Source of the DNA: Clostridia bacterium
GTDB taxonomy: Bacteria; Bacillota; Clostridia; Oscillospirales; CAG-272
Length of the DNA: 64,000 bases
NCBI GenBank assembly: GCA_017504605.1
Contig: JAFVQW010000041.1
Location: forward strand, 10,391-74,390
Direction: 5' to 3'
Shown here: positions 1 to 64,000 of the stretch, piece by piece
How the letters are laid out: each line of letters begins with the position of its first letter
How positions within the stretch are numbered: the stretch's first letter is position 1
Notes under the pieces: generated by a model
Database searches by the model: none
What the model was told of the DNA's origin: nothing
Seen by the model: the letters and a program-made list of their open reading frames with translations, nothing else
Made by a program: the position numbers and the translations under genes

Positions 1-2
1 AG

Positions 3-368
3 TGGGTTCCCGAGGCAGACACTCGCGAGGGAGGCTACGTGAGCGAGGATGCGGAGCAGACGGTCGGCACTCAGCGCAGCAAGAATGCGGGCAATCTCTA
101 CGGCTACGTGGATACTCTTGAGAGCTACGACACGGGCGACGACTTCCTCGGCAAGAATATCGAGGGCGTATATATGATGCTCGGAAACGTGCAGTATCTT
201 CTTGACACCTACGGTCGAGATTACAAGCAGTATACGAGTGCGACTATGCTCGAGCGTATAGCTGCCTTCGACCGCTATCGCGCCATCTACGACGGATACG
301 TTAAGAACGCCGTCAAGGGTGAGGCCGCGGCCTCTGAGATGGTAGGGAAGCTGCTCGGCTTGAAATAA
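3..368 (+). CDS. 3' end of a gene starting upstream of the window: C-terminal tail of a heparinase II/III-like secreted protein, paralog of 48114..52658
   Basis: The frame is open from nt 3 (WVPEADTREGGYV...). The segments WVPEADTR and YDGYVKNAVKGEAAASEMVGKLLGLK align with WAPAADTRGYI and YDGFIKNANAAAATARELVGELFGSR at the C-terminus of the 1514-aa protein. Confidence 0.65.
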   Translation, partial: WVPEADTREGGYVSEDAEQTVGTQRSKNAGNLYGYVDTLESYDTGDDFLGKNIEGVYMMLGNVQYLLDTYGRDYKQYTSATMLERIAAFDRYRAIYDGYVKNAVKGEAAASEMVGKLLGLK

Positions 369-395
369 CAAGCCTATAGCCTCCTCTGCTTTAAA

Positions 396-647
396 TCCAA
401 GCCGACGAAGAAGGCTTGGTATGGCATCACGCGTTAGCGTGTATGGAATCCCGACTTCGTCGGGTATGGCATCAATTCGCAGGGCGAACTGTATGGAATC
501 CCGACTTCGTCGGGTATGGCATCTGCCGAAGGCGGTATTTTCGTCGGCTTGATTCCATACCGTCTGTGACGGATTCCATACCGTCTGTGACGGATTCCAT
601 ACCGTCTGCGACGGATTCCATCCACGGCTTCGCCGTGATTTGAAGGA
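396..647. repeat. Hairpin-punctuated repeat array, type A (GTATGGMATC x5, then inverted GATTCCATAC x4)
   Basis: Forward 10-mers lie at 419, 441, 464, 491 and 514. Reverse-complement 10-mers lie at 551, 572, 593 and 614. Every 11-17 nt spacer is a 3-5 bp GC mini-hairpin (acgc-gtta-gcgt, ccgac-ttc-gtcgg, cgtc-tgt-gacg, acggc-ttc-gccgt). An outer stem pairs caagccgacgaa (398-409) with ttcgtcggcttg (540-551). The element recurs at 55789..56170. Confidence 0.85.
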
Positions 648-689
648 GGCGGAGGGGTTGGTTAAGTACCCCGCGCAGTTATTAATTAC

Positions 690-702
690 TTAGTTCGCAA
701 AT
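690..702 (+). promoter_or_regulatory. Conserved TTAGTTCGCAAAT motif upstream of P1 (also upstream of P5)
   Basis: An identical 13-mer lies 40 nt before the P1 ATG and 36 nt before the P5 ATG (56225..56237). In both cases an AT-rich TATAAAAC stretch follows. The function is not established. Confidence 0.3.
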
Positions 703-741
703 GCCTATATATAAAACAAAAACAGAAAAGGAGAAAAAACC

Positions 742-3700
742 ATGCGAAACTTAGCAAAAATCTTGGCTCTTTTGCTTGTTCTTGCTCTTTGCGTTACCGG
801 TATCGTCCTTGCCGTAAGCGCTGACGAGCCTGAGCAGACAATCACAGAGCCGACCTTCGCCGGTATCAAGCCTAATCTTGTAAGGATTGACTCGGCGATA
901 GCAGCACAGCTTGTAGAAGCAGGATTTAATTATCTTGAGTTTGCAGACGAGGCTGCCTTCAACACCGCGAATGCGGGCGGATACGACGCTCTCGCAGCAG
1001 GCGGTAAGACGGGCGAGATCAACGTAACGGGCGGTACTTACATCTACCTGCTCGCTAATACGACCCTGAAGAGTTATTCGATCTCCGCACACAACCTTAG
1101 CACCTGGATTAACCTTGGCGGCAATAAGATTACCTGGCAGTGCAACGGCGGTACCGGTTATGCCCACAACCTCGCTGTATTTGACGGTGACCTTTATCAT
1201 CCGTGGTTTAGTGGAACCTCCGGCCACGCCGCTTACAGAATGTCCGGCGGATCTACGTCTAACGTCTCAGTGGAAAAAGTTACTTTTTCGACGAACAGCA
1301 CGAGCGGCAGATTCTTCTCGAGCGAGGGGACTGCTACTCTCAATCTTTACGTTAATGATTCGACTGTTAACGCAGCCGGCAAGCCGTTCGTTCACATGGG
1401 ATTTGGCGCGGGTGACGCACCCACTGTCAATCTCATACTAAAGAAAACCAACATTACAACTTCCGGAGCAGTTGTAAACTTTGATAATAGTATCTGCACG
1501 GATAAATCGAATCTGTCGATTTATATCGACGGTGCGTCTAAGCTTGACGCTATCATACTTGCAAATGCTACGATCATCACTCCTACCGTTACCGTTGCAA
1601 ACGGTGCGAGCTTCACCGCCAACGGCCGTGCTGCAGTTCAGTCTGCGGGCACTCTCGTTACCGAGAGCGGTGCGGAATTATACAACACCGAGGAAGGCAC
1701 TCATCCCTTCGTTATGATGGTGCCCCCCACCATTCCCGACGATACCAACTTCACCGCGAGTGCGGACTTCAAGACTGCTAACGGCGCTTTCGTCGTATAC
1801 GCTAACGAGTTCGACTTCTACGCAGACCTTGAGGGTGGCGTTATCGACGGTCTCGTTGACGGCAATAGCGTTATCGTTGACGACAACGGTGACACCTTCC
1901 CCACCTCGGGCTACGTTTGTATGCTTCAGAACTACACGCTCCAGCCCGCGTCGACAATCAACGTTACCGGAAAGCTGAAGATTAACCTCGGCGGCACCAC
2001 CTTTACCGAGTCGAGTATTGATACTCTTACCGTCGCTGCTAACGGAGTTCTCGGCATTTACAACGGTAAACTTATAGATGGCTTAAACAGCAATAAACCC
2101 ACGAACACTCTCCTTGCCGGTACGACTCTCAAGGTTAAGAACGTTACCCTTGAGACGACGGGCAACTGGGAGAACTGGTCTTCCACCTTCTGCTTTAACG
2201 GTACGGCTGACATAAGCTTCGAGGACTGTGTTATAAACCATAAAAGCATGCAGACGACTATCGTTAAGCTTGCCGGCGCGGCTTCCTATAACATAGACCT
2301 TAAGAACGTTAATTACAGTAACAGCAAGGGCCACACGATAGCTACCGTGCACAACAGTGGTTACAACTATATTAATAAGAACGGCTCGTACTACGGCTTC
2401 GTATCCACCAACGTGGCGGCTACGATTAATCTCAGCGTTGACAAGGACTGCGTTGTAAACAGCGGTATTCTCGTTAACGCCATGACAACCGGTGCTAAGA
2501 TTACGCTTAACGCCGAGCTCGGATTTAAGATCTGGAGCAACGACTTCACCACCAGTTACATTGTGAAGTCTGTTCAGGATCTGGTAAATAAGAATAACGG
2601 TCTTCCTTGGAACCCCGAATCTGATTTGACCTATACCGCCGTCACTATCGTTGACACCCTTAACTTCACGGAGAACGGCGAGATTGTTACGGCTTCGTTC
2701 GCGAAGAACGGCGACTTCTACGTCGCTTGGAAGGCTGCCAGCGTTACCTGGTACGACAAGAACGGCGATGTTATCTCCTCCGTCGATAACCTCACTCCCG
2801 ATATGGCGCTCACCGCTCCTAAGGAGTTCGTTAACGAAATTATCGCGGTTGAGGGCGGCTACGCTATCAGAGGCGGCGCTTGGTCCGATACTGAGGGCGG
2901 CAGTGCGGTTGAAATTCCCACCGAGATTACTGCCGGCGCAGCTTACGCCTTCTACGAGGTATATACCGAGCAGGCAGCTACCATCGTCGTATTTGACGGC
3001 GAGGGCGGTAGTGCCGTTGATGCATATGCTACCACGAAGCTTACCAAGGATATCGTAGGCGAGTTCCCCGCAGGTGCGTACGTTCTCGTTTGCACCGACC
3101 TTACCGTTGATTACGGCGAAGTCGTTGATATGACCTTTGACAACTACAAGGGCGACCTTACCATCGACCTTGGCGGAAAAACCCTCACCCAGACGAGCTA
3201 CGGCTGGGGTATCGGTATGGCGTGGGCTACTCCCGCGGCAGGCGTTACCGTAACCATTAAGAACGGTGCTATCAACGTTGCTACCACCGCTACCAGCCAG
3301 AATGACATTGCAACTCTTATCTCGGGCACGGGCGCAGGTACGCTTAAGTTCCACGGCGTTGACATCACCACCCTTGGCCACGTAGGTAACATCAAGGCAG
3401 GCAGCGTTGTATTCGAGCTCTGCACCATCAAGCAGCCCAATACCGCTACCAACTGGTCTACGTTCACAATTGCCGACGTAAGCGCGGAAACGAGCGTCGA
3501 CCTCCAGCTCCTCGGAACCTGTCTGAACGTTCAGCAAAATAACGGCGCAAGGTTCACTAGCATAAATGCGGGAACGTACGCGAAGAACATCAGCATCACC
3601 GTTTCCGACTACGAGGGTACGTACTCCTATATCAGGAGTGCATATCTCTACACCTTCACGAGCAAGGGAACCGAAAAGCTTCACGCAGATACCAAGCTTA

Positions 3701-4842
3701 GCTTCACGCTCGAGAACTGCTACGTAAGTGCATACAACAACATGATATCGGGCTGCGGCACGTTCCTTTGGGACACCGACGGCACGGGTACCTATGCGGC
3801 GAACGCTGCGCTTGATAAGCAGAACGTCTCCTTCACCTTCGACAACTTCTTCTATTCGAGAAACGACCTCTTTGATTATGAGAAGAGAAAGAGCCACGTA
3901 ATTCTTAAGACGGCTAACCTCAACGCGTATAAGATAGTTTCGACGGCGACCTCGAGCAACAGCTTTATTGCAATTCCCGAGCTCAATATAGACGTTAACC
4001 TTACGCTTTACAGCGACTTCAACCTTAACCTCTATATTCCCACCGACTTCGTGGCAGACCAGATTACCTATCTCGGTCAGGTTATATTCGATAAGTCGCT
4101 TGCCGACACCTACGACGTAGTTGACGGAAAGTATAAGATAGTTATCGAGAACATTGCTCCCAACAAGGCTGCGAAGAGCATAGAGCTCGGCTTCGTATTC
4201 AACGAGACCGTAACCTTCAACGAGGGCACGAGTATGAGAGACAGAGACATATCTCATACTCTTACCGCAAAGTATTCGGTAATCAAGTATGCGGCTGACC
4301 TCATCGCTACCAACGACGCTAAGAGCGTTGCAGCTATGAAGGCTCTTCTCGGCTACGTTGACGCAGCATATGACAACTTCGACGGCGACGAGAGCGACGA
4401 GGCTACCGTAGCTCTTCTTGACGAGCTTATCGCTGAGAACGGCGTTGCTGCATTCCTTGCGGGCTACACTCCCAAGGCGAGTGAGGGCGACACCGACTTC
4501 GTTACGGTCACCGGCGTTACCGCTGCCTTCCAGATTGGCGCCGTATCTAAGCTCTACGTGACGTTCCCCGCAGGCGCTGAGTGGTCTATCGTAGGCGACA
4601 AGCTTACTAAGACCGGCAAGGGCGGCGAGTGCGTAATCGAGCTTCCCGCATACGCTCTTACCGACGTGCTTACCATAACCGTTGGCGGCGAGACTGCTAC
4701 CTTCTCCTTCGGAGAGTACGCAGAGTATCTTATGAATGACGGCATTGACAACGCGACAGAGGACGCTGTTCTCGTTGCAATGTACGCATACGGCGAGACT
4801 GCAAGAGCTCTCAAGGCTCAGGTCGACGCCGAGAATGCATAA
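742..4842 (+). CDS. P1: 1366-aa secreted protein, largest (three-module) member of the paralogous P family, function unknown
   Basis: Has a ribosome-binding site (aaaaggag) and a Sec signal peptide (MRNLAKILALLLVLALCVTGIVLAVSA/DEP). Three modules each start [GA]Y[VI]..L and lead to INLGG/IDLGGxxLT. Also contains a VTWYDKNGD...GGAWSDTEGG segment and the family C-terminal domain (LTLYSDFNLNLYIP ... FSFGEYAEYLMNDG ... MYAYGETARALKA). Confidence 0.9.
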   Translation: MRNLAKILALLLVLALCVTGIVLAVSADEPEQTITEPTFAGIKPNLVRIDSAIAAQLVEAGFNYLEFADEAAFNTANAGGYDALAAGGKTGEINVTGGTYIYLLANTTLKSYSISAHNLSTWINLGGNKITWQCNGGTGYAHNLAVFDGDLYHPWFSGTSGHAAYRMSGGSTSNVSVEKVTFSTNSTSGRFFSSEGTATLNLYVNDSTVNAAGKPFVHMGFGAGDAPTVNLILKKTNITTSGAVVNFDNSICTDKSNLSIYIDGASKLDAIILANATIITPTVTVANGASFTANGRAAVQSAGTLVTESGAELYNTEEGTHPFVMMVPPTIPDDTNFTASADFKTANGAFVVYANEFDFYADLEGGVIDGLVDGNSVIVDDNGDTFPTSGYVCMLQNYTLQPASTINVTGKLKINLGGTTFTESSIDTLTVAANGVLGIYNGKLIDGLNSNKPTNTLLAGTTLKVKNVTLETTGNWENWSSTFCFNGTADISFEDCVINHKSMQTTIVKLAGAASYNIDLKNVNYSNSKGHTIATVHNSGYNYINKNGSYYGFVSTNVAATINLSVDKDCVVNSGILVNAMTTGAKITLNAELGFKIWSNDFTTSYIVKSVQDLVNKNNGLPWNPESDLTYTAVTIVDTLNFTENGEIVTASFAKNGDFYVAWKAASVTWYDKNGDVISSVDNLTPDMALTAPKEFVNEIIAVEGGYAIRGGAWSDTEGGSAVEIPTEITAGAAYAFYEVYTEQAATIVVFDGEGGSAVDAYATTKLTKDIVGEFPAGAYVLVCTDLTVDYGEVVDMTFDNYKGDLTIDLGGKTLTQTSYGWGIGMAWATPAAGVTVTIKNGAINVATTATSQNDIATLISGTGAGTLKFHGVDITTLGHVGNIKAGSVVFELCTIKQPNTATNWSTFTIADVSAETSVDLQLLGTCLNVQQNNGARFTSINAGTYAKNISITVSDYEGTYSYIRSAYLYTFTSKGTEKLHADTKLSFTLENCYVSAYNNMISGCGTFLWDTDGTGTYAANAALDKQNVSFTFDNFFYSRNDLFDYEKRKSHVILKTANLNAYKIVSTATSSNSFIAIPELNIDVNLTLYSDFNLNLYIPTDFVADQITYLGQVIFDKSLADTYDVVDGKYKIVIENIAPNKAAKSIELGFVFNETVTFNEGTSMRDRDISHTLTAKYSVIKYAADLIATNDAKSVAAMKALLGYVDAAYDNFDGDESDEATVALLDELIAENGVAAFLAGYTPKASEGDTDFVTVTGVTAAFQIGAVSKLYVTFPAGAEWSIVGDKLTKTGKGGECVIELPAYALTDVLTITVGGETATFSFGEYAEYLMNDGIDNATEDAVLVAMYAYGETARALKAQVDAENA

Positions 4843-4855
4843 GGAGGGACATAAA

Positions 4856-4966
4856 ATGAAAAAGTATGAATCTCCCGAAATCAAAATCACGAGCGTAGAA
4901 GCATCGGATATTATTACCGTGTCCTACGGTAGTACCCCCTGGCTTAACGCAGGATTTGAGTGGTAA
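4856..4966 (+). CDS. Conserved 36-aa peptide MKKYESPEIKITSVEASDIITVSYGSTPWLNAGFEW
   Basis: AAGGAGGGA lies 6 nt upstream of the ATG, and the gene starts 13 nt after the P1 stop. A second copy at 59409..59519 is 29/36 identical, with 9 codons differing only synonymously. Confidence 0.7.
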   Translation: MKKYESPEIKITSVEASDIITVSYGSTPWLNAGFEW

Positions 4967-4973
4967 AAGCCAC

Positions 4974-5206
4974 GTTCCATATCCCCCTCGCCCTCGGGCG
5001 AGGGGATATGGAGTTATATTGCTCGCGCGGCGAGCAGTTATATTGTTGCTTCGCAACAGTTATATTCGCCTTGCGGCGAGTTAGATTAAAGTGAAAGTTG
5101 AAAACCGAGAGTTGAAGGTGACCGTATACATTTTCAATTTTCCGTTTTCCATTTTCAATTAAAATAGCGCGCACAGCGCGCATTCTATACACCCCGGGAG
5201 GTAATT
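4974..5206 (+). repeat. Conserved intergenic cassette, copy 1 (strong hairpin + AGTTATATT/hairpin array + AGTTGAA/TTCAATT arms + 5' leader of P2)
   Basis: Near-identical to 8389..8625 and related to 59524..59713. Contains a 15-bp stem at 4977..5011 (ccatatccccctcgcc/ggcgaggggatatgg). AGTTATATT occurs at 5012, 5036 and 5058 (AGTTAGATT at 5079), separated by mini-hairpins. A gcgcgc-aca-gcgcgc hairpin precedes the ribosome-binding site GGGAGG. Confidence 0.85.
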
Positions 5207-8200
5207 ATGAAAAAAATGAGAAGGCTTTTTGCTCTTTTGACCGTGGCGGCGCTTCTGTGTGCCGCGCTCACGCTCGCGGTGGGCGCGAATACCGACGGCG
5301 CGGGAGCCGAATATCTTGACGAGGTGCCCGAGGACCTGAGCTTCACCGCGACTTCCGAGCTCGCGGCGGCCTCCGGCAGCTACGTCGTCTATGAGAGCGA
5401 GCTCGACTTCTACCGCGACCTCGAGAACGGCGTTATCGACGGCCTCGCGGACGGTGAGAGCGTTATATCCACAAAGACCTTCACGGATTTCCCGACCTCG
5501 GGCTACGTGTGTATGCTTAAGAACTTCACCCTTCAGCCGAAGACGGTCGGAAGCCCCGTAAGCATTCCCGCGGGCGGCTCGCTTAAGATTAATCTCGGCG
5601 GTCACACCTTCACCGAGAAGGGCTGTGCGGGCAAGAGCGGAAACACCGACGGCTGTACCCCCATATCCGTCGGCGCCGGTGCTACACTCGGCTTCTATAA
5701 CGGCTCTCTTGTGGATAGCCTGTCGAGTAAGTTTACCACCAACCTCATGGCCGCGGGTGCGAGACTCGAGCTTCGGGATATCAACCTCACCGCGAGAATG
5801 ACCTGGGAGAACTGGTCGAGCACCTTCCAGTTCAACGGCGCGGGCAGTGTGCTTATGGATAACTGCAAGGTCACTCAGGGCACCCAGGTAACCGTATTCT
5901 ATATGAACGGCAACAGTACTCTTGACTTCGATATTCGGGGGCTTGACTATACCGACAACGGAACGCACACCCTCTACAACAAGAACACCGGTGCCGTGCA
6001 GAATAACGGAGCCTTCTACGGTATGATTTCGACCTCGAGAGCGGGTGCAACCCTCAATCTTAACGTTGACGGCGACACCGTCGTTCGCTCGGGCAACCTC
6101 GTAAACTGCTCCGTCTCGGGAGCTACGGTAAATCTCAACGCCGAGGTCGGCTTCACAATGGCGCGCGAGAGCTTCGTTAACGATTACATACAGCACTCCG
6201 CGTTCCAGAACTTCAGCTCCGTCGACAGGCTCAGCGTTATCGTCGACGGCGTCGTTGACAGCGAGAGCAACGCTACCTTCGTTTCATCGGGTGGCCTCTA
6301 CGTTCTTAAGATAATTGATGCAACGATTTATTGGTACGACGAGCACGGCGTGCTTCTTTTCGAGCAGAGTGCCGTGTCGGGTGAGATTCCCGCGTACGAC
6401 TACGCGCTCCCTGCGTTCGGTGTTTTTGGCGACGCGGCCTACAAGCTCACCGCGGGCGGCTGGGCTCTCTCGGCCGACGGTGACGTTCTCGACGAGCTTT
6501 CCCCCGTTATGAAGTCTGAGGGCGAGAGAAAATATTACTACGTTCCCGAGAAGACCGCTCTTGCGGTTGCCGTCTTCTCCGATGACACCTGTCGGAGCAT
6601 TGTCGGCGGCTGGGTCGACAGACAGATAACGAGAGAGCTTCTCGCTACAATCCCCGCGGGTGCCTACGTTAAGCTCTTCGGCGATATAGGCGTGAACCCC
6701 GGTCTCACGGATGCCGCCGCTACTGTAATGGATAATTACGCAACGGGTATAGTCTTTGACCTCTCGGGCTACACGATGGTTCACCTGAAGGAGGGCGAGT
6801 CGGCTAAGCGCTGGGCCCCCCTTGACGGCAAAACCATCACCTTCAAGAACGGAAAAATGCAGGTAATAGGCGAGGACAGCCTCATCTGTTCCGAGGCAAG
6901 CGGCGGCAGCATCAGGCTCTATGACGTTCTGCTCGTCTCGGATGCCAAGACCGCGCCCATTCTCGAGCTTCGCTCGGGCAGGGTAGAGCTATATGGCGGC
7001 TCGATATTCTCGCTCGGCACGACTCCGATTTCCTGTAATGCCTACAGCTCCTCCTCGAGCGCTACGCTTACGCTCGGGCTCCACGGAGTTGATATAGATG
7101 CGGCCGATAATCCTCTTATGACCGTCTCCGTCGCGCAGAAGGCCGACAGGGCGGCCGCCGTAGACGTCACGGTCGGCGCGTATGACGACGTGCCCACCAC
7201 CCTTCGCTCGGGCTCGTTTATTTCCTTCGGTGATATGACGGCTCTCTCGAGGGCCACCACCGTCACCGTATCCGTAAGAGACACCTACGCTCTCCTTACG
7301 GGCGAGGCTCTCGTCGGTGCGGACGGCGCTATTGCGACCTGGTACGATGCCGTGACGGGCAACTCCGCGGCAGACACCGCGACCGAGGCTCGCAATATAA
7401 GGCTTTCCTTCGACAATTATTACACCAACCGTCGGCTTACGCAAATCGGCTCGGCGAGCCTCGAGTGCGGCGTTACGATCACAGCGGAGGGTATGGGCCG
7501 ATACACCGTAATTTACAGTGCGCCGAAGCTCGAGGGCCCCATGGCCTCTCTCACTCTCGAGAGCGACTTCGACCTCAACCTCTACGTTCCACAAAGCTCG
7601 AACGTAGTTAAGATAATGATAGGCGATGCGGTTCTCTTCGACCGTAACGATCCCACAACCTACGAGCTCTCCGAGGGCGTTTACAGATTCGCTATATCGG
7701 GCATATCCCCCGAGAATGCGGCAAGCTATATCGCTCTTGATATAACCTACGTCGACGAGATCGTGGTTCCCGAGGTGGGGAAGGCCGAGCTCGACTTCAC
7801 CGTCCGCGCCTACTACTCGGTGATAAATTATGCCGAGGACCTTCTCGAGAGTGCCGACGGCACCACCGAGGCTAAGAACGCTATGAGGGCGCTCCTCGCA
7901 TACGTTCGCGCGGCGTATGACAACTTTGAGGGCAGTGGCAGCCCCGAGCTTCTTTCAAGACTTGACAGCCTTTACACCGAGTACGGTGCAGGGGCGTACG
8001 TTGACTCGCTCGCGGGCGATATTCGCGGCGATGATAGCGACTTCGGTGCTGAGAGCGGAATTACCGCACAGTTCGCCATAGGCTCGGTAACGAAGCTCTA
8101 CATCAGCTTCCCCGAGAGCGTGGACTACGTCATCACCGACGCCGAGAGCGGCGTCACGGTGGCTATCGGCACGGGCAGAGCCTGCACGGTAGAGCTCCCC

Positions 8201-8383
8201 GCATATCTTCTTGCCGAGACTCTTGAGATTACCGTCGGCGACAAATCCGCTATCTTCTCCTTCGGCGAGTATGCCGATGCGCTTATGAATGACGGCACAG
8301 AGAACGCCTCCGAGGATGCGGTGCTCCGTGCTATGTACGCGTACGGCAGGGCGGCGAAGGCGCTTCGCGCGGCTAAGGCCTGA
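5207..8383 (+). CDS. P2: 1058-aa secreted protein of the P family
   Basis: Signal peptide MKKMRRLFALLTVAALLCAALTLAVGA. Family motifs present: YVVYESELDFYRDLENGVIDGLADG, GYVCMLKNFTLQP...KINLGGHTFTE, IYWYDEHG, FDLSGYTMVH, LTLESDFDLNLYVP, FSFGEYADALMNDG...MYAYGRAAKALRA. Confidence 0.9.
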   Translation: MKKMRRLFALLTVAALLCAALTLAVGANTDGAGAEYLDEVPEDLSFTATSELAAASGSYVVYESELDFYRDLENGVIDGLADGESVISTKTFTDFPTSGYVCMLKNFTLQPKTVGSPVSIPAGGSLKINLGGHTFTEKGCAGKSGNTDGCTPISVGAGATLGFYNGSLVDSLSSKFTTNLMAAGARLELRDINLTARMTWENWSSTFQFNGAGSVLMDNCKVTQGTQVTVFYMNGNSTLDFDIRGLDYTDNGTHTLYNKNTGAVQNNGAFYGMISTSRAGATLNLNVDGDTVVRSGNLVNCSVSGATVNLNAEVGFTMARESFVNDYIQHSAFQNFSSVDRLSVIVDGVVDSESNATFVSSGGLYVLKIIDATIYWYDEHGVLLFEQSAVSGEIPAYDYALPAFGVFGDAAYKLTAGGWALSADGDVLDELSPVMKSEGERKYYYVPEKTALAVAVFSDDTCRSIVGGWVDRQITRELLATIPAGAYVKLFGDIGVNPGLTDAAATVMDNYATGIVFDLSGYTMVHLKEGESAKRWAPLDGKTITFKNGKMQVIGEDSLICSEASGGSIRLYDVLLVSDAKTAPILELRSGRVELYGGSIFSLGTTPISCNAYSSSSSATLTLGLHGVDIDAADNPLMTVSVAQKADRAAAVDVTVGAYDDVPTTLRSGSFISFGDMTALSRATTVTVSVRDTYALLTGEALVGADGAIATWYDAVTGNSAADTATEARNIRLSFDNYYTNRRLTQIGSASLECGVTITAEGMGRYTVIYSAPKLEGPMASLTLESDFDLNLYVPQSSNVVKIMIGDAVLFDRNDPTTYELSEGVYRFAISGISPENAASYIALDITYVDEIVVPEVGKAELDFTVRAYYSVINYAEDLLESADGTTEAKNAMRALLAYVRAAYDNFEGSGSPELLSRLDSLYTEYGAGAYVDSLAGDIRGDDSDFGAESGITAQFAIGSVTKLYISFPESVDYVITDAESGVTVAIGTGRACTVELPAYLLAETLEITVGDKSAIFSFGEYADALMNDGTENASEDAVLRAMYAYGRAAKALRAAKA

Positions 8384-8388
8384 CGGCT

Positions 8389-8625
8389 GTTCCATATCCC
8401 CTCGCCCTCGGGCGAGGGGGATATGGAGTATATTGCTCGCGCGGCGAGCAGTTATATTGTCGCTTCGCAACAGTTATATTCGCCTTGCGGCGAGTTAGAT
8501 TAAAGTGAAAGTTGAAAACCGAGAGTTGAAAGCTGTGCCGTTTTTTGCACTTTCAATTTTCCATTTTCCATTTTCAATTAAAATAGCGCGCACAGCGCGC
8601 ATTCTATACACCCCGGGAGGTAATT
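8389..8625 (+). repeat. Conserved intergenic cassette, copy 2 (upstream of P3)
   Basis: Same hairpin (8392..8426), same three AGTTATATT/hairpin units and same leader as copy 1. Identity continues through the first 21 nt of the downstream CDS (atgaaaaaaatgagaaggctt). Confidence 0.85.
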
Positions 8626-11600
8626 ATGAAAAAAATGAGAAGGCTTACGTCGTTTGTTCTCGTGCTCGCGCTTATAGCGGCGGTGCTCGCGAGTATGCCC
8701 GCCGACACGGCACTCGCGGCAGAGGCGGGGAATAGCGAATACCCAACGCCCGATGCTGCTCTTGCTGAGACAGCTACGTCGGATACGAGAGTGAGAAGAA
8801 TTACAGATACGACCTCGCCGACGGAGTATTCGACGGCATAGCACTCGGTAAGTCGGTTATCGTTGCCTCGCTTTCCAATAAGGTAAGCGCGACGTTTTCA
8901 CCGTCCACAACGGCTAACGGATATATAGTTTGCTTAAAGGACGTCGACCTCGTCGGCTCGGGCACGAATAATCGCTTCCAGATGGGCGCGACTCAGGAGC
9001 TCACCGTCGACCTTTCGGGTCACAAGATGAATATGCTCGGCGAGATATCGATTGGAGGCGCGGGCGGCATTATGTCCTCCGTCCTCACCGTTAAAAACGG
9101 TACGATGATGCTCGAGGGCTCGCTTCAGTCCTCGGGGAAATCTATGTATCAGCTTATCGCACTCCGCCGCGGAGCGAAGATGTATCTCAACAACGTCGAC
9201 GTTGTTCACGGCAAGACGGCGAGGTATTCCATTTTCATTTACGATAACGGCGGCAGCGTTTATATGACGAACTCCTCTCTCGACCTCGGCCCGCGCACCT
9301 TCTGCGCGCTCTACCTTACGAGCTTGAACTGCACCTGTAATGACTGCGCACAGGACAAGACGACACGCGAAACTCAGGAGTTTATCTTTGACGGAGTTAC
9401 CGTCTACTCGGCACAGGTTCTTTTCACTGTAAACCCGAAGGCGCACGGCTTGGACGGCGACTATTACAACGCGGTTGCAGACATCGCCTTCAAGGGCGGC
9501 TCCAAGATTAAAACGACCTCCCGAGCCCCGAAGAGCCTCTTTACCTTCGGTGACGAGTCTAAGAACGCGGCGGCAATCGCGGCGATGAGGGCGTCGAAGA
9601 TGAACCTCACCTTTGAGGAGGGAACGGCGTTCTCAGAGGCGGCCTTCCTCGACGGCGAGCTCGCGGCTAAGTACACTCTTACGGTCGTTGACAAGAACGG
9701 AGACCCGATTACCGACTATCGGACGGGATATTCCGCGGACGACACCTTCCCCGAGATGATTGCGAGAAACGAGTACACGGTCAGCTGGTATGCCTACGAC
9801 GGCACGCTCCTTGAGGCTATTAAGTACGCCGAGGGGGCCACTCCCTCGCACTCCGCTCCCGAGCACCCCGACAATCTCACGATGGATGCCGAGGGCAACG
9901 TGCTTCTTAAGCGCCACGACGGCTGGTCTCGGACCGAGGGCGCAACGACGGCTGAGGCTATTACGGCTGTTTTGGCGGATACCGCCTATTACGCCGTATA
10001 CGCCGACGAGCTCGCGGCAGTTTATACCAAGGACTCGGGCGGCAACCTCACCGCGGGCTTCCGCGATGCCGATATCGGCTCCGAGGCTATAGCGGCACTC
10101 GCCAACGGCTCCAAGCTTTATCTTAATACCGATGCTACTCTTTCGCAAAATATAAGCACACCGAACCTAAGCATTGAGCTTCAGGGAAATACCCTCACGC
10201 TCCTCGGCGCGGCCCTTATCCCGAGTGGCACTATGACCGTAAGCGGCGGTACGCTTCTTGCCGACGGAGTATGCCCCTTCGTTATCGACGGTGGCGCGAT
10301 GCTCACTCTTAACGGCGTTTCGGTCTCGGCCATCGATGCAGTAATTGCCGAGATAAATAACGGAGTAATAGAGGTTGTCGGCGGCGAGCTCCGCGCGAGC
10401 TCTGCTACTATGATGGGCGCTATCGCGGCCTACGGTAATGCGGAGGTGATAATTCGCGGTGCGAGCGTGCGCACGAGAAACGCATTCGGCAGCTCCGCCG
10501 TCGTATATGCGGCGTCCGGCGCCTCGATCGTAAGCGTAAGCGTAACGAACAACGGCGGCACCGACCCCCGCTTTAACGTAGACGGCACTCTCATTTACGC
10601 TGACGGCGACGTCGGCTACGGAGTGGTTGAGGCTACGGTTGTAGATACCGATATTTTCCATCTCGGCGAGCTCGTTGCGACCTCCGCAGAGACTGCCGAT
10701 TTCGTCGACGTAATTATCCGAAACGCAAAAATCGGACGTCAGTCGAGCGGCGCTAATTTCCGCACCCAGAACGGCGCGCCCCTTTATACACCCCTTGACC
10801 CCAATACTCCCGTGACCGACATAGATGTCGAGTTCGAGGTTTACTCCTCGCTCACCGTTTCTAAGGAATTCACTCTTAACTTCTACATTCCCGAGGGCAG
10901 CCCCGTTGTCGACGTTATTGTCGGCGGCGTGTCCTACTTCGACGTTAACAGCCTTGATTCTTACGAGAAGACGGTGCACGAGGGCGTGTCCTGCTATCGC
11001 GTTGAGTGCGGCAGCTTCACCGCAAAGAACGCTATCTCCGCGCGCCGCGTGCAGTACGTTATCGAGCACGAGGGAGGGCGTTACTCGCTCGACAGCACCT
11101 ATTCGATTGTTGAGTACTGCGCCGACGTTCTCGCGGGCGACTATTCCGACATTACCAAGACGCTGATGCTCGACATTCTCTGCTATATCAGAGAGGGCTA
11201 CGACTTCTTCGTCGGCGGTGGCGCCACCGAGGAGGAGCTTGCACTTGTTGATAGCCTCATCGGTGACTACGATTCCAAGGAGGAGATACCCGCGGACACC
11301 GCCGACCTCTCGGCACTCTCGGGCCTCGTTTCCTCGGTACAGTTCGCGGCAAATGACAGAATTACGATGAGAATAGCTCTCACCGAGGCCGCAAAGAGCG
11401 AGAAAATAAGAATTTATTACGGCACCGCGGCCGCGCTCGCGGTGAACGGCACCGATGCCGATTTCCTTGAAATCGACGTTCCCCTCTTCGCTCTTACCGA
11501 TACTATACAGATAGTCGTCGGCGAGGCGAGCGCGGAGTACAGCTTCGCGGCCTACGTCGCGGCGGTTGCCGACGCCTACTCCGAGAGCTGCCCCGAGCTC

Positions 11601-11705
11601 TGCGATATGCTCGCGGCGACTCTTCGCCTCGGCAAGAGCGCGAGAAGGTACGAGGGCGCGGGACTGCCCGATACGCCGAGTATCGAGCCCGACTTCGAGT
11701 TCTAA
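8626..11705 (+). pseudogene. P3: P-family member interrupted by a frameshift near 8767-8775 (or an assembly error)
   Basis: The signal-peptide ORF 8626..8841 (MKKMRRLTSFVLVLALIAAVLA...) is in frame 1. Family homology (SYVGYESEKNYRYDLADGVFDGIALG...VDLSGHKMN) continues in frame 0, which opens at 8769 after a TGA at 8766-8768 and runs to 11705. The 8982 ATG is internal. Confidence 0.7.
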
Positions 11706-11748
11706 AACTCGGGCGTCGATATTTTGGCATAACCGCAAACGAAAAATA

Positions 11749-11783
11749 GGGGAGAGGCACTTTTAAGCCTCTCCCTTTTCTTT
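11749..11783 (+). terminator. Rho-independent terminator after P3
   Basis: ggggagaggc-acttttaa-gcctctccc followed by ttttctttg. Confidence 0.7.
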
Positions 11784-11970
11784 GTAAAAGCTCGTAGGCA
11801 AGGCTAAGGTTGAAAACCTACGGTTTTCTTCTAATTTTCGTTTGCTATCACCGTTTTCTCGCTCGACGTACTCTTGTACGCCTCACGCTCGAAGAACGGC
11901 GATTTCTGCTCAAAATCTCTTTGCCCGAGGGCTTCGACATTTTGGCATAACCGCAAACGAAATATTTATT

Positions 11971-12000
11971 GAAAGAGGTGCTTTTGCGCCTCTTTCTTTG
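11971..12000 (+). terminator. Second terminator-like hairpin
   Basis: gaaagaggtgc-tttt-gcgcctctttc followed by tttg. It is preceded by a repeat of the 28-nt sequence that also precedes the first terminator. Confidence 0.5.
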
Positions 12001-12025
12001 CTATATATTGTATTTCGGCGAAGAG

Positions 12026-12058
12026 AAAAGCGATGAGACTTGACGTCTCATCGCTTTT
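12026..12058 (-). terminator. Terminator downstream of trkH (bidirectional hairpin)
   Basis: aaaagcgatgagac-ttga-cgtctcatcgctttt, with A and T runs on both sides, 7 nt beyond the trkH stop. Confidence 0.7.
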
Positions 12059-12064
12059 GTTTTC

Positions 12065-13531
12065 TTATATTTTGCTTCTCTTCCAAGTCGTGGGGGAGAA
12101 CAGAAGAAGCATCGGGAACAGCTCGAGCCTGCCTGCGAGCATATCGAATATCAGTACGAGCTTCGAAAACGGAGAGAAAAATGCGAAGTTCTGTGTCGGG
12201 CCGACCGCCTCAAGGCCCGGTCCGATGTTGTTGAACGCCGCGCTTACCGCGGTGAAGTTCGTTACCATTTCGTTATAGCCGCCCGCATCGTAGTTGTCAA
12301 ACGAGATTAGAAATACGGAAAAGACAAATATCAGAACGTAGGTGACGAGATAAGCGTTGACGCTTCGCACCACCTCGTGGTCTACGGGTCGGCGGTCAAC
12401 CGTAATCTTCTTAATCTGGCGGGGGCGCAGAATTGCGCCGAGCTCGCGCGTCATACCCTTGAAGAGTATTACTATTCGCGAGACCTTGAAGCCGCCGCCC
12501 GTAGAGCCCGCACACGCACCGATAAACATTACGGAGACGAGAACGGTTTTTGAGAGCGTGGGCCAGTCGTTGAAGTTGGAAATCGCAAAGCCCGTCGTGG
12601 AAATGAGCGAGGATACCGTGAACGCCGCGTGGCGCAGCGCCTCACCGAGCGCGGTGAATATCCCGCCGAAATAGAGGTTGAGAGTAACTATTACTATCGC
12701 CGCCGCGACAATGCAGATAAAGGTGATAACCTCGGAGGTGAAGGCCTCCTTAAATCTTGCGCGGAGCACGAGATAGTAGGAGTTAAAGTTAACCGAGAAG
12801 ATAAGCATAAACACCGTAACGACAATTTGTACATAGGGGCTAAAGCCCGCAATACTGTCGTTATAGATGCCGAAGCCTCCCGTGCCCGCTGTGCCGAACA
12901 CGGTGCAGGCCGCATCGTAGAGCGGCATCTCGGGGAGGAGCAGGAGTACGTTTACCACGGTTAAGGCGATGTATATTGCGTAGAGTATAATCGCGGTTTT
13001 CTTGACACGGGGCACCAGCTTCGATACCTCGGGCCCCGGGCTCTCCGCCTTCATTATATACATATTCTCGGCGCCCGAGAGCGGCAAAATCGCCATAACG
13101 AATACGAGCACTCCCATACCGCCGACCCAGTGCGTGAAGCAGCGCCAGAGGTTTATGGAGCGGGGCATATCCTCGACCGCGGGCAAAATCGATGCACCCG
13201 TGGTGGTAAAGCCCGACACCGTCTCAAAGAGCGCGTCAACGAAGCTCGTAATCGAACCCGAGAAGATAAAGGGCAGCGAGCCGAAAAGACTGATGACAAT
13301 CCAAGAGAGCGACACAATAACGAGGCCGTCGCGCGCGTATAGCTTCGTGTTTTTTGGCCTCCGATATGTCATAAGCACACCGAGCGCAACCGTGAGGGCG
13401 GCCGTGCCGAGAAAGGCAAGGAGGCTCGGCCACTCGGCATATACCGCCGCCGTCACTGCGGGGATTGCGAAAAATCCCGACAGGAAGAGCAGTATTATTC
13501 CGAGGGTATATCTTATCATTTTGAAATTCAT
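12065..13531 (-). CDS. trkH: TrkH-family potassium uptake membrane protein
   Basis: 488 aa and polytopic. Four pore-loop motifs (GFTTTGAS, GTGGFG, STTGFA, STGGGFKV). Adjacent to trkA. Confidence 0.9.
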   Translation of the reverse strand: MNFKMIRYTLGIILLFLSGFFAIPAVTAAVYAEWPSLLAFLGTAALTVALGVLMTYRRPKNTKLYARDGLVIVSLSWIVISLFGSLPFIFSGSITSFVDALFETVSGFTTTGASILPAVEDMPRSINLWRCFTHWVGGMGVLVFVMAILPLSGAENMYIMKAESPGPEVSKLVPRVKKTAIILYAIYIALTVVNVLLLLPEMPLYDAACTVFGTAGTGGFGIYNDSIAGFSPYVQIVVTVFMLIFSVNFNSYYLVLRARFKEAFTSEVITFICIVAAAIVIVTLNLYFGGIFTALGEALRHAAFTVSSLISTTGFAISNFNDWPTLSKTVLVSVMFIGACAGSTGGGFKVSRIVILFKGMTRELGAILRPRQIKKITVDRRPVDHEVVRSVNAYLVTYVLIFVFSVFLISFDNYDAGGYNEMVTNFTAVSAAFNNIGPGLEAVGPTQNFAFFSPFSKLVLIFDMLAGRLELFPMLLLFSPTTWKRSKI

Positions 13532-13560
13532 TAAATCAAGGCTCCTTCGGTGAAGAAAAA

Positions 13561-14916
13561 TTACTCGAGTATGTCTGCGATATCACGGATTCCCGTAATT
13601 TCGGACACCACGATAACGGCATCTCCGACCTCAATAATATCGTGTCCGCGAGGAATTATAAGGTCGCGCCCGCGCATTATCGCCGCGACGAGAACGCCCT
13701 TTCTCAGCTTCAGCATAGACAGCGGCACACCCGCGACCTCGGAGCCGCGGCGCACGATAAACTCCACCGCCTCAATCTTGCCCTTGATTACGCTGTAGAG
13801 CGTTTCAATATTACCGCCACGCGAGCCCTCTACACTGCGGGCGTAGCGGACTATCATATCCGCAATTATGTTCTTCGGGTATATTACCGTGTCGAGCGAG
13901 AGCCTTTGAATAACGTCGTCGTAGTCGATACGGTTTATCTTCGTGACGAGCTTGCCGCGGCTCTTCTGCTTCGCGAAGAGCGAGAGAATAAGGTTCTCCT
14001 CGTCGTTGTCGGTGAGCGCGATGAAGGCGCCCGCCTCCTCGATGCCCTCCTCGGCGAGTATCTCCTCGTCGGCGGTATCGGCGTTCACGACGGTAATCTT
14101 ATCGTGCTCGGAGGCGAGCCTCTCGGCTCTCGCCTTATCACGCTCGATAACGCGCAGGGATATACCCGTGCGGCGAAGAGCACGGCAGAGATAGTGAGTA
14201 ACCTCGCCGCCGCCGACTATAATCGCATCCTTGACGGCACGGGTCTTATAGCCTATCAGCTTCGAGAACTCAAGAGCCTGCTTCGGCTCGGCAATTATAG
14301 ATATTACATCGTTTTCAAGGAAGATAAAGTCACCCTTGACGATATGAGCCTCGTCTCCGCGCTCGACGGTGCAAAAGAGCACATCACAGCGGTGGTTACC
14401 GACGAACTCGCGTACCGTCATGCCCGCAATAGGACAGCCCTTAGGCAGTCTGAACTTTACGAGCTCGACACGCCCCTTGGCAAAGGGCTCAATGCTGATA
14501 GCTGAGGGAAAGCGCAAAACGCGCGCAATCTCCTCGGCCGCCGCGAGCTCGGGGTTGAGAACCATAGCAAGTCCGAGCTCCTCCTTAAGATAGGGGCTCT
14601 CGGTATAGTATTCGTGACTGCGCACGCGGGCTATCGTTCTGCATTCGCTCTCGCGCTTGGCCACAATAGAGGCGAGAATGTTTAACTCGTCGGCGCCCGT
14701 GACCGCGATAAGAAGGTCGGCCTTCTTAATCCCCGCATCGCGCTGGACGGTGTGCGTGGCACCGTTGCCGATAACGCCCATAGCGTCAATCTTGTCGGTG
14801 ACGGCGCGGACGTTCTCGGCCACGCTGTCGATAACCGTTATATTATTTCCCTCAAGGCTGAGCTGCCTTGCAAGGGTCTGTCCGACCTTGCCGCAGCCGA
14901 CTATGATTATATTCAT
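13561..14916 (-). CDS. trkA: Trk system NAD-binding (RCK) subunit TrkA
   Basis: 451 aa. Two tandem Rossmann/RCK halves (MNIIIVGCGKVGQTLA and IIVGGGEVTHYLCRAL). Confidence 0.9.
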   Translation of the reverse strand: MNIIIVGCGKVGQTLARQLSLEGNNITVIDSVAENVRAVTDKIDAMGVIGNGATHTVQRDAGIKKADLLIAVTGADELNILASIVAKRESECRTIARVRSHEYYTESPYLKEELGLAMVLNPELAAAEEIARVLRFPSAISIEPFAKGRVELVKFRLPKGCPIAGMTVREFVGNHRCDVLFCTVERGDEAHIVKGDFIFLENDVISIIAEPKQALEFSKLIGYKTRAVKDAIIVGGGEVTHYLCRALRRTGISLRVIERDKARAERLASEHDKITVVNADTADEEILAEEGIEEAGAFIALTDNDEENLILSLFAKQKSRGKLVTKINRIDYDDVIQRLSLDTVIYPKNIIADMIVRYARSVEGSRGGNIETLYSVIKGKIEAVEFIVRRGSEVAGVPLSMLKLRKGVLVAAIMRGRDLIIPRGHDIIEVGDAVIVVSEITGIRDIADILE

Positions 14917-14985
14917 TACCGTTCTCCGTTTAAAAGGAATTTAGTCAGTCGTTATTATATAATTATAAATATTTTCCTGCTTTTG

Positions 14986-15990
14986 TCAAGTATGCGAGCG
15001 GCGGTATTCGAGCGGCGTTACTCCCGCTATATCCTTGAACCTTCGGTGGAAGTAGGAATCGTTCTCGTAGCCGACGGCGCTTATGACGTCGCCGACGGGT
15101 ATATCGCTGTCGCGAAGAAGTGCCGCCGCGCGGGCCATACGCTCCTCGAGGAGCAGCTCGGAGAAGCTCTTGCCGAAGAGGCGCTTGACGGTTCTCGACA
15201 GATAAGGCACGCACAGATAGGTCACCTCGGAGAGGCCCGTGAGGCTCGCATCGCGAAAGTGAGATTTTATGTACGTCAGAATTTCAATACGGCGGCGCTC
15301 ATCGGCATCGGGCGCGTGAGATGCGTGCGCGAGCACGCGCTCGCCGTCAAGCGAGAGCGAGAGCAGTAAAAGCGACACGGTACGGCTCATTATCTCTCTG
15401 TTGCAGCGCTCGCCGAGCAGCTCGAGCAGTAAATTCTCGAATATGTTCTCATACAGTCGCTCGCCTCCCGTTTTGAATACGAGGTACATAGCCTCGCCGC
15501 GGCCTCTCGCGTTCTCGCGGATAAAGGGGGAGAACACCGTGCCCGAGGCCTCGGCGGAGAGCTCGTCGAGAAACTCGTCGCTCATAATTATATTAACGCC
15601 GATGTCGGAGCTCTCGGCGCGCTCGATAGAGTGGTGAGCGTGCTTGTTAAGGAAGAGAAGGTCGCCCTCGCCGAGGGTGATGACCTCGCCGTTTATGCGA
15701 TGAGTAATTTGACCCGAGAGAACGAGCATAACCTCAACAAAGCTGTGTCGGTGCTCGGGGAATACCGTGAAGCGCGGGTGCTTGCGCATGCTTATCTCGC
15801 GCCTTCCCGAGAAAAGCCTGGCACCGCTGACTATAAATTCCTCCTCGGTGCTATAGAGGCCTCGGTCAAGCTCGGCGCCCGCGAGCAGCCGCTCCTCCTC
15901 GGGGCTTATTTCGGATAGAATAGATATGATTTTTTCGTTCATAGGAGTTCCTCCCGACAATATTTTAACATATACAGGGTTAAAAAGCAA
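14986..15990 (-). CDS. AraC-family transcriptional regulator (cupin sensor + HTH), probable rhamnose regulator
   Basis: C-terminal AraC HTH (GYENDSYFHRRFKDIAGVTPLEYRR) and an N-terminal cupin-like region. Divergent from rhaBAD. Confidence 0.8.
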   Translation of the reverse strand: MLFNPVYVKILSGGTPMNEKIISILSEISPEEERLLAGAELDRGLYSTEEEFIVSGARLFSGRREISMRKHPRFTVFPEHRHSFVEVMLVLSGQITHRINGEVITLGEGDLLFLNKHAHHSIERAESSDIGVNIIMSDEFLDELSAEASGTVFSPFIRENARGRGEAMYLVFKTGGERLYENIFENLLLELLGERCNREIMSRTVSLLLLSLSLDGERVLAHASHAPDADERRRIEILTYIKSHFRDASLTGLSEVTYLCVPYLSRTVKRLFGKSFSELLLEERMARAAALLRDSDIPVGDVISAVGYENDSYFHRRFKDIAGVTPLEYRRSHT

Positions 15991-16093
15991 TATAAAAAGT
16001 TAAAATAAGACGGTTTTTATAACAATTTTCCACCTTGTGCGCGTGTATTTAACTATGCTATCATTAAGTTGAAAATAAAAAGGGAGGGCAAGC

Positions 16094-17404
16094 ATGAATT
16101 ACTATCTGGCAATTGATATAGGTGCCTCGAGCGGACGGCACATCGTCGGGTGGGAGAATGACGGAAAAATTATGACCGACGAGGTCTACCGCTTCGACAA
16201 CGGCCCCGACAAGCTCGGCGAATCGCTTGTATGGGATACCGAGAGGCTTTTCCTGGAGGTCAAGCGCGGTATTGCCGCGGCACTTTTAAAATATCCCAAG
16301 ATTATCTCGCTCTCTATTGACACCTGGGGCGTCGATTACGTCCTTATGCGCGGTGACGAGGCCGCTTTACCCGCCTACGCCTACCGTGACGAAAGGGGCG
16401 AGCGCGCCGCCGAGTTCGTTCACAGAATAATCTCCAAAAGAGAGCTTTTTTCTCGCACGGGGACTACCTATATGTCCTTTAACACGATATACCAGCTTTA
16501 TTACGACAAGCTCTGCGGTAGGCTTGAGGGGGTTACCGACCTGCTTATGATGCCCGAGTATCTGATGTATCGCCTCACGGGCAAGAGGCTCCGCGAGCGC
16601 ACCAACGCCACGACCACGGGCCTTGTAAACGCCCTGACGCACGAATACGACGAGGAGATTTTTGAGCGGCTCGGCCTCCCCGAGTGCCTGATGAGGCCGC
16701 TTTCCGACCCGGGTGCGAGCCTCGGCGGTCTTTTACCCGAGGTGATAGACGAGGTGGGCGGGGATATTGAGGTCGTGCTTTGCGCAACCCACGATACCGC
16801 GAGCGCCGTCGTGGCTATCGAGATGAAGGAAAACGCGCCCTACATATCCTCGGGCACCTGGTCGCTTCTCGGCGTTAAGACCGAGGCGGCTCTGACCGAT
16901 GACAAATCGCGCCGCTCGGGCTACTCGAACGAGGGGGGCATAGGATATAACCGTTACCAGAAGAATATTGCGGGAATGTGGATTGTGCAGAGGCTTCGCG
17001 CAGAGCTTTGCCCCGAGCTTTCCTACGTTGAGATTACCGATATGGCGCTGAGGAGCAAATTTATCGGCTCGTTCGACGTTGACGACCCGTGCTTACTCGC
17101 TCCTAAGAGCATGAAGGGGGTTATTTGCGAGCGCCTCGGCATATTCGAGGACAGCGTCGGAGCTGCCGACCTCTTTAACGCGGCCTACGTCAGTCTCGCT
17201 CTCGGGTATCGGAGAGCTATCGCCGACCTTGAGAAAAACACCGGAAAAACCTACACCGAGCTTTACATTGTCGGTGGCGGTGCTAAAAATAATTATTTGA
17301 ATTCGCTTACCGAGCAGTACACCGGCAAGCGCGTAATTGCGCTGCCGATTGAGGCTACCGCGATAGGCAATCTTAAGGTACAGATGAAAGGAAAGAGAAA
17401 ATGA
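16094..17404 (+). CDS. rhaB: Rhamnulokinase
   Basis: FGGY kinase. AIDIGASSGRH, DTWGVDYVL, NATTTGLVN and THDTASAV match E. coli RhaB motifs. Overlaps rhaA by 4 nt. Confidence 0.9.
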   Translation: MNYYLAIDIGASSGRHIVGWENDGKIMTDEVYRFDNGPDKLGESLVWDTERLFLEVKRGIAAALLKYPKIISLSIDTWGVDYVLMRGDEAALPAYAYRDERGERAAEFVHRIISKRELFSRTGTTYMSFNTIYQLYYDKLCGRLEGVTDLLMMPEYLMYRLTGKRLRERTNATTTGLVNALTHEYDEEIFERLGLPECLMRPLSDPGASLGGLLPEVIDEVGGDIEVVLCATHDTASAVVAIEMKENAPYISSGTWSLLGVKTEAALTDDKSRRSGYSNEGGIGYNRYQKNIAGMWIVQRLRAELCPELSYVEITDMALRSKFIGSFDVDDPCLLAPKSMKGVICERLGIFEDSVGAADLFNAAYVSLALGYRRAIADLEKNTGKTYTELYIVGGGAKNNYLNSLTEQYTGKRVIALPIEATAIGNLKVQMKGKRK

Positions 17405-18645
17405 ACGCATACGAAAGAGCAAGGGTAGAGTACGCAAAATGGGGAATTGATACCGAGGCGGCAATGGAGCGCCTCGCACGTGTTCCCGTGTCGATGCACT
17501 GCTGGCAGGGAGACGACGTGGTCGGCTTCGATGCTCGCGAGGCACTCTCGGGTGGCATACAGGTCAGCGGCAACTATCTCGGACGCGCTCACACGCCCTC
17601 GGAGCTTATGGCGGATATTGAGAAGGCCTTTTCGCTTATACCCGGCAAGAAGAAGCTTAATGTTCACGCCTCCTACGCTATTATTCCCGAGGGGGAGACG
17701 GTCGGCAGGGACGGGATTTTGCCCCGACACTTCGAGCCGTGGCTCGAGCTTGCAAAGCGCCTTGGCGTGGGAATTGATTTTAACCCCACCTTCTTCAGCC
17801 ACCCGATGGTTAAGGATAACCTCACGCTCTCCTCGCCCGACGAAGAGGTGCGCGCGTATTGGGTAAGGCACGGCAAGGCCTGCCTCAAGATTGCCGAGTA
17901 TTTTGCGACCGAGACGGGGGCCCCCTGCGTTATTAACTTCTGGATTCCCGACGGATATAAGGACATTCCCGCCGACAGGCTGTCTCCGAGAGCGAGATTT
18001 AAAAAATCCCTCGACGAAATTCTTGACACGCCTTATGATAAGACGGGGGTTTACGTAACGCTCGAGTCGAAGGTGTTCGGAATAGGTCTTGAGTCCTACA
18101 CCGTCGGCTCGGCCGAGTTCTGCCTCTCCTATTCGGCACAGCGCGGTATAACGCCGCTTATGGATAACGGACACTACCACCCGACCGAGGTCGTCTCGGA
18201 TAAGATTTCCTCGCTCCTTCTCTTCAATGAGAAAATCGCACTCCACGTAACCCGTGCGGTGCGCTGGGACTCCGACCACGTCGTCATTTTCGACGACGAG
18301 ACACGCGAGATTGCGAAGGAGATAGTTCGAAACGGCGCACTCGAGCGCGTGTTTATTGCGCTCGACTACTTCGATGCCTCGATTAACCGCGTGGCCGCGT
18401 GGGTTATAGGAATGAGGAATATGGAGAAGGCGCTTCTCGCGGCTATGCTCCTGCCGAACGAGCGCCTCGCGGAGTATCAGCAGGCGGGTGACTTTACTCA
18501 CGTGCTGGCGCTTACCGAGGAGTTCAAAACCTTCCCGTTCGGCGACGTATTCGACGAGTACTGCCGCCGTCAGGGCGCGCCCGTCGGAGCTGATTGGCTT
18601 CGCGAGATTGAGATTTACGAGGCAGAGGTCCTCTCAAAAAGATAA
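17401..18645 (+). CDS. rhaA: L-rhamnose isomerase
   Basis: 414 aa. VSMHCWQGDDVVGFD is the RhaA signature region. Confidence 0.9.
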   Translation: MNAYERARVEYAKWGIDTEAAMERLARVPVSMHCWQGDDVVGFDAREALSGGIQVSGNYLGRAHTPSELMADIEKAFSLIPGKKKLNVHASYAIIPEGETVGRDGILPRHFEPWLELAKRLGVGIDFNPTFFSHPMVKDNLTLSSPDEEVRAYWVRHGKACLKIAEYFATETGAPCVINFWIPDGYKDIPADRLSPRARFKKSLDEILDTPYDKTGVYVTLESKVFGIGLESYTVGSAEFCLSYSAQRGITPLMDNGHYHPTEVVSDKISSLLLFNEKIALHVTRAVRWDSDHVVIFDDETREIAKEIVRNGALERVFIALDYFDASINRVAAWVIGMRNMEKALLAAMLLPNERLAEYQQAGDFTHVLALTEEFKTFPFGDVFDEYCRRQGAPVGADWLREIEIYEAEVLSKR

Positions 18646-18661
18646 GAAGGGTGAAAGAAAA

Positions 18662-19474
18662 ATGAAGAACATACTTGATGCAAAATTTATGACTGAGGCG
18701 ATAAGAACGCTTTCCAATATGTACAGGCTCGGCTGGGACGAGCGTAACGGCGGAAACCTCTCGGTTTTACTTGACACCGCCGAGGTTGAGGAGTACCTCG
18801 ACACCGAGAACGTCATTCGCGAAATCCCCTTTTCCTTTGACGCTACCGCCCTCGCGGGAAAAATATTCCTCGTTACGGGAACGGGTAAGTATTTCAAGAA
18901 CGTTGAATACGACCCCGCGGCTAACCTCGGCATTATCAGAATAAAGGAGTGCGGCAATATTGCCGAGCTTCTTTGGGGCTATACCGACGGCGGCAGGTTC
19001 ACGAGTGAGCTTCCCGCTCATCTGATGAGCCATATCGCGCGCCTCGAGTGCGACGAAAGCCACCGCGTAGTGCTTCACACGCATCCGACCTATACTATCG
19101 CTATGACCCTTGCACACTCGCTCGACGAGCGCGAGTTTACGAGAACGCTCTGGCAGATGCAGACCGAGAGCATAGTCGTATTTCCCGAGGGAGTTGCCGT
19201 TCTTCCCTGGATGGTGTGCGGCACAAACGAGATTGGTGTGGCGACGGCAGAGAAGCTCCGCGGCGCACGCCTTTGCGTTTGGGGTGAGCACGGTATTTAC
19301 GGCGTTGGCCGCGACCTCGACGAGGCCTTCGGCCTTATAGAGACCGTTGAGAAGGCTGCTCAGCTCTATATGATAGCCGCGTCGGTAGGCATAAAGAATA
19401 AGATTACCGACGACGAGCTCCGCCGCCTCGCCGCTACCTTCGGACTTGATTACAGAAGGGATTATCTGGGTTAA
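18662..19474 (+). CDS. rhaD: Rhamnulose-1-phosphate aldolase (class II aldolase)
   Basis: Starts MKNILDAKFM after ribosome-binding site gaaggg-n-gaaag. NGGNLSVLL and VVLHTHPTY motifs present; length 270 aa. The ORF-track extension 18488..18661 overlaps rhaA and was rejected. Confidence 0.85.
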   Translation: MKNILDAKFMTEAIRTLSNMYRLGWDERNGGNLSVLLDTAEVEEYLDTENVIREIPFSFDATALAGKIFLVTGTGKYFKNVEYDPAANLGIIRIKECGNIAELLWGYTDGGRFTSELPAHLMSHIARLECDESHRVVLHTHPTYTIAMTLAHSLDEREFTRTLWQMQTESIVVFPEGVAVLPWMVCGTNEIGVATAEKLRGARLCVWGEHGIYGVGRDLDEAFGLIETVEKAAQLYMIAASVGIKNKITDDELRRLAATFGLDYRRDYLG

Positions 19475-19505
19475 AGAACATTTTTTAAAAACTTCGGAAA
19501 AGGTA

Positions 19506-19534
19506 TTGCATTTTCAAAAGAAATGTGATAAAAT
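19506..19534 (+). promoter_or_regulatory. Sigma-A-type promoter upstream of secG
   Basis: TTGCAT (19506-11), a 17-nt spacer, and an extended -10 TGaTAAAAT (19526-34). Confidence 0.5.
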
Positions 19535-19593
19535 AACTGTATGATTTATAGGTATGCCTATCCGCATACGAACAAGCGAAAGGAAAAATAAGT

Positions 19594-19893
19594 ATGGAAT
19601 ACGTTCTTATGGCAATACTTCTGTTGTCCGCCATCTTTATTATAGTTGCAGTTATTTTCCAGAAGTCTGCCGACGAGGGCCTCTCGGGCACTATCGCTGG
19701 CGGTAACGAGACCTTCTACGGTAAAGAGAAGGCTGCGCACGGTGAGAAGAAGCTCTTTAAGCTTACTCTTATTGCTTGCATTGTCTTTGCTGTTGCGGTT
19801 CTTGTTGCTTACGTAATTCAGCCCGACTATACCTACAGCTTCGGCGCTGATTATTGGAAGAGCCTTACCGAGTTCAGAGCACTCTTCAGCTAA
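19594..19893 (+). CDS. secG: Preprotein translocase subunit SecG
   Basis: Small two-TM protein with a central Gly-rich loop (LSGTIAGGNETFYG). Shows conserved secG-rnr synteny. Confidence 0.7.
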   Translation: MEYVLMAILLLSAIFIIVAVIFQKSADEGLSGTIAGGNETFYGKEKAAHGEKKLFKLTLIACIVFAVAVLVAYVIQPDYTYSFGADYWKSLTEFRALFS

Positions 19894-19902
19894 ACGGTGG
19901 CT

Positions 19903-19940
19903 AAAAGTCGGGCGGATTTTTTCGCCCGACTTTTATTTTT
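19903..19940 (+). terminator. Rho-independent terminator after secG
   Basis: aaaagtcgggcg-gatttttt-cgcccgactttt followed by a T-run. Confidence 0.75.
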
Positions 19941-19956
19941 GGAAAAAGAGGAGAAA

Positions 19957-22056
19957 ATGAAAAAAAGCGCAAAGAGAAATACCGCGAGGAAAAACCTCGA
20001 GAAATACACGAGCCGCGCCGCCCAAAAGCGGCGCGGCAAGGCTCGTTTACAGCACGAGCTCTCCTTGATTGCCGAGCAAATGGGTGTCTCCGTCGAGGGT
20101 GCGCATCTTGGCGAGGCTGTGTCCCGCGGGAAGGAGCGAGAGGGAACGGAGCGGCACGTTCGCGGCGTATATATGGGCACGGCACAGGGCTACGGCTTCG
20201 TCAGGTGCCCCGATTTTAGCGAGGATATTTTTATTCCGCGCGGGCGCTCTATGGGCGCTATCGACGGCGACGAGGTCGAGGCTGCCTTTCACGAATACTC
20301 GGGCTATCTCGGCGAGCGGAAAACCGAGGGACGGGTGCTTAAGATAATAAACGAGGGTCGGCATACCCTCGTCGGCGTGCTCTCGCACGGTGAGCGTGCG
20401 CGCCACGGGCGTGAGACGGTTTTTATCCCCGACGACCCGCATATCTCAATTCGCCCGCGCATTACCGATACGGCGGGGGCTAAAATCGGGGAGAAGGTCT
20501 TGGTAAGCATAAAGCGGGGCGGGCAGTCGGGTCTGCCCACGGCCTCGGTCGTGCGCGTGTTCGGAAGCCCGAATACGCGAGAGGCAAACTACGGGGCAAT
20601 TCTTGCCGAGTGCGAGATAGAGTGCGAGTTCTCGGACGAGGAGCTTCTCGCGGCAGAGCGCTCGGCCGCGAGGCCGGTTACCGCCGAGGGCAGAGAAGTG
20701 CCGAGCGAGATTATATTCACCATAGACGGCGAGGGCGCTAAGGACCTCGACGATGCCGTTTCTATAAGAGAAACCGAGGACGGATACCTCGTCGGCGTGC
20801 ATATTGCCGACGTGTCCTATTACGTCGGCGAGCGCTCCTCGCTTATGAGGGCGGCGTTTGCGCGCGGTACGAGCGTGTACTTCACCGACAAGGTCGTGCC
20901 GATGCTCCCCGCGGCGCTCTCGAACGGCGCCTGCTCGCTTAACGCGGGCGAGGACAAGTATGCCGTCAGCGCGATGATTTCACTTGATAAAAGCGGAAAT
21001 ACAGTCGGTCTTTGTCTTTTCCCGAGCGTGATAAGAAGTCGGGTGCGCGGGGTCTATTCCGAGGTCAATTCGATTTTCGACGGCACGGCAGACGACGGAA
21101 TACTGGAAAAATATAAAGAGGTTATCCCGAGCCTCTATCTGATGCGCGAGGTATACGGCATACTTGCCGAGCGGCTTCACCGCCGCGGCTATATAGATAT
21201 GGAGCTTCCCGAGGCGGGGATAATTCTCTCGCCCGACGGCACCGTCGAGGATATAGTGAAGCGCGAGCGGGGAATTTCCGAGAGGATTATAGAGCAGCTT
21301 ATGCTCCTCGCGAACGAGGCCGTGGCAAGAGAGCTGACCGACAGAGGCCTCCCCGCTGTTTACAGAATACACGAGCGGCCGAGCGCCGATAAGCTCGAGG
21401 GGCTTCTTCCGTACCTTCGCTCTCTCGGGCTCGATGCCTCGGGAATTTCCTCGCCCTCGGCATCGGCGCGGGATTTTGCTCTTTTGCTGGCCTCTGCCGA
21501 GGATAAGGGCGTGCGAGCCGAGGTGTCGGCGGTGATGCTCCGCGCGATGATGAAGGCGAGGTATTCCGATACACGGCATATCCATTTCGGGCTTGCCTCG
21601 GACTGCTATTGCCATTTCACCTCGCCGATACGCCGCCTCGCCGACCTTGCCACGCATACGGTAATAAGGAAGACGCTTTTTGAGGGAGAGAGCCCGCGAG
21701 GCACTGTCTCACTCGCGCGGCGTGCCGCCGCGGCCGCGACCGACGGAGAGCTTCGCGCTCTTACGGCCGAGAGAAAAATAGAAAATCTTTATAAGGCGCT
21801 CTATATGAGAGAGCGTATAGGAGAGGTATACGATGCCGTCGTTTCCTCGGTCGGCGCCTTCGGCGTGTTCGCCACCCTTGAAAACACCTGCGAGGGGCTT
21901 ATTCCCGCCGAGAGGCTCTCGCCTCTTGCCACCTTCGACGAGCGGACGATGTCCGTCGTCGCCCGCGGGCGCAGTCTTCGTCTCGGTGACAGAATTGAAA
22001 TCAAGGTGGACGACGTCGATATTTCTCGGGGGCGTGTATACTTTTCACTTTTATAA
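19957..22056 (+). CDS. rnr: Ribonuclease R
   Basis: RNB domain (IFTIDGEGAKDLDDAVS) and a C-terminal S1 domain (GEVYDAVVSSVGAFGVFATL). The ATG at 19957 has ribosome-binding site agaggag. The upstream GTG at 19897 would read through the secG terminator. Confidence 0.9.
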   Translation: MKKSAKRNTARKNLEKYTSRAAQKRRGKARLQHELSLIAEQMGVSVEGAHLGEAVSRGKEREGTERHVRGVYMGTAQGYGFVRCPDFSEDIFIPRGRSMGAIDGDEVEAAFHEYSGYLGERKTEGRVLKIINEGRHTLVGVLSHGERARHGRETVFIPDDPHISIRPRITDTAGAKIGEKVLVSIKRGGQSGLPTASVVRVFGSPNTREANYGAILAECEIECEFSDEELLAAERSAARPVTAEGREVPSEIIFTIDGEGAKDLDDAVSIRETEDGYLVGVHIADVSYYVGERSSLMRAAFARGTSVYFTDKVVPMLPAALSNGACSLNAGEDKYAVSAMISLDKSGNTVGLCLFPSVIRSRVRGVYSEVNSIFDGTADDGILEKYKEVIPSLYLMREVYGILAERLHRRGYIDMELPEAGIILSPDGTVEDIVKRERGISERIIEQLMLLANEAVARELTDRGLPAVYRIHERPSADKLEGLLPYLRSLGLDASGISSPSASARDFALLLASAEDKGVRAEVSAVMLRAMMKARYSDTRHIHFGLASDCYCHFTSPIRRLADLATHTVIRKTLFEGESPRGTVSLARRAAAAATDGELRALTAERKIENLYKALYMRERIGEVYDAVVSSVGAFGVFATLENTCEGLIPAERLSPLATFDERTMSVVARGRSLRLGDRIEIKVDDVDISRGRVYFSLL

Positions 22057-22076
22057 ATAAAACGAAAGGAGAGAAA

Positions 22077-22886
22077 ATGAAAACAAATATTAACATTTTT
22101 ACGCTGGCGAGCCTCTTGTTTATGCTTTTTCTCTCGCTTTTTCGCCCTATCGGGTTTATATCCTATCTTCTTGCCGCGCTCCTCACCCTCGCTCTTGTGA
22201 TTGCCTTTACGCGAGTGGGGGAGGGCGGGCCCGCACTGCGCGATATTGCCGCGGCGGTAAGGTTAAAGAGAGAGGGGCTCCGCCTTACGCTCCTTTTGGC
22301 CTTTCCCACCGTTTTGATTATATTTGCGGTGTCGTATCTCACCTCACTTTTACTCGGTGTATTCGGCGCCGAGCCCGCGGCCGTGCCAAACGCTCCGCTA
22401 CCGAATATGCTTCTTGAATACGCGCTGATACCCGCGCTGAGCGAGGAAACGGTGTTCAGGCTTCTGCCGCTCGTGCTTCTCGCACCCTACTCTAAGAGGT
22501 GGGCGATTATACTCTCCGCGGCGGTCTTCGCGCTCGTGCACTGCGATTTCTTCCAGATGCCCTACGCCTTCGTCGCGGGACTGCTCCTTATGACCCTTGA
22601 CGTTATGACGGGGAGCGTTATTCCCTCGCTTTTAATCCACCTCATAAACAACGCGGCGTCGGTGGTGTGGATAAAATACTGCACCGAGCCCGTCGCGGTT
22701 ACCGTATTTTTACTTGCTTTGATTATTCCCGCGGTGATTTCGCTCGTAATTCTCTGTGCTCGCCGTAGGCGCTATCTTCCCGCCCTCGCCGAGGCTCTCT
22801 CGCGCGGTGAGTGTGAGCTTTCCCCGACACCGCTTTTGCTTGCCGCGGTAGCCGTTATTTCGGCTATAGCTAATATCACAATATGA
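22077..22886 (+). CDS. CPBP-family intramembrane metalloprotease (CAAX/Abi-like)
   Basis: Polytopic, with the motifs SEETVFRLLPL, FALVHC and HLINN. Confidence 0.8.
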   Translation: MKTNINIFTLASLLFMLFLSLFRPIGFISYLLAALLTLALVIAFTRVGEGGPALRDIAAAVRLKREGLRLTLLLAFPTVLIIFAVSYLTSLLLGVFGAEPAAVPNAPLPNMLLEYALIPALSEETVFRLLPLVLLAPYSKRWAIILSAAVFALVHCDFFQMPYAFVAGLLLMTLDVMTGSVIPSLLIHLINNAASVVWIKYCTEPVAVTVFLLALIIPAVISLVILCARRRRYLPALAEALSRGECELSPTPLLLAAVAVISAIANITI

Positions 22887-22908
22887 CAGATGTTTGAGGA
22901 TAAGATTT

Positions 22909-23340
22909 ATGCAAAATAAAAAGGAAAAAAGTGTGCGAAAAAAGTTTTCCATATTCACAAAAGAAAAAAGAGAAAAACTCGAGGTCCTGTGCAGCAAAGG
23001 GGTTCCAGTAAAAGATATAGCAGCAGAGCTGGGGTATACAGAGGTGAGCATATATAGAGAACTTAAACGTGGTACTTCTACAGGCGGTAACAAAACGGGA
23101 ATGACCAAGTATAGCGCCAAGCGAGCAGAAGAAAACGCGAGAAAGCACTCATCTACAAAAGGAGCATCGCTGAAGATAAAAGATGACTATGAATTTGCTT
23201 GCTTTTTGGATAGAATGATCACAAAGGGATATACGCCGACCGAAATAATAAAATACATAGAACAAAAAAACCTTGTTTTTAAAACTCAGATTTCTCGGGC
23301 TACACTTTACAACTATGTTGAACAGGGAATTATTACGAGC
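22909..23340 (+). mobile_element. IS30-family transposase N-terminal (HTH) remnant without DDE domain, in frame with tadA
   Basis: AT-rich island within GC-rich flanks. GVPVKDIAAELGYTEVSIYRELKRG, YSAKRAEENARK, GYTPTEIIKYI and ISRATLYNYV match the IS30 N-terminal HTH layout. No catalytic domain follows. Confidence 0.6.
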
Positions 23341-23829
23341 ATGGTAAAAAAGAACAACGAGAATAAGACGCAAAATGAAATAGACGAATATTACATAAGG
23401 CTGGCTATGGACGAGGCGCGGCGCGCCGAGGAGATTGACGAGGTGCCCGTCGGTGCCGTTGCCGTCTGCGACGGCAGAGTTATTGCGACGGCCTACAACA
23501 CCCGCGAGAGCGACAAATGCGCTACGCATCACGCCGAGCTTCTCGCTATCGAGCGTGCCTGCCGGGCTCTCGGCGGCTGGCGGCTGCCCGGCGTTACGCT
23601 TTACGTCACTATGGAGCCCTGCGCTATGTGTGCGGGTGCTATCGTTAACGCGCGTATTCCGCGCGTGGTTTACGGAGTGCCCGATTTGCGCTTCGGCGCC
23701 TTCGGCTCGCTTATCAATCTTGCCGAGCTGCCGCTTAACCATAAGCCCGAAATCAAGGGCGGCGTTCTCGCCGAGGAGAATAGGAGCGTGCTTTCGGCGT
23801 ACTTTAAGAGAAAGAGAGAAAAACGATAA
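23341..23829 (+). CDS. tadA: tRNA-specific adenosine deaminase TadA (may be translated as a 311-aa fusion from 22894/22909)
   Basis: Zinc-deaminase motifs HAELLAIE and TMEPCAMCAGA, plus the typical N-terminus DEYYIRLAMDEARRA. The start codon is uncertain because the upstream frame stays open. Confidence 0.8.
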   Translation: MVKKNNENKTQNEIDEYYIRLAMDEARRAEEIDEVPVGAVAVCDGRVIATAYNTRESDKCATHHAELLAIERACRALGGWRLPGVTLYVTMEPCAMCAGAIVNARIPRVVYGVPDLRFGAFGSLINLAELPLNHKPEIKGGVLAEENRSVLSAYFKRKREKR

Positions 23830-23832
23830 AAT

Positions 23833-24444
23833 ATGGATATTAAAGAAAAAATGCATAACGGTTCGCTATATCTGCCGACGGAGCCCACAATTGCCGCGGA
23901 GCAGAGAGCCTGTCTTGACAGGCTTTACGATTTTAACGCGACACGTCCCACCGAGGAAGAGAAAAGGGCCGCGCTCCTCTCGGAGATGTTCGCCGAGATT
24001 GGCGAGGGCTGTTATATAGAGCCGCCTCTACACTCAAACTTCGGCGGCAGGCACTGCCACTTTGGGAGAGGAGTGTATGCTAATTTCGGACTTACTCTTG
24101 TAGACGACACGCATATCTTCATCGGCGACTTTACTATGCTCGGGCCGAACGTGGTTCTGGCTACCGCGGGTCACCCGATACTTCCGTCGCTTCGCGAGAG
24201 GGGCTATCAGTATAACGCGCCTATAAGAATAGGAAAGAATTGTTGGCTCGGCGCGGGTGTGATAGTTCTCCCGGGCGTTACGGTAGGAGACGGCAGCGTT
24301 ATCGGTGCGGGGAGCGTGGTAACGAAGGATATACCCGCCGGTGTCGTAGCCGTAGGCAACCCGTGCAGAGTCCTGCGCAGAATAAACGAGCGCGACGAGG
24401 AGTATTACTTTAAGGATAGAAAAATAGACGAGAGCGCCCTTTAA
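23833..24444 (+). CDS. maa: Maltose/galactoside O-acetyltransferase (hexapeptide-repeat)
   Basis: Mac-type N-terminus (MHNGSLYLPTEP...RLYDFN) and left-handed beta-helix hexapeptide repeats ending in GNPCRVLRRI. Confidence 0.8.
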   Translation: MDIKEKMHNGSLYLPTEPTIAAEQRACLDRLYDFNATRPTEEEKRAALLSEMFAEIGEGCYIEPPLHSNFGGRHCHFGRGVYANFGLTLVDDTHIFIGDFTMLGPNVVLATAGHPILPSLRERGYQYNAPIRIGKNCWLGAGVIVLPGVTVGDGSVIGAGSVVTKDIPAGVVAVGNPCRVLRRINERDEEYYFKDRKIDESAL

Positions 24445-24462
24445 ATTTTCAGAGAATTGTAT

Positions 24463-24495
24463 CCGCCGCTTTTTTTGCGGCGGGTTATTTTTATC
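24463..24495 (+). terminator. Rho-independent terminator after maa
   Basis: ccgccgc-ttttttt-gcggcgg followed by gttatttttat. Confidence 0.7.
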
Positions 24496-24543
24496 CCCGA
24501 CCTGTCAATACTACCGTATAGACCTTTTTCGGGGGGTGGGAAA

Positions 24544-25596
24544 ATGAAGATTATGCACGCGGTGTCGGTCGCGCGTACCGACGGAGAAAATATCAGGCTC
24601 GCCTCGCTTCTCTCGGGGCTCTCCGAGAGGTTCGAGATTGAGCTTATGGCGCCCGAGGGCTCGGCGCTGTTTCCGATGCTACGCGGGACGCGTGTTAAGC
24701 AAATCCCGATAAGGAGCGAGGGAAATCGGGATTTTTCGCTAACAGATGTTTACAAAATGCAAAGGGTGATGAGGAGCGAAAGACCCGATGCGGTGCATAG
24801 CCACGCCTCGCGCTCGGCGCGCGCGGCGGCGAGAATGTGCGGGGTGAGCTGTCTCGTATCCGAGTGCGGGGGCTTCGTGCCGCCCGCACTGCGGCGCTCG
24901 CTCTGTCCCGCGGCACGCGGCCGCCGCGGCGAGTATACCGTCCTTGCCTCGGAAATCTTAACGGGAGAGCTTATATCCCGGGGGGCCTCGCCGAGCAGAA
25001 TAGCACACCTTGGGTGCGGGGCGCCCGAGCTCGCACTCTCGGGCGAGGGTGAGGGGGTGACGGTCACGGCAAAATGCCTTTGCCCCGACGAATACAGGCT
25101 CGTTATATCGGCCGCCGCGAGAGCGGCGAGGGCGGCGGACTTCCGCACGCTTCTCTTCGTTCCCGAGGGGGCGCGGCGAGAGGCTCTACGCGCCGCGGCG
25201 CTTTTTTCCTCGGGGGCCGATATTGAAATTCGCCCGCTCTCACGCCTTTCGGAATACCTGCCGAGCAGAAACACTCTTTTCGTATACCCCGTGCTTCGCG
25301 ACGAGAGACTGCCTATTTTGCCTATGCGCTTTATGTCGGCCTCGCTCCCCCTCGCCGTCAGCGCAACGGCGGCGAACAGAGAATTCTTCGCCGAGGGGAG
25401 CGAGGCCCTCTTCTTTATTCCCGGGGACCCCTTCTCGCTCGCGGAGTGTATTCTTAGGATTATTTCCGACGAGGCTCTATGGAATAAGCTCTCCCACGGT
25501 GCGCGGGCGGCCTGGGAGAGCCGCTACAGCAGCGAAAAAATGCTCGAGGAATACGGGAATTTTTATCTTGCGCTCGGCGGGGCCCCGAGCTCTTGA
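24544..25596 (+). CDS. GT-B glycosyltransferase-like protein (GT4-like, divergent)
   Basis: N-terminal PDAVHSHAS and a C-terminal GT1-type segment (FVYPVLRDERLPILPMRFMSASLPLAVS...REFF). Start MKIMHAV was chosen because the longer ORF includes the maa terminator. Confidence 0.5.
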   Translation: MKIMHAVSVARTDGENIRLASLLSGLSERFEIELMAPEGSALFPMLRGTRVKQIPIRSEGNRDFSLTDVYKMQRVMRSERPDAVHSHASRSARAAARMCGVSCLVSECGGFVPPALRRSLCPAARGRRGEYTVLASEILTGELISRGASPSRIAHLGCGAPELALSGEGEGVTVTAKCLCPDEYRLVISAAARAARAADFRTLLFVPEGARREALRAAALFSSGADIEIRPLSRLSEYLPSRNTLFVYPVLRDERLPILPMRFMSASLPLAVSATAANREFFAEGSEALFFIPGDPFSLAECILRIISDEALWNKLSHGARAAWESRYSSEKMLEEYGNFYLALGGAPSS

Positions 25597-25621
25597 CTTT
25601 CTATATATTTTGTGTTAAAAT
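25593..25621 (+). promoter_or_regulatory. Sigma-A-type promoter directly abutting rimM start
   Basis: TTGACT (25593-98), a 17-nt spacer, and TGtTAAAAT ending at 25621. The first ATG is at 25628. Confidence 0.5.
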
Positions 25622-25627
25622 GTGCTT

Positions 25628-26143
25628 ATGAAAAAGATGTTTCTTGAATGTGGCAGGGTCACGGCGCCCCACGGCGTGCGCGGTCTTGTGAAGGCTGAAG
25701 CCTGGTGCGACAGCCCGCGCGTTTTAGCAGGCCTTAAGCGGATTTTTCTCGCCACGGGGGAGGGCGAGTACGAGGAGCACAGTCTCATCTCCGCTTCGGT
25801 ATCGGGTCAGCACGTGCTTTTGGCTATCGACGGATATTCCGACCGTGACGCCGCGGTTGGGCTTAAGGGTAGAGTGCTCTATGCCGCTCGCGAGGATATT
25901 CCTCTTCGGCGCGGCGCTATGTTTATACAGGATATGATAGGGCTTCCCGTGGTGGATATTGACACGGGCCGCACTCTCGGTACTCTCTCGGACGTCTCCG
26001 AGGGCGTGAGGACGAGGCTGTACACCGTGCGGGCGGGGGAGCGCGAGGTGCTCATTCCCGACGTGCCCGAGTTCATAAAGGAGATTGACCCCGAGCGCGG
26101 GGTGCAGGTGCACCTTATACCCGGGTTCTTTGACGAGGTATGA
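25628..26143 (+). CDS. rimM: 16S rRNA processing protein RimM
   Basis: GRVTAPHGVRGLVKA N-terminal barrel plus a PRC-barrel C-terminus. Overlaps trmD by 4 nt. Confidence 0.85.
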   Translation: MKKMFLECGRVTAPHGVRGLVKAEAWCDSPRVLAGLKRIFLATGEGEYEEHSLISASVSGQHVLLAIDGYSDRDAAVGLKGRVLYAAREDIPLRRGAMFIQDMIGLPVVDIDTGRTLGTLSDVSEGVRTRLYTVRAGEREVLIPDVPEFIKEIDPERGVQVHLIPGFFDEV

Positions 26144-26892
26144 GATTTGACGTAATGACGCTCTTTCCCGAGATGGTTATGACGGTTCTCGGCGAGAGCA
26201 TTATCGGCAGAGCGCAGAGGGCGGGCTTAATCGAGGTTCACGCGCACAACATACGCGACTTCTCGCTCGACAGGCACAGGAAGACCGACGACACACCCTA
26301 CGGCGGCGGTGTCGGTATGATTATGACCTGCCAGCCGATATACGACTGCTATAAGAGCATAGTTGACGAGATAGGCGACGGCGGGCGAACCCGTGTCGTC
26401 TATATGACGCCTAAGGGGCGTATATTTAATCACGGCGTGGCTCGCGAGCTCGCCGAGTACGATAATCTGATTTTTCTTGCGGGGCATTACGAGGGCGTGG
26501 ACCAGCGTGTGCTCGACGAGATTGTCGACGAGGAGCTTTCGATAGGCGACTACGTGCTTACGGGGGGAGAGCTTCCCGCCTGCATCGTCATCGATGCCGT
26601 ATCGCGGCTTAAGGACGGTGTGCTCGCCGCTCCCGAGTGCTACGAGGGTGAGTCGGTTGCCTCGGGCCTTCTCGAATATCCGCAGTATACCAAGCCGCGC
26701 GAGTTCCGCGGCAGGGCCGTGCCCGAGGTGCTCCTGTCGGGCGACCACGCGAAAATTGACAGGTGGCGGCTTGAGGAGTCGGTGCGGCTTACACGCCTTC
26801 GCCGCCCCGAGCTTCTGCTTATGCACCCCGAGCTCGAGGAGCCTCTTCTTCCGAAGAAGAAGGGAAAAAGAAAATCGAAAGGTGACGAATAA
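26140..26892 (+). CDS. trmD: tRNA (guanine37-N1)-methyltransferase
   Basis: MRFDVMTLFPEM, GHYEGVDQRV and SIGDYVLTGGELPA are TrmD SPOUT signatures. Confidence 0.9.
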   Translation: MRFDVMTLFPEMVMTVLGESIIGRAQRAGLIEVHAHNIRDFSLDRHRKTDDTPYGGGVGMIMTCQPIYDCYKSIVDEIGDGGRTRVVYMTPKGRIFNHGVARELAEYDNLIFLAGHYEGVDQRVLDEIVDEELSIGDYVLTGGELPACIVIDAVSRLKDGVLAAPECYEGESVASGLLEYPQYTKPREFRGRAVPEVLLSGDHAKIDRWRLEESVRLTRLRRPELLLMHPELEEPLLPKKKGKRKSKGDE

Positions 26893-26918
26893 CACCGAGG
26901 GAAAGGAGATGAGGAGCG

Positions 26919-28688
26919 GTGGCTGATTTCACTCTATACAATCTTGTCAGCGGCTACGAGCGCCGCGAGAGCGGGGAGAGGGATTTCTTCGTTCGCAATA
27001 TCAGCGGCTCGGTCACGGGGGCTAAGAGGCTCTCGGGCTCGCGCCTTGAGCGCGCCTGCCTGTACCTTTCGCGCCTCGTTTCGTACACCACGGCGAGAGC
27101 CTGGGGAATGCTGCTTCTCGGCTTCGGCCTTCTTTCGGTAATTATAAACTTCGTTAAGGACTACCTTAACCTATACGACGGCGTGCCGCTCTCCTCGCTG
27201 ATTGCGGGAGCCGTTATCTCCATAATCGCCATTCCGCTTATAACGGTGGATAAGCCGATTGCCATAGCCTCTCAGGACTATATTCTGACCGACTACATCG
27301 TGCACGAGTTCTTCTGTATCAAGAGAATGCACCGAGACGGGGCACAGCGGGGAATATCTCCCGCGGTTATGCTCGTTATCGGACTTGTGCTTGCGGGGGT
27401 CGGCTACTTCCTGCCGATGCCGTATATGATTTTCGGCACGGTCGGGCTTCTTTATCTCTACCTTGCATTTACCTCGCCCGAGTTTTCCTTCCTTGCCATA
27501 TTCCTCGTTATGCCGTACCTTACGCTTTTGCCCCACCACGAGCTTATTCTCGGGGCGCTCGTTTTGGTCACCCTCTTCTCTTACGGCAGAAAGGTGCTCC
27601 TCGGTAAGCGAGTTTTCGCTCTCGAGCAGTATGATATAGTGCTTTTCCTTATGCTGATTTTCGTGCTTATCAGCGGAATATTCATCAAGGGCATTGAGTC
27701 CTTCGAGAGCTCGGTTACGATGATACTTCTCGCCATGGGCTATATCCTTGCCGGCAACCTCGTAACGAACAGACGACTCGCCGACTGCGTTATACACGCG
27801 GTTATCATCTCCTCGGTGCCGATTTCGGTTATGTCTACGGTACAGTTCGTCAGCGCCGCCGTCGCGGCGGGCGCTCTGCCCGAGGGGGTCAGCGCGACCT
27901 TCGGTAGCCCCGAGGTGCTCGCGGTTTATATGATAGTCGTCGTGGCGTTCTCGCTCTACTTTGCGATAGGTGCCGCCACCGTCGGCGGTAAAATTCTCTA
28001 TTCGCTGATTTCGCTCCTCAGCGCGGCGGCGCTATTCTCGACGCTCTGTGCCAACGCGGTGCTCGCGGCGCTCTTCGGGCTTCTCGCCCTTCTTGCCGTG
28101 CGTGCGAGGCGCGGCTCGGGAATTTTGCTCGGGCTTCTCTCGGCGCTGCCCTATGCCGTGCTGCTTCTTCCCGTGTCGCTCGCGGAGAAGATTTCACCCG
28201 CTCTTGCCGCGCTCGTCAGCCGCTGGCATATTTCGCTCAGGATGCTCGGCGATAACCTCTTCACGGGTGTCGGTATGGGTGCCGACAGCTTCCGCGAGGA
28301 ATACTTCAAGTACAGCGGTGAATACGCCGACAGCTCCTCGAGCTTCATTCTCGAGATAGGCGTCGAGGCGGGTATATTCGCGCTCGCCCTCTTCCTCGTT
28401 ATCGTTCTCGTGCGCCTCGTTCACAGAACGCGATACAGGCTTTACGTTAGAAATTCGCAGGTGCGCGACGTTGCCTACATCACCTCGTCGGCCCTCGTTG
28501 CTCTTCTCGCCTTCGGCTCCTTCAGCTACATCTGGGCCGATATGACTATGTATTACCTTTTTTGGTGCGTTTTCGGTCTCGGCAGTGCCGCGATGAGGAT
28601 TGCCAAGCGCGAGCACGACGACCGCGTCGGCTACTTTGTGGACGGCAGCAGTCTCGAGGCCTCCTCGATTGACATTACACTCAGGTAA
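26919..28688 (+). CDS. O-antigen ligase/polymerase-like polytopic membrane protein
   Basis: 589 aa with 12 or more hydrophobic segments. The late periplasmic loop plus FILEIGVEAGIFALALFL resembles Wzy_C-type proteins. GTG start with ribosome-binding site. Confidence 0.5.
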   Translation: MADFTLYNLVSGYERRESGERDFFVRNISGSVTGAKRLSGSRLERACLYLSRLVSYTTARAWGMLLLGFGLLSVIINFVKDYLNLYDGVPLSSLIAGAVISIIAIPLITVDKPIAIASQDYILTDYIVHEFFCIKRMHRDGAQRGISPAVMLVIGLVLAGVGYFLPMPYMIFGTVGLLYLYLAFTSPEFSFLAIFLVMPYLTLLPHHELILGALVLVTLFSYGRKVLLGKRVFALEQYDIVLFLMLIFVLISGIFIKGIESFESSVTMILLAMGYILAGNLVTNRRLADCVIHAVIISSVPISVMSTVQFVSAAVAAGALPEGVSATFGSPEVLAVYMIVVVAFSLYFAIGAATVGGKILYSLISLLSAAALFSTLCANAVLAALFGLLALLAVRARRGSGILLGLLSALPYAVLLLPVSLAEKISPALAALVSRWHISLRMLGDNLFTGVGMGADSFREEYFKYSGEYADSSSSFILEIGVEAGIFALALFLVIVLVRLVHRTRYRLYVRNSQVRDVAYITSSALVALLAFGSFSYIWADMTMYYLFWCVFGLGSAAMRIAKREHDDRVGYFVDGSSLEASSIDITLR

Positions 28689-28760
28689 AATTTTGTTTAC
28701 TTTTCACAAAAATCAAGCGCATTTTGTGTAAAATCTCTTGAAATAAATTTGATTTTAGTA

Positions 28761-28789
28761 TTGATTTTTGTCCTTTTATTTGATATACT
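28761..28789 (+). promoter_or_regulatory. Sigma-A-type promoter upstream of ptsH
   Basis: TTGATT, a 17-nt spacer, and an extended -10 TGaTATACT. Confidence 0.5.
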
Positions 28790-28823
28790 TTATTATACTG
28801 AATGTGCTTTAAGGAGATAATTT

Positions 28824-29090
28824 ATGATTTCTCGCAGCGTTACGATTAAGAATAGCGTGGGTCTGCATGCAAGACCGGCTACCTTTTTCGTCCAGAAGGC
28901 TAACTCGTACAAGTGCTCCATCTGGGTTGAGAAGGAGGACTGCCGCGTTAATGCAAAGAGCCTTCTCGGTGTTCTTTCGCTCGGAATTTCCAAGGGAATG
29001 ACGATTACGCTCATTGCCGACGGTAACGACGAGTCGGCTGCCGTCCTCGGCCTTGCCGAGCTTGTTGACAGCGGATTTTCCGAAAAATAA
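28824..29090 (+). CDS. ptsH: Phosphocarrier protein HPr
   Basis: 88 aa. His15 context GLHARPA and Ser46 context NAKSLLGVLSL. Confidence 0.9.
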   Translation: MISRSVTIKNSVGLHARPATFFVQKANSYKCSIWVEKEDCRVNAKSLLGVLSLGISKGMTITLIADGNDESAAVLGLAELVDSGFSEK

Positions 29091-29100
29091 TCAGAGAGGT

Positions 29101-29145
29101 AAAGGGGCGTTTGCGTTTGGCGAGCGCCCCTTTGTCCGTTTTATG
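29101..29145 (+). terminator. Terminator-like hairpin after ptsH
   Basis: aaaggggcg...cgccccttt followed by gtccgtttta. Confidence 0.55.
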
Positions 29146-29165
29146 TATTCTTTTTTGAAGGGGGT

Positions 29166-31007
29166 GTGCTTTCCGTGACGGTAATTGAGAGGCTTCGGGA
29201 TAAGGCGAATTCTCTGCCGCTTCAGCCCGGCGTTTACATTATGAAGAACGCCGAGGGCGAGGTTATATACGTCGGAAAGTCCAAAAGACTGAAAAACCGT
29301 GTCAGCAGCTATTTCACGGGCACGCACCGCCAGCTTAAGACGGCGAGAATGGTCAGCCTCGTGCGCGACTTCGACTATATCGTCTGCACGAGCGAGATTG
29401 AGGCCTTGACACTCGAAAATACCCTTATAAAAAAGCATACGCCGAAATATAACATAAGGCTTAAGGATGCGAAGTCCTACCCCTATATCAGAGTGACGGG
29501 CGGGGAATACCCCCGCCTCACCGTCACGCGCGAGAGGGGCGAGGGTGGGCGCTACTTTGGCCCGTATCAGTCTGCCGCCGCGGCGTATACCGCGCTCGAG
29601 ACTGTGCTTAAGATATTTGCGCTACCGACCTGCCGCCGCGTCTTTCCGCGCGACATCGGGCGTGAGAGGCCCTGCATCTATCGCGATATGGGCCGATGCA
29701 TAGCCCCCTGCGCGGGCTCGGTAAGCCCCGAGGAGTACCGCGCTCTCGTGCGCTCGGCCGAGGGAGTGCTCGGCGGAAATATACGCGAGACAAAGGAGCG
29801 GCTGACTGCCGAGATGCTTGAGCTCTCGGATAGGCTCGAATTTGAGCGCGCCGCCGCGGTGCGCAACAGCATAAGCGCGATAGAGCGCCTCGCCGACAAG
29901 CAGAAGGTGGTCGCGGACACGAGGGTTATGCGCGACGTTTTCGCGCTCTATACCGACGAGGTGTCGGCCGTGCTCGGCGTGCTTACCGTGCGTAGCGGTG
30001 CCCTTGTCGGCAAGGGTGAGTTCGTGCTCTCGCATAACGACCTCTCGGGCGAGGACGACGCGCTCTCGCTTATAGTCGATTACTACGACCGCGCTGGCAC
30101 ACCGCCGAGGGAGGTAATGCTCGGCTTCGAGATTTCCGAGGACAACCGAGCGCTCCTGTCCGAGTATCTTTCGGTTTTGGCAGAGCGTAAGGTAGAGGTT
30201 AAAATTCCCGAGAGGGGCGACGGACGGGCTCTGTGCGCTATGGCGCTCGAGAACGCCGCCGAGGCGGCCAGACAGACACGCCTCGAGGGTGAGAGGGATA
30301 ACAAGGGGCTCGCACGGCTCTCGGAGCTGCTCGGCCTTGCCGAAATTCCCGAAAGAATTGAGGCCTACGATATATCGAATATAGGCGACGAGAGCATCAC
30401 CGCCTCTATGGTGGTGTGCGTAAACGGAAAGCTGAAAAAGAGCGATTACCGCAGCTTCACCGTCAGGAAAAACGAGGGGCGTGACGACTACGCCTCGATG
30501 CGCGAGGCACTCTCGCGCCGCCTGTCGCATATAGGCGACGGCACGCTCTCGCTCGGAGAGCGACCCGACCTCATTCTCCTTGACGGCGGTGAGGGTCACG
30601 TCAGTGCCGTGCTCCCTATTCTTCGTGAAATGGAGCTTGATATACCCGTGTTCGGTATGGTCAAGGACGATTATCATAAGACACGCGCCATCACCGACGG
30701 CAAAACCGAGATTTCGATTGCACGCGAGATGGGGGCATACACATTTGTTTACAATTTGCAGGAGGAGGCGCACCGCTTCGCCTACAAGAACACCTCGGGC
30801 GCGAAGCGCCGCACGCTGACGCACTCCTCGCTTGAAAAAATAAAGGGGGTAGGCCCGAGCCGTGCGCGGATTTTGCTTCGCACATTGACCCTTGATAAAA
30901 TCAAGAGGGCGAGCCCCGACGAGCTCGCGGCGATAGACGGCATATCGGCCTCCGTCGCGGCGGCGGTATACGAATATTTCCAAGGTGAGAGGAAAGAGAA
31001 AAAATGA
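29166..31007 (+). CDS. uvrC: Excinuclease ABC subunit C
   Basis: GIY-YIG N-terminus (PGVYIMKNAEGEVIYVGKSKRLKNRVSSYF), a UVR domain, and an RNase H-like region plus a C-terminal HhH. Confidence 0.9.
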   Translation: MLSVTVIERLRDKANSLPLQPGVYIMKNAEGEVIYVGKSKRLKNRVSSYFTGTHRQLKTARMVSLVRDFDYIVCTSEIEALTLENTLIKKHTPKYNIRLKDAKSYPYIRVTGGEYPRLTVTRERGEGGRYFGPYQSAAAAYTALETVLKIFALPTCRRVFPRDIGRERPCIYRDMGRCIAPCAGSVSPEEYRALVRSAEGVLGGNIRETKERLTAEMLELSDRLEFERAAAVRNSISAIERLADKQKVVADTRVMRDVFALYTDEVSAVLGVLTVRSGALVGKGEFVLSHNDLSGEDDALSLIVDYYDRAGTPPREVMLGFEISEDNRALLSEYLSVLAERKVEVKIPERGDGRALCAMALENAAEAARQTRLEGERDNKGLARLSELLGLAEIPERIEAYDISNIGDESITASMVVCVNGKLKKSDYRSFTVRKNEGRDDYASMREALSRRLSHIGDGTLSLGERPDLILLDGGEGHVSAVLPILREMELDIPVFGMVKDDYHKTRAITDGKTEISIAREMGAYTFVYNLQEEAHRFAYKNTSGAKRRTLTHSSLEKIKGVGPSRARILLRTLTLDKIKRASPDELAAIDGISASVAAAVYEYFQGERKEKK

Positions 31008-31576
31008 GAATTATTACGGGAAGTGCAAAGGGAAAGAGACTTATTACCCTTGAGGGTGAGGCGACGAGGCCTACCTCGGAGAGAATAAAGGAAGCGATGT
31101 TTTCCTCGATACAGTTCGATATTGAAAACCGCCGCGTGCTCGACCTTTTCGCGGGCTCGGGTCAGCTCGGCCTTGAGGCGCTCTCGCGCGGAGCCGAGAG
31201 CGTTACCTTCGTCGACGCCGAGCGCGAGGCTATGGAGACGGTCAAGAAAAACGCGCGCACGACGGGCTTCTTCGAGCGCTGCCGCTACGCCGTCAGCGAC
31301 TGGCGTAACTATATAAGAAAGGCGGCGGGGCGCGACGTGTACGACCTCGTTTTCGTTGACCCGCCCTATGCTATGGAGTGCTGCCTCGATGCGGCCGAGC
31401 GCCTTGCCCGCTCGGGTATAATTATTCCCGGGGCTATTCTCGTTTTTGAGAGCGGCACCGAGGAAATAACCCCCGAGGCTCTCGAGGCACTCGGATACGA
31501 GAGCATAAAATCAACTCACTACGGCAAGAAGACCTTTGTTAATATAGCGATTTTCCGCGGGGGAAGTGACAGGTGA
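31004..31576 (+). CDS. rsmD: 16S rRNA (guanine966-N2)-methyltransferase
   Basis: LDLFAGSGQLGLEALSRGA SAM motif and the DPPY motif (FVDPPYA). Confidence 0.85.
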   Translation: MRIITGSAKGKRLITLEGEATRPTSERIKEAMFSSIQFDIENRRVLDLFAGSGQLGLEALSRGAESVTFVDAEREAMETVKKNARTTGFFERCRYAVSDWRNYIRKAAGRDVYDLVFVDPPYAMECCLDAAERLARSGIIIPGAILVFESGTEEITPEALEALGYESIKSTHYGKKTFVNIAIFRGGSDR

Positions 31577-32043
31577 GCGTTATAATGCCGGGCAGCTACG
31601 ACCCCGTTACCCTCGGCCACCTCGATATGATACGGCGGGTGGCGGAGCGCGGCGACGAGGTTTATGCCGTAATATTCACAAATCCGAATAAGGAATACAC
31701 CTTTTCGCTCGAGGACAGGGTGCGTATGCTTCTTATCGCCACCGAGGATATACCTAACGTCACCGTCAGCTATTCGCTCGGGCGAGTGGTGGATTATATG
31801 CGCGAGCACGACATCTCGCGTATAGTCAAGGGCTATCGCGACGAGAGCGATTTACCCTGGGAGAGAGAGCAGGCAGAGTATAACCTGAAGCACGGGGGCT
31901 ACGAGACCGAGCTCATCGCGGCGAACGAGGAGTATAGGAGCATCAGCTCAACCGCCGCGAGAGAGGCTATTCGCCGCGGCGCCGACCTCACGCAAATTCT
32001 GCCGCGCGGAGTGATAGAATATATCGCGGCGATGTCGGAATAG
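31573..32043 (+). CDS. coaD: Phosphopantetheine adenylyltransferase
   Basis: PGSYDPVTLGHLDMI nucleotidyltransferase motif. About 156 aa, with conserved rsmD-coaD synteny. Confidence 0.9.
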   Translation: MSVIMPGSYDPVTLGHLDMIRRVAERGDEVYAVIFTNPNKEYTFSLEDRVRMLLIATEDIPNVTVSYSLGRVVDYMREHDISRIVKGYRDESDLPWEREQAEYNLKHGGYETELIAANEEYRSISSTAAREAIRRGADLTQILPRGVIEYIAAMSE

Positions 32044-32062
32044 GCTTTTTTGCCGCGGAATA

Positions 32063-32091
32063 TTGACAATTATATAGTTTTAGTTTATAAT
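32063..32091 (+). promoter_or_regulatory. Consensus sigma-A promoter of pheST
   Basis: Perfect TTGACA (32063-68), exactly 17 nt, then perfect TATAAT (32086-91). The ATG lies about 45 nt downstream. Confidence 0.7.
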
Positions 32092-32135
32092 TAAATGTTG
32101 TAATTAAGGTTAACCTAAGCCAAAGGAGCGTAAAA

Positions 32136-33158
32136 ATGAAAGACAGAATAGAGCAGCTGAGGAGCGATTTTGAAGCCGCGCTCGGCTCTGCTACCGATGC
32201 CTCGGAGCTCGAGGCGCTGAGAATTGCCTATCTCGGTAAGCGCGGACATATTGCCGCTCTTATGCAGGGGCTTCGCGAGGTTGAGGATAAGAAGACTGCG
32301 GGTCAGCTTATCAACTCTCTCAAGACCGAGGTCGAGGATAGGATTAAGAATGCCGACGAGGCGCTTCGCCGTGCCGCCGTTGACAGAGAAATCAGAGAGG
32401 CTAAGAAGTATAACCCCACTCTCGCCTTCCCGCGTGAGATGGGCTCCTATCACCCCATAACCCTCGCCACCCGCGAGGTTGAGGAAATATTCCGCACTAT
32501 GGGCTTTACTATCGAGAATTACGCCGAAATCGTAGACGACTACGAGTGCTTTGAGGCGCTTAATATACCGAAGCATCACCCTGCAAGAGATATGCAGGAC
32601 ACCTACTATCTTGAGAACGGTCAGCTTCTTAAGACCCATACCTCGGCGGCACAGAACGCGATTATGAAGAAATACGGCGCGCCCCTGCGTGCGATTTTCC
32701 CCGGCCGCTGCTTCAGAAATGAGTCTACCGATGCCTGCCATGAGAACACCTTCTTCCAGATGGAGGGTATGATGATAGACGAGGACATCTCTATCTCGAA
32801 CCTCATCTACTTTATGAAGACGATGCTCTCCGAGGTGTTCAAGAGAGACGTTAAGGTAAGGCTTCGTCCCGGCTTCTTCCCCTTCGTCGAGCCCGGCTTC
32901 GAGCTTGACATCAACTGTGCGATTTGCGGCGGCGAGGGCTGTCCGTCCTGTAAGAACTCGGGCTGGCTCGAGCTCTGCCCCTGCGGAATGATACACCCGA
33001 ACGTGCTTGAGGCGGGCGGCATCGATACCGAGAGGTACACCGGCTTTGCCTTCGGCCTCGGTCTTACCCGTCTTGCTATGATGAAGTACGGCGTAAAGGA
33101 CATCAGAGATTTTAACAGCGGCAGCCTTAAGGCTCTCTCGCAGTTTAAGTCGAGATAA
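32136..33158 (+). CDS. pheS: Phenylalanine--tRNA ligase alpha subunit
   Basis: Class II aaRS motifs FPGRCFRNE and GFAFGLGLTRLAM. Confidence 0.95.
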   Translation: MKDRIEQLRSDFEAALGSATDASELEALRIAYLGKRGHIAALMQGLREVEDKKTAGQLINSLKTEVEDRIKNADEALRRAAVDREIREAKKYNPTLAFPREMGSYHPITLATREVEEIFRTMGFTIENYAEIVDDYECFEALNIPKHHPARDMQDTYYLENGQLLKTHTSAAQNAIMKKYGAPLRAIFPGRCFRNESTDACHENTFFQMEGMMIDEDISISNLIYFMKTMLSEVFKRDVKVRLRPGFFPFVEPGFELDINCAICGGEGCPSCKNSGWLELCPCGMIHPNVLEAGGIDTERYTGFAFGLGLTRLAMMKYGVKDIRDFNSGSLKALSQFKSR

Positions 33159-33171
33159 GGGGGGAGAAAAA

Positions 33172-35541
33172 ATGCTTTTATCAATGAACTGGATAGGCGA
33201 TTTCGTTGACCTCTCGGGTCTTGACAAGCGCTCGCTTATTCACAATTTCACACTCTCGACCGCAGAGGTTGAGGATATAATAGTAAAGGGTGAGGATACC
33301 TACGGCGTTATCGTCGCGCGTATTCTCTCGGTGGAGAACCACCCCACCTCGAAGAAGCTTCATCTTCTTAAGGTTGACACGGGCAGCGGTGTCGTTGACA
33401 TCGTCTGCGGCGCGCCTAACGTAAGAGAGGGAATGAGGGTTGCTCTCGCGACCGACGGCGGTGCCGTTCAGGGCCATAAGATTGCACCCGCTACGATTGC
33501 GGGCTTCACCTCGTACGGTATGTGCTGCTCCGAGGCCGAGCTCGGCATCAGCGACGACAACTCGGGCATTTGGGAGATTACCGACGATATTCCGCTCGGC
33601 ACCGATATTAAGAGCGTGTACGACGTCGACGATATTATCTTCGAGGTTGATAACAAGTCGCTCACCAACCGCCCCGACCTTTGGAGCCACTACGGAATTG
33701 CGCGTGAGTTCGCGACCATAACGGGCAGAGCGCTCACCGCGCCCGCTCTCGTGTCGCTCTCAGATTTCGACACGCTCCCGCCCGTAGAGATTGACGTTCG
33801 CGCTACCGACCTTACGAGAAGATACAGCGCTATCAAGGTTGAGAATATCACCAGAAGAGTATCTCCCGTAAATATGCGCATCCGCCTCTATTACTGCGGC
33901 TCGCGTGCTATCAACTTCCTTGCCGACCTCACCAACTACGTGATGATGGAGCTCGGTCAGCCGATGCACGCCTTCGACAACCGCCGTGTTGACAAAATCG
34001 AGGTTCAGACCTTCCCCCGGGGGCTTAAGTTCGTTACCCTCGACGGCATCGAGCGCAATATCGACGACAGAATGCTTATGATTACCTCGGGCGACGAGCC
34101 CGTGGCTATTGCCGGCGTTATGGGCGGCGACGCCTCGAAGATTGAGGACGATACGACCTCTCTTCTTCTTGAGTCGGCGACCTTCGACGGTGTTTCGGTG
34201 CGTAAAACCACGACACGCCTCGGCCTTCGCACCGATGCATCTATGAGATACGAGAAGATGCTCGACCCCGAGCTCTGCTCGCTCGCTACCGCGAGACTTC
34301 TCTCGCTTCTTTTCGAGTGCGACGGCGGTGCGCGCGTGATTTCGAGCTTCACCGATGCTTACGTAAACCGCTATCCCACCATTACTCTTAACTTTGACAA
34401 GAGATACGTTGACAGATACACGGGAATTGATATTTCCTCCGACACTATCGTAACCACCCTTACCGCACTCGGCTTCGGCGTTGTGCGCTCGGGCGACGAC
34501 TTCTCGGTTACCGTGCCCTCCTGGCGCGCGACCAAGGACGTCACAATCAAGGCCGATATTATCGAGGAGATTACGAGAATTTACGGCTACGACAACTTCG
34601 AGATTTTCACCTCCGAGAGCGCGCTTCTGCCCGTTCGCGAGGAGACCGAGAAGACGGTAGAGGACAGAATTAAGGATATTCTCGTTGCCTCCTACCGTAT
34701 GCACGAGGTTCATTCCTACATCTGGACCGACGAGGCTAAGTGCCGCGAGCTCGGTATCGAGACCGCGGGCGGTATGAGAATTATCAATGCACAGACCCCC
34801 GACCACCAGTATATCAGACGGACTATGATACCCACCCTTCTCTCGGTCGTTAAGGAGAACAGGGGCTATGCCGACACCTTCGGCATCTTCGAGATAGGTC
34901 ATATCGTTGACGGCGTTTTAGAGAACGGCTACTGCAACGAGAAGAAGAAGCTCGGCGCGGTCATATTCTCCCGTACCGAGAGCGAGGAGAGCGTATTCCT
35001 CCGCGCACGCGATGCGGCGCTTGAGATTTGCCGCGACATTCTTCATAAGAGCCCCGAGTTCGTCTCGGCCTCAGAGCCCTACTCCTTTATGCACCCGAAG
35101 AACAGCTTTGATATTACCGTTGACGGCGTAAAGGTCGGATATCTCTCGGTGCCCCACCCGACGGTGAACAAGAATATAGACAAGAAGTGCGCGGTTGCCT
35201 TCGTGGAGCTCTTTATCGAGAGCCTCGCGGCCACTCCCGCGGCGGATATTAAATACTCCGAGCCCTCGCGCTTCCCCGCGATAGACATCGACCTTACCTT
35301 TACCGCCGACATCGGCGCGGTGTCCTTCACGGCTCTTCGCACGGCGGCACTCGGCGCATCGGCACTGCTTAACGACTGCTCGGTTCGCGACATCTACACG
35401 GGCGAGGACGGCACCGCCGCCCTGACCCTCCGCTTCTCCTTCCTCTCTAAGGAGAGAACATTGACGAAGCAGGAGCTCCAGCCCGCTACCGATGCCGTGG
35501 CGGAGGCACTCGCAAATCTCGGACTTACGCTTAAGGTATAA
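33172..35541 (+). CDS. pheT: Phenylalanine--tRNA ligase beta subunit
   Basis: 789 aa. N-terminal tRNA-binding OB domain, B3/4 and B5 domains, and a C-terminal FDX-ACB domain. Follows pheS. Confidence 0.95.
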   Translation: MLLSMNWIGDFVDLSGLDKRSLIHNFTLSTAEVEDIIVKGEDTYGVIVARILSVENHPTSKKLHLLKVDTGSGVVDIVCGAPNVREGMRVALATDGGAVQGHKIAPATIAGFTSYGMCCSEAELGISDDNSGIWEITDDIPLGTDIKSVYDVDDIIFEVDNKSLTNRPDLWSHYGIAREFATITGRALTAPALVSLSDFDTLPPVEIDVRATDLTRRYSAIKVENITRRVSPVNMRIRLYYCGSRAINFLADLTNYVMMELGQPMHAFDNRRVDKIEVQTFPRGLKFVTLDGIERNIDDRMLMITSGDEPVAIAGVMGGDASKIEDDTTSLLLESATFDGVSVRKTTTRLGLRTDASMRYEKMLDPELCSLATARLLSLLFECDGGARVISSFTDAYVNRYPTITLNFDKRYVDRYTGIDISSDTIVTTLTALGFGVVRSGDDFSVTVPSWRATKDVTIKADIIEEITRIYGYDNFEIFTSESALLPVREETEKTVEDRIKDILVASYRMHEVHSYIWTDEAKCRELGIETAGGMRIINAQTPDHQYIRRTMIPTLLSVVKENRGYADTFGIFEIGHIVDGVLENGYCNEKKKLGAVIFSRTESEESVFLRARDAALEICRDILHKSPEFVSASEPYSFMHPKNSFDITVDGVKVGYLSVPHPTVNKNIDKKCAVAFVELFIESLAATPAADIKYSEPSRFPAIDIDLTFTADIGAVSFTALRTAALGASALLNDCSVRDIYTGEDGTAALTLRFSFLSKERTLTKQELQPATDAVAEALANLGLTLKV

Positions 35542-35547
35542 GCCTTA

Positions 35548-35573
35548 GGGCACGGCGCTTCTGCGCCGTGCCC
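35548..35573 (+). terminator. Terminator hairpin after pheT
   Basis: gggcacggcgc-ttct-gcgccgtgccc, an 11-bp GC stem. The T-tract is weak. Confidence 0.6.
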
Positions 35574-35592
35574 GTTGAATTTTATGCATAGA

Positions 35593-35737
35593 GTGCATAT
35601 TTATTCGCATAAGAGGGGCAAATTTCTTTGCAAAATAAACAATATGCGTTATTTATGCGTGAATAGTTTGGCTAAAACGCCGAAAAATGAAAAAAGTTGC
35701 AAAAACTATTGAATATTTATTCGGAAAGTGCTAAAAT
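35593..35737 (+). promoter_or_regulatory. arg operon control region: ARG-box-like operators and promoter
   Basis: TGCATATTTATTCG (35594-) and TGAATATTTATTCG (35710-23) resemble the ARG box TGAATwwwwATTCA. The second overlaps the -35 TTGAAT (35709-14). A 17-nt spacer precedes an extended -10 TGcTAAAAT (35729-37). Confidence 0.5.
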
Positions 35738-35777
35738 ATCTGCGTGAAAACAATTCAACCTTTGGAGGACAAGAAAA

Positions 35778-37010
35778 ATGGATAAAGCTAAGATTAAAAA
35801 AGTAGTGCTCGCGTATTCGGGCGGCCTTGACACCTCGATTATCATTCCGTGGCTCAAGGAGAATTACAACAACTGCGAGGTTATCGCGGTATCGGGTAAC
35901 GTCGGACAGGCCGACGAGCTCGAGGGACTTGAGGAGAAGGCTATTAAGACCGGTGCCTCGAAGCTCTATATTGAGGACCTCACCGAGGAGTTCGTTAACG
36001 ACTACATAATCCCCACCGTTAAGGCGGGAGCTCTTTACGAGGAGTATATGCTCGGCACCTCCTTCGCACGTCCTGTTATCGCGAAGAGAATAGTCGAGAT
36101 TGCTAAGGCCGAGGGTGCCGATGCAATCTGCCACGGCTGTACGGGTAAGGGCAACGACCAGGTGCGCTTCGAGCTCACCATTAAGGCCTTCGCTCCCGAT
36201 ATGCCCATTATCGCTCCCTGGCGTGAGTGGGACATCAAGTCGCGTGAGGAGGAGATTGAGTACGCCGAGGCGCACGACATTCCCCTTAAGATAAACCGCG
36301 AGACCAACTACTCGAAGGACAAGAACCTCTGGCACCTCTCTCACGAGGGTATGGACCTTGAGGACGCTTGGAACGAGCCGCTTTACAACAAGCCCGGCTT
36401 CCTCGAGATGGGCGTGTCGCCCGAGATGGCACCCGACACCCCCACCTATATCACTCTTGATTTTGAAAAGGGCGCTCCCGTGGCTCTTAACGGCGAGAAG
36501 ATGAGTGCAAAGGATATTATCCTCGCGCTTAACAAGCTCGGCGGAGAAAACGGCATCGGACTTCTTGACATAGTCGAGAACCGCCTCGTCGGTATGAAGT
36601 GCCGCGGCGTATACGAGACCCCCGGCGGAGCAATTCTCTACTTCGCGCACAATTACCTTGAGACCCTCACCCTTGATAAGATGACCGCTCATAAGAAGAG
36701 CGAGCTCGCTATCACCTTCGCGGACCTCGTTTACAACGGTCAGTGGTTCACTCCTCTTCGCGAGGCGCTCTCGGCCTTCGTTGACAAGACGCAGGAGCAC
36801 GTAAGCGGTACGGTAAGGCTTAAGCTCTACAAGGGCAACATCATCAAGGCGGGCGTAAAGAGCGATTGGGCTCTCTACTCCGAGGAGCTCGCTACCTTCG
36901 GCGAGGACAACGTATATAACCAGGCGGACAGCGCGGGCTTCATCAACCTCTTCGGCCTTCCGATTAAGGTTCAGGCGCAGGTAAACGCGAAGAACGCCGA
37001 CAAAAAATAA
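35778..37010 (+). CDS. argG: Argininosuccinate synthase
   Basis: [12 protein letters not shown]-binding signature; 410 aa. Confidence 0.95.
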
Positions 37011-37044
37011 TTTTCACCCGAGCACCTCGGGAAAAGGATAAAAT

Positions 37045-38430
37045 ATGGAAAAGATGTGGGCGGGAAGAACCTCGGGAGACGTGAGTAAAATCGCTGACGA
37101 CTTCAATTCTTCCATTCATTTTGATAAAAAAATGTATAAGCAGGATATCCGCGGCTCGCTCGAGCACGCGCTTATGCTCTCAACCGTCGGCATTATCAGC
37201 CGCGAGGAGTATCTCAAGATTGCCGACGGGCTTACCTCGGTGCTCAGAGATATTGAGAGCGGGGAGCTTACGATTGACGAGAGCGCCGAGGATATACATA
37301 TGTTCGTTGAGGCAGAGCTTACCCGCCGCATAGGCGATGCGGGTAAGAAGCTGCACACGGCGAGGAGCCGCAACGACCAGGTGGCGCTCGACCTCCGTCT
37401 TTATATGCGTGAGAGATGCCTTGCGGTGCGCGGGCTTCTTATCTCGCTTATCGAGGCGATTAAGGACAAGGCGTACGAGGGTCGCGAGCTCGTGATGCCG
37501 GGCTATACTCATCTTCAGCGCGCACAGCCGATAACCTTTGCCCACCATCTTCTTGCATACTGCATGATGCTTATGCGCGACGTCGGCCGTCTTGACGACG
37601 CGCTTTTGCGCCTTAACGTCTCGCCCCTTGGCAGCTGCGCTCTCGCGGGAACGACCTATCCTACCAATCGCGATATGGTTGCGGCGGGGCTCGGCTTCGA
37701 CGGAATTATGATGAACTCGATTGACGGCGTATCCGACAGAGACTACTGCGTGGAGCTTGAGGCGGCGTTTGCGCTTATTATGATGCATCTTTCGCGCTTC
37801 TCAGAGGAGATTATCCTCTGGTCGAGCTGGGAGTTCAAGTTCGTTGAGCTCGACGATGCCTACACCACGGGCTCGTCTATTATGCCGCAGAAGAAGAACC
37901 CCGATATGGCCGAGCTCGTGCGCGGTAAGACGGGGCGCGTTTACGGCGACCTTATGGCGACCCTCACCGTTCTTAAGGGACTGCCTCTTGCATATAACAA
38001 GGATATGCAGGAGGACAAGGAGGCTATATTCGATGCCACCGAGACGGTCGAGAAGTGCCTCGAGGTGTTTATACCTATGATTGCTACTATGAGGCCTCTT
38101 GGCGAGAATATGTATAACGCCGCCTGCCGCGGCTTTATCAACGCCACCGACCTCGCCGATTATCTGACTAAGCGCGGTCTGCCCTTCCGCACGGCGTACA
38201 AGACCGTCGGACAGATTGTCGCCGACTGTATTGCCGCGGGCAAGACGCTTGAGGAAGTGCCTCTTTCGAAATACCGCGAGTACTCCGAGATATTCGATGA
38301 CGACCTTTACGGCGAGATTTCGCTTCGGGCGTGTGTCGAGAAGCGTATATCGCGCGGCGGCACGGGCTACGCCTCGGTTAACGAGCAGCTCGGCTACGTC
38401 GAGAACTTTCTTAAGGAAAACAAGATATGA
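37045..38430 (+). CDS. argH: Argininosuccinate lyase
   Basis: Fumarate-lyase signature GSSIMPQKKNPD; 461 aa. Confidence 0.95.
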   Translation: MEKMWAGRTSGDVSKIADDFNSSIHFDKKMYKQDIRGSLEHALMLSTVGIISREEYLKIADGLTSVLRDIESGELTIDESAEDIHMFVEAELTRRIGDAGKKLHTARSRNDQVALDLRLYMRERCLAVRGLLISLIEAIKDKAYEGRELVMPGYTHLQRAQPITFAHHLLAYCMMLMRDVGRLDDALLRLNVSPLGSCALAGTTYPTNRDMVAAGLGFDGIMMNSIDGVSDRDYCVELEAAFALIMMHLSRFSEEIILWSSWEFKFVELDDAYTTGSSIMPQKKNPDMAELVRGKTGRVYGDLMATLTVLKGLPLAYNKDMQEDKEAIFDATETVEKCLEVFIPMIATMRPLGENMYNAACRGFINATDLADYLTKRGLPFRTAYKTVGQIVADCIAAGKTLEEVPLSKYREYSEIFDDDLYGEISLRACVEKRISRGGTGYASVNEQLGYVENFLKENKI

Positions 38431-39359
38431 AAACTGTATTTATTGACGGCCGCTCGGGAACGACCGGCCTTCGGATAGTGGAGCGCCTCTCGGGGCGGAG
38501 CGACCTTACGCTCTTAACCATACCCGAGGAGCTTCGCCGCGACACGGAGCAGCGGCGGAAAATGCTCAACAGTGCCGATATAGTATTCCTCTGCCTGCCC
38601 GATGCGGCGGCGAGAGAGGCGGTCGAGATGATAGAGAACCCGAATACCGTGGTGCTCGATACCTCGACGGCACACAGAACCGACCCGAGATTTGCCTACG
38701 GCTTTCCCGAGCTCTCGGCCGAGCATTACGAAAAAATAAAGGGAAGTAAGCGCATCGCCGTTCCCGGCTGTCACGCGGGCGGCTTTATTGCACTCGTATA
38801 TCCGCTTATCAAGGCGGGGGCCATATCGCCCGATATTCTGCTCTCGGCTCACTCGCTTACGGGCTACAGCGGCGGCGGAAAGGGAATGATTGCCGAATAC
38901 GAGGGAGAGGGAAGAGACGCGCTCCTTTCTGCTCCGAGACAGTACGCGCTCGCGCAGTCGCACAAGCATCTGCCCGAGATGTGTGCCGTAACCGGACTTA
39001 AGAGCCCGCCCGTATTCTGCCCGATTGTTGCCGATTTTTACTCGGGTATGGAGGTCACCGTGCCTCTTTTTCGCGAGTGGCTTAATCCCGGCTTTGACGT
39101 TGAAAATATTAAAGATATATATAAAAAGGCCTACACGGGGCCTATCGTTTCCTATCGCGAGGAGGCCTCCGAGGGCGGATTTCTCTCGGCGCTCGCCCTC
39201 TCGGGCAAGGATACGATGCAAATAGAGGTTTACGGAAACGGAGAGAGAATACTTCTCGTCGCCCGCTACGATAACCTCGGTAAGGGTGCCTCGGGTGCCG
39301 CCGTCGAGTGCCTTAATATAGTGCTCGGCTGCGATATAGACACCGGACTGTCACTTTAA
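38427..39359 (+). CDS. argC: N-acetyl-gamma-glutamyl-phosphate reductase (short type)
   Basis: N-terminal GRSGTTGLRIVERL and active-site PGCHAGG; 310 aa. Confidence 0.85.
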   Translation: MKTVFIDGRSGTTGLRIVERLSGRSDLTLLTIPEELRRDTEQRRKMLNSADIVFLCLPDAAAREAVEMIENPNTVVLDTSTAHRTDPRFAYGFPELSAEHYEKIKGSKRIAVPGCHAGGFIALVYPLIKAGAISPDILLSAHSLTGYSGGGKGMIAEYEGEGRDALLSAPRQYALAQSHKHLPEMCAVTGLKSPPVFCPIVADFYSGMEVTVPLFREWLNPGFDVENIKDIYKKAYTGPIVSYREEASEGGFLSALALSGKDTMQIEVYGNGERILLVARYDNLGKGASGAAVECLNIVLGCDIDTGLSL

Positions 39360-39373
39360 GAAAGGAAGGAAAA

Positions 39374-40588
39374 ATGGAAATTATAAACGGCGGCGTGTGC
39401 GCCGCAGAGGGCTTTGTCGCCTCGGGTATTCACTGCGGTATACGCAAGAACAGGCTTAAGCGCGACCTCTCTCTCATATATTCCACCGTACCCGCGAGTG
39501 CCGCGGCGGTATATACCACGAATAAGGTAAAGGGAGCGCCCCTGACCGTCACTCGCGCACATCTTGAGAACGGTATAGCACAGGCTATTATATGCAACAG
39601 CGGCAACGCCAACACCTGTAACGCGGGCGGCGAGGCGCTTGCCGAGGACACCTCGGCGCTTTTGGCAAAGGAGCTCGGGATTTCCCCCGCGGACGTAGTC
39701 GTTGCCTCGACGGGCGTTATAGGACAGCCCCTCGATATTGAGCCGATAAGGAGCGGTATACCCACGCTCGTCTCAGAGCTTCGCACCGACGGCGGCTCGG
39801 ACGCGGCAGAGGGAATTATGACAACCGATACGAAGAAGAAGGAGATTGCCGTCTCCTTTACCGCGGGCGGCAAGACCTGCCACATCGGCGGTATTGCAAA
39901 GGGCTCGGGAATGATACACCCCAATATGGCGACTATGCTCGTATTCATTACGACCGACCTCGCGATTTCCCCCGAGATGCTCTCTCTCGCACTCTCGACC
40001 GACGTGCAGTCCACCTTCAATATGGTCAGCGTTGACGGCGACACCTCGACTAACGATATGGTCGTCGTTCTCGCAAACGGACTTGCGGGAAATGAGAAAA
40101 TCACCGCCGAGGGCGAGGACTTCTCGGCCTTTATGGCGGCTCTCAATACCCTTACCGTTGCGCTCTGCCGTATGATTGCGGGCGACGGAGAGGGTGCTAC
40201 GAAGCTGCTTGAGTGCACGGTTTCGGGTGCCTGCTGCGAGAGCGTTGCCAAGACCGTGGCGAAGAGCGTTATTTGCTCCTCTCTCGTGAAGGCGGCGATG
40301 TTCGGCTCTGATGCCAACTGGGGCCGCGTGCTCTGCGCAATCGGCTACTCGGGTGCCGAGGTGGACATTTCCCGTGTCGGCGTGTGGTTTAAGTCTCGCG
40401 CGGGCAGAATTGAGGTCTGCCGTATGGGCACGGGTGTCGATTTCTCCGAGGACGAGGCTAAGAAAATTCTTCTTGAGGATGAGATTACCATTGAGGTTAC
40501 GCTCTCCTCGGGCGAGGCCTCGGCCGTTGCCTGGGGCTGCGACCTCACATATGATTACGTAAAGATTAACGGAGATTACAGAACCTGA
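39374..40588 (+). CDS. argJ: Bifunctional ornithine acetyltransferase/N-acetylglutamate synthase
   Basis: MTTDT motif and the autoprocessing site PNMATMLVF. Confidence 0.9.
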   Translation: MEIINGGVCAAEGFVASGIHCGIRKNRLKRDLSLIYSTVPASAAAVYTTNKVKGAPLTVTRAHLENGIAQAIICNSGNANTCNAGGEALAEDTSALLAKELGISPADVVVASTGVIGQPLDIEPIRSGIPTLVSELRTDGGSDAAEGIMTTDTKKKEIAVSFTAGGKTCHIGGIAKGSGMIHPNMATMLVFITTDLAISPEMLSLALSTDVQSTFNMVSVDGDTSTNDMVVVLANGLAGNEKITAEGEDFSAFMAALNTLTVALCRMIAGDGEGATKLLECTVSGACCESVAKTVAKSVICSSLVKAAMFGSDANWGRVLCAIGYSGAEVDISRVGVWFKSRAGRIEVCRMGTGVDFSEDEAKKILLEDEITIEVTLSSGEASAVAWGCDLTYDYVKINGDYRT

Positions 40589-41475
40589 TGGAAAACAATT
40601 TGCCGATAGAGATTTCAAACGCGCAAAGGGCGGTAATTCTTACCCAGGCGCTTCCCTACATACAGAAGTATTATGGCAAGATAGTCGTGGTAAAATACGG
40701 CGGCAACGCTATGATTAACGACAGCCTGAAGGAGCAGGTTATGGAGGACATCGTCCTTCTCTCGCTCATCGGCGTTAAGGTCGTGCTCGTTCACGGCGGC
40801 GGCCCCGAGATTACCGATATGCTGAAGAGAGTTGGTAAGGAGAGCGTATTCTGCGACGGACTTCGCGTGACCGATAGGGAGACCGCCGAGATAGTTCAGA
40901 TGGTGCTCGCGGGCAAAATCAATAAGAGCCTCGTTAATATGCTCGAAATCAAGGGCGGCCGTGCGATAGGCCTTTCGGGTATGGACGGACATATGCTCCG
41001 TGCAGAAATGAAGGACGAGAGGCTCGGCTTTGTCGGACGGATTACCGAGGTTGACGTAACGCCTATAAGCGACCTGCTCGAGCGCGGATATATTCCCGTC
41101 GTGTCCACCGTCGGTTGCGACACCGAGGGCAATATCTATAATATCAACGCCGACACCGCCGCCGCGCGTATTGCGGGCGCTCTTTCTGCGGAGAGGCTCT
41201 TCACGATGACCGATATAGAGGGAATTCTGCGCGACAGAAGCGACCCCGCGTCGATTATATCCAAGATTGATATTGCGGGAGCGAGAGCGCTCTTTGAGAG
41301 CGGCGTTATCAGCGGCGGTATGATACCTAAGGTTGAGTGCTGCATCGAGGCAATCGAGCGCGGAGTAAAGAGCGTGATTATCCTCGACGGCAGAGTGCCC
41401 CACGAGCTTCTTATCGAGATGCTCACCGACGAGGGCGCGGGAACTATGATAGTTCGGGATGAAAATGATGAATAG
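40588..41475 (+). CDS. argB: Acetylglutamate kinase
   Basis: VVKYGGNAM and VLVHGGGP amino-acid-kinase motifs. Confidence 0.9.
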   Translation: MENNLPIEISNAQRAVILTQALPYIQKYYGKIVVVKYGGNAMINDSLKEQVMEDIVLLSLIGVKVVLVHGGGPEITDMLKRVGKESVFCDGLRVTDRETAEIVQMVLAGKINKSLVNMLEIKGGRAIGLSGMDGHMLRAEMKDERLGFVGRITEVDVTPISDLLERGYIPVVSTVGCDTEGNIYNINADTAAARIAGALSAERLFTMTDIEGILRDRSDPASIISKIDIAGARALFESGVISGGMIPKVECCIEAIERGVKSVIILDGRVPHELLIEMLTDEGAGTMIVRDENDE

Positions 41476-42652
41476 TATTGATATAAAGCAAAAGGATAAA
41501 GAATACGTAGCCGCGACCTACGCGCGCTTCGACCTCGCCTTAACTCACGGCGAGGGCTCCTATCTCTATGATGCCGAGGGCAAGAGGTATATTGATATGT
41601 CGTCGGGAATAGCGGTTAACACTCTCGGCACGGCCGACCCCGGCTGGGTTCGGGCGGTTACCGAGCAGCTCTCGCGCCTCAGTCATACCTCAAACCTCTA
41701 TTACAGCGAGCCCGGTGCGCTTCTTGCCGAGCAGCTTTGTACTCGCACGGGTGCGCGCTCGGTGTTCTTCTCGAACTCGGGCGCCGAGGCGAACGAGTGC
41801 GCGATTAAGTGCGCACGCCTTTGGGCGGCGAAAAATAAGGGCAGCGAGTATTTTGGAATTATAACCCTGAAGAACAGCTTTCACGGAAGAACCGTAACCA
41901 CTCTTGCGGCGACGGGGCAGGAGGTGTTCCACACCGACTTTACTCCCCTTACCGAGGGCTTCTACTACGCTGAGGCGGGAAATCTCGCGAGCGTTGAGGA
42001 GCTGCTTAAGGGAAAAAAGTGCGCCGCGGTTATGATGGAGCCCGTGCAGGGCGAGGGCGGCGTCGTGCCGCTGTCGCGCGAGTTCGTTCTCGGGGTATTC
42101 GAGCTTGCAGAGAAATATAACGTGCTCGTTATATTCGACGAGGTGCAGACGGGTAACGGCAGAAGCGGATACCTCTACGCCTACGAGGCGTTTGGCAAGG
42201 CTCCCGATATTCTCTCGACGGCCAAGGGCCTCGGCGGCGGCCTGCCTATCGGTGCTACGCTCTTCTTCGAGAAGACACACGGCACGCTCGGCGCGGGTCA
42301 GCACGGCTCGACCTTCGGCGCAAATCCCGTGGCAGCGGCGGGGGCGTTACACGTTTTATCCCGTCTTGACGGTGAATTTTTAGCCTCCGTGCGTGAAAAG
42401 TCGGAGTATATAATAAGCGCTCTTTCGGACGCCGCGGGAATAGTATCGGTCAGCGGTATGGGCCTTATGCTCGGTATAGAGACCGTGGCCGATGCGGGCG
42501 CGGTTATTTCCGAGTGTATGAGGCGCGGCGTTCTCGTCATCAAGGCGAAGACGAAGGTGCGCCTGCTCCCCCCTCTTAATATACCCACCGAGGCGCTTCG
42601 CGAGGCGGTCGAGGTTATTAAGTCGGTTGCGGCGGAGCTTGCAAATAAATAA
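41459..42652 (+). CDS. argD: Acetylornithine aminotransferase
   Basis: Class III aminotransferase. FDEVQTG, and the PLP-lysine context STAKGLGGGLPIGA. Confidence 0.9.
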   Translation: MKMMNSIDIKQKDKEYVAATYARFDLALTHGEGSYLYDAEGKRYIDMSSGIAVNTLGTADPGWVRAVTEQLSRLSHTSNLYYSEPGALLAEQLCTRTGARSVFFSNSGAEANECAIKCARLWAAKNKGSEYFGIITLKNSFHGRTVTTLAATGQEVFHTDFTPLTEGFYYAEAGNLASVEELLKGKKCAAVMMEPVQGEGGVVPLSREFVLGVFELAEKYNVLVIFDEVQTGNGRSGYLYAYEAFGKAPDILSTAKGLGGGLPIGATLFFEKTHGTLGAGQHGSTFGANPVAAAGALHVLSRLDGEFLASVREKSEYIISALSDAAGIVSVSGMGLMLGIETVADAGAVISECMRRGVLVIKAKTKVRLLPPLNIPTEALREAVEVIKSVAAELANK

Positions 42653-42715
42653 ACAATTATTTACATTTTACGGTGAAAAGGGGCGAAAAACGCTCTTTTT
42701 CGGGAAGGTGGATTT

Positions 42716-43711
42716 ATGGCAAAGGGATTTTTGGGACGCGATTTTCTGAAGCTTCTCGACTATACCCCCGAGGAAATACTCGAGCTTATCTCGCTCGCCG
42801 AGGAGCTCAAGGCAAAGAAAAAGGCGGGAATACCTCACAGACTGTGTGAGGGAAAATCGGTCGCCCTTATATTCGAAAAGACGAGCACCCGCACGCGCTG
42901 TGCCTTTGAGGTTGCGGCGTACGACCTCGGTATGGGCGTGACCTATCTCGACCCCTCGGGCTCGCAGATAGGCAAGAAGGAGAGCATTGCGGATACCGCA
43001 CGCGTTCTTTCGAGAATGTACGACGGCATCGAGTACCGCGGCTTCGGCCAGGAAATCGTAGAGGAGCTCGCACGTCACTCTACGGTACCCGTCTGGAACG
43101 GACTTACGAACGAATTTCACCCGACCCAAATTCTTGCCGATATGCTTACCATAAAGGAGCACTTCGGCCGCCTTCGCGGGATAAACTTCGTTTATATGGG
43201 TGATGCCCGCTTCAATATGGGCAATTCGCTTATGGTCGGCTGTGCAAAGCTCGGCCTTAACTTCACCGCCTGTGCGCCGAGGGAGTATTTCCCCGATGCG
43301 GCGCTTATCTCCGAGTGCGAGAAAATAGCCGCCGAGACCGGTGCTACTCTCCGCTTTGAGACCTCGCCCGAGGAGGCGGTCAAGGGGGCGGACGTAATAT
43401 ACACCGACGTCTGGGTATCTATGGGCGAGCCCCCCGAGGTATGGGAGGCGCGCATCTCGGCTCTCGCGCCCTATGCGGTTACCGCAGAGCTTATGAATTT
43501 GGCATCGGACGGGGCGGTGTTTATGCACTGTCTTCCCGCATACCACGACCTCAGAACCGGCATCGGCCGCGAGGTCGGTGAGCGCTTCGGCCGCAGCTCT
43601 ATGGAGGTTACCGACGAGGTATTCGAGAGCGAGCGGAGCATCGTATTCGACGAGGCAGAGAACAGAATGCATACCATTAAGGCGGTTATGGCGGCGACCT
43701 TAACCGAATAA
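42716..43711 (+). CDS. argF: Ornithine carbamoyltransferase
   Basis: STRTRCAFE carbamoyl-phosphate motif and HCLPA. Confidence 0.9.
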
Positions 43712-43729
43712 ACCAAAAGAGAAAAAATA

Positions 43730-43758
43730 ACGGCACCCGCAAAAAAAGCGGGTGCCGT
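43730..43758. terminator. Bidirectional terminator between argF and the AraC gene
   Basis: acggcacccgc-aaaaaaa-gcgggtgccgt between convergent genes. Confidence 0.7.
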
Positions 43759-43824
43759 GTTGAGTTTTATGGCTAAAACACCTCGGTTATTGTAAATCAA
43801 TATTTACATTTACGGCGCTCGGCA

Positions 43825-44718
43825 TCAGAGCGCCCTTTTGTTTGTGAAGGCACGCTTCTTGTATGCCACGGGGGTCATACCCGTATAGCGCTTGAAGGTC
43901 TTTGAGAAATAGTTCGGCGTGTCGAAGGCGAGCCGCTCGGCAATCTGCTTGACGGTGTAGTCTCCCTCGCGCAGATACTGCTTTGCCGCCTCTACCTTAA
44001 GCTTTGTAAAGTAGGCCATAACCGTCTTGCCCGTGGCGCGCTTGAACTCTCGGAATATGTAAGCGCGGCTGTATCCGACCGCCGCCGAGAGCTCGTCAAC
44101 CGATAGCGTGCTCTCGATTTTTTCTCTCATAACCGCGATGCAGTCGTCCACCGCCTTCGATTGCAGCTTCTCCGTGGGAAGGAAAATACTGTTGCTCCTG
44201 CCGTTTTCCGTCATTTGGCGCATAAGGCTGATGAGAAAAAGCTCAAGATAATTTTTTATCAGCTGCTGACCGCCGAGGGTGGGGTGCTCGAGAAGGTGCA
44301 GGCCGGTGTCCTCGGGAGTGGAGAAGGGAATATCGAAGGTACGCTTCGCCTCCTCTACGATGCTGTAAATGAAGCGCACGAGGCTCTTGTCGGGCCGCAC
44401 GCGGCAGCCCTCGAAAAAGCGCATAGCCTCGGACTTACATTCAAAGGAAATTACAAAGACGTTCGGCGCGCGTCGGCCGTTGGCGCTGTGCGCGTGAAAT
44501 TCTCCGGGCTTGTGAAAGGCAACCGTGCCCTCCTCAAGCGTGTATTCCTCGTCACCAGCCGTACAGAGAATGCTCTCCTTGTCGGCGTACACCAGCTCCC
44601 AGAAATCGTGTACCTCCCCCGAGAAGCTGAAATTCTTTTCAAATTCAAAGTAGTGTATAGTGACGATTTTATTGATTACAATGAGATTTTCGAGCTTGTG
44701 TTTGAAATATTTCTTCAT
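43825..44718 (-). CDS. AraC-family transcriptional regulator, divergent from the secreted-protein operon
   Basis: N-terminal cupin-like sensor and C-terminal AraC HTH (YIFREFKRATGKTVMAYF...PNYFSKTFKRYTGMTPVAYKK). Confidence 0.85.
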   Translation of the reverse strand: MKKYFKHKLENLIVINKIVTIHYFEFEKNFSFSGEVHDFWELVYADKESILCTAGDEEYTLEEGTVAFHKPGEFHAHSANGRRAPNVFVISFECKSEAMRFFEGCRVRPDKSLVRFIYSIVEEAKRTFDIPFSTPEDTGLHLLEHPTLGGQQLIKNYLELFLISLMRQMTENGRSNSIFLPTEKLQSKAVDDCIAVMREKIESTLSVDELSAAVGYSRAYIFREFKRATGKTVMAYFTKLKVEAAKQYLREGDYTVKQIAERLAFDTPNYFSKTFKRYTGMTPVAYKKRAFTNKRAL

Positions 44719-44913
44719 AAGGACAGTATATCACACCGCGAAGGAAAAAGCAAGCGTTTTATCCGAGGTGGGGTTCTGTTTCAAAAAAGTGACATTTTTT
44801 GATTTGAGGGTATTACAAAATGTAAATTTGACATAATCGACAAAATGACGGCTGACAATATGGTAAAAGTGACAACTTTTTTTAAAAAGGGGAAGAATTT
44901 TTGTTTTTTTACC

Positions 44914-44942
44914 TTGACAAGAGGCTTTTCGTTATTTAAAAT
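44914..44942 (+). promoter_or_regulatory. Sigma-A-type promoter of the 45099 operon
   Basis: TTGACA (44914-19), a 17-nt spacer, and TAAAAT (44937-42). This leaves a leader of about 150 nt. Confidence 0.55.
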
Positions 44943-45098
44943 AAAAGCACAAAGGATACGCGCCGAATATAAGGCGCGGAACAGTGACAGGCCGCGTTCG
45001 CCGCGGTGCGGCTCTCTCTGAGCCGTAGCGAAGCAAACGCCGAGATTTTTAATCGGCCTGGCATATTTTTTAATCACAACTCGTAAACGGAGGGGCTT

Positions 45099-48095
45099 AT
45101 GAAAAAAACGAACGGGAAGAGGATAGCACTTTTGGCGGTGACTGTGCTTATGTGTGTTGCCGCGGTCTTCACGCTTGCCACGTCTGCGGCGAGGGTGGGC
45201 AGTCTCGACGAGGCTAACCGACTTCTTGAGCAGGTGAAAAAGGTAGATATAGGAGAGGACAGCGCGGCGGCGTGCGAGGAAATGTCGAGCGCCATCTTCA
45301 ATCTTCGCTCCTACATACTTCGTATGCCTCTTGACGAGAGCGAGAGCGGCTATAACGAGTTCGCCTTCGAGTACGGCAAGGAGCAGTTCAGATATGCCGA
45401 GCTGATAATGAAGGTGTTCGACGAGGCGAAGGAGAAAACCGATGCAAGCGGCAATCCCTCCCCCGACGTTCCCGCGATGCAGAGCGCGCTTGACGACATG
45501 TTCGTGCTTCTTTCCGCCGATGATTTTATGATAGAGCGAGCGCTCGTTTATAATGAGGGTGAGGACGGAGTTTTCAGTGCGGATTACGATGCTCTTAACG
45601 AGAAATACGCCGAGGCTCCCTTCGGCTGCGTAGAGGCTATGCTTGACAATCTTCCGAACGAGGCGGATATGGCGGCGGCGCTTACCAACGCGGCGGCGTT
45701 CATCGAGCGAAACGGAATTAATATTAATGATGCAAGCAACGCGAGCATCAAGGAAAAGCTTTTTAACGCGAGACTTGCTTGCGCTAACGGGCTTCTCGAT
45801 GCGGTTGCCGACGATGCCGCGGGGATTGACGCGCAGAAGAACGGCGTGGCACTCCGTAAGCTCTCGGCGTTTATCAAGGCAAACCCTCTCGGTAAGGACG
45901 AGACCGAGGGCAGCGATTATATGACCTTTATGGCCGCGTATGAGCAGCGTATTGAGGTACAGAACGAGGCGCTTCGCGCCGCTCGCGAGGCTCTTACGTC
46001 CAAGGCGAGCTTCGGCGACCACTACGCGGGAGTGCTCTTCTTCAAGGGAACGGCCTTCGCCGTAGGAAATCAGTCTATAAACTATGCCGACGTTGACAGT
46101 GGCGCCGACGGCGACAACGAGTACTTCACCGTCAGATATGAGAACACAAAGGTGACCCATACTCATATAAGCACCGCGAGCGTTCCCGACAACAGTCGCG
46201 GCGTCGTCGTGGAGTTTGACTTTACCACCTTCGGCGATATGCCGAGCGGCTCGGTCATCATCGAGCGCGGCTCGTACACCTTCCCCGACGGACAGACCTC
46301 GGGAGTTGAGTTCTTTAAGATAAACAAGGACGGTGTCACGATAGGAAACACGACCGTCGCGGGGCTTGTACAGCCCGGCGAGTGGACGCACTTCACCCTC
46401 ATTATCGACCCCGATTGCAATGCTACGCTCTACGTCGATTACGTGCTTGTCGGCAGTGTGAGCCTTAAGGTAAGAAACTACGTCTTCGAGATTGGCGCTA
46501 TAAGAATGGGCGCACAGGCGGCCTCGGGTGAGTTCTCGATTGACAATTATATGGCGTATACCGGCACCTCGATACGCGACTGCGACTATCTCGCACAGCT
46601 CCGTGCCGATACCGAGGCCTACTTCGTACGTCTTTATCAGGGACTTAAGCACAGGCTTACCGACCACAGGGTGCTTCTCAACATCTACGACGAGTGCGCG
46701 GCGCTCGTTAACGAGTTCACTCCCGAAACCGAGGAGGGCATAGCGGCCGTCGAGGCCTTCCGCGCTATGAGCCGCTCCGACGTGCAGGATAAGGCGCTCG
46801 AGAATGCGAGAGAGAAGCTCGCGGAGAAGATAACCGCAATCAAGGATAAGCCGCGCGACAGCTCGACCTCTAAGGAGCGCATAGCGATGCTCTCCAACCT
46901 TGATAAATTCCTTGCCTACAACGAGGGCATTATGAGCGAGACCGAGAACGACGAGCTCTACGTTGCGATACAGAAAATAAAGAAGCAGCTCGACGACGAG
47001 GACTTCGTAGCCCTTCTCGTTACGGCTGTGAACGACTTCTTCGCCGAGAGCGATGCGTTCAAAATTAAAGCAAAATACGATATGGCAAAGAAATACATTA
47101 CCGAGGCCGAGAGCGACGAGGAGATTATGGCTATGCGCCGTCTCTCGGGCTTTGCGAGCTTCTCGGTTGCGTACGAGCGCTTTAAGACCGAGGGTCCTAC
47201 CCACTACGGCGACCTCGTCAGCATTGACAACACCGAGATTTTCGTGTCTATGATGAAATACGTTGCGTCGCTTATTTCCGACCCCGATTGGAAGACCAAG
47301 CATTACGACGAGATTGACAAGTACATAATGCTTGCCTCCGAGCGCGTGGAGGATGGAGCCTACGACGAGCTTTACAGCGGCTTTAGCGAGGCCTACGAGG
47401 TATATCTCGAGTACGCTCACTACTTCTTCCTCGAGCGTCAGCCGGGATATATTACCGAGCTTCGCGGCCTGCTTGATAAATGCATAGCCGCGGTTCACCC
47501 GGTTGAGAAGGCGGGCGTGATCGCGTACATCGGCGACTATATAGACAACACCGACCTTGATTTTGAGAACTCCGAGATTATAGCACTCGTTGACGAGTAC
47601 GAGGAGCTTCTCGCGACCCTTGACGGTGCCGACGGCGCGTACGAGGAGCTTCGCACGGAGTATACCGAGAAATTCATTGAAGCCGTGGCGCTTATTGCCG
47701 AGGCGGAGGGATACGCCGCTCGCCGAGCGCTCGCGGACGAGGCGCGTGTATATTATACGCACATTAACAGAACGGGCGACGGGGTCTCGGCCGCAGAGGC
47801 AGAGTACCTTGAGATTGAGGCCGCTCTTGGCGCGGTGGAGGCTGTTGCAAAGAGATTTATCTCGGAGTATGCGCTTTTAGCCTCTGCACGTACTAACGAG
47901 GAGCGCTTCGCCGCACTCGTTACCCTCTCGGCTCTTTACGCCGAGGGAATAGAGACCGAGGTGGCGGGTGCCGCCGCGGCAATTGACGGATACAATTCCG
48001 CAATCGACGATATGAACGAATTTATAAACAAGCATAACGGCGAGCTTGATGAGCTGCTTCGCGCATCGCTTGCAGCGCTCGTCAAGGCTAAATAA
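45099..48095 (+). CDS. 998-aa secreted, mostly alpha-helical protein with a central LamG/concanavalin-like insert; function unknown
   Basis: Ribosome-binding site ggagg and signal peptide MKKTNGKRIALLAVTVLMCVAAVFTLATSA. Flanks are rich in A, E and L. The central segment YFTVRYENTKV...GEWTHFTLIIDPD...FSIDNYMAYTG looks LamG-like. Confidence 0.8.
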   Translation: MKKTNGKRIALLAVTVLMCVAAVFTLATSAARVGSLDEANRLLEQVKKVDIGEDSAAACEEMSSAIFNLRSYILRMPLDESESGYNEFAFEYGKEQFRYAELIMKVFDEAKEKTDASGNPSPDVPAMQSALDDMFVLLSADDFMIERALVYNEGEDGVFSADYDALNEKYAEAPFGCVEAMLDNLPNEADMAAALTNAAAFIERNGININDASNASIKEKLFNARLACANGLLDAVADDAAGIDAQKNGVALRKLSAFIKANPLGKDETEGSDYMTFMAAYEQRIEVQNEALRAAREALTSKASFGDHYAGVLFFKGTAFAVGNQSINYADVDSGADGDNEYFTVRYENTKVTHTHISTASVPDNSRGVVVEFDFTTFGDMPSGSVIIERGSYTFPDGQTSGVEFFKINKDGVTIGNTTVAGLVQPGEWTHFTLIIDPDCNATLYVDYVLVGSVSLKVRNYVFEIGAIRMGAQAASGEFSIDNYMAYTGTSIRDCDYLAQLRADTEAYFVRLYQGLKHRLTDHRVLLNIYDECAALVNEFTPETEEGIAAVEAFRAMSRSDVQDKALENAREKLAEKITAIKDKPRDSSTSKERIAMLSNLDKFLAYNEGIMSETENDELYVAIQKIKKQLDDEDFVALLVTAVNDFFAESDAFKIKAKYDMAKKYITEAESDEEIMAMRRLSGFASFSVAYERFKTEGPTHYGDLVSIDNTEIFVSMMKYVASLISDPDWKTKHYDEIDKYIMLASERVEDGAYDELYSGFSEAYEVYLEYAHYFFLERQPGYITELRGLLDKCIAAVHPVEKAGVIAYIGDYIDNTDLDFENSEIIALVDEYEELLATLDGADGAYEELRTEYTEKFIEAVALIAEAEGYAARRALADEARVYYTHINRTGDGVSAAEAEYLEIEAALGAVEAVAKRFISEYALLASARTNEERFAALVTLSALYAEGIETEVAGAAAAIDGYNSAIDDMNEFINKHNGELDELLRASLAALVKAK

Positions 48096-48113
48096 TAAGA
48101 AAGGAGAGAAAAA

Positions 48114-51100
48114 ATGAAAATCAGAAAAACGAGCAGCAGAATACTGTCCTTTTTACTTCTCCTTTCTATCATAGCATCTCTGTTTTCGGTTTTTGCCTAT
48201 GCCGCGACTGACGAGAGTGTCGGTACAGCCGAGAGTGCGGAGGGAGCAGGACTCAGCGTAGTCTATAACAGAGGCTTCGCCGAGGGTTGGGATTACACCA
48301 ACGGACTTACCCCTTATATCGAGGGTGACGTTTCCTACGGTATAGAATACGTGAAGATGAGTGCCTCGAGGTACGAATACTATCTCAACGTTGAGGTAAA
48401 CGGAGAGAGCGAGGGCTACCTTGAGATTGATGCGGGGGATAATCTCCCCGCCTCGGGCAAGCAGTTCCTTACCTTCGATGCCCGCGCCGAGGAGGATGCG
48501 GATATTGTCGGAGCCGTAATTGCTATGACGGCGGGTGAGGGCTCGGCCTCGGAGATGATGCATCTTCTGTCCTACGTCGACGGCGAGATTTACTCGCTCG
48601 GAAGGAAGGTAGGAGAGGCTGACGGCAGCTGGCAGCACTTCTTATTTGAAATTGATTACGACTACGAGGGCGAGAGCGAGAGAGAATTTCTCGTAACCCT
48701 CTATCTTGACGGCGAGGCCTTCACGAGCGTACAGAGCGCGGGCAAGGGCGGCTTCGGCATCGGCAGCGTGCTTATCGGCGCAGGCGCCGACGAGGACCGC
48801 ACGGGCGGCTCCTATCAGCTCGATACGGTTGCGCTCTACCACGGAGTAGACGCCCCGACCGATATTCCGAACGGAAACTTCGGCACGGCGGTAGACAGAA
48901 CTCTCGTGCGCAACTTTACCATTCTCGGCCTCGGTGAGAGGACCGACGACCCGAACGTGCTCTCGGGCACTCCCGCGCTCGACCGTATCAGCACCTCGAG
49001 CGTCAGCGTGCTTTACAACCGCCACTATGGCGAGGGCTGGGATTGGAGCAACGGCTTCAACAGCCTCAGCACGAGCAAGCTCGCGAGCAATCTCGCCGAG
49101 CTTCGCAGCGATTACAGCTTTATAGTCAACAAGAGCGAGAACTTCCTCAACCATTATCTTGCGATTGAGAAGAAGAACGACACGCTCGGCTACGTATATC
49201 TCGCACCCGAGTCAAACGACAACTCGCCGCTTATAGCGAGCACCTCGGGTAAGGTGTTCATCGAGTTTGATATGAAGACCTCGGATAACAACGGCACGAT
49301 GCTTCTCACTCTTATAACCGACCCGAAGTCAGAGGGTGACACGCTCGTCTACACCGATAACGGAGAGCTCTATCTGCTCGGCCGGAAGGTTGGTACCGTC
49401 GGCGGCGAGTGGCTCCGCATTTCGATAATGCTCGATTTTGCGGGCATATACCGCGACGGCTCCTACAGTGCCGAGGCGCATTACGGCTCCGAGGGCGGGG
49501 TCGTGTACTCCTCCTATACCGCTACGACCCCGACCGTTACGAATTTGAGATTCGGCACGGCGGATAAGAAGGCCGGCAACACGGGCGACTGGTTCGGCAT
49601 CGATAACCTCGCGGTTTATTGGGGTGCCTCTACCTTCGTCAATCTCCCGAGTGACGAGCTCGGTGAGCTCGTTAATACGAGACTTGAAAAGGATTTTGCA
49701 CTCTCCGTCGAGGGCGAGTCGCTTACGGTGAACGAGATTTACAATGCCTCGCTTACTATGAAGGTCGGCTCGAGCTTCGCATATCTTCTCGGTAAGCAGG
49801 TGAAAATCTACGAGACCGAGAGCGGCGAGCGCTACGGTGCACCCGTTAAGGTTGACGGCAAGGTTCTCCTGCCGCTTCAGTCTATTATCGACTTTACGGG
49901 AGCAACGCTCATTCCTCACGATGACTTCAAGAGCTTCGAGGTCTTCCTCGGCTCGACACTCTCGTACCTCACGCTCGGCTCGACCGATGCTATAATCGGC
50001 GGTAAGCGTGTCAGCCTCGCGGCGGCTCCCGCGGTGGTTGAGGCGGGCGAGGGAATGTCCTACGTGGTTATCGGAATGGACGACCTTGAGGCTATTTTCC
50101 CCGGCTTCTACGTGGTTTGGGACGATTGCGGACTTCTCACGGTTACCGAGTATAAGAACTTTATAAACAGAAATATGAGCGGCGCGTTCGATACTATGGT
50201 ATCGATTATGCGTAAATTCCTCTACGATTACGTGGACGGGGATACCGTTTACGAGATGGCGAAGGAGCACACGAACAACTTCGACCACCCCTACCTGTTT
50301 GCTAATCAGGATAAGTTCGACGAGCTTCGGAGAGTATATTACGCCGCACCCGGCGACGAGGACTTCAACGCCGAGCTCGCGGGCTATATGCAGGTTCGCG
50401 TTGACCGTGCCGACGAGCGCCTCGGAGCGCTTGCCGAGCTTGACGAGACGGGCAGATACCTCGGTGTTAAGCCCGAGAAGATTCCCGTGAACACCAACTA
50501 CGTCACCGAGCCCGGCAACAACGGCTACGACGTCGGCGGACGACTTAATCTTATTTACCGTGACGATTATACCGGCGCTCTTGAGGATATTGCCTTCGCA
50601 TACCAGGTTACGGGCAATACCGTCTACGCCGAGTTCCTTCTCGACTTCATCGGCTACTTCTGCGACGACGAGCTCTGGCCTCACTGGGGTCCCTCTCACT
50701 TCCTTAACGTCGCGGAGAGCGTTATACACATGGCGATAGCCTACGACTGGTGCTACGACGCGTGGATGGAAATAAGCCCCGAGCAGACTATGCACATAAG
50801 AGCGAAGCTCTATGAGAAGGGCGGCTATCACGGCTACAACTCGATGCTTACGACCGTTTGCCCGAAGGAATTTATATCGGCTAAGGGCTACCGCTGCTAC
50901 AACTACCACATAACGACTAACAACTGGAACACGGTATGCTCGAACGGTATGGTGGTCACGGCGCTCGCGCTCTTTGACATTGACACCAACGCCGATATGG
51001 ATAAAATCAATAACAACGAGGCCCTCTCGCAGATGAAGGCGCTCGTTTCGGGCGATATCCGAAGCCTTGTCAACTACGCGATGCATTACTACCAGTTCGA

Positions 51101-52658
51101 CGGCTCCTACTCCGAGTCGGTCGGATATTGGGATGCCTCGACACAGGGCTATCACCAGATGACCGCGGTGCTTGAGTCGGTTACCGGCTCCACCTTCGGC
51201 TACCTCGATACCTGGGGTATGGATAGGACCTACTATTTCGCTCTCTCCTTTGAGTCGAGCGACCACTACACCTGGCCCTTCCACGACGACTCTGCGAGCG
51301 AGCTGTCTACTCCGCTTATGATGTATTATTCCACGGCCTCGGGCGACAGCGTTCTCGGTCAGATAAGGAAGATACAGCTGGCACAGGGTAAGACTCCGAC
51401 GATATGGGATGCGATTTACTATCAGGATGCCGATGCAGACGGAGATATTGAGCTTCCCCTTACCTTCACCGCATCGAAGATAGAGGCCTTCGTGGCCAGA
51501 ACCTCGTGGGAGAAGGGAGCGCTCTTCACGGGAATTATGGGCGGATATAACGGCGAGGGCCACGCTCATATGGACTCGGGCAACTGGGTTTACTACAACA
51601 AGGGCATTAACTGGTTTAAGGACCTTGGAAGCGACAACTACAACGTATATAACTATTGGAGCTCCTACCACGTATACAGAAGGAGCGCCGAGGGACACAA
51701 CCTCTTTATAATGAACACATCCTCCTACGAGTACGGTATGGACCTTCAGGGCACGGGCTACCTCACCGACACACTGGTTAACGAGCACGGCTCCTACGCC
51801 ATCATTGACCAGTCCGAGGTATACGGCGGCTCGAAAATGGTTAACTATGCTCGCCGCGGTATGCTTATTACCAACGACAACAACACCGTTGTTATTCAGG
51901 ACGAGGTACAGTTTAAGACCATGACCAAGTCCTATTGGATAGCACACGTGAACGTTGCGCGAAGCAACGTGATGGGCTTCGTTGAAAAGATTGAGGTTTC
52001 AGCGGATAAGAAGGTGGCCTATCTCCACGGTGTCAACCGGAGCAAGGGCGAGAGATACACCCTGCGCGTAACGCTTATCACGGCGGTTCTCGGTGCGGGC
52101 TTCGAGGTCTGGGATGCGGGTATGAGTGACTTTGCGCTTCCCGGCACCTACCGCCCCGGCTACTCCGAGTCTATGGGCGGAGAGCCTCAGACGAGTAACG
52201 TCGGTGCACAGAGGCTCGTCGTAGAAATAAAGGACAGAACCGAGGTTAAGATAGCCGTGGCTATCGAGCTTGTAGACAGAGAAAACGAGCTTGAGACCGG
52301 CTACAAGATGACCGATATGAAGAAGTGGGCGCCCGCGGCCGACACTCGCGGATATATAGCAGATGCGGTCGAGACCCGCTCCTCTCACGTAAACGGCGTT
52401 TATACCAACGTATCTCAGCTCCAGGCCTTTGAACCGAGCACTCTCCTCGGCGTGAATATGGAGGAGGCCTACAAGAAAATGGCTAATATAGGTTACATAG
52501 TAAGTAAGAACCAGAATATAGTCAACGTTGATTATTACAAGGAGCTCCTTGTAACCTACTACGACTGCCGTGCGACATACGACGGCTTCATTAAGAATGC
52601 CAATGCGGCGGCGGCCACCGCACGCGAGCTGGTCGGTGAGCTCTTCGGCTCCCGATGA
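48114..52658 (+). CDS. 1514-aa secreted heparinase II/III-like polysaccharide lyase with two LamG-like modules and a copper-amine-oxidase-N-like domain
   Basis: Signal peptide ...SLFSVFAYA. Two LamG-like modules (GSWQHFLFEIDYD..LDTVALYHG; GEWLRISIMLDF..GIDNLAVYWG) and a VKVDGKVLLPLQSIIDFTGA stalk. DHPYLFANQDKFDELRR is toroid-like. GEGHAHMDSGNWVYYNKGINWFKDLG and AEGHNLFIMN are heparinase II/III C-domain-like. Confidence 0.8.
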   Translation: MKIRKTSSRILSFLLLLSIIASLFSVFAYAATDESVGTAESAEGAGLSVVYNRGFAEGWDYTNGLTPYIEGDVSYGIEYVKMSASRYEYYLNVEVNGESEGYLEIDAGDNLPASGKQFLTFDARAEEDADIVGAVIAMTAGEGSASEMMHLLSYVDGEIYSLGRKVGEADGSWQHFLFEIDYDYEGESEREFLVTLYLDGEAFTSVQSAGKGGFGIGSVLIGAGADEDRTGGSYQLDTVALYHGVDAPTDIPNGNFGTAVDRTLVRNFTILGLGERTDDPNVLSGTPALDRISTSSVSVLYNRHYGEGWDWSNGFNSLSTSKLASNLAELRSDYSFIVNKSENFLNHYLAIEKKNDTLGYVYLAPESNDNSPLIASTSGKVFIEFDMKTSDNNGTMLLTLITDPKSEGDTLVYTDNGELYLLGRKVGTVGGEWLRISIMLDFAGIYRDGSYSAEAHYGSEGGVVYSSYTATTPTVTNLRFGTADKKAGNTGDWFGIDNLAVYWGASTFVNLPSDELGELVNTRLEKDFALSVEGESLTVNEIYNASLTMKVGSSFAYLLGKQVKIYETESGERYGAPVKVDGKVLLPLQSIIDFTGATLIPHDDFKSFEVFLGSTLSYLTLGSTDAIIGGKRVSLAAAPAVVEAGEGMSYVVIGMDDLEAIFPGFYVVWDDCGLLTVTEYKNFINRNMSGAFDTMVSIMRKFLYDYVDGDTVYEMAKEHTNNFDHPYLFANQDKFDELRRVYYAAPGDEDFNAELAGYMQVRVDRADERLGALAELDETGRYLGVKPEKIPVNTNYVTEPGNNGYDVGGRLNLIYRDDYTGALEDIAFAYQVTGNTVYAEFLLDFIGYFCDDELWPHWGPSHFLNVAESVIHMAIAYDWCYDAWMEISPEQTMHIRAKLYEKGGYHGYNSMLTTVCPKEFISAKGYRCYNYHITTNNWNTVCSNGMVVTALALFDIDTNADMDKINNNEALSQMKALVSGDIRSLVNYAMHYYQFDGSYSESVGYWDASTQGYHQMTAVLESVTGSTFGYLDTWGMDRTYYFALSFESSDHYTWPFHDDSASELSTPLMMYYSTASGDSVLGQIRKIQLAQGKTPTIWDAIYYQDADADGDIELPLTFTASKIEAFVARTSWEKGALFTGIMGGYNGEGHAHMDSGNWVYYNKGINWFKDLGSDNYNVYNYWSSYHVYRRSAEGHNLFIMNTSSYEYGMDLQGTGYLTDTLVNEHGSYAIIDQSEVYGGSKMVNYARRGMLITNDNNTVVIQDEVQFKTMTKSYWIAHVNVARSNVMGFVEKIEVSADKKVAYLHGVNRSKGERYTLRVTLITAVLGAGFEVWDAGMSDFALPGTYRPGYSESMGGEPQTSNVGAQRLVVEIKDRTEVKIAVAIELVDRENELETGYKMTDMKKWAPAADTRGYIADAVETRSSHVNGVYTNVSQLQAFEPSTLLGVNMEEAYKKMANIGYIVSKNQNIVNVDYYKELLVTYYDCRATYDGFIKNANAAAATARELVGELFGSR

Positions 52659-52675
52659 GGTCGAAAGGAGAGAAT

Positions 52676-55600
52676 ATGAAAAGATACGGTAAAATTTTGG
52701 TTTTACTTATAGCTCTCGCGGCGTTGCTGACGGCGGTCTTCCCCGCCGTCAGCGCGGAGGAAGGCGTTGCCTCCTCCGCACCCGCCGCGCCGAGCTATCT
52801 GCCCCCGAGCGTGACGGTCACGGCCGCAGATGCTCTTCAGGGCGCAACGTACGTAATCTACGAGAACGTGCGTGACTTTAACGACGATATTGAAAACGGC
52901 GTTATCGACGGCATGATTGACGGCGAGAACGTGCTCGTAACCCGCGGAACCGAGACGACTATGGCGCTCCCCGCGTCGGGCTACGTCTATCTTCTTGCCG
53001 ACGTAACGGTGCCGCAGGTGTTTAAGCTTTCGGGCGGTGCCGTGCTACAGATTAACTGCGGCCGTAAAAAGCTCACCTTAGGCAAGGTGCGTAACGTTAT
53101 CAGCGGCTCCTCGCTTGCGATATTCAACGGAGCGCTTAACCCCTCAGCGTGGGCTACCGAGGGAACTCTCGAGACCACGGATACGGCGGCGTATATCGCA
53201 TTCCGTGACCTCGATATCACGACCAACGACGGATACGGAAGCGCGAGATTTATCTGGGCGAGAAGCGCCGTGTACGGATACTTCGAGAACCTAACCTACG
53301 ACTCCTCGGCCGGAAGAAAGCGCTTTATCTGGCTCGCGAGCAACGGAACGCAGGACTACACCTTCAAGAACGTAAATATAACTCAAAACGCTAAAAACCC
53401 CGACCCCGTGGTTGAGCTTGCGGGGCAGGCGTGTAACGTTTCGCTCTATTTTGATAAGGATACGAAAATTAATTCCAAGCTCTTTAACTCCGCACTTGCT
53501 GCGGGCTCGCAGCTCTTGGTTTCTGCCGAGGTCGGCTGTAAAATAAAAAACAACGACTGGATACTCGACCCCTCCCTCGTGTCGACTAACCTCAAGCTTG
53601 ACTTTATAAGTCCCTTGGGCGTTTCCGCGAGGTTCGTGGACGTCGGCGGAATCTTCGTTCTTACCGAGGCAATCTCCGAGATTTTATGGCACGGCGTTGA
53701 CGGTGCCCCCATTGGAGAGAAGATTTCCATATTCGAGGGTGACGTGATAGTTCCTCCCGAGCTGCCGAAGACGGTCAGCGAGAAGGAGGGCGGCGGATAC
53801 ACCGTTACAGAATACGTGTGGGCGAGAGAGATTGGCGGCGAGGCCGTGGATATTGACTCGCTTCGCGGCTCGGTTAACCTCTACGCCGTGGCGGGCGAGC
53901 CGCTCGATGCTACCCTCGCTCTTCTCGGTGCGGACGGTAAGCTTGTCGACGCATGGATTACCGACAGACTCACCAAGGATACCGTGTCAAATATGCCTGC
54001 GGGCTCGACGCTCCTTATGCTCGCCGACCTCTCGGTTGACTACGGCGCTTCCGCAGATATGACCTTCGACAGCTATATGGGCGATATCACCGTCGACCTC
54101 GGCGGTCACACTCTGACCCACGTCAGCTACGACGGTAAGACCGACGTCGCCTGGGCTACACCTGCGGCGGGCGTTACGGTAACGCTTCAAAACGGTACTG
54201 TTAATATTTCCAACAGCGGCGGCAAATACGGTACGCTCGTCAGCGGCGAGGGCGAGGGAACAATTAAATTCCACCGTGTTGACATCGTTTCGGCGGGCGG
54301 CCCCGCGATTGTAAATCTCAATGCGGGCAGCTTCATAATGGAGCTTGGCAGAATTGATACGAATGGCAGCGGTACCTACAGACCCTTCCGAATCGGAAAC
54401 GGTGCTACGAAGGCGGTTACCGCATCCCTCGAGCTCTACGGAGTATATCACAGCGGTAAGGGCGGCGACGTCTTCGTCTCTCTTTACTCGGCAAGGAACG
54501 CTAATAATAATATAAAGGTAGTGGTTGGCGAATACGAGGGCACCTACAGCTGGATTAAGACCGGCTATATGCTCCAGTTCTCTCAGGCCAACATCGGCTC
54601 GGCCTCCAAGTACGAGTTTATCTATGACGGAGCCTACGTCTACGGCGGCAACGCCCACGTAACGGGCAGGCCCAAGTGGGACAGTAAGGCGGTCGATGCG
54701 GCACTCGATGAGAAAAACATCAGCTTCTACTTTGACAACTTCATCGGCATGAGACCCGAGGCCGACTATTTTACGAGCACTACAAGCGTGCTTCTCACCA
54801 CCGCGAGCATCAATATTGACAGAGCGCTCACGACGGTCTACAAGGGCAGCGAGGTTTATACCGTGGGGGGACTACTCGACCCCGACTTCGGCTTGATGTC
54901 GAGCCTCACGCTTTACTCCGACCTCGACCTTAACCTTTTTATTCCCGTTGACGTTGTTGGCGGAATAAATACTATCTCGGCCGACGGCACTCTTATCTTC
55001 GACCGCTCGCGCGCCGAGGACTATCCGATTTACGTCGATAGAAGGACGGGAGAGAGATATTACGTCGCGAGCGTGCGCGACATCGCTCCCAACCTTGCGG
55101 CGAAGCAAATAGAGCTTTCCATAAACTACTCGATGTGCTTTACCTACGCGGGCGAGAGTGCAGAGACCGAGCTTAATGCGACCGTCCTGCGCAGCTTCTC
55201 GGTCGTTGATTACATAGAGACGCTCTTCGACACCGAGGGTGTCAGCGAGACGGCACTCGATACCGCACGCGCTCTTAGCGCATATATCATCGCTGCATAC
55301 GATTACTTTGATGTCGACTCGATATTCCACGTCGATACGTGGGAAAAGCTTTTAGACATCGCACTCGAGGTTGGTGCGGAGGAGTTCGTCGGATCCTTTG
55401 GCGAAATTCACGCGCCCGAGGGCGATACCGACTTCGGCCCCGAGGCAGGGGTCACCGCACAGTTCGGTATCGGAACGGTGACGCGCCTCGAGCTTAGCTT
55501 CGGCGCGGTGCGCGACTACGAGATATACTCGGGTGCTAAGCTTATTGCCGAGGGCAGAGCCGACGGCGTTACCCTCGAGCTTCATGCATACGAGCTCTGC

Positions 55601-55777
55601 TCGAGCCTTGTTATCAAGGTGGACGGAAATACCGCTACCTTCTCCTTTGCCGAGTACATCGAGATGCTCCTCGACGGCACGGATATGATGCGCGACAGAC
55701 TTCTTCGCGCAATGTACGCCTACGGCAGATGCGCCGAGCTCCTTCGTGCGGAGCAGCTCTCGAGCGGATTGCTTTGA
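52676..55777 (+). CDS. P4: ~1033-aa secreted protein of the P family
   Basis: Ribosome-binding site aaaggagag 5 nt before the ATG at 52676 (an alternative ATG at 52655 overlaps the upstream stop). Signal peptide MKRYGKILVLLIALAALLTAVFPAVSA. Motifs: YVIYENVRDFNDDIENGVIDGMIDG, VDLGGHTLTH, WATPAAGVTVT, LTLYSDLDLNLFIP, FSFAEYIEMLLDG...MYAYGRCAELLRA. Confidence 0.9.
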   Translation: MKRYGKILVLLIALAALLTAVFPAVSAEEGVASSAPAAPSYLPPSVTVTAADALQGATYVIYENVRDFNDDIENGVIDGMIDGENVLVTRGTETTMALPASGYVYLLADVTVPQVFKLSGGAVLQINCGRKKLTLGKVRNVISGSSLAIFNGALNPSAWATEGTLETTDTAAYIAFRDLDITTNDGYGSARFIWARSAVYGYFENLTYDSSAGRKRFIWLASNGTQDYTFKNVNITQNAKNPDPVVELAGQACNVSLYFDKDTKINSKLFNSALAAGSQLLVSAEVGCKIKNNDWILDPSLVSTNLKLDFISPLGVSARFVDVGGIFVLTEAISEILWHGVDGAPIGEKISIFEGDVIVPPELPKTVSEKEGGGYTVTEYVWAREIGGEAVDIDSLRGSVNLYAVAGEPLDATLALLGADGKLVDAWITDRLTKDTVSNMPAGSTLLMLADLSVDYGASADMTFDSYMGDITVDLGGHTLTHVSYDGKTDVAWATPAAGVTVTLQNGTVNISNSGGKYGTLVSGEGEGTIKFHRVDIVSAGGPAIVNLNAGSFIMELGRIDTNGSGTYRPFRIGNGATKAVTASLELYGVYHSGKGGDVFVSLYSARNANNNIKVVVGEYEGTYSWIKTGYMLQFSQANIGSASKYEFIYDGAYVYGGNAHVTGRPKWDSKAVDAALDEKNISFYFDNFIGMRPEADYFTSTTSVLLTTASINIDRALTTVYKGSEVYTVGGLLDPDFGLMSSLTLYSDLDLNLFIPVDVVGGINTISADGTLIFDRSRAEDYPIYVDRRTGERYYVASVRDIAPNLAAKQIELSINYSMCFTYAGESAETELNATVLRSFSVVDYIETLFDTEGVSETALDTARALSAYIIAAYDYFDVDSIFHVDTWEKLLDIALEVGAEEFVGSFGEIHAPEGDTDFGPEAGVTAQFGIGTVTRLELSFGAVRDYEIYSGAKLIAEGRADGVTLELHAYELCSSLVIKVDGNTATFSFAEYIEMLLDGTDMMRDRLLRAMYAYGRCAELLRAEQLSSGLL

Positions 55778-55788
55778 GTTTAAAAAAG

Positions 55789-56170
55789 CCTCCACTGTTC
55801 TAAATCCAAGCCGACGAAGGAGGCTTGGTATGGCATCACGCGTTAGCGTGTATGGAATCCCGACTTCGTCGGGTATGGCATCAGCCGAGGGGCTGTATTT
55901 CGTCGGCTTGATTCCATGCCGTCTGAGACGTATTCCATACCGCCACAAGTGGCGGATTCCATCCACGGCTTCGCCGTGATTTGAAGAAAACTAAAGCTTA
56001 TAACCTCCACTGTTCTAAATCCAAGCCGACGAAGGAGGCTTGGTATGGCATCACGCGTTAGCGTGTATGGAATCCCGACTTCGTCGGGTATGGCATCAGC
56101 CGAGGGGCTGTATTTCGTCGGCTTGATTCCAAGCCGTCTGAGACGGATTCCATACCGCCATGGGCGGACT
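55789..56170. repeat. Two tandem copies of the type A hairpin-punctuated repeat element
   Basis: Copy A is about 55789-55987 and copy B about 56004-56170. Both start cctccactgttctaaatccaagccgacgaaggaggcttggtatggcatc and carry 3 forward GTATGGMATC units and 2-3 reverse GATTCCATAC-like units. They are homologous to 376..647. Confidence 0.85.
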
Positions 56171-56224
56171 GCTCTAAAAATGCATAATGCAGAATTCATA
56201 ATGCATAATGCATAATTAATTAAT

Positions 56225-56237
56225 TTAGTTCGCAAAT
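56225..56237 (+). promoter_or_regulatory. Conserved TTAGTTCGCAAAT motif upstream of P5
   Basis: Identical to 690..702. Preceded by AT-rich ATAATGC repeats (56180-56215). Confidence 0.3.
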
Positions 56238-56272
56238 CCCAAATATAAAACAATCAAGAAAGGAAAAGCAAG

Positions 56273-59200
56273 ATGAAAAAAATCAGCAAAATCCTTGCCG
56301 TGCTTCTGATGCTCTGTCTCGTTCTTACGGGAATCGTGCTTACCGTGAGTGCAGATGAGCCCGCAGCAGCATCGGCACCCGCCGCTCCCGACTTTTTGCC
56401 CGAGAGCGTGACGGCAACTCCTGATGCTTCGCTTTCCGGCTACGCTTACGTAGTCTATGCGAGCGAGGCTGACTTCAACGCCGACCTCGATAACGGTGTT
56501 ATCGACGGTATGGTTGACGGCACAAGCGTTCTCACCGCGACAGGCGCGGCGACAACCGACGGCACGGAGGCAGTGCTTACTATGCCTACGACAAGCGCCT
56601 ACGTCTACCTGCTTCAGAACGTAAATACGGGAGCAACCGCCTTCACAACTAAAGGAATTACCCTTCAGATTAACTTTGGCGGAAAAACCCTTACGTTCAA
56701 CAACTCTAACAACATCCAGGGAACCTCTGCGGTGGCAGGAAAATATGCCTTCTTCAACGGTACTTTCGTTGACGGCTTTAACGGCGCCCACGGCACCTTC
56801 CGTACGGGCTACCTCATAAACATAGCGCTTCGCGACCTTAATGTGTCGAGCACTCGCACCTGGGGCAACTCGAGAACCTTCGCTCTTGAGAGTAACGCGA
56901 ACGTATATGCAGAGGACGTTACGGTAGATTACACAAAATCCACCAAGGGTTTGTTTACCATTAATACTACGGGATTCGCAAACATAACCCTTAAGAACCT
57001 TGACTACGCGGGCAAGACTGCGAGCAACGGCGCGAGAGTTATTTTTGCGATCAATACATTCTCGAGCGCAACCCTCTATGCTGACGCTGACTGTAGCTTC
57101 AAGGGCCAGCTCTTCACTTGTACCGCTTCACCTGCGGCGCCTCTCGCCGCCACCTTTGAGAACGGCGTGAAGTTTGATAACGACGCCTATAATTCGCTCT
57201 CGAGCCAGCATTTTGCCTCCTCGTTCGTCGAGGACGGCTCGACGTTCATCGAGTCGAGTGATGCCGACTTTTCTTGGATAGTTGAACAGCCCGCTGCAAC
57301 GGTTAGCTGGTACGACGAGAACGGTACTCTCCTTGGCACCACGAGCCACGGTGTCGGCGCTACTCCCTCGTTCGAGTATGCTCCCCCCGCGGACTCCGCA
57401 AGCATTGAGGGTGATAAGGTTTACCTTCTCGGTAACGGCGGCTGGTCGACCACCGATGGCGGTACGGCTACCGAGATTACCGCTATTACGAGCGGCGAGA
57501 CCGAGAGAAGCTATTACTGCGTTCTCGCTAAGGTTGAGGCTGCGGTAGCTATATTCGAGGACGATACCTGCACTAAGCTTATCAGCGCATCTAGCGAAAA
57601 GAAGCTCTCGGGCGAGGTTATCAGCACGCTCCCCGAGGGTGCATACGTTCGCGCTTACACCGACCTTGATGCTGTCGGTAATTTCGAGAGCTATCTCGGA
57701 AGCATCACCGTTGACCTCGGCGGCAACAAGCTGACGCACGCGGGCACCTATTGGGCAACTCCCGCGGCGGGCGTTACCGTAACCGTCAAGAACGGTACCA
57801 TTGACATCGCAGGCACTTATACGAAGGTTATTAACGGTGCGGCTGCCGGAACCCTTAAGTTCCATAAGATAGACATCGTATCGGCGGGCGGCCCCCAGAT
57901 TGCAAACCTCAACGCGGGCAGCTTCATAATGGAGCTCGGCTCGATTGATACCACCGGCGCTCGGTACTACAGACCCTTCTTCATTGGTCAGGGTGCTACC
58001 GAGGCGGTTACCGCATCCCTTGAGTTCTACGGTGTATATCACCACGGCGAGTGGGGTGGCGGAAGCGGCGACATTTTCGTCACGCTCCAGTCGAAGGCAG
58101 GTGCCAATAACGATATAAAGGTTATCGTTGGCGACTACGAGGGCACCTACAGCTGGATTAGAACCGGATATCTTCTTCAGTTCTCTACCGCAAATCTCGG
58201 CGCCGAGTCCAAGTATGAGTTCGTATGCGACGGCGTATATCTCTACGGCGGTAACGCTCACGTAACCGGCAAGCCCACCTGGGGCGGTCTGACCTCTGCC
58301 GATCTCGACAAGCAGAACGTAAGCTTCTACTTCGATAACTTCATCGGCACGAGACCCGACTACTTCACGCACTCCGACAGCGCGCTTCTTACCACCGCGA
58401 CGGTGAACGTAAAGAGGTTCGAGATGGTATATACCGACGGCACCGATGAAGAGACCGGCGAGCCCATTTGGGATGAAGATTCCGCGGGCGGCGCTTTCAT
58501 GCCTCCCGAAGACCTTGGCATCCTTGCTAACCTCACGCTCTACAGCGACTTCCGTCTCAACTTCTATATTCCCGTAGACGGCGACGTCGTAAGACTCGCT
58601 TACGGCGATGCTCTTCTCTTTGATAAGGCGAACGGCATCGGCACCGACGGACTTACTTCCGACGGCAAGTACTACAAGGTTTCTCTTGCAGGCATAGCTC
58701 CGAACACCGCGGCAGCGAGCGTTGAGCTTCGCGTCGGCCTCGTCGAGAGCGACGTTTTCGCAACTCGTGACGGCGCGACCGAGGAGTTGACCTATTACTA
58801 TTACCTCACCGCTAAGTACTCGGTAGTTAACTACGTATCCGACCTTCTTGCCGGCACGACCGACGAGATTCAGGTTAACGCTATGAAGGCTATCATCGCT
58901 TACGTTGTATCGGCATACGACTACTTCTTCGAGGAGAGCAGCACCGAGGATGCTAAGTACGAGCTTCTTCTCTCTCTCTACGATAGCTGTGGCGTTGAAG
59001 ACTTCATCGCAGACTTCTATGAGAGTGCGGTGGCACCTGACAACGACACCGATTTCGCAGAGGGCACCGGCGTTACCGCTGCCTTCCAGATCGGTACCGT
59101 ATCTAAGCTCTACGTAACCTTCCCCGCAGGCTCCGAGTGGACCGTAAAGGGAGCGAACGTAGATAAGTCGGGCACGGGTGGCGAGTGCGTGATTAACCTT

Positions 59201-59395
59201 CCCGCATACGCTCTTACCGACGTGCTTACCATAACCGTTGGTGAGGCGACTGCTACCTTCTCCTTCGGTGAGTATGTAGAGTTCCTTATGACCGACGACA
59301 ACCCCGACGAATATCAGGATGCCGTGCTCGTTGCAATGTACGCTTACGGCGAGACTGCAAAGGCGCTCAAGGCAACCCTGCCCGAAAATGCATAA
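56273..59395 (+). CDS. P5: 1040-aa secreted protein of the P family (mosaic of P1-like ends and a P4-like centre)
   Basis: Signal peptide MKKISKILAVLLMLCLVLTGIVLTVSA/DEP resembles that of P1. The centre (WATPAAGVTVTVKNG...IDIVSAGGPQIANLNAGSFIMELG...YEGTYSWIRTGYLLQFS) resembles P4. The C-terminus (TAAFQIGTVSKLYVTFPAGSEW...LPAYALTDVLTITVGEATATFSFGEY) resembles P1. Confidence 0.9.
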   Translation: MKKISKILAVLLMLCLVLTGIVLTVSADEPAAASAPAAPDFLPESVTATPDASLSGYAYVVYASEADFNADLDNGVIDGMVDGTSVLTATGAATTDGTEAVLTMPTTSAYVYLLQNVNTGATAFTTKGITLQINFGGKTLTFNNSNNIQGTSAVAGKYAFFNGTFVDGFNGAHGTFRTGYLINIALRDLNVSSTRTWGNSRTFALESNANVYAEDVTVDYTKSTKGLFTINTTGFANITLKNLDYAGKTASNGARVIFAINTFSSATLYADADCSFKGQLFTCTASPAAPLAATFENGVKFDNDAYNSLSSQHFASSFVEDGSTFIESSDADFSWIVEQPAATVSWYDENGTLLGTTSHGVGATPSFEYAPPADSASIEGDKVYLLGNGGWSTTDGGTATEITAITSGETERSYYCVLAKVEAAVAIFEDDTCTKLISASSEKKLSGEVISTLPEGAYVRAYTDLDAVGNFESYLGSITVDLGGNKLTHAGTYWATPAAGVTVTVKNGTIDIAGTYTKVINGAAAGTLKFHKIDIVSAGGPQIANLNAGSFIMELGSIDTTGARYYRPFFIGQGATEAVTASLEFYGVYHHGEWGGGSGDIFVTLQSKAGANNDIKVIVGDYEGTYSWIRTGYLLQFSTANLGAESKYEFVCDGVYLYGGNAHVTGKPTWGGLTSADLDKQNVSFYFDNFIGTRPDYFTHSDSALLTTATVNVKRFEMVYTDGTDEETGEPIWDEDSAGGAFMPPEDLGILANLTLYSDFRLNFYIPVDGDVVRLAYGDALLFDKANGIGTDGLTSDGKYYKVSLAGIAPNTAAASVELRVGLVESDVFATRDGATEELTYYYYLTAKYSVVNYVSDLLAGTTDEIQVNAMKAIIAYVVSAYDYFFEESSTEDAKYELLLSLYDSCGVEDFIADFYESAVAPDNDTDFAEGTGVTAAFQIGTVSKLYVTFPAGSEWTVKGANVDKSGTGGECVINLPAYALTDVLTITVGEATATFSFGEYVEFLMTDDNPDEYQDAVLVAMYAYGETAKALKATLPENA

Positions 59396-59408
59396 GGAGG
59401 GACGAAAA

Positions 59409-59519
59409 ATGAAAAAATATGAATCCCCCGAAATCGTAATTACGAACGTTAATTCCTCGGACATTATTACCGCATCCTACGGTACTACCCCTTGGCTTAA
59501 CGCGGAATTCGAATGGTAA
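59409..59519 (+). CDS. Conserved 36-aa peptide MKKYESPEIVITNVNSSDIITASYGTTPWLNAEFEW (second copy)
   Basis: AAGGAGGGA ribosome-binding site, 13 nt after the P5 stop. Same length, start and stop as 4856..4966, with a mix of synonymous and conservative differences. Confidence 0.7.
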   Translation: MKKYESPEIVITNVNSSDIITASYGTTPWLNAEFEW

Positions 59520-59523
59520 AACC

Positions 59524-59713
59524 ACGTTCCATATCCCCTCGCTCTCGGGCGAGGGGGATATGGAGTTATATTGCACCTTCGGTGCAGTTAGATTGAATTG
59601 AAGGTTGAAAGCCGAGAGTTGAAGGTGACCCTGTGCATTTTCAATTTTCCGTTTTCCATTTTCAATTAAAAAAGCGCTATATGCGCAATCTATAAAAGCC
59701 TATGGAGGTTCTT
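59524..59713 (+). repeat. Conserved intergenic cassette, copy 3 (diverged, shorter) upstream of P6
   Basis: Same big hairpin (59529..59563). Only one AGTTATATT/hairpin unit (gcacc-ttc-ggtgc). Same gttgaa...ttttcaattttccgttttccattttcaatt arms. A gcgc-tatat-gcgc hairpin replaces gcgcgc-aca-gcgcgc. Confidence 0.8.
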
Positions 59714-62700
59714 ATGAAAAGAAAGATGAAACTTGGAGCTGTAATTCTCGCGCTCTCGCTCGCACTCTCGTCACTGCTCGCCGTGGCTATCCCGTCGGCC
59801 GCCGTGACCGAAGAGACTCCCGCTCCCGCGGATAGCACCGAGAGACTCGAGCCGACGGGTGCACTCGAGGGATATTACTACGCCCTGTATAGCACCGAGG
59901 ACGATTATCTTTTCGATATCGCCGACGGAGCGCTTGACGGCGTCGGACACGGCGACTACGGCGAGGAGGAGACTCTTATCGATAAGACTGTCGGTAAAGC
60001 GAGTCCCCTTATAGCGCTTCCCGCCGCGAGGAGCTTCTATATTCTCGTTCTTTCTAAGGACGTCGAGATTACCAATAAGGAGGTCGCGCTTGCCTCTAAT
60101 CGCGTGTGCGTGCTCGACCTTAACGGATATAATCTGCATATAACCACGACCACGAGCGCCTTCACCACGGTCAGCGTAGGCGATACCAGGACTCAGCTTA
60201 CCTCTGCCGACTTTACCGTCAAGAACGGTACCATATATAACGAAAGCACCAGGGCGGGCCAGATATTCTCGGTCCGTATGGGCTCCTTCTTGACCTTCGA
60301 GGACGTCGTGATTGATGGCAGAGATGGGGGTGCTGCCTCCTTCGTTCAGGACTTCGGCGGCGATATAACCTTCAGAAGATGCGATTATTATGCACCTTCG
60401 AATGCGTCACTTATAGACGTCAATTCGACACCCCTTGCCGAGTACGACAACTGCGTCTGCAATGCCTGTCAGTCGCGCCCGAACATTTCTACGCTTCTTC
60501 CGTTTAAGAACACCTACACCTTCGACGGCTTTAATTACTACGGCGACGACAACCCTCAAGGTATAACCTACGTCCGTCCGCAGTCGCACGCGAACGACGA
60601 CGGATTGGGCAAGCCCCTCGTAGACGTTATCATCAAGGGCAACTCCTCCTTCGTCGGCCAGGTGTTCGGAATACATAAGCACGGCGAGGGCACGAGGCTC
60701 AACGTCCAAATAGAGGAGGGCACTCGCTTCGACCGTAAGCTTACGCTCCCCAAGCTTAATACAGATAAGATAACCGTTTACGTTGCGACCTACGTAGACA
60801 AGGCGGGCAACGAGATAGATGAGCCCGTCTTCGGCTCCTCGGGACTTCCCGAGTATCCCTATCAGCTCGGCACGGGACTCTGCAAGGTAAGCTGGTACGG
60901 CTTCGACGGCAAGCTCGTCGACGTAACCGAGCTCGTAAAGGGCGCTTATCCCGTCTATACCGGCTACGTAGCTCCCGCAACCCAGAAGCCCTCCATGAAC
61001 GAAGAGGGCGAGCCCGTTATAAAGGAGCACGACTATTGGTCTCTTACCGAGGGTGGCGAGCCCCTTCCCGGCACGCCTCTTGATTCCGATACCGCCGCCT
61101 TCTACTCGGTGCCGAGGGACGTTCATCCGTCCGTTGCGATATTTGACGCTGAGGGCAAGCCTACCGATGCCTCGGTTACTCCCGTTCTCAGTGCAGAGCT
61201 GCTCGGCGCTATGACAGACGGCGCGCTCGCACGCATTTACACCGATGCTTATATAGCAGATGCACAGAGCCTGGTCGTTAATGCGAGCGTTACTCTTGAC
61301 CTTAACGGCTACACGCTCTCCCTTATCACTAAGGACGGCGAGACCGCGGCCTTCCACACCCCCGCGGCAGGGCTTACCCTTACCGTTGAGGACGGAACTA
61401 TTTATTCCGAGGGCGCTGTGGCAATCGCCGGCGCGGGTGACGGCACTGTGAGACTTAATAACGTAGAGCTTAAGTGCTTCAATTCCTCGGCTATTGACCT
61501 CTCGGTCGGCAGAGTGGAGCTCTACGGCGGTATGCTTAACGTCGATACGCTGAAGAAGGGCGTGTCGGGTATTCTTCTCGGCAAGGCGGGCGGAAGCTGC
61601 TCGCTTGCTATCTGTGGCACCGTTATCGACGTTATGGGCGTCGGTAAGGAAAGCTACGCTATAGAAATTAATTCTCTTCCCGAGGAAGGTGAGAGCTCGG
61701 TTATCTCGATAGAGCTCGGAGCGGCGGACGGCGTTTCGCCGAGACTTCTCGGCGGCAGCCTTATCTACGTTGCCCCCGCCTCGGAGAGCACCCTTCGCGC
61801 GAGCCTCACCGTTGACAGTGCTGATCTCGCCTCCTTCGGAACTCTCACTACCTTCGCCGACGGCGTGTCGCCGAGCGAGCTGCCGGTTACCCTCGTCGGT
61901 ACGGCGCGCATCAGCCGCCAGCCTGACGGACACACCGTTCTCGCGGAGGACGGTAGCTTCATCGTCAGCCTTGAGAGCGACGAGAACACTCTCGCTATCA
62001 CGAACGCTAATCTCACGGCCTACAAGAGCTTCAGCGTTTGGCGCGACCTTATTATGAACGTCTATATTCCTGTCGATAGCGATATCGACAGGGTTACCGT
62101 GAACGGCACGGTCGTATTCGATTCGAGCCTCGCGGCCTTCTACGAAACCGCGGTGCACGACGGCGTGCGCTGCTACCTCGTCAGATACACCGAGCTTAAG
62201 ATTAACCGCGCGCTTGACGGCATCAAAACCGTGCTCGCGGTTGACAGAGAAGACGTTGCAATTGCCGCTCACGAGGAGTTTGACCTTCTCGACTATTCCG
62301 CATCGGTTATATCCGGCGATTACGTAGACGAGGCAAAGGCACTTATTCACGCTATCCTCTCGTACGTGAAGGCGGCGTACGGATACTTTAACCCCCGCCT
62401 CACCGAGAGCGACACGGCGGCTCTTCTTAGACTCGACGAGCTCCTCGACAGCGAGATATTCGGCAAAATCGACCTCGCTACCGAGAAAGCGGGAGAGAGC
62501 GACGCATCTCTTTCCGAACTGTCCGATTATATTTCGAGCGTGCAGCTTCGCGTTGCGGGTGGCGTATATCTCACCCTCAACCTGACCGAGGCGGGCAGGA
62601 GTGCTCCGCTTACCGTCAGTGACGAGGACGGTGTGATCTTCGAGACCGCGGGTGTCGGCACCGACAGCGTTGAGATAGAGCTCGGACATCTGAGTATCGC

Positions 62701-62929
62701 TGACGTCCTCACCGTGAGTGTCGGCGAGCAGAGCGGCAGCTTCAGCCTCGCGGCCTACAGAGCGGCGCTTGTCGGCGTATGGGGCGACGAGCTCCAGGGA
62801 CTTTCCGACGTGCTTCTTGCACTGGAGAGGCTCGGTGTAGCCTCGGAGACCTACGAGGCCCGTATGGGCGGCGAAATGGAAGACGTTGGCGGCGATACGC
62901 CCGTCATCGATGCACCGCTAAAGCGCTGA
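59714..62929 (+). CDS. P6: ~1071-aa secreted protein of the P family (most divergent member)
   Basis: Ribosome-binding site ggagg 5 nt before the ATG at 59714. Signal peptide MKRKMKLGAVILALSLALSSLLAVAIPSAA. Motifs: YYALYSTEDDYLFDIADGALDG, VLDLNGYNLHIT, VSWYGFDGKL...YWSLTEGG, TLDLNGYTLSL, HTPAAGLTLTV, IMNVYIPVDS. Confidence 0.9.
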   Translation: MKRKMKLGAVILALSLALSSLLAVAIPSAAVTEETPAPADSTERLEPTGALEGYYYALYSTEDDYLFDIADGALDGVGHGDYGEEETLIDKTVGKASPLIALPAARSFYILVLSKDVEITNKEVALASNRVCVLDLNGYNLHITTTTSAFTTVSVGDTRTQLTSADFTVKNGTIYNESTRAGQIFSVRMGSFLTFEDVVIDGRDGGAASFVQDFGGDITFRRCDYYAPSNASLIDVNSTPLAEYDNCVCNACQSRPNISTLLPFKNTYTFDGFNYYGDDNPQGITYVRPQSHANDDGLGKPLVDVIIKGNSSFVGQVFGIHKHGEGTRLNVQIEEGTRFDRKLTLPKLNTDKITVYVATYVDKAGNEIDEPVFGSSGLPEYPYQLGTGLCKVSWYGFDGKLVDVTELVKGAYPVYTGYVAPATQKPSMNEEGEPVIKEHDYWSLTEGGEPLPGTPLDSDTAAFYSVPRDVHPSVAIFDAEGKPTDASVTPVLSAELLGAMTDGALARIYTDAYIADAQSLVVNASVTLDLNGYTLSLITKDGETAAFHTPAAGLTLTVEDGTIYSEGAVAIAGAGDGTVRLNNVELKCFNSSAIDLSVGRVELYGGMLNVDTLKKGVSGILLGKAGGSCSLAICGTVIDVMGVGKESYAIEINSLPEEGESSVISIELGAADGVSPRLLGGSLIYVAPASESTLRASLTVDSADLASFGTLTTFADGVSPSELPVTLVGTARISRQPDGHTVLAEDGSFIVSLESDENTLAITNANLTAYKSFSVWRDLIMNVYIPVDSDIDRVTVNGTVVFDSSLAAFYETAVHDGVRCYLVRYTELKINRALDGIKTVLAVDREDVAIAAHEEFDLLDYSASVISGDYVDEAKALIHAILSYVKAAYGYFNPRLTESDTAALLRLDELLDSEIFGKIDLATEKAGESDASLSELSDYISSVQLRVAGGVYLTLNLTEAGRSAPLTVSDEDGVIFETAGVGTDSVEIELGHLSIADVLTVSVGEQSGSFSLAAYRAALVGVWGDELQGLSDVLLALERLGVASETYEARMGGEMEDVGGDTPVIDAPLKR

Positions 62930-62942
62930 TTAGCAGTTAGAC

Positions 62943-63003
62943 CTTGAGTAAAGCGCAGGCAACACCCAAGCTCTTGCAGATGCAAGCCTGCGCTAAGCTC
63001 AAG
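62943..63003. other. Long imperfect inverted repeat downstream of P6
   Basis: cttgag-taa-agcgcaggc (62943-60) pairs with gcctgcgct-aag-ctcaag (62986-63003). The loop contains a ttgca-ga-tgcaa mini-hairpin. Confidence 0.6.
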
Positions 63004-63020
63004 TCCTTATAAAAACAGAA

Positions 63021-63065
63021 AGAGATAACAAATCGGTTGGCAGCCGAAATGTTATCTCTTTTTTG
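63021..63065 (+). terminator. Rho-independent terminator after P6
   Basis: agagataaca-(loop)-tgttatctct followed by tttttg. Confidence 0.7.
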
Positions 63066-63081
63066 TCGTTTTTAGTTTAGA

Positions 63082-63227
63082 GTTATGAGGCTCGCTCCTC
63101 TCGCCGTTATGAGCTTGCACAGCAAGCGTTATGATATGATTGCCTTTGTAGTTTATAACTTGGCGAAGCTAATCATAACAATGCGAAGCATTTCATAACT
63201 CATAACTTGCCCGTAAGGACAATCATA
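63082..63227. repeat. Hairpin-punctuated repeat array, type C (GTTATGA x3, then inverted TCATAAC x3)
   Basis: GTTATGA at 63082, 63106 and 63128. TCATAAC at 63173, 63193 and 63200. Spacers include gcttgc-aca-gcaagc and aatgc-gaa-gcatt mini-hairpins. Confidence 0.7.
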
Positions 63228-63254
63228 GTTAAGCGCGATTGTCCGTTAAGGACA

Positions 63255-64000
63255 TCACGCTTCGGGAAGGCCCTCGGGAAGACCCTCGGGAAGACCCTCG
63301 GGAAGACCCTCGGGAAGACCCTCGGGAAGACCTTCGGGAAGACCCTCGGGAAGGCCCTCGGGGAAGCCCTCGGGGAGACCCTCTCCCTCAAGATACTTAG
63401 CGTATGCATCGTAGTAGGAGAGAATGACGTCGTTGATGTCGTCCTCGGTAATCTCGCCCTCCTTCTCAAAGAAGGTGTCGGCAACGATGCCCGCCATCTC
63501 CTCGATAATCTCGGGCTCGAGTTCAATCTCGTGCTCGCGAAGCGCGGTGTCAAGGTCGGTGGCAACCGTTTCCTTATACTCCTCCTTCGTCTCGCACTCC
63601 TCCTTCGTATTAAGAATGGTACCTATCTTGTCGGTAACCTCCTCGTAGACCTCGGTCGCATCTCCCTCCATGCCGACGGCATCCGAGATGAGCGCTATCG
63701 AGAGCTTGGTAAGAGAGGTAACCACGGGCTTCGTCGCGGGGTTGCCCTTAAGCTCGGCAATAACCGCGTTAATTACGTTTCCGTCGGAGTTGTACTCGGT
63801 AATAAGAAGGTCCTCGACGGCATCGGCATTACCCTCGCTGAGCGCGGCAAGCACGCCGCTGTCACCGAGAATAGCGTACACGCTTATAATAGTGTCGAGA
63901 TTGAAGCCGAGATTGTCGCCGTAGGTCTCAAGGAATATGTCGGTAAGAGATATGGCAAGGTCGTGATAGGGGTTTTCAAGTCCAACGGGAATTCTCTCGG
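63255..64000 (-). CDS. Partial (5' end outside window) acidic protein with C-terminal (L/F)PEG tandem repeats; function unknown
   Basis: The minus-strand frame is open from the window edge to the TGA at 63255-57. It ends EGEGLPEGFPEG(LPEG)x8 LPEA. No stop occurs in 63882..64000 in this frame. Confidence 0.7.
   Translation of the reverse strand, partial: ERIPVGLENPYHDLAISLTDIFLETYGDNLGFNLDTIISVYAILGDSGVLAALSEGNADAVEDLLITEYNSDGNVINAVIAELKGNPATKPVVTSLTKLSIALISDAVGMEGDATEVYEEVTDKIGTILNTKEECETKEEYKETVATDLDTALREHEIELEPEIIEEMAGIVADTFFEKEGEITEDDINDVILSYYDAYAKYLEGEGLPEGFPEGLPEGLPEGLPEGLPEGLPEGLPEGLPEGLPEA
63258..63377. repeat. 12-bp tandem repeat (about 10 units, consensus accctcgggaag)
   Basis: The units tile 63258-63377 in 12-nt register. 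Five are identical and the others differ at 1-3 positions. They encode the PEGL repeat. Confidence 0.9.

Follow-up and report, generated by a model that had tools for sequence, protein, structure and literature searches.

Linear polyphosphorylated peptide (LPP) precursors (LppA) and the lasso-peptide leaders of Bacillota are the closest described systems to the small gene examined here (PMC13381572). These are short precursors with a well-conserved N-terminus and highly variable C-termini, present in one to three genes per locus, and they carry close to the N-terminus a [Y/W]xxPx[L/V/I/F/A] motif that a discrete RRE (RiPP recognition element) binds as an extended strand. The Bacillota LPP precursors follow the pattern YxxPxVLxHQxIxFET|xxS and are cleaved after the Thr, while in lasso leaders the conserved Thr lies at position -2; the Thr at or next to the cleavage site is followed 2-3 residues later by a conserved Ser. 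LPP and lasso precursors sit inside clusters that encode an RRE, a SipW-like or B2 peptidase, an HprK-like kinase, an NTP transferase or cyclase, and an MsbA-like exporter. A different arrangement exists in dispersed multi-precursor families such as the prochlorosins, in which many ProcA peptides with a shared leader and diverse, hypervariable, Cys/Ser/Thr-rich cores are served by one ProcM and most copies lie far from any maturase. QhpC, the small gamma subunit of quinohemoprotein amine dehydrogenase, is a Cys-rich peptide of Proteobacteria, confined to one enzyme family, that lacks a Sec signal but carries a leader; it is cross-linked by an adjacent radical-SAM enzyme, processed and exported by its own adjacent protease and ABC exporter, and then joins large Sec-exported subunits encoded in the same operon. 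Signal-less inhibitors such as barstar, the staphostatins, Spi of SpeB and IFS of SPN are folded domains of 90-160 aa, each specific to one enzyme family and encoded immediately downstream of, and co-transcribed with, a secreted protein gene. Finally, ComX-type pheromone precursors lack a signal peptide and have a conserved N-terminal part and a short variable C-terminal part with an essential Trp, and comX lies directly behind the modifying enzyme gene comQ and next to the receptor gene comP.

The window analyzed here is a 64,000-nucleotide stretch from a Clostridia bacterium (GCA_017504605.1, contig JAFVQW010000041.1), and the genes, ribosome-binding sites and hairpins given below with coordinates lie on its forward strand. 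P1 (742-4842) encodes a 1366-aa secreted protein with an N-terminal Sec-type signal and a TAA stop at 4840-4842. The ribosome-binding site AAGGAGGGA at 4841-4849 overlaps the last two bases of this stop codon, and its GGAGG core lies 8 nt before an ATG at 4856, 13 nt after the P1 stop. The resulting ORF (4856-4966, 36 codons plus TAA at 4964-4966) encodes MKKYESPEIKITSVEASDIITVSYGSTPWLNAGFEW, which contains no Cys and no hydrophobic signal segment. A strong GC-rich hairpin at 4977-5011 (fold z-score -7.9 for 4960-5100) directly follows the stop codon and resembles a terminator closing the P1-peptide transcription unit. A second copy at 59409-59519, MKKYESPEIVITNVNSSDIITASYGTTPWLNAEFEW, is 81% identical and has its own AAGGAGGGA at 59394-59402; it lies 13 nt after the stop of a 1040-aa secreted paralogue of P1 (56273-59395, NCBI locus tag IKA64_05515, "hypothetical protein") and is followed by a hairpin at 59529-59563 homologous to that at 4977-5011. 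The same hairpin also follows P2, a paralogue with the same C-terminal domain that carries no peptide. The start pattern occurs twice in the window, against 0.06 expected from shuffles.

The preliminary description of the locus, which reported a conserved 36-aa peptide gene with a strong ribosome-binding site directly behind P1, is confirmed. The two copies within the window do not prove coding on their own, because the flanking non-coding DNA is equally conserved. However, three further results do. Coding constraint had been proposed beforehand as a test of the gene, and dN/dS is 0.13-0.26 among copy 1, copy 2 and a metagenomic relative (L132), with values of 0.13-0.15 for copy 1 against copy 2 and L132. 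The peptide is 86% identical in L132, where the C-terminus of the neighboring protein is only 39% identical, and in another locus (L141) a 35%-identical partner is again followed by TAAGGAGGGA...ATGATGAAAAAGTATGAATCCCCCGAA. Homologous small proteins are also abundant elsewhere. The absence of a maturase, ABC exporter or kinase nearby, also stated in the preliminary description, is likewise confirmed, as all ORFs of at least 150 aa between 12 and 44 kb of the window are housekeeping genes.

A word-indexed search recovered 94 related small proteins, and an exhaustive profile search returned 1551 clusters (50% identity) at E<=1e-3, of which the top 150 are all 30-63 aa and contain no fusions of the module to larger proteins. 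The family is found in gut and rumen Clostridia, including Lachnospirales that carry MKKYEKPEIKIASFDSENVVSTSAGVNLTKFNTTNKYTSIEF. Copies 1 and 2 score 53.9 bits (E 8e-15) and 53.6 bits, respectively, against the family HMM. No Pfam or NCBIfam model was reported for the window peptide at permissive E-values (NCBIfam <=1, Pfam <=0.1), and for 29 diverse members scanned at E<=5 only single-member hits at E 0.04-0.2 appeared. Sources name the proteins only "hypothetical protein"; neither the NCBI annotation nor one ENA assembly calls the gene, and the exact sequence of copy 2 appears, without a name, in ENA gene calls only. A full-text search of 8 million papers for the strings MKKYE[KTSARV]PE gave no hits, nor did the supplement of the human-microbiome small-protein survey. 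A 511-aa "histidine kinase" in the cluster of one family member is a clustering artefact.

Members of this family consist of two parts. The first is an almost invariant N-terminal module, M-K-K-[Y/F]-E-x-P-E-φ-E-φ-x-x-F-x-V-E-D-V-I-T-x-S, which in the window peptide corresponds to residues 1-23 (4856-4924) with Y4-x-x-P7-x-I9 followed by D18-I-I-T21-x-S23. The second is a lineage-specific tail of 7-39 aa (median 19 aa, and 8-14 aa in many members) that is strongly acidic, rich in Gly, Asn and Thr, nearly free of Cys and often contains Trp. In the window peptide this tail (residues 24-36, 4925-4963, GSTPWLNAGFEW) is acidic and aromatic and ends in Trp, and its motif [SD]TPW[LT].A.[FC]EW is conserved in copy 2 and in the family members P0002, P0127 and P0187. 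Column statistics on 216 members show Y (88%) or F (12%) at the first motif position, P in 100% at +3, and I/L/F/M in at least 83% at +5 (I 55, L 13, F 9, M 6), so that the N-terminus fits the motif bound by discrete lasso RREs. A Thr (72%) lies 17 residues after the Tyr, with a Ser (83%) two residues later. AF2 of the peptide alone shows no fold; the N-terminal module is modeled as extended with pLDDT about 82, whereas the tail has a pLDDT of 51-58. Within a lineage the tail is at least as conserved as the leader, and hypervariability of the kind seen in classical RiPP cores was not shown.

The strongest family-wide regularity is position. Members lie 12-40 nt downstream of genes for Sec-secreted surface, glycan-binding or hydrolytic proteins of many unrelated families, and they close the transcription unit, being followed by a terminator. 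Of 23 complete upstream ORFs, 22 have a Sec-like signal, the exceptions being later genes of tandem peptide arrays. Readthrough or frameshift fusion to the upstream protein was rejected, as the stop-to-ATG gaps vary and fall in different frames, and 25 of 33 distinct contexts match AGGAGG at 5 or more of 6 positions, 6-11 nt before the start. Partner domains include LRR_5, AXE1, Laminin_G_3, NPCBM/F5_F8/Big_3, GH43-related, GH16/CARDB and an HtrA-like protease. A shared C-terminal docking domain was sought in the upstream proteins and rejected, as their C-termini fall into at least 14 unrelated BLAST clusters. Pfam, NCBIfam and PDB sequence searches with the upstream giant proteins of the window found nothing. 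The AF2 model of the 1040-aa paralogue (pLDDT 68.5; the partner alignment is shallow) is predicted to contain two beta-rich modules and a C-terminal beta-sandwich plus helical bundle, and Foldseek returned no significant match, only weak parallel beta-helix hits.

No RRE, peptidase, kinase, radical-SAM enzyme or dedicated exporter lies near the gene in the window. No recurrent maturase or exporter was found across about 57 family loci (about 25 independent locus types), and no PqqD, peptidase S26, HprK or radical-SAM domain appears in the Pfam-annotated neighborhoods, whose additional neighbors are unrelated to each other. MsbA-type ABC pairs lie near only 2 of about 25 locus types, which is about the chance level. 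The leader ends in I-T-x-S and lacks the GG motif of double-glycine leaders (LSxxELxxIxGG-type, ending in GG/GA/GS), and there is no C39 or ABC exporter gene in the window. If the core is taken to start at S23 (SYGSTPWLNAGFEW), positions 7-9 are W, L and N and the only Glu is at position 13, which does not satisfy the lasso requirement for Asp or Glu at position 7, 8 or 9, and there is no cyclase gene. Neither window copy contains Cys, and only 4% of family tails contain any (two or more in 1.4%), excluding lanthi-, sacti-, ranthi- and thiopeptides; the sole model hit was one member at E about 0.04 to thiopeptide precursors. No cognate receptor or processing gene of the known Gram-positive pheromone systems (Rap/PlcR/Rgg, AgrB/AgrC, ComQ/ComP) is adjacent in the window or in related loci, and the peptide lacks the Sec signal of Phr-type precursors.

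Compared with LPP precursors, the window peptide shares the Y-x-x-P-x-φ motif and has a Thr followed by a Ser near the predicted end of the leader, but none of the genes of LPP and lasso clusters lies near it or its relatives, the HQ and FET residues are absent, the Y-to-T distance is 17 rather than 15 residues, the taxon is Clostridia rather than Bacilli, and the invariant neighbor is a Sec-secreted protein gene upstream; the spacing differs from the lasso consensus as well. Like the prochlorosins, the family comprises many paralogous small genes per lineage with a shared leader-like part and diverse C-terminal parts, but its tails are almost free of Cys and conserved within a lineage, and prochlorosin genes are not tied to the 3′ ends of secreted-protein genes. 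QhpC offers a parallel for a small leader-bearing peptide without a Sec signal that joins co-encoded Sec-exported proteins, but it is Cys-rich and has its modifying, protease and exporter genes adjacent. In contrast to the downstream inhibitors, a single family of 30-60-aa proteins with a common N-terminus accompanies many unrelated secreted proteins.

The interpretation offered in the preliminary description, a leader plus core as in a RiPP, pheromone or small regulatory precursor, is partly supported. The ORF is a genuine gene, the MKKYE.PE...DVIT.S mini-ORFs of other Clostridia that it mentioned exist as a very large family, the two-part shape holds family-wide, and the link to the upstream giant protein, offered only as an alternative, proved to be the main regularity. 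That the peptide is a RiPP, a pheromone or a regulator was not shown, nor was a chaperone specific to P1, since paralogues with the same C-terminal domain lack the peptide and the partners across the family are unrelated. The evidence establishes, from sequence, that both copies are real, translationally coupled small-protein genes of a very large unannotated family with the anatomy and position given above. Everything concerning function is inferred, including recognition, processing, modification and export. We tentatively propose that the N-terminal module acts as a leader recognized as an extended strand by a shared factor encoded elsewhere in the genome, most likely an RRE-type protein working with a leader peptidase and an exporter, although no such machinery has been identified. 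Cleavage would fall near the conserved I-T-x-S (around T21/S23 here) and release a short acidic Trp peptide, roughly VSYGSTPWLNAGFEW. Made in step with the upstream secreted protein, the released peptide may act outside the cell in the same process as its co-expressed surface protein, as a cognate ligand or accessory piece or as a modified envelope peptide, rather than as a free-standing antibiotic. A similarity consistent with action outside the cell occurs in one lineage only (loci L129-131, L033 and L091), where the tail DGDISANPWxxLFKD matches the sequence directly after the signal peptide of adjacent secreted proteins with alignment scores of 64-75. No such similarity exists for the window peptide, whose best tail match (WLNPGFD, in ArgC) is coincidental, and a weak similarity of the leader to a beta-hairpin segment near the C-terminus of P1, P7 and P8 (score 43, estimated E about 0.05) was judged not significant. 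Three paralogues in the window with the same C-terminal domain (P2, P6 and P8) carry no peptide, so a strict one-to-one partnership is not obligatory. The leader spacing, which differs from both the lasso and the LPP consensus, and the conservation of the tail within a lineage, unlike many multi-precursor RiPP families, also count against this reading.

An unlikely but not negligible alternative is that the peptide is never exported and serves as a cytoplasmic escort or guard, made stoichiometrically with the upstream pre-protein. In this view the conserved module would bind something common to all partners, such as the signal peptide or a Sec/targeting component, and the tail would contact the specific cargo, keeping the pre-protein export-competent or inactive until secretion, comparable to the action of barstar, staphostatins, Spi and IFS. 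The peptide lacks a signal while 22 of 23 partners have one, the tight stop-RBS-start spacing implies coupled translation, export is the only feature shared by the diverse partners, no export or maturation genes are nearby, and in L129 the tail mimics part of the neighboring secreted protein as Spi mimics the SpeB propeptide. However, 36 aa with an extended or disordered predicted shape is very small for a specific inhibitor or holdase, paralogues with the same domains do without the peptide, the peptide evolves far more slowly than the adjacent partner region, tandem arrays of several different peptides follow a single secreted-protein gene, and the [Y/F]xxPxφ...T.S pattern is typical of processed leaders. 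Less likely still is a pheromone reporting expression of a particular secreted "public-good" protein to neighboring cells, with a shape resembling ComX and other C-terminally derived Gram-positive pheromones. Tails are short, 55% contain Trp (against 0.5% of leaders) and 59% have an aromatic residue among the last four; lineage-specific tails would give signal specificity, and both co-transcription with secreted glycan-active proteins and the tandem arrays are compatible with this role. Yet no RRNPP/Rgg regulator, histidine kinase, or AgrB or ComQ analogue is adjacent in any locus, each of the many paralogues would need a receptor, and the peptides are strongly acidic, unlike the hydrophobic SHP/XIP-type or cationic CSP-type signals.

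A classical antimicrobial RiPP or bacteriocin precursor whose biosynthetic cluster lies elsewhere is very doubtful. The leader-plus-core shape, the RRE-type motif and the marginal thiopeptide-model hit of one member speak for it, but it is opposed by the near absence of Cys, the unmet lasso requirement, the lack of nearby immunity, exporter or maturase genes, the anionic character of the peptides, and the consistent placement behind secreted-protein genes, which has no rationale for a bacteriocin. That the ORF arose by chance within a conserved 3′ UTR, terminator or repeat element is scarcely tenable. The equally conserved flanks within the window, the missing annotations and a resemblance of the region just downstream to the Gut-1 RNA motif could be read this way, but the dN/dS values, the family-wide ribosome-binding sites, the 1551 clusters and the retention of the ORF where flanks have diverged argue against it, as does the conservation of the amino-acid motif with free codon choice, all four Pro codons being used at P7 across 41 distinct DNAs, and no Rfam family overlaps the ORF above noise.

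A more far-reaching possibility, which we consider unlikely on present evidence but not excluded, is that gut and rumen Clostridia possess a previously unrecognized, secretion-coupled peptide system. Hundreds of different surface-protein genes would each carry a leader-tagged, acidic Trp-peptide gene at the 3′ end, one genome-wide RRE-type recognition, cleavage and export machinery would process all of them, and each released tail would act outside the cell as the cognate accessory of its co-expressed protein, as an anchor, plug, activator or identity tag. This would constitute a new class of ribosomal peptide whose "cluster" is a secreted-protein gene rather than a set of enzymes. Small proteins are routinely missed by annotation, and a family HMM would immediately allow annotation of thousands of genes as well as a phylogenetic-profile search for the missing partner machinery. 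The positional rule and the RRE-like leader together offer a testable entry point into how these abundant but poorly studied bacteria handle or decorate their large surface and glycan-degrading proteins, and into whether RiPP-type leader recognition is used for something other than antibiotic synthesis. Further precursor-like features of the family are the occurrence of two to four of its genes in tandem arrays and the presence of tandemly repeated tail modules within single peptides, as in the members P0095 and P0210.

The ORF reported in the preliminary description is present as described. P1 (742-4842), a protein of 1366 aa with a Sec-type signal, ends with TAA at 4840-4842, and the sequence AAGGAGGGA lies at 4841-4849. 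The ATG is found at 4856, 13 nt after the stop, and the ORF runs to TAA at 4964-4966, encoding MKKYESPEIKITSVEASDIITVSYGSTPWLNAGFEW, which contains no Cys and no hydrophobic segment. A degenerate search for the start (MKKYE) identified exactly one more site in the window, at 59409, which also lies 13 nt after the stop of a 1040-aa paralogue (56273-59395); shuffled sequences predict 0.06 matches against the 2 found. The second peptide is 81% identical to the first.

The two copies in the window are embedded in a duplicated block whose non-coding parts are just as conserved, and consequently they prove nothing about coding by themselves. Evidence from outside the window settles the question. A metagenomic relative (peptide P0002, locus L132) keeps the peptide at 86% identity, while the adjacent C-terminal 185 aa of its upstream protein are only 39% identical to P1. 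Nei-Gojobori dN/dS is 0.15, 0.13 and 0.26 for the three pairs. A 35%-identical homologue of the upstream protein (P0268, at the metagenomic locus L141) is again followed by TAAGGAGGGA...ATG ATG AAA AAG TAT GAA TCC CCC GAA at the contig end. Across 41 distinct family DNAs, all four proline codons are used at the invariant Pro, and 25 of 33 distinct contexts carry a 5-6/6 match to AGGAGG 6-11 nt upstream of the start. The start at 4856 is the family-wide N-terminus and is preferred over the in-frame ATGs at 4736 and 4835, which were used in ORF listing and by one gene caller.

To define the family, we searched genomes, metagenomes and protein collections. A genome scan found five Clostridia MAGs carrying 36-46-aa ORFs that begin MKKYESPE, and a metagenome scan for MKKYExPE found about 57 loci with family members. 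A profile search of 5.8 billion proteins returned 94 small proteins, none of which had a Pfam domain and for which the only name was “hypothetical protein.” An exhaustive HMMER search of 1.84 billion cluster representatives returned 1551 proteins at E<=1e-3, of which the best 150 are all 30-63 aa with no fusions to larger proteins. One member occurs on more than 1000 contigs of human-gut Lachnospirales and Clostridia. No Pfam or NCBIfam model matches, and the motif strings appear in no paper of the library searched. The window itself belongs to a “Clostridia bacterium” MAG (locus tags IKA64_), in which neither NCBI nor an ENA assembly calls the peptide gene.

An alignment of 216 members defines an N-terminal module, M(96%)-K-K-[Y 88% / F 12%]-E(96%)-x-P(100%)-E(87%)-[I/L/F/M]-E-[I/V]-x-x-F(66%)-x-V-E-D(75%)-[V/I]-I-T(72%)-x-S(83%), followed by a tail with a median length of 19 aa (range 7-39) and a mean net charge of -3.4, rich in Asp, Gly, Asn, Thr and Glu. 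Cys occurs in only 4% of tails, whereas Trp occurs in 55% of tails but in 0.5% of leaders, and an aromatic residue lies among the last four in 59%. Between lineages the tails are unrelated. Within a lineage, however, the tail is conserved, often more than leader positions 9-17, for example in TFTEGxxDNETGWLDKWTSGI, in DIDGGxTxFxxxWL (sometimes duplicated in one peptide) and, in the case of the window, in [SD]TPW[LT]xAx[FC]EW. AF2 with a 62-sequence alignment predicts an extended N-terminus at pLDDT about 82 and a tail at 51-58, with no regular secondary structure.

The one constant neighbor of the peptide gene is upstream, where a same-strand ORF ends 12-40 nt before the peptide start. Among non-redundant cases with a complete upstream ORF, 22 of 23 have a Sec-like signal by a hydrophobicity heuristic, and the exception looks 5′-truncated. 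The four cases without an upstream ORF are later genes of tandem arrays, or a soil outlier. The partners are heterogeneous, including BspA-type LRR_5, an AXE1-like esterase, Laminin_G_3, NPCBM+F5_F8+Big_3+Flg_new, GH43-related, GH16+CARDB and an HtrA-like protease, as well as several proteins with no Pfam match. Their C-termini form at least 14 unrelated BLAST clusters, and no other gene recurs across lineages.

Within the window, the genes between 12 and 44 kb are Trk, rhamnose catabolism, RNase R, tadA, rimM/trmD, uvrC, pheST and arginine biosynthesis. Eight large (907-1514 aa) proteins, mostly with Sec signals and without any Pfam, NCBIfam or PDB sequence match, fill about 40% of the window (742-11705 and 45099-62929, forward strand). 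At least five of these are paralogues sharing an ...AMYAYG... C-terminal domain, and only one distant homologue (35% identity) was found among 5.8 billion proteins by a word-indexed search. The AF2 model of the partner of copy 2 (pLDDT 68.5) shows two beta-rich modules and a C-terminal beta-sandwich plus helical bundle, for which Foldseek gives only weak parallel beta-helix hits. Three window paralogues that share the AMYAYG-type C-terminus (P2, P6 and P8) have no peptide, and P2 carries the same terminator and intergenic block with the peptide gene precisely absent. In one paralogue, the 907-aa ORF at 8982-11705 (forward strand) has no signal peptide, while a 71-aa ORF with a typical signal peptide (8626-8841) lies just upstream in another frame, suggesting a frameshifted pseudogene or an assembly error.

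The intergenic regions of these giant genes contain further elements. Just downstream of the terminator hairpin of the peptide (5011-5091, forward strand) lie three hairpins, each flanked by AGUUAUAUU, which match the Rfam Gut-1 RNA motif (RF01706) below threshold, at 41 bits against a gathering score of 50 (E 5.5e-7 in a 261-nt search). The same array follows P2 (8425-8505, forward strand) at 32 bits, whereas the copy after peptide 2 has a single hairpin and gives no hit. Gut-1 is a “human gut only” candidate ncRNA of unknown function (PMC2864571), and here it sits in the 3′ region of giant secreted-protein genes. A conserved AT-rich block (GTTGAAA.CCGAGAGTTGAA...CATTTTCAATTTTCCGTTTTCCATTTTCAATTAAAA) at 5096-5164, 8515-8583 and 59603-59671 (forward strand) lies upstream of three of the paralogous giant genes (starts at 5207, 8626/8982 and 59702) and is a candidate shared promoter or operator; its 36-nt core occurs 3 times against 0 expected. 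In addition, a 157-nt direct repeat (55789-55945 and 56004-56160; 99% identical, spacing 215 nt) lies in the intergenic region between two giant-protein genes.

Several features of the family bear on its possible mechanism. The N-terminal module fits the [Y/W]xxPx[L/V/I/F/A] motif bound by discrete lasso RREs. It also resembles the leader of the recently described Bacillota LPP peptides, YxxPxVLxHQxIxFET|xxS, which is cleaved after the Thr by a SipW-like peptidase presented by an RRE, with a conserved Ser that is phosphorylated and C-termini that vary (PMC13381572). In the window peptide, Y4, P7 and I9 are followed by the conserved T21 and S23; however, the spacing differs (17 against 15 residues), the HQ and FET residues are missing, and none of the LPP enzymes is nearby. 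In one lineage (metagenomic loci L129-131, L033 and L091), the tail DGDISANPWxxLFKD is nearly identical to the sequence directly after the signal peptide of the adjacent 188- and 318-aa Lys-rich secreted proteins, with scores of 64-75 (at 8768-10141 in L129, where the tail is DGDISANPWENLFKD). That tail motif therefore also exists as an extracellular N-terminus, with the family leader standing where a Sec signal stands in the neighbors. At locus L129 a second family member (49 aa) follows a 2638-aa GH16/CARDB protein 8.5 kb further on. Tandem arrays of two to four different family genes within about 1 kb (metagenomic loci L022, 284-1190; L019, 482-1226; and L097, reverse strand, 4649-4939) and repeated tail modules are typical of precursor peptides. 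In L097, the array lies directly behind a 945-aa secreted protein and 1.4 kb upstream of an MsbA-type ABC transporter gene. Finally, the tight coupling implies production in step with the secreted protein.

We consider it established that this is a real gene of a large, undescribed small-protein family defined by a leader-like N-terminus and by 3′ coupling to secreted-protein genes. The mechanism, including recognition, cleavage and any activity outside the cell, is inferred. The most economical reading is that the conserved module is a recognition leader for shared machinery encoded elsewhere, that the peptide would be cut near I-T-x-S, and that the acidic Trp-containing tail would act outside the cell in the same process as the co-expressed surface protein. 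This reading is tentative, although we favor it over each alternative. The proposal in the preliminary description that the peptide has the shape of a leader plus core, as in a RiPP, pheromone or small regulatory precursor, is partly supported: the two-part shape holds across the family, whereas an identity as a RiPP, pheromone or regulator is not shown.

The main rival, which we consider possible but unlikely, is that the peptide serves as a cytoplasmic escort or guard. This would explain the missing signal peptide and the missing exporter, but it fits poorly with the arrays, with paralogues that lack the peptide, and with a peptide that evolves much more slowly than its partner. A pheromone would be consistent with the size of the tail and its Trp, yet there is no receptor, and this role appears improbable. 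A classical bacteriocin or RiPP is more doubtful still, being disfavored by the lack of Cys, the anionic character and the gene context, while a non-coding artefact is effectively excluded.

By architecture, the family is closest to RRE-dependent precursor peptides, but it departs from them in gene context and consequently is not assigned to the lasso, LPP or other known RiPPs. The combination of a huge family, no local enzymes and obligate placement behind unrelated secreted-protein genes appears undescribed. Although unlikely on present evidence, there is a real chance that it represents a new kind of secretion-coupled peptide system. Beyond the giant-protein genes, a 208-aa ORF on the reverse strand of the window (63255-63881) with no Pfam match ends in a run of about ten (G)LPE tetrapeptide repeats.

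Follow-up and report, generated by a model that had tools for sequence, protein, structure and literature searches.

The gene cluster described here is best, if tentatively, explained as encoding a sugar-responsive, AraC-induced secreted apparatus that degrades and binds an acidic polysaccharide and that is probably assembled mostly from undescribed parts. It belongs to an uncultured ruminant-gut Clostridia bacterium, in which it is chromosomal and present in two diverged copies. One lies inside the window, that is, the whole stretch of 64,000 nt that was analysed, where the open reading frames listed in a sequence-only reading (the AraC regulator, the 998-aa and 1514-aa proteins, P4, P5 and P6) were all found in place (Table 1); reading frames of 1000-1500 codons with hundreds of homologues far exceed chance. 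That reading had also noted a recurrence of the arrangement at 3..11705, and the window does open inside a paralogous lyase gene, which is followed by P1, P2 and P3. This other copy, cluster 1, begins upstream of the window and is complete in another assembly of the same organism (L001), where it consists of a divergent AraC gene, the genes of a 1125-aa helical protein and a 1529-aa lyase, P1, the peptide gene, P2 and P3.

Table 1. Features of the two copies, with positions in the window
Feature	Position	Strand	Evidence
AraC/XylS-type regulator, 297 aa, divergent from the locus	43825..44718	-	Pfam HTH_18 3e-21, HTH_AraC 4e-17
Promoter-like site TTGACA-17-TAAAAT, upstream of gene 1	44914..44942	+	11/12 consensus positions; consensus match only
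Gene 1: 998-aa mostly helical protein (predicted secreted), central LamG-like module ~aa 330-490	45099..48095	+	
Gene 2: 1514-aa PL35-like polysaccharide lyase (predicted secreted)	48114..52658	+	PDB matches; triad alignment; Pfam
P4, 1033 aa when read from the ATG that has a ribosome-binding site; alternative ATG 52655	52676..55777	+	Paralog alignment; N-R-M-C
Structured intergenic repeat ahead of P5, a 215-nt unit twice in tandem	55789..56160	+	Repeat family D2
P5, 1040 aa	56273..59395	+	
36-aa peptide gene, MKKYESPEIVITNVNSSDIITASYGTTPWLNAEFEW	59409..59519	+	Ribosome-binding site AAGGAGG
Near-perfect hairpin 3' of the peptide gene	59526..59566	+	Repeat family D15
P6, 1071 aa when read from the start codon that has a ribosome-binding site; divergent 'type B' paralog, counterpart of P3	59714..62929	+	
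Lyase paralog of cluster 1, 3' end only (in L001 1529 aa long and 44% identical to the gene 2 product)	3..368	+	
P1, 1366 aa, one additional N-terminal N-type module	742..4842	+	
Second copy of the 36-aa peptide gene, after P1, MKKYESPEIKITSVEASDIITVSYGSTPWLNAGFEW	4856..4966	+	Ribosome-binding site
P2, 1058 aa	5207..8383	+	
P3, with a frameshifting 1-nt deletion near 8749 in this assembly	8626..11705	+	

The proposal that the first three genes form one operon stands as far as their tight coupling is concerned, with the 18-nt gap between genes 1 and 2 as claimed and a gap of 17 nt between gene 2 and P4, but the ATGA overlap offered in its support does not: the ATG at 52655 lacks a ribosome-binding site, and P4 most likely starts at the ATG at 52676, behind AAAGGAGAGAAT, in agreement with NCBI's 1033-aa product. 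The start of P6 is most likely at 59714. Tight coupling is limited to these three genes, since P5 with the peptide gene, and likewise P6, lie behind structured intergenic regions of 0.2-0.5 kb. Sec signal peptides had been claimed for all the large proteins, and signal-peptide-like N-termini are indeed present, as judged by eye from a basic N-terminus, a hydrophobic stretch and an AxA-type site; 118 of 154 P-family representatives have one too. The two copies have arg, pheST and trk genes as neighbours. Genes for an uptake transporter, for an unsaturated-uronate hydrolase or for uronate catabolism adjoin neither of them, and we count this against the explanation given above. A rhamnose catabolism operon sits between the copies, which we count in favour of a glycan-directed function. 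Glycosyltransferase and Wzy-like genes are found elsewhere in the window, at 24457-28688.

Matches to three solved PL35 structures identify the product of gene 2 as a PL35-like lyase of uronate polysaccharides. It comprises two tandem LamG-like modules, a Cu_amine_oxidN1-like domain, a core at about aa 800-1280 and a C-terminal extension of 230 aa. The core matches PDB entries 8khw, 8khv and 9o3q (E 1e-28 to 1e-19) over about 440 residues, and its residues N936/N937, Y1005 and H1150, which are invariant in both paralogs, align with the mutationally validated PL35 triad (PMC12088678). The heparinase II/III-type core that had been read from the sequence thus finds a borderline Pfam counterpart (Hepar_II_III_C, 23.3 against a cut-off of 24) and a more precise identity, and the copper-amine-oxidase-N-like stalk is borne out by a match above the Pfam cut-off (Cu_amine_oxidN1, 25.2 bits; cut-off 24.2). 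The two N-terminal modules arose by tandem duplication (hhalign, 99.7%), and their relation to the module of the helical protein has a probability of about 85%. With the PL35 GAG lyases of CAZy (GAGase II, 8KHV; GAGase VII, 8KHW; PL35 chondroitinase, 9O3Q) the core shares the Asn-Asn/Tyr/His catalytic residues and the motifs NNWN, (S/G)YW and GHxHxDxG. Different from these enzymes, however, the 1514-aa protein is about 2.5 times longer, the LamG-like modules, the Cu_amine_oxidN1-like domain and the C-terminal extension being its extras, and it comes from a Gram-positive organism, is predicted to be secreted and is encoded outside any Sus-type PUL. Its relationship to PL35 is remote, and its placement derives from PDB sequence matches rather than from CAZy tools.

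To see in the locus an undescribed extracellular system was therefore an overstatement, as its central enzyme is an ordinary, recognisable PL35-like lyase with an intact triad, and this makes the locus one of a known general kind, a regulator-linked secreted glycan-processing battery. Like the PULs of Gram-positive bacteria, which combine a regulator with an ABC transporter and secreted CAZymes, it has a divergent AraC gene beside glycan-active proteins with binding modules. Unlike them it has no transporter or downstream catabolic enzyme, inside or adjoining, and most of its coding capacity is given to unnamed families (P1-P6 and the helical protein). Pfam and pattern searches found no transporter, LPXTG, SLH or dockerin in the locus and bear out the earlier conclusion that a classical PUL, a cellulosome or a sortase-adhesin locus does not fit it.

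AraC-type regulators are a family best known for sugar-responsive control. In the 297-aa regulator the Pfam match to the AraC_binding domain is weak; its identity with the AraC protein of the distant MAG L003 is 21%, and the three AraC proteins of these loci, as judged from their sequences, are not orthologues. The helical protein encoded by gene 1 is 30% identical to its 1125-aa paralog from cluster 1 and found no match in the PDB by sequence or profile search. Its LamG-like label corresponds to a match below threshold (Laminin_G_3 in Pfam, 26.4 bits against a cut-off of 27.6).

The six P paralogs gave no match in Pfam, NCBIfam, PHROGs or the PDB, whether by sequence or by fold, in keeping with the earlier suspicion that they belong to no named family. 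An exhaustive profile search returned 681 representative relatives at E<=1e-3; every source-checked cluster among them traces to metagenomes, and Clostridia MAGs account for all members that have a name. The proteins share an N-R-M-C architecture, in which two related repetitive beta modules are combined with a beta domain of about 100 aa and a C domain of about 285 aa. P3 appears truncated because of the deletion in this assembly and is intact, with 1026 aa, in two other assemblies (L001 and L002). The paralogs are strongly diverged (17-41% identity), but their C domain is conserved; the C-terminal parts of P5 and P1 are 81-87% identical at the DNA level. In a medium-confidence AF2 model of P4 (pLDDT 69) strands recur about every 26-28 residues in the N and M modules, which are probably beta-helices. 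They would share such regular rungs with right-handed parallel beta-helix enzymes such as PL6, AlgG, FdlA and phage tailspikes, and beta-helix proteins head the Foldseek matches of the model (polysaccharide lyases, epimerases and tailspike depolymerases), none of them significant (E>=5e-3, TM<=0.21). Unlike those enzymes, however, the P proteins match no beta-helix family of Pfam and lack conserved catalytic residues: across 15 full-length homologues neither module contains a catalytic-looking cluster of conserved polar residues, and the positions that are conserved are nearly all turn residues (Gly, Asn or Asp). It may be, therefore, that the P proteins are not enzymes.

More than 100 other secreted proteins likewise carry the C domain at their end, and in 117 of 128 representatives it occupies the very C-terminus. 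Its fusion partners include GH2, SASA and SGNH esterases, metallophosphatases, BspA-type LRR, F5/8C, NPCBM, Big and CBM96 domains, and most of the identifiable ones are glycan-acting enzymes. Fusion to so many unrelated domains is the pattern of an anchoring or assembly module. In being the last domain of unrelated secreted proteins of one lineage it resembles SLH, CWB2, dockerin and the T9SS C-terminal domain, a likeness that we infer at the level of functional analogy, as neither the sequence nor the fold of the 285-aa domain is similar to theirs, and it is much larger than dockerin or the T9SS domain. Its model is confident (pTM 0.76) and yet found no fold match among solved structures and no significant one in BFVD. 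The domain is acidic (pI about 4.3), which counts against a wall anchor.

The 36-aa peptide gene had been noticed between P5 and P6, but its second copy, behind P1, had been missed. With two copies, each preceded by a ribosome-binding site, and substitutions skewed towards synonymous ones (nine codon differences synonymous, seven not), the gene is, on these sequence grounds, real. It is annotated directly 3' of P5 in four metagenome contigs, and L003 encodes a 33-aa homologue. Across the two distant lineages the first 28 or so residues are conserved (KYE[ST]PxIxV...SDIITxSxGxxP); the peptide of the L003 lineage varies mostly in its last seven or so residues, whereas that of the window lineage does not. 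It follows only P1/P5-type genes and the L003 gene. The D2 repeat upstream of P5 has an RNA fold z-score of -3.8 and related copies upstream of P1 (380-645), and found no Rfam match. The D15 hairpin is conserved at three sites of the window (4974, 8389 and 59526) and folds together with a neighbouring hairpin at -37.7 kcal/mol.

Do these components belong together? The core of the locus recurs in L003, flanked by housekeeping genes on both sides, as a divergent AraC gene, a 1803-aa lyase homologue that is only 29% identical to the 1514-aa protein, a 1374-aa C-domain protein with LamG-like modules, the peptide gene and a terminator. Co-occurrence of the core thus holds there, but a general link between lyase and P proteins does not: a C-domain protein was found near a lyase homologue at one of 60 loci outside the source organism, the other 59 had no P-like or C-domain gene nearby, and the helical protein was absent from all 60. 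Given these counts and the non-orthologous regulators, that the locus is one system is a hypothesis.

Could the P proteins instead be a variable coat? They would then be non-enzymatic beta-solenoid fibres of a surface coat or adhesin, displayed by the C domain, with which the cell attaches to other microbes, to host mucus or to feed particles or escapes phages. The lyase would not serve nutrition but only clear or remodel a layer of polysaccharide, which might be the capsule of the cell itself. This we consider the less likely explanation, though one to be taken seriously. The turn residues that make up the conserved positions of the N and M modules, the divergence of the paralogs around a constant C domain, the presence of that domain on a BspA-type LRR adhesin-like protein, the lack of catabolic and transport genes nearby and the glycosyltransferase and Wzy-like genes all speak for it. 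However, the identifiable C-domain partners are mostly glycan-acting enzymes, the regulator is of a family known above all for responses to sugars, and the lyase and the LamG-like modules indicate glycan processing.

Improbable, in our view, is that the peptide is the main product of the locus, a secreted signal or modified peptide precursor (RiPP-like or pheromone-like) with the giant proteins as co-regulated cargo, in which the conserved N-terminal two-thirds would be the leader and the variable tail the active part. The conserved first 28 or so residues, tail variation, seen in the L003 lineage only, and the synonymous skew between the copies would fit such a precursor, as would Y4-x-x-P7-x-I9 together with a Thr that stands two residues ahead of a putative cleavage site, which presumably resemble the RRE-read leader motif YxxPxL...T(-2). 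Then again, genes for a maturase, RRE, protease, exporter or peptide receptor are absent in and beside the three loci, the peptide matches no NCBIfam or Pfam peptide family, and P2, P3, P4 and P6 have no peptide behind them. Moreover, positions 7-9 of the putative core hold neither Asp nor Glu, which excludes a lasso peptide, and the core has no Cys for thioether links. Finally, phage tailspike depolymerases (such as 4ru4, 8opz and 6f7k) among the non-significant fold matches of the P4 model might hint that the genes are left over from a prophage or a phage-like particle, in which the P proteins would have bound receptors as tailspikes or depolymerases. Such an origin is effectively refuted by the Sec-type signal peptides seen by eye on all the proteins, the lack of PHROG matches, a tblastn search with P5 that found nothing in 50,697 phage records and 72,556 plasmids, the C-domain model without a significant BFVD match, and flanks of housekeeping operons free of phage genes.

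We therefore return to a secreted apparatus for acidic glycans as the explanation we prefer. The PL35 Asn/Tyr/His triad acts by beta-elimination at uronic-acid residues. A breakdown product sensed by the AraC protein would switch on the transcription unit of the helical protein, the lyase and P4 together with the downstream P genes, and the lyase, guided by its LamG-like modules, would make extracellular cuts in a polymer that contains uronate. The P proteins would be glycan-binding or glycan-cleaving beta-helix proteins of diversified specificities, and the C domain would hold them at the cell surface or build a complex, taking the part that SLH, dockerin or a cell-wall-binding module plays elsewhere, with the 33-36-aa peptide as an accessory of the C-domain protein encoded before it. 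The C domain and the peptide may represent a new surface-display module.

The locus is best read as an AraC-controlled secreted apparatus that would bind and cleave an acidic polysaccharide, with the lyase encoded by gene 2 as its enzymatic core, the paralogous giant proteins P1 to P6 as diversified beta-helix binders or depolymerases, and their C-terminal part (the C domain) as a surface-retention or assembly module. An ORF check found the AraC-type gene, the genes for the 998-aa helical protein and the 1514-aa lyase, and P4, P5 and P6 where the sequence-only reading had placed them, with the claimed 18 nt between genes 1 and 2. The proposed overlap of the stop of gene 2 with an ATG at 52655 (ATGA) has to be given up: this ATG is without a ribosome-binding site, and the ATG at 52676, which is preceded by AAAGGAGAGAAT and yields the 1033-aa product annotated by NCBI (P4), is preferred. 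As a consequence of this start the intervals across genes 1 to 3 become 18 and 17 nt, a spacing that still looks operon-like. P6 most probably starts at 59714. The AraC regulator carries a C-terminal double HTH with matches past both Pfam cut-offs (HTH_18, E 3e-21; HTH_AraC, E 4e-17). Further along lies a very acidic 208-aa ORF without a Pfam match; a 12-nt tandem repeat encodes the GLPE repeats, about nine in number, at its end.

Positions of the genes and sequence elements discussed, in window coordinates
Feature	Position	Strand	Remark
AraC-type gene	43825-44718	minus	
998-aa gene (gene 1)	45099-48095	plus	
1514-aa gene (gene 2)	48114-52658	plus	
36-aa peptide gene, cluster 2	59409-59519		AAGGAGG ribosome-binding site; near-perfect hairpin 3'
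36-aa peptide gene, second copy	4856-4966		after P1
P3	8626-11705		
GC-rich hairpin, three copies	4974-5014, 8389-8429, 59526-59566		3' of both peptide genes and of P2
Spacer after first peptide gene	5015-5116		
Spacer after P2	8429-8530		
215-nt-unit repeat	55789-56160		two tandem copies upstream of P5
Related repeat copies	380-645		upstream of P1
Rhamnose operon	14986-19474		
Glycosyltransferase region	24457-28688		
208-aa acidic ORF	63255-63881	minus	
12-nt tandem repeat	63238-63405		

The core of the 1514-aa protein aligns over about 440 residues with the PDB entries 8khw (E 1e-27 to 3.5e-28), 8khv (E 5e-22 to 5e-23) and 9o3q (E 1e-18 to 2.5e-19) in phmmer searches, and its residues N936/N937, Y1005 and H1150, which are invariant in both lyase paralogs of the window organism, align with Asn187, Tyr241 and His397 of GAGase VII, given a chain offset of 14 residues. 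In PL35 GAGases the Asn of this triad acts as neutraliser and the Tyr and His as acid/base, and mutation of the triad abolishes activity (PMC12088678). Because of the homology to solved PL35 enzymes and the retention of the triad in both paralogs, the product of gene 2 is read as a predicted active uronate-polysaccharide lyase of PL35 type, and a known family thereby gains a new and unusually long member. Against Hepar_II_III_C of Pfam it scores 23.3 bits, just under the cut-off of 24 that its homologue in the distant Eubacteriales MAG L003 exceeds with 29.4 bits, and its Cu_amine_oxidN1-like domain lies narrowly above the Pfam threshold. Two tandem modules upstream of the core are mutual duplicates (hhalign, 99.7%). 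Since their relation to the central module of the helical protein reaches a probability of about 85% in hhalign, and since the matches to Laminin_G_3 (PF13385, cut-off 27.6 bits) are all sub-threshold (26.4 bits for the helical protein, 22.8 for its 1125-aa paralog, 18.6 for the L003 module and 14.4 for lyase module 1), we regard the label LamG-like as no more than plausible. Sequence and profile searches with the N-terminal half of the lyase retrieved nothing from the PDB.

The P proteins, by comparison, match no named family, as the sequence-only reading had supposed. P1 to P6, their separate modules and five distant relatives have no match in Pfam, NCBIfam or PHROGs, neither the P4 sequence nor the six-paralog profile matches the PDB, and a genome scan with P-family motifs found no relative. 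All six align end to end at 17-41% identity, with P3 and P6 forming a divergent subtype and P1 and P5 being 81-87% identical in the DNA for the C-terminal region. An exhaustive profile search of 1.84 billion representatives returned 681 proteins at E<=1e-3, 69 of them at E<=1e-30; those clusters whose source was looked up are all metagenomic, comprise one to three members each and bear no informative names. Sub-profiles resolve the architecture into four successive parts, N-R-M-C, of which N and M match each other. R is a beta domain of about 100 aa. Other proteins contain it in up to about 20 copies, and the unnamed metagenomic proteins P0049, P0125, P0135, P0146, P0148 and P0108 have tandem arrays of 6-20. 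The pattern of R, W-Y-D-x-x-G ... G-W, is one that we take to resemble the Listeria-Bacteroides repeat, to which R has no match in Pfam.

An AlphaFold2 model of P4 built from an alignment of the six paralogs only (pLDDT 69, pTM 0.40) is almost all beta, with long strands every 26-28 residues in the N and M modules. Foldseek found no match to it in the PDB at E<=1e-3; the top matches, with TM<=0.21 over the full alignment and E>=5e-3, are dominated by small NEAT-/Ig-like sandwiches and right-handed beta-helix enzymes, the latter comprising tailspike depolymerases, PL6, AlgG, fucoidan lyase and K1 lyase. On the model, the P proteins are likely to contain two beta-helix modules, N and M. In 15 full-length homologues the conserved positions of these modules are nearly all Gly, Asn and Asp turn residues, and no active-site-like cluster is found among them.

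The most widely shared part of the P proteins is the C domain of about 285 aa, which ends 40 residues or less from the C-terminus in 117 of 128 representatives. Modelled alone, it folds with good confidence (pLDDT 82, pTM 0.76); its elements are a beta-sandwich, a bundle of helices, a further sheet and, at the end, a helical hairpin. Foldseek found no match at E<=1e-3 in the PDB and none in BFVD, the C-domain profile retrieves nothing from the PDB, and the MHC-like folds heading the matches were set aside at TM<0.2. According to Pfam, 29 long C-domain proteins combine it with enzymes (a GH2 beta-galactosidase with CBMs, SASA and DUF4886 esterases, metallophosphatases) and with BspA-type LRR, LVIVD, F5/8C, NPCBM, Big_4/5 and CBM96 domains. 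It is this pattern of fusions that points to a targeting, anchoring or assembly module rather than a catalytic one. A polymorphic toxin was considered and rejected, as the C-termini of the P proteins are their conserved and not their variable part.

The 36-aa peptide gene noticed between P5 and P6 exists, and a second copy that the sequence-only reading had missed follows P1. Of their 111 nt, 20 differ between the copies; nine of the codon changes are synonymous and seven are not, as fits a translated gene. L003 encodes a 33-aa peptide, MLKYETPSIEVEDMDPSDIITVSTGDSPLVGIE, with a ribosome-binding site and a terminator of its own, and shares with the window peptides the motif KYE[ST]PxIxV...SDIITxSxGxxP. 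Near variants of both peptides are present in other metagenomes, those of the L003 lineage differing mainly in the last seven or so residues and the two of the window lineage carrying single or double substitutions elsewhere; in the metagenome occurrences the 36-aa gene always stands directly behind a P5-like gene. The peptide matches nothing in NCBIfam, Pfam or PHROGs, and a literature search with its N-terminal sequence returned nothing. Two stretches of metagenome DNA that matched the back-translated motif have no corresponding ORF and were read as chance.

That the whole arrangement recurs at the start of the window is confirmed. The window opens inside a paralog of the 1514-aa gene, which ends at 368 and is followed by P1, the peptide gene, P2 and P3. 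The full cluster is contained in L001, a further assembly of this organism that derives from a ruminant metagenome, in the form of a divergent AraC gene, a 1125-aa helical protein, a 1529-aa lyase paralog, P1, peptide, P2 and a P3 of 1026 aa; the two helical proteins share 30% and the two lyases 44% identity. In the window, P3 is split by a 1-nt deletion near 8749 (GCTGAG-ACAGC as compared to GCTGAGTACAGC in L001) into a signal-peptide ORF and an ORF of 907 aa. As P3 is unbroken, with 1026 aa, in two other assemblies, the deletion would be an assembly error or a strain-specific pseudogene. The helical proteins, whose profile finds nothing in the PDB, differ in their repeats: that of the first cluster (L001 1373-4750) has about five helical repeats of about 55 aa within its N-terminal 330 residues, each ending in a (F/Y/L)(E/A/G)CA(E/R)xxLxE motif, and that of the second has fewer, degenerate copies. 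Should the protein be a scaffold, the number of repeats could be of importance.

Further traces of duplication lie between the genes. The same GC-rich, near-perfect hairpin, CCATATCCCCTCGC...GCGAGGGGGATATGG, stands 3' of both peptide genes and of P2, and the spacer after the first peptide gene is 99% identical to the one after P2, from which P2 appears to have arisen by a duplication that carried the spacer along and lost the peptide gene. Upstream of P5 an intergenic repeat with a 215-nt unit occurs in two tandem copies that are 99% identical, and related copies upstream of P1 include a 21-nt sub-repeat in three successive copies (family D10). The repeat has a predicted RNA fold of -80.7 kcal/mol (z = -3.8) and varies in copy number among assemblies of the same organism; an Rfam search of the whole window gave no match. 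The repeat may be a 5'-UTR element belonging to the P1/P5 pair; alternatively, it may be a small mobile one.

Between the two copies lie trkHA, an operon for rhamnose catabolism and a set of housekeeping genes, among them rnr, uvrC, pheST and the arg operon. Since housekeeping genes separate the copies, the locus is chromosomal; the NCBI source label is 'MAG: Clostridia bacterium'. The rhamnose operon encodes a cupin-AraC regulator, an FGGY kinase, the L-rhamnose isomerase RhaA and a class II aldolase; it is a possible hint at rhamnose in the target polymer and is separated from the first cluster by trkHA. Away from the locus, glycosyltransferase genes and a gene for a Wzy_C/O-antigen-ligase-like membrane protein are possibly part of a surface-polysaccharide synthesis region.

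Do these components belong together outside the window organism? A lyase-motif scan of 185,579 species genomes gave 60 loci, the six-frame ORFs of which were searched with one HMM per locus component. The co-occurrence implied by the sequence-only reading was found in part: P-like genes are lacking at 59 of the 60 loci, and L003 alone has more than the lyase. There, a divergent AraC gene is followed by an 1803-aa lyase with Cu_amine_oxidN1 and Hepar_II_III_C domains, a secreted protein of 1374 aa that combines two LamG-like modules with a C domain (E 1e-14), and the 33-aa peptide gene, all flanked by aro and pls housekeeping genes. This lyase is the only full-length homologue among the 60 (29% identity over residues 1-1513). 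Since L003 repeats the AraC regulator, lyase, C-domain protein and peptide, a core of these four recurs in two distant lineages. Orthology of the three AraC regulators was rejected (21% identity), and the helical protein was not found at any of the 60 loci outside the window organism.

Several known kinds of locus can be compared with this one. In a Gram-positive PUL a dedicated sugar transporter adjoins the CAZyme genes, whereas beside neither copy did Pfam scans of the flanking ORFs find a transporter, the genes recovered being arg, pheST, trk and rha. Cellulosomes, SLH and sortase systems have dockerin, cohesin, SLH or LPXTG; in contrast, no locus protein matches dockerin, cohesin or SLH in Pfam, and an LPXTG-like motif is absent from the last 60 residues of 156 family sequences, the P proteins of the window included. 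The sequence-only reading, which had seen no transporter, LPXTG, SLH or dockerin and had set the locus apart from a classical PUL, cellulosome or sortase-adhesin locus, was thus right on these points. A phage origin, be it as prophage or as tailspike depolymerase, is excluded by the signal peptides, the lack of PHROG matches and the housekeeping flanks; a tblastn search with P5 found no match in phage and plasmid records. Were the locus instead devoted to a peptide signal or a RiPP, this would account for the leader-like conservation of the peptide, in which a YxxPxI...T(-2)-like pattern can be seen by eye, but genes for a maturase, an exporter or a receptor are absent, and for an RRE-dependent RiPP a maturase or RRE gene is missing from all three loci. 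A lasso peptide was rejected for want of an Asp/Glu acceptor at core positions 7-9.

The apparatus reading itself is weakened by the absence of transport and catabolic genes near the locus, by the lack of a catalytic signature in N and M and by the 59 lyase loci without P-like genes. In its main rival, the P proteins would form a variable family of adhesins or coat proteins, and the lyase would do no more than remodel a glycan layer. A secreted apparatus for binding and cleavage of an acidic polysaccharide nevertheless remains the best-supported reading.

What, then, would the C domain do? A more far-reaching proposal, which we consider improbable, is that it constitutes a new lineage-specific module for surface display or complex assembly in uncultured gut Clostridia. 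The peptide of 33-36 aa, whose gene directly follows some C-domain genes, would be its own partner, acting for instance by strand donation, anchoring or control of release, and the helical protein a possible scaffold. The domain, which tags secreted enzymes and binding proteins in over 100 clusters, would then have a role similar to that of SLH, dockerin or the T9SS C-terminal domain elsewhere, and together with peptide and scaffold would represent an undescribed Gram-positive way to organise extracellular glycan-degrading machinery. As an anchor or assembly module it would account for surface-held enzymes without LPXTG, SLH or dockerins and provide a sequence handle by which all surface enzymes of these organisms could be found in metagenomes. 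Were it no anchor, a clean target set for new Pfam and CAZy families would still be left.

None of the libraries searched describes the P family, the C domain, the helical protein or the peptide. The locus, taken together, is not demonstrably a system of a new kind. In the Clostridia of ruminant and human guts, much of the capacity to degrade carbohydrates resides in uncultured lineages whose largest secreted proteins are unannotated. Through the locus, one recognisable PL35-like lyase is linked with a conserved micro-peptide and three protein families that are undescribed. Hundreds of secreted proteins share its C domain, among them a GH2 enzyme, an LRR protein, esterases and phosphatases. 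Judged by sequence, the locus offers real dark-matter families and a candidate anchoring module that would matter for gut Clostridia, from only two independent lineages.

Follow-up and report, generated by a model that had tools for sequence, protein, structure and literature searches.

Pheromone precursors of the RRNPP/Rgg type, including SHP/XIP of streptococci, are tens of residues long, start with MKK and carry their active stretch at the C-terminus; in PapR of Bacillus cereus, the active C-terminal peptide ends in ..LPFEF. Ligands of PDZ domains can present a C-terminal aromatic-x-aromatic-COOH motif, an example being the YxF tails of OMPs that activate DegS. In RiPP biosynthesis, lasso-type leaders are described as having a YxxPxL motif (PMC10368454, PMC6784204) and a Thr signal at the penultimate leader position (PMC10368454). 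The micro-proteins reported here also resemble the entries of microbiome small-protein catalogues (Sberro et al., bioRxiv 10.1101/494179; GMSC, PMC11364881) in being mostly no longer than 50 aa, in coming from gut metagenomes and in having been missed by standard annotation. In the literature on these catalogues we found no function or context described for the family, and its motifs do not occur in the available part of the supplementary text of the Sberro et al. preprint (bioRxiv 10.1101/494179). A full-text literature search with the peptide motifs gave no relevant match, and no source names any member. The family is undescribed, and consists of micro-proteins of uncultured gut and rumen Clostridia.

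The window, that is, the whole stretch of 64,000 nucleotides analysed here, belongs to a 'Clostridia bacterium' MAG and contains two copies of the peptide gene. Copy 2, the subject of this work, lies at 59409..59519 on the forward strand and encodes the 36-aa peptide MKKYESPEIVITNVNSSDIITASYGTTPWLNAEFEW followed by a TAA stop; copy 1 (4856..4966, forward strand) encodes MKKYESPEIKITSVEASDIITVSYGSTPWLNAGFEW, also of 36 aa. Direct reading revealed a GGAGG Shine-Dalgarno sequence at 59396..59400 (forward strand), directly 3′ of the stop codon of the upstream gene P5 (TAA, 59393-59395) and 8 nt 5′ of the ATG. Copy 1 has the same arrangement at 4843-4847, directly 3′ of the upstream stop and 8 nt 5′ of its ATG. 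A Shine-Dalgarno sequence placed at the upstream stop indicates separate but coupled initiation. The window peptides had no match in Pfam-A or NCBIfam at E<=10, carry neither a signal peptide nor a hydrophobic segment, and showed no regular structure in an AF2 monomer model.

The upstream cistrons of copies 1 and 2 are P1 (742..4842, forward strand; 1366 aa) and P5 (56273..59395, forward strand; 1040 aa; annotated in GenBank as the hypothetical protein IKA64_05515), each with a signal-peptide-like N-terminus. Both are members of a set of paralogues, whose best blastp segments share 22-39% identity, that also comprises P2 (5207..8383, forward strand), P3 (8982-11705), P4 (52655-55777) and P6 (59702-62929; IKA64_05520). 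The five paralogues with an intact start (P1, P2, P4, P5 and P6) all begin in a signal-peptide-like manner, and P3 may be a frameshifted pseudogene; no Pfam domains were found in any of the six. Because P5 and P6 carry consecutive GenBank locus tags, the peptide between them is unannotated in the GenBank MAG. The gene was not called in an ENA assembly of the same organism either. The central 33 kb of the window are occupied by housekeeping genes (Trk, rhamnose catabolism, RNase R, RimM/TrmD, UvrC, PheST and arginine biosynthesis).

Comparison of the two ends of the window revealed a duplicated or converted block at 59043..59573 (forward strand) with 82% nucleotide identity to 4488-5022, which takes in the last ~118 codons of P5, the Shine-Dalgarno sequence, the peptide gene and the first downstream hairpin. 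Outside this block, P1 and P5 are only ~36% identical. Since the peptide and the P1/P5 C-terminus are all contained in one block of 82% identity, a single duplication or gene conversion explains their co-occurrence, and the two window copies are one shared event rather than two independent associations of peptide and C-terminus. The hairpin, with a strong stem of 16 bp and no T-run, lies at 59528..59564 (forward strand), 9 nt past the peptide stop, with equivalents at 4975-5013 behind copy 1 and at 8391-8427 directly 3′ of the P2 stop; a mini-hairpin (59570-59588) lies 3′ of that of copy 2. Some nearby intergenic repeats of the window are 99% identical. P2 is an internal counter-example to any fixed link between this C-terminus and the peptide: its C-terminus (...LPAYLLAETLEITVGDKSAIFSFGEYADALMNDGTENASEDAVLRAMYAYGRAAKALRAAKA) is clearly of the P1/P5 type and the same hairpin lies 7 nt past its stop, yet a peptide gene is missing. 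Likewise, P4 has a C-terminus similar to that of P1 and P5 and lacks the peptide.

An earlier note on this DNA had proposed that the peptide evolves under purifying selection, and recomputation of the codon-by-codon comparison on which it relied reproduced its counts and positions exactly. The copies differ at 20 of 111 nucleotides, with 20 identical sense codons plus the TAA, nine codons with synonymous changes only (positions 3, 6, 11, 14, 18, 28, 32, 34 and 35) and seven replacements (K10V, S13N, E15N, A16S, V22A, S26T and G33E). Its statement that both copies keep the length (36 codons), the ATG, the TAA, the ribosome-binding site and a distance of 13 nt from the upstream stop was borne out. 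The remark that the cassette downstream had diverged more holds for a 45-nt indel that removes two mini-hairpins; in contrast, the first hairpin is conserved and the rest is ~82% identical, like the peptide itself. A profile HMM of the family, run on the six-frame translation of the window, matched the two copies only (E~1e-19 to 1e-20, values that are partly circular, as both copies are in the seed alignment), in agreement with the observation that the peptide is absent after P2, P3, P4 and P6.

Because the peptide gene is 82% identical between the copies, just like the coding and non-coding sequence on either side, identity alone is uninformative on its constraint. The distribution of the changes is not. 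Differences at codon positions 1, 2 and 3 number 3, 5 and 12 (binomial p=0.013 for at least 12 of 20 at the third position). Nei-Gojobori analysis gave 11 synonymous differences over 22.7 sites versus 9 nonsynonymous ones over 85.3 sites (dS 0.78, dN 0.11, omega 0.146, or ~0.15; Fisher p=2e-4), compared with omega values of 0.31-6.4 for the five alternative frames of the same alignment. When 20 substitutions were placed at random with the observed transition share, only 0.05% of 200,000 placements produced no stop and at most seven replacements (p=5e-4). In the adjoining 109 codons of P1/P5, omega was 0.29 and dS 0.57; constraint on the peptide is therefore no weaker than on the protein that precedes it. 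The close metagenomic homologues L008 and L033 keep the 36 codons exactly, without an indel or a stop, and five of the six pairwise comparisons among these and the window copies gave pN/pS values of 0.22-0.34 (p<=0.002), the exception being the pair W2/L008 (0.62, p=0.37). An antisense ORF of 778 aa (57128-59464) was treated as a shadow ORF, as the reverse frames show no synonymous excess. The proposal of purifying selection is therefore upheld, both between the window copies and among the homologues, and the stretch 59409-59519 is a genuine, selected, protein-coding gene, one of two copies in the window.

Relatives were collected with a two-copy profile (HMMER hmmsearch against 1.84 billion representative proteins, E<=1e-3). 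The 44 matches at this threshold comprised two repeat artefacts and 42 related peptides, 41 of them 34-52 aa long and one called at 72 aa. Scans of genomes and metagenomes with a pattern limited to MKKYE(S/A)PE contributed further members from 5 and 7 usable loci, respectively. The relatives come from Clostridiales, Oscillospiraceae and Eubacteriales MAGs and from metagenome assemblies, and no members were found in viral contigs and plasmids. All share a head with a fixed length of 23 aa, M-K-K-Y-E-S-P-E-I-x-I-T-x-(L/F/V)-x-x-x-D-(I/V)-I-T-x-S, which is free of indels in 44 sequences, with an invariant P and with Y, D, T and S conserved in at least 90%. The variable tail of 11-29 aa is strongly acidic, with a mean net charge of -3.3, and rich in G, T, P and N; it contains Trp in 35 of 44 members, at the very C-terminus in 17, and Cys occurs in four of the 44 members and in neither window peptide. 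Tails of the window subfamily read G(D/S/T)TP-x(3-6)-(aromatic or L)-(E/D)-W-COOH, also summarised as G(D/S/T)TP-x5-FEW-COOH and exemplified by STPWLNAGFEW. Both window copies fit the family as defined here: they have the 23-aa head, their tail is acidic and contains Trp, and they start within 5-27 nt of the end of a large same-strand gene. Two relatives searched against Pfam/NCBIfam at E<=1 gave nothing meaningful (one chance match, E=0.059, far below the cut-off), and a PDB profile search returned only E>0.5. Doubtful relatives, matching over the first ~15-20 residues only, are L011, L013 and L014 (79 aa) and the Cys-rich L015 (63 aa, starting MKKYEAPEL). By eye, L011, L013 and L014 sit behind a protein with a T9SS-like C-terminus, and L015 is adjoined by an upstream ORF with weak SPASM-domain matches.

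These data also bear on the possibility that the ORF is not a functional gene, either because it was a passive passenger when the P1/P5 3′ block underwent gene conversion or because what is conserved is an RNA, a regulatory signal or a leader peptide that controls the next gene. The 82% identity of the peptide gene, no higher than that of its flanks, the 99% identity of some neighbouring intergenic repeats and the missing gene calls in the GenBank and ENA assemblies would all suit this explanation. However, the strong synonymous and third-position bias is found in the peptide frame only, and 42 homologous peptides elsewhere keep the frame and the head. A structured RNA is contradicted by the codon-position bias, which points to coding, and by the lack of an Rfam match; a leader or attenuator peptide for the next gene is contradicted by the many loci in which that gene is on the opposite strand, and the frame offset to the upstream gene varies. 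The explanation is largely refuted and we consider it very improbable.

We then examined the position of the peptide gene across genomes. In all of ~20 distinct loci the peptide ATG lies shortly past the end of a long same-strand ORF, at a distance of 5-27 nt and, in a single exception, of 116 nt. Where complete, the upstream genes encode 536-2797 aa, apart from a 109-aa call in L035 that may be partial, and every upstream N-terminus read was, by eye, signal-peptide-like. With its own Shine-Dalgarno sequence at the upstream stop codon, the peptide gene is probably co-transcribed and translationally coupled with the upstream gene. Gaps to the upstream stop of 13, 14, 16, 17 and 18 nt make the frame offset vary among loci, which argues for separate initiation and against recoding: a +1 frameshift or readthrough fusing the peptide to P1/P5 was rejected on this ground and because each peptide has its own Shine-Dalgarno sequence and ATG. 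On the 3′ side a hairpin or terminator usually comes next, and the following gene often runs in the opposite direction. Large same-strand proteins, glycoside hydrolases and AraC regulators make up the neighbourhood, and the flanks of the ~20 loci were free of RiPP maturases, RREs, dedicated exporters and RRNPP regulators.

A conserved head of fixed length followed by a variable tail is a leader-core architecture, and the main rival to the reading that we favour below is that the peptide is the precursor of an exported RiPP or a quorum-sensing pheromone. The head would then be the leader for a remote maturase, RRE or exporter, the Trp-containing tail would be the core, and the position of the gene would reflect co-expression only. 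The family shares with precursors of lasso and other RRE-dependent RiPPs the small size, the leader-like conserved head, the variable tail and a prediction of being unstructured alone, as expected of a peptide that folds on binding. Y4-x-x-P7-x-I9 is conserved with the spacing of the YxxPxL motif of lasso-type leaders, and the near-invariant T21 resembles the penultimate-Thr signal, its penultimate position depending on where cleavage occurs. The Cys-rich L015, with its MKKYEAPEL start and its neighbouring ORF with weak SPASM matches, would fit, and the recurrent (D/N)G.W tail motifs are reminiscent of Trp-crosslinked streptococcal RiPPs. In contrast to known precursors of this kind, the family is always encoded distally behind a giant same-strand gene, and neither the 64-kb window nor the flanks of the related loci contain a lasso cyclase (Asn-synthetase-like), a B protease or an RRE. 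More broadly, the ±6-8 kb around each of ~20 loci and the whole 64-kb window are devoid of radical-SAM, RRE/PqqD, YcaO, Lan, lasso-cyclase, C39-ABC and Rgg/RRNPP genes, and the family has no match among curated RiPP families. Lasso cores begin with G, A, S or C and close their macrolactam through an Asp or Glu at position 7-9; with a core starting at S23, neither window copy has an acidic residue there (E13 in one, E11/E13 in the other), and only some relatives do. A sacti- or ranthipeptide of the rSAM-SPASM type is not indicated either: the peptides are nearly devoid of Cys, the window copies entirely so, no rSAM gene is nearby, and only the doubtful L015 has a SPASM-like neighbour. Nor is a double-glycine leader indicated: there is no GG, GA or GS cleavage site, the residue before the partly conserved G25 being variable (Y, I, R, A and others), and no ABC-C39 gene is nearby.

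As for pheromones, the MKK start, the size and an acidic/aromatic C-terminal stretch (..FEW or ..FEF here) are similar to those of RRNPP/Rgg precursors; unlike in these, the head is hydrophilic, strongly conserved and free of any hydrophobic or signal segment, and the only regulators in the loci are of the AraC type, with no adjacent RRNPP or Rgg gene. A RiPP or pheromone precursor would also leave unexplained the strict 5-27 nt position of the gene and the fused tails of P3 and P6 described below. All in all, we regard this alternative as rather unlikely, yet serious.

The reading that we favour is based on what the upstream proteins have in common. The last ~290 aa of P5 (58523..59392, forward strand) and of P1 (3970-4839) form a module that is common to P1-P6 according to blastp and a local HMM. 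An AF2 model of the P5 module (pLDDT 78.7, pTM 0.71) predicts two beta-sandwich-plus-helix units; a Foldseek search of this model against the PDB gave nothing better than E=0.03, and a PDB sequence search was empty too. The module ends in ...T(I/V)xVxGxxxx(F/Y)x(F/L)xxY......(V/L)xA(L/M)xxYxxxAxxY. The local HMM placed it at the C-terminus of the upstream protein in P1, P5, L016, L022, L025, L029, L033, L002, L038, L040 and L041 (E 1e-111 to 3e-6), and the terminal motif alone was present in L008 and in the second gene of L035, so that the upstream protein carries the module in ~13 of ~20 distinct loci. Homologue searches with P5, the module profile and P6 returned only the query itself or one or two matches. 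Two of these, P0002 (from full-length P5) and P0060 (from the module profile), served as a forward test, as both had been retrieved without use of the peptide: in 2/2 a family peptide follows 12-16 nt past the stop. Among the forward-test loci, L040 reads MMKKYESPE... up to the contig end and L038 encodes MKRYEIPEIEITEIDYSDVITTSPGTSGPVVDEDAGSWGVGIGL.

The peptide is thus enriched behind one C-terminal module. Members whose upstream protein lacks it include L001 (BspA-LRR), L003 (a protein containing an AXE1 esterase domain), L004 (Laminin_G_3), L032 (an unassigned protein of 536 aa) and L010, in which the peptide lies 116 nt past an HtrA-like Trypsin_2+PDZ_2 protease gene. As P2 and P4 have the module and no peptide, the module is neither necessary nor sufficient for the peptide. 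The earlier note had suggested a functional pairing from the occurrence of the peptide only after the two window paralogues with a P1-type C-terminus. That argument is weak, given the single duplicated block and the same type of C-terminus in P2 and P4. A broader form of the pairing gains support from the constant position behind a large same-strand gene, from the ~13 of ~20 loci and from the forward test, evidence that is independent in a way the original observation was not. The expectation that the peptide would always follow P1-type C-termini in other genomes is true of those ~13 loci and not of the ones with BspA-LRR, AXE1 or Laminin_G_3 proteins, so that the peptide is in part independent of P-family genes. 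A polymorphic-toxin/immunity cassette was considered, since the block that is exchanged consists of a C-terminus plus a small ORF, and ruled out, as the module is conserved and the head invariant. An hhalign comparison of the peptide family with the module aligned head residues 7-27 to the module beta-hairpin CVIELPAYALTDVLTITVGGET with a non-significant E-value of 0.083, a weak lead.

The strongest pointer came from the C-termini of two paralogues without a peptide gene. P3 ends ...GAGLPDTPSIEPDFEF-stop directly past its module, and the tail PDTPSIEPDFEF (11667..11702, forward strand; (D/S)TP-x5-FE(F/W)-COOH) matches the peptide tail pattern exactly. P6 ends ...VGGDTPVIDAPLKR-stop, also directly past the module, with a GDTP-x5 tail, GGDTPVIDAPLKR (62888..62926, forward strand), whose resemblance is weaker than that of P3. 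In 5269 open frames of the window and the related loci, the strict tail pattern was found in family peptides and P3 only, and a looser pattern, G(D/S)TP-x(3-12)-end, added P6 and three junk ORFs. The six module proteins of one genome therefore form three pairs: P3 and P6 carry the tail in cis, P1 and P5 are followed by a separate peptide that bears it, and P2 and P4 lack it. This three-way split hints at a role of the tail that is tied to the module; the argument involves 12-13 residues in two paralogues of one genome, of which P3 may be frameshifted. Tail class also tracks the class of the upstream protein: GDTP..EW tails are found behind P-like proteins of ~1000 aa, and SxG..P..(S/G)W.(I/V)G tails behind Big_5 proteins of 2400-2800 aa and the partial P0060 ORF. 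This match could reflect linkage by common descent with no interaction.

Taking these observations together, we tentatively propose, as a plausible reading rather than a probable one, that the micro-protein is a translationally coupled partner peptide of the upstream protein, made of a handling head and a functional tail. The peptide would be dedicated to the ~290-aa C-terminal module upstream. Because the head is universal and tails change along with the upstream protein, the simplest view is of a head that is a common handling element and a tail that is the specific part; the former would serve family-wide handling, docking, export or a leader function, and the latter would be the functional part proper, working with the module. 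P1 and P5 would receive in trans the tail that P3 and P6 carry in cis on the module, and P3 and P6 would need no head, their tail being exported as part of the protein. The data establish that the gene is coding and under selection, that it belongs to a family, that it keeps its place behind a large gene and that it is associated with the module; that the two partners interact physically, that the peptide is exported and what the tail does, we infer. Against such a partnership, the candidate partners look like Sec substrates, the peptide has no signal and there is no exporter gene nearby; as a complex cannot pass through Sec, the proposal requires either a separate exporter or a role inside the cell. 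P2 and P4, which have the module and neither peptide nor tail, also speak against it.

In a further alternative, the peptide would be a cytoplasmic, translationally coupled chaperone or export-competence factor that stays in the cell. Made by the same ribosome once the giant protein is complete, it would bind the freshly synthesised C-terminal module or, by means of its acidic aromatic tail, pass it on to the secretion machinery. The absence of an export signal would be expected of such a factor, as would the tight coupling, with a Shine-Dalgarno sequence beside the upstream stop, and the nature of the partners, which are very large (536-2797 aa where complete) and have signal-peptide-like N-termini; the acidic, aromatic-ended tail is reminiscent of protein-docking tails such as the SSB C-terminus. 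In contrast, the fusion of the tails of P3 and P6 to exported proteins suggests that the tail is compatible with export or acts after it, P2 and P4 do without the peptide, and no precedent was identified. We consider a cytoplasmic chaperone improbable.

A more specific and more speculative form of the partner proposal, to which we give little credence at present, is a two-part C-terminal signal for giant extracellular proteins. The micro-protein would bring the GDTP-x5-FEW-COOH tail in trans and the paralogues in cis on the conserved two-beta-sandwich module, the head would serve non-Sec export, and the tail would be an anchoring or sorting tag, or a ligand of the PDZ/HtrA type, that governs how polysaccharide-degrading proteins are processed or retained at the surface. 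As in PDZ ligands, C-termini of the EW subfamily and of P3 read aromatic-(D/E)-aromatic-COOH, and L010 adjoins a Trypsin_2+PDZ_2 protease gene. This neighbourhood is the only one of its kind among the loci, many tails of the family end otherwise and the bacteria are presumably monoderms.

Gene annotation misses small proteins systematically, and this gene is absent from both the GenBank MAG annotation and the ENA gene call. The synteny is unusually strict, and the loci resemble polysaccharide-utilisation loci of uncultured gut and rumen Clostridia. If the peptide is a RiPP or a pheromone, it would represent a new class of leader with a remote maturase. No recognisable anchoring domain was found in the giant upstream proteins, and a partnership with the peptide, if real, could account for their handling or retention. 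If a split C-terminal signal were true, it would be a previously unrecognised sorting or partner system in monoderm gut bacteria.

Very long antisense open frames of 778 and 935 aa (57128-59464 and 2083-4890, both on the minus strand) overlap genes of the paralogous large-protein family (P1 to P6) as well as both window copies of the 36-aa small peptide. They were treated as shadow ORFs of a kind typical for sequences of this composition, and no synonymous excess of substitutions was detected in the reverse frames. On the minus strand, a 208-aa ORF (63255-63881) contains a 12-nt tandem repeat, TCGGGAAGACCC, present in about 13 copies at 63238-63405, which encodes a C-terminal (GLPE)n run of about 10 copies.

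Intergenic hairpin arrays were located at 4975-5081, 8391-8495 and 59528-59588. Each array comprises a 16-17-bp hairpin (TTCCATATCCCC...GGGGATATGGA) followed by one to three mini-hairpins, every one of them preceded by AGTTATATT, and folding z-scores ranged from -4.2 to -7.6. The arrays carry no T-run and showed no match in Rfam. The segments 5015-5116 and 8429-8530 are 99% identical, while the genes on either side are much more diverged. These arrays may be REP-like or mRNA-stabilising elements that were made uniform by conversion.

A conserved non-coding region of about 165 nt lies 5′ of P2, P3 and P6 (5058-5222, 8472-8641 and 59564-59730, respectively); its copies share 78-82% identity and contain ...GAGAGTTGAAGGTGACC...ATTTTCAATTTTCCGTTTTCCATTTTCAATTAAAA. 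Further repeats were found 5′ of P1 and P5 (370-645 versus 55800-56160), among them a 157-nt tandem duplication with 99% identity (55789-55945 and 56004-56160). The repeats preceding the P genes probably correspond to a common promoter or 5′-UTR. At P3, a 71-aa ORF (8626-8841) that bears a signal-peptide-like start lies out of frame with the 907-aa body (8982-11705). The gene appears to be frameshifted, as a pseudogene or through an assembly error. The C-terminal tails of P3 (PDTPSIEPDFEF, 11667-11702) and P6 (GGDTPVIDAPLKR, 62888-62926) are similar to that of the small peptide.

In other loci, the 63-aa Cys-rich peptide of L015 (612-803) starts with the shared sequence MKKYEAPEL, and the ORF that precedes it (3-575) gave weak SPASM-domain matches. 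This peptide probably represents a genuine radical-SAM RiPP precursor that has the N-terminal motif in common with the family. Locus L035 carries a convergent pair of family peptides (3474-3605, plus strand, and 3965-4096, minus strand) with 360 nt between them. The second is divergent (MMKKIYENAKLDIIEFDTDVITASGG...) and devoid of Pro, and the gene ahead of it ends with the terminal motif of the C-terminal module shared by P genes.

AraC-family regulators are encoded divergently upstream of giant-protein operons in three independent loci (window 43825-44718, L025 1-470 and L041 1021-1752, all minus strand). In the window, two genes at 45099-52658 lie ahead of P4: Q1, whose 998-aa product matches Laminin_G_3 weakly, and Q2, whose 1514-aa product has weak matches to Hepar_II_III_C and Cu_amine_oxidN1. 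In L016 (1-7987), the P-like gene and its peptide likewise come after a protein of 1765 aa that matches Hepar_II_III_C weakly. This arrangement suggests a conserved locus of polysaccharide-lyase type.
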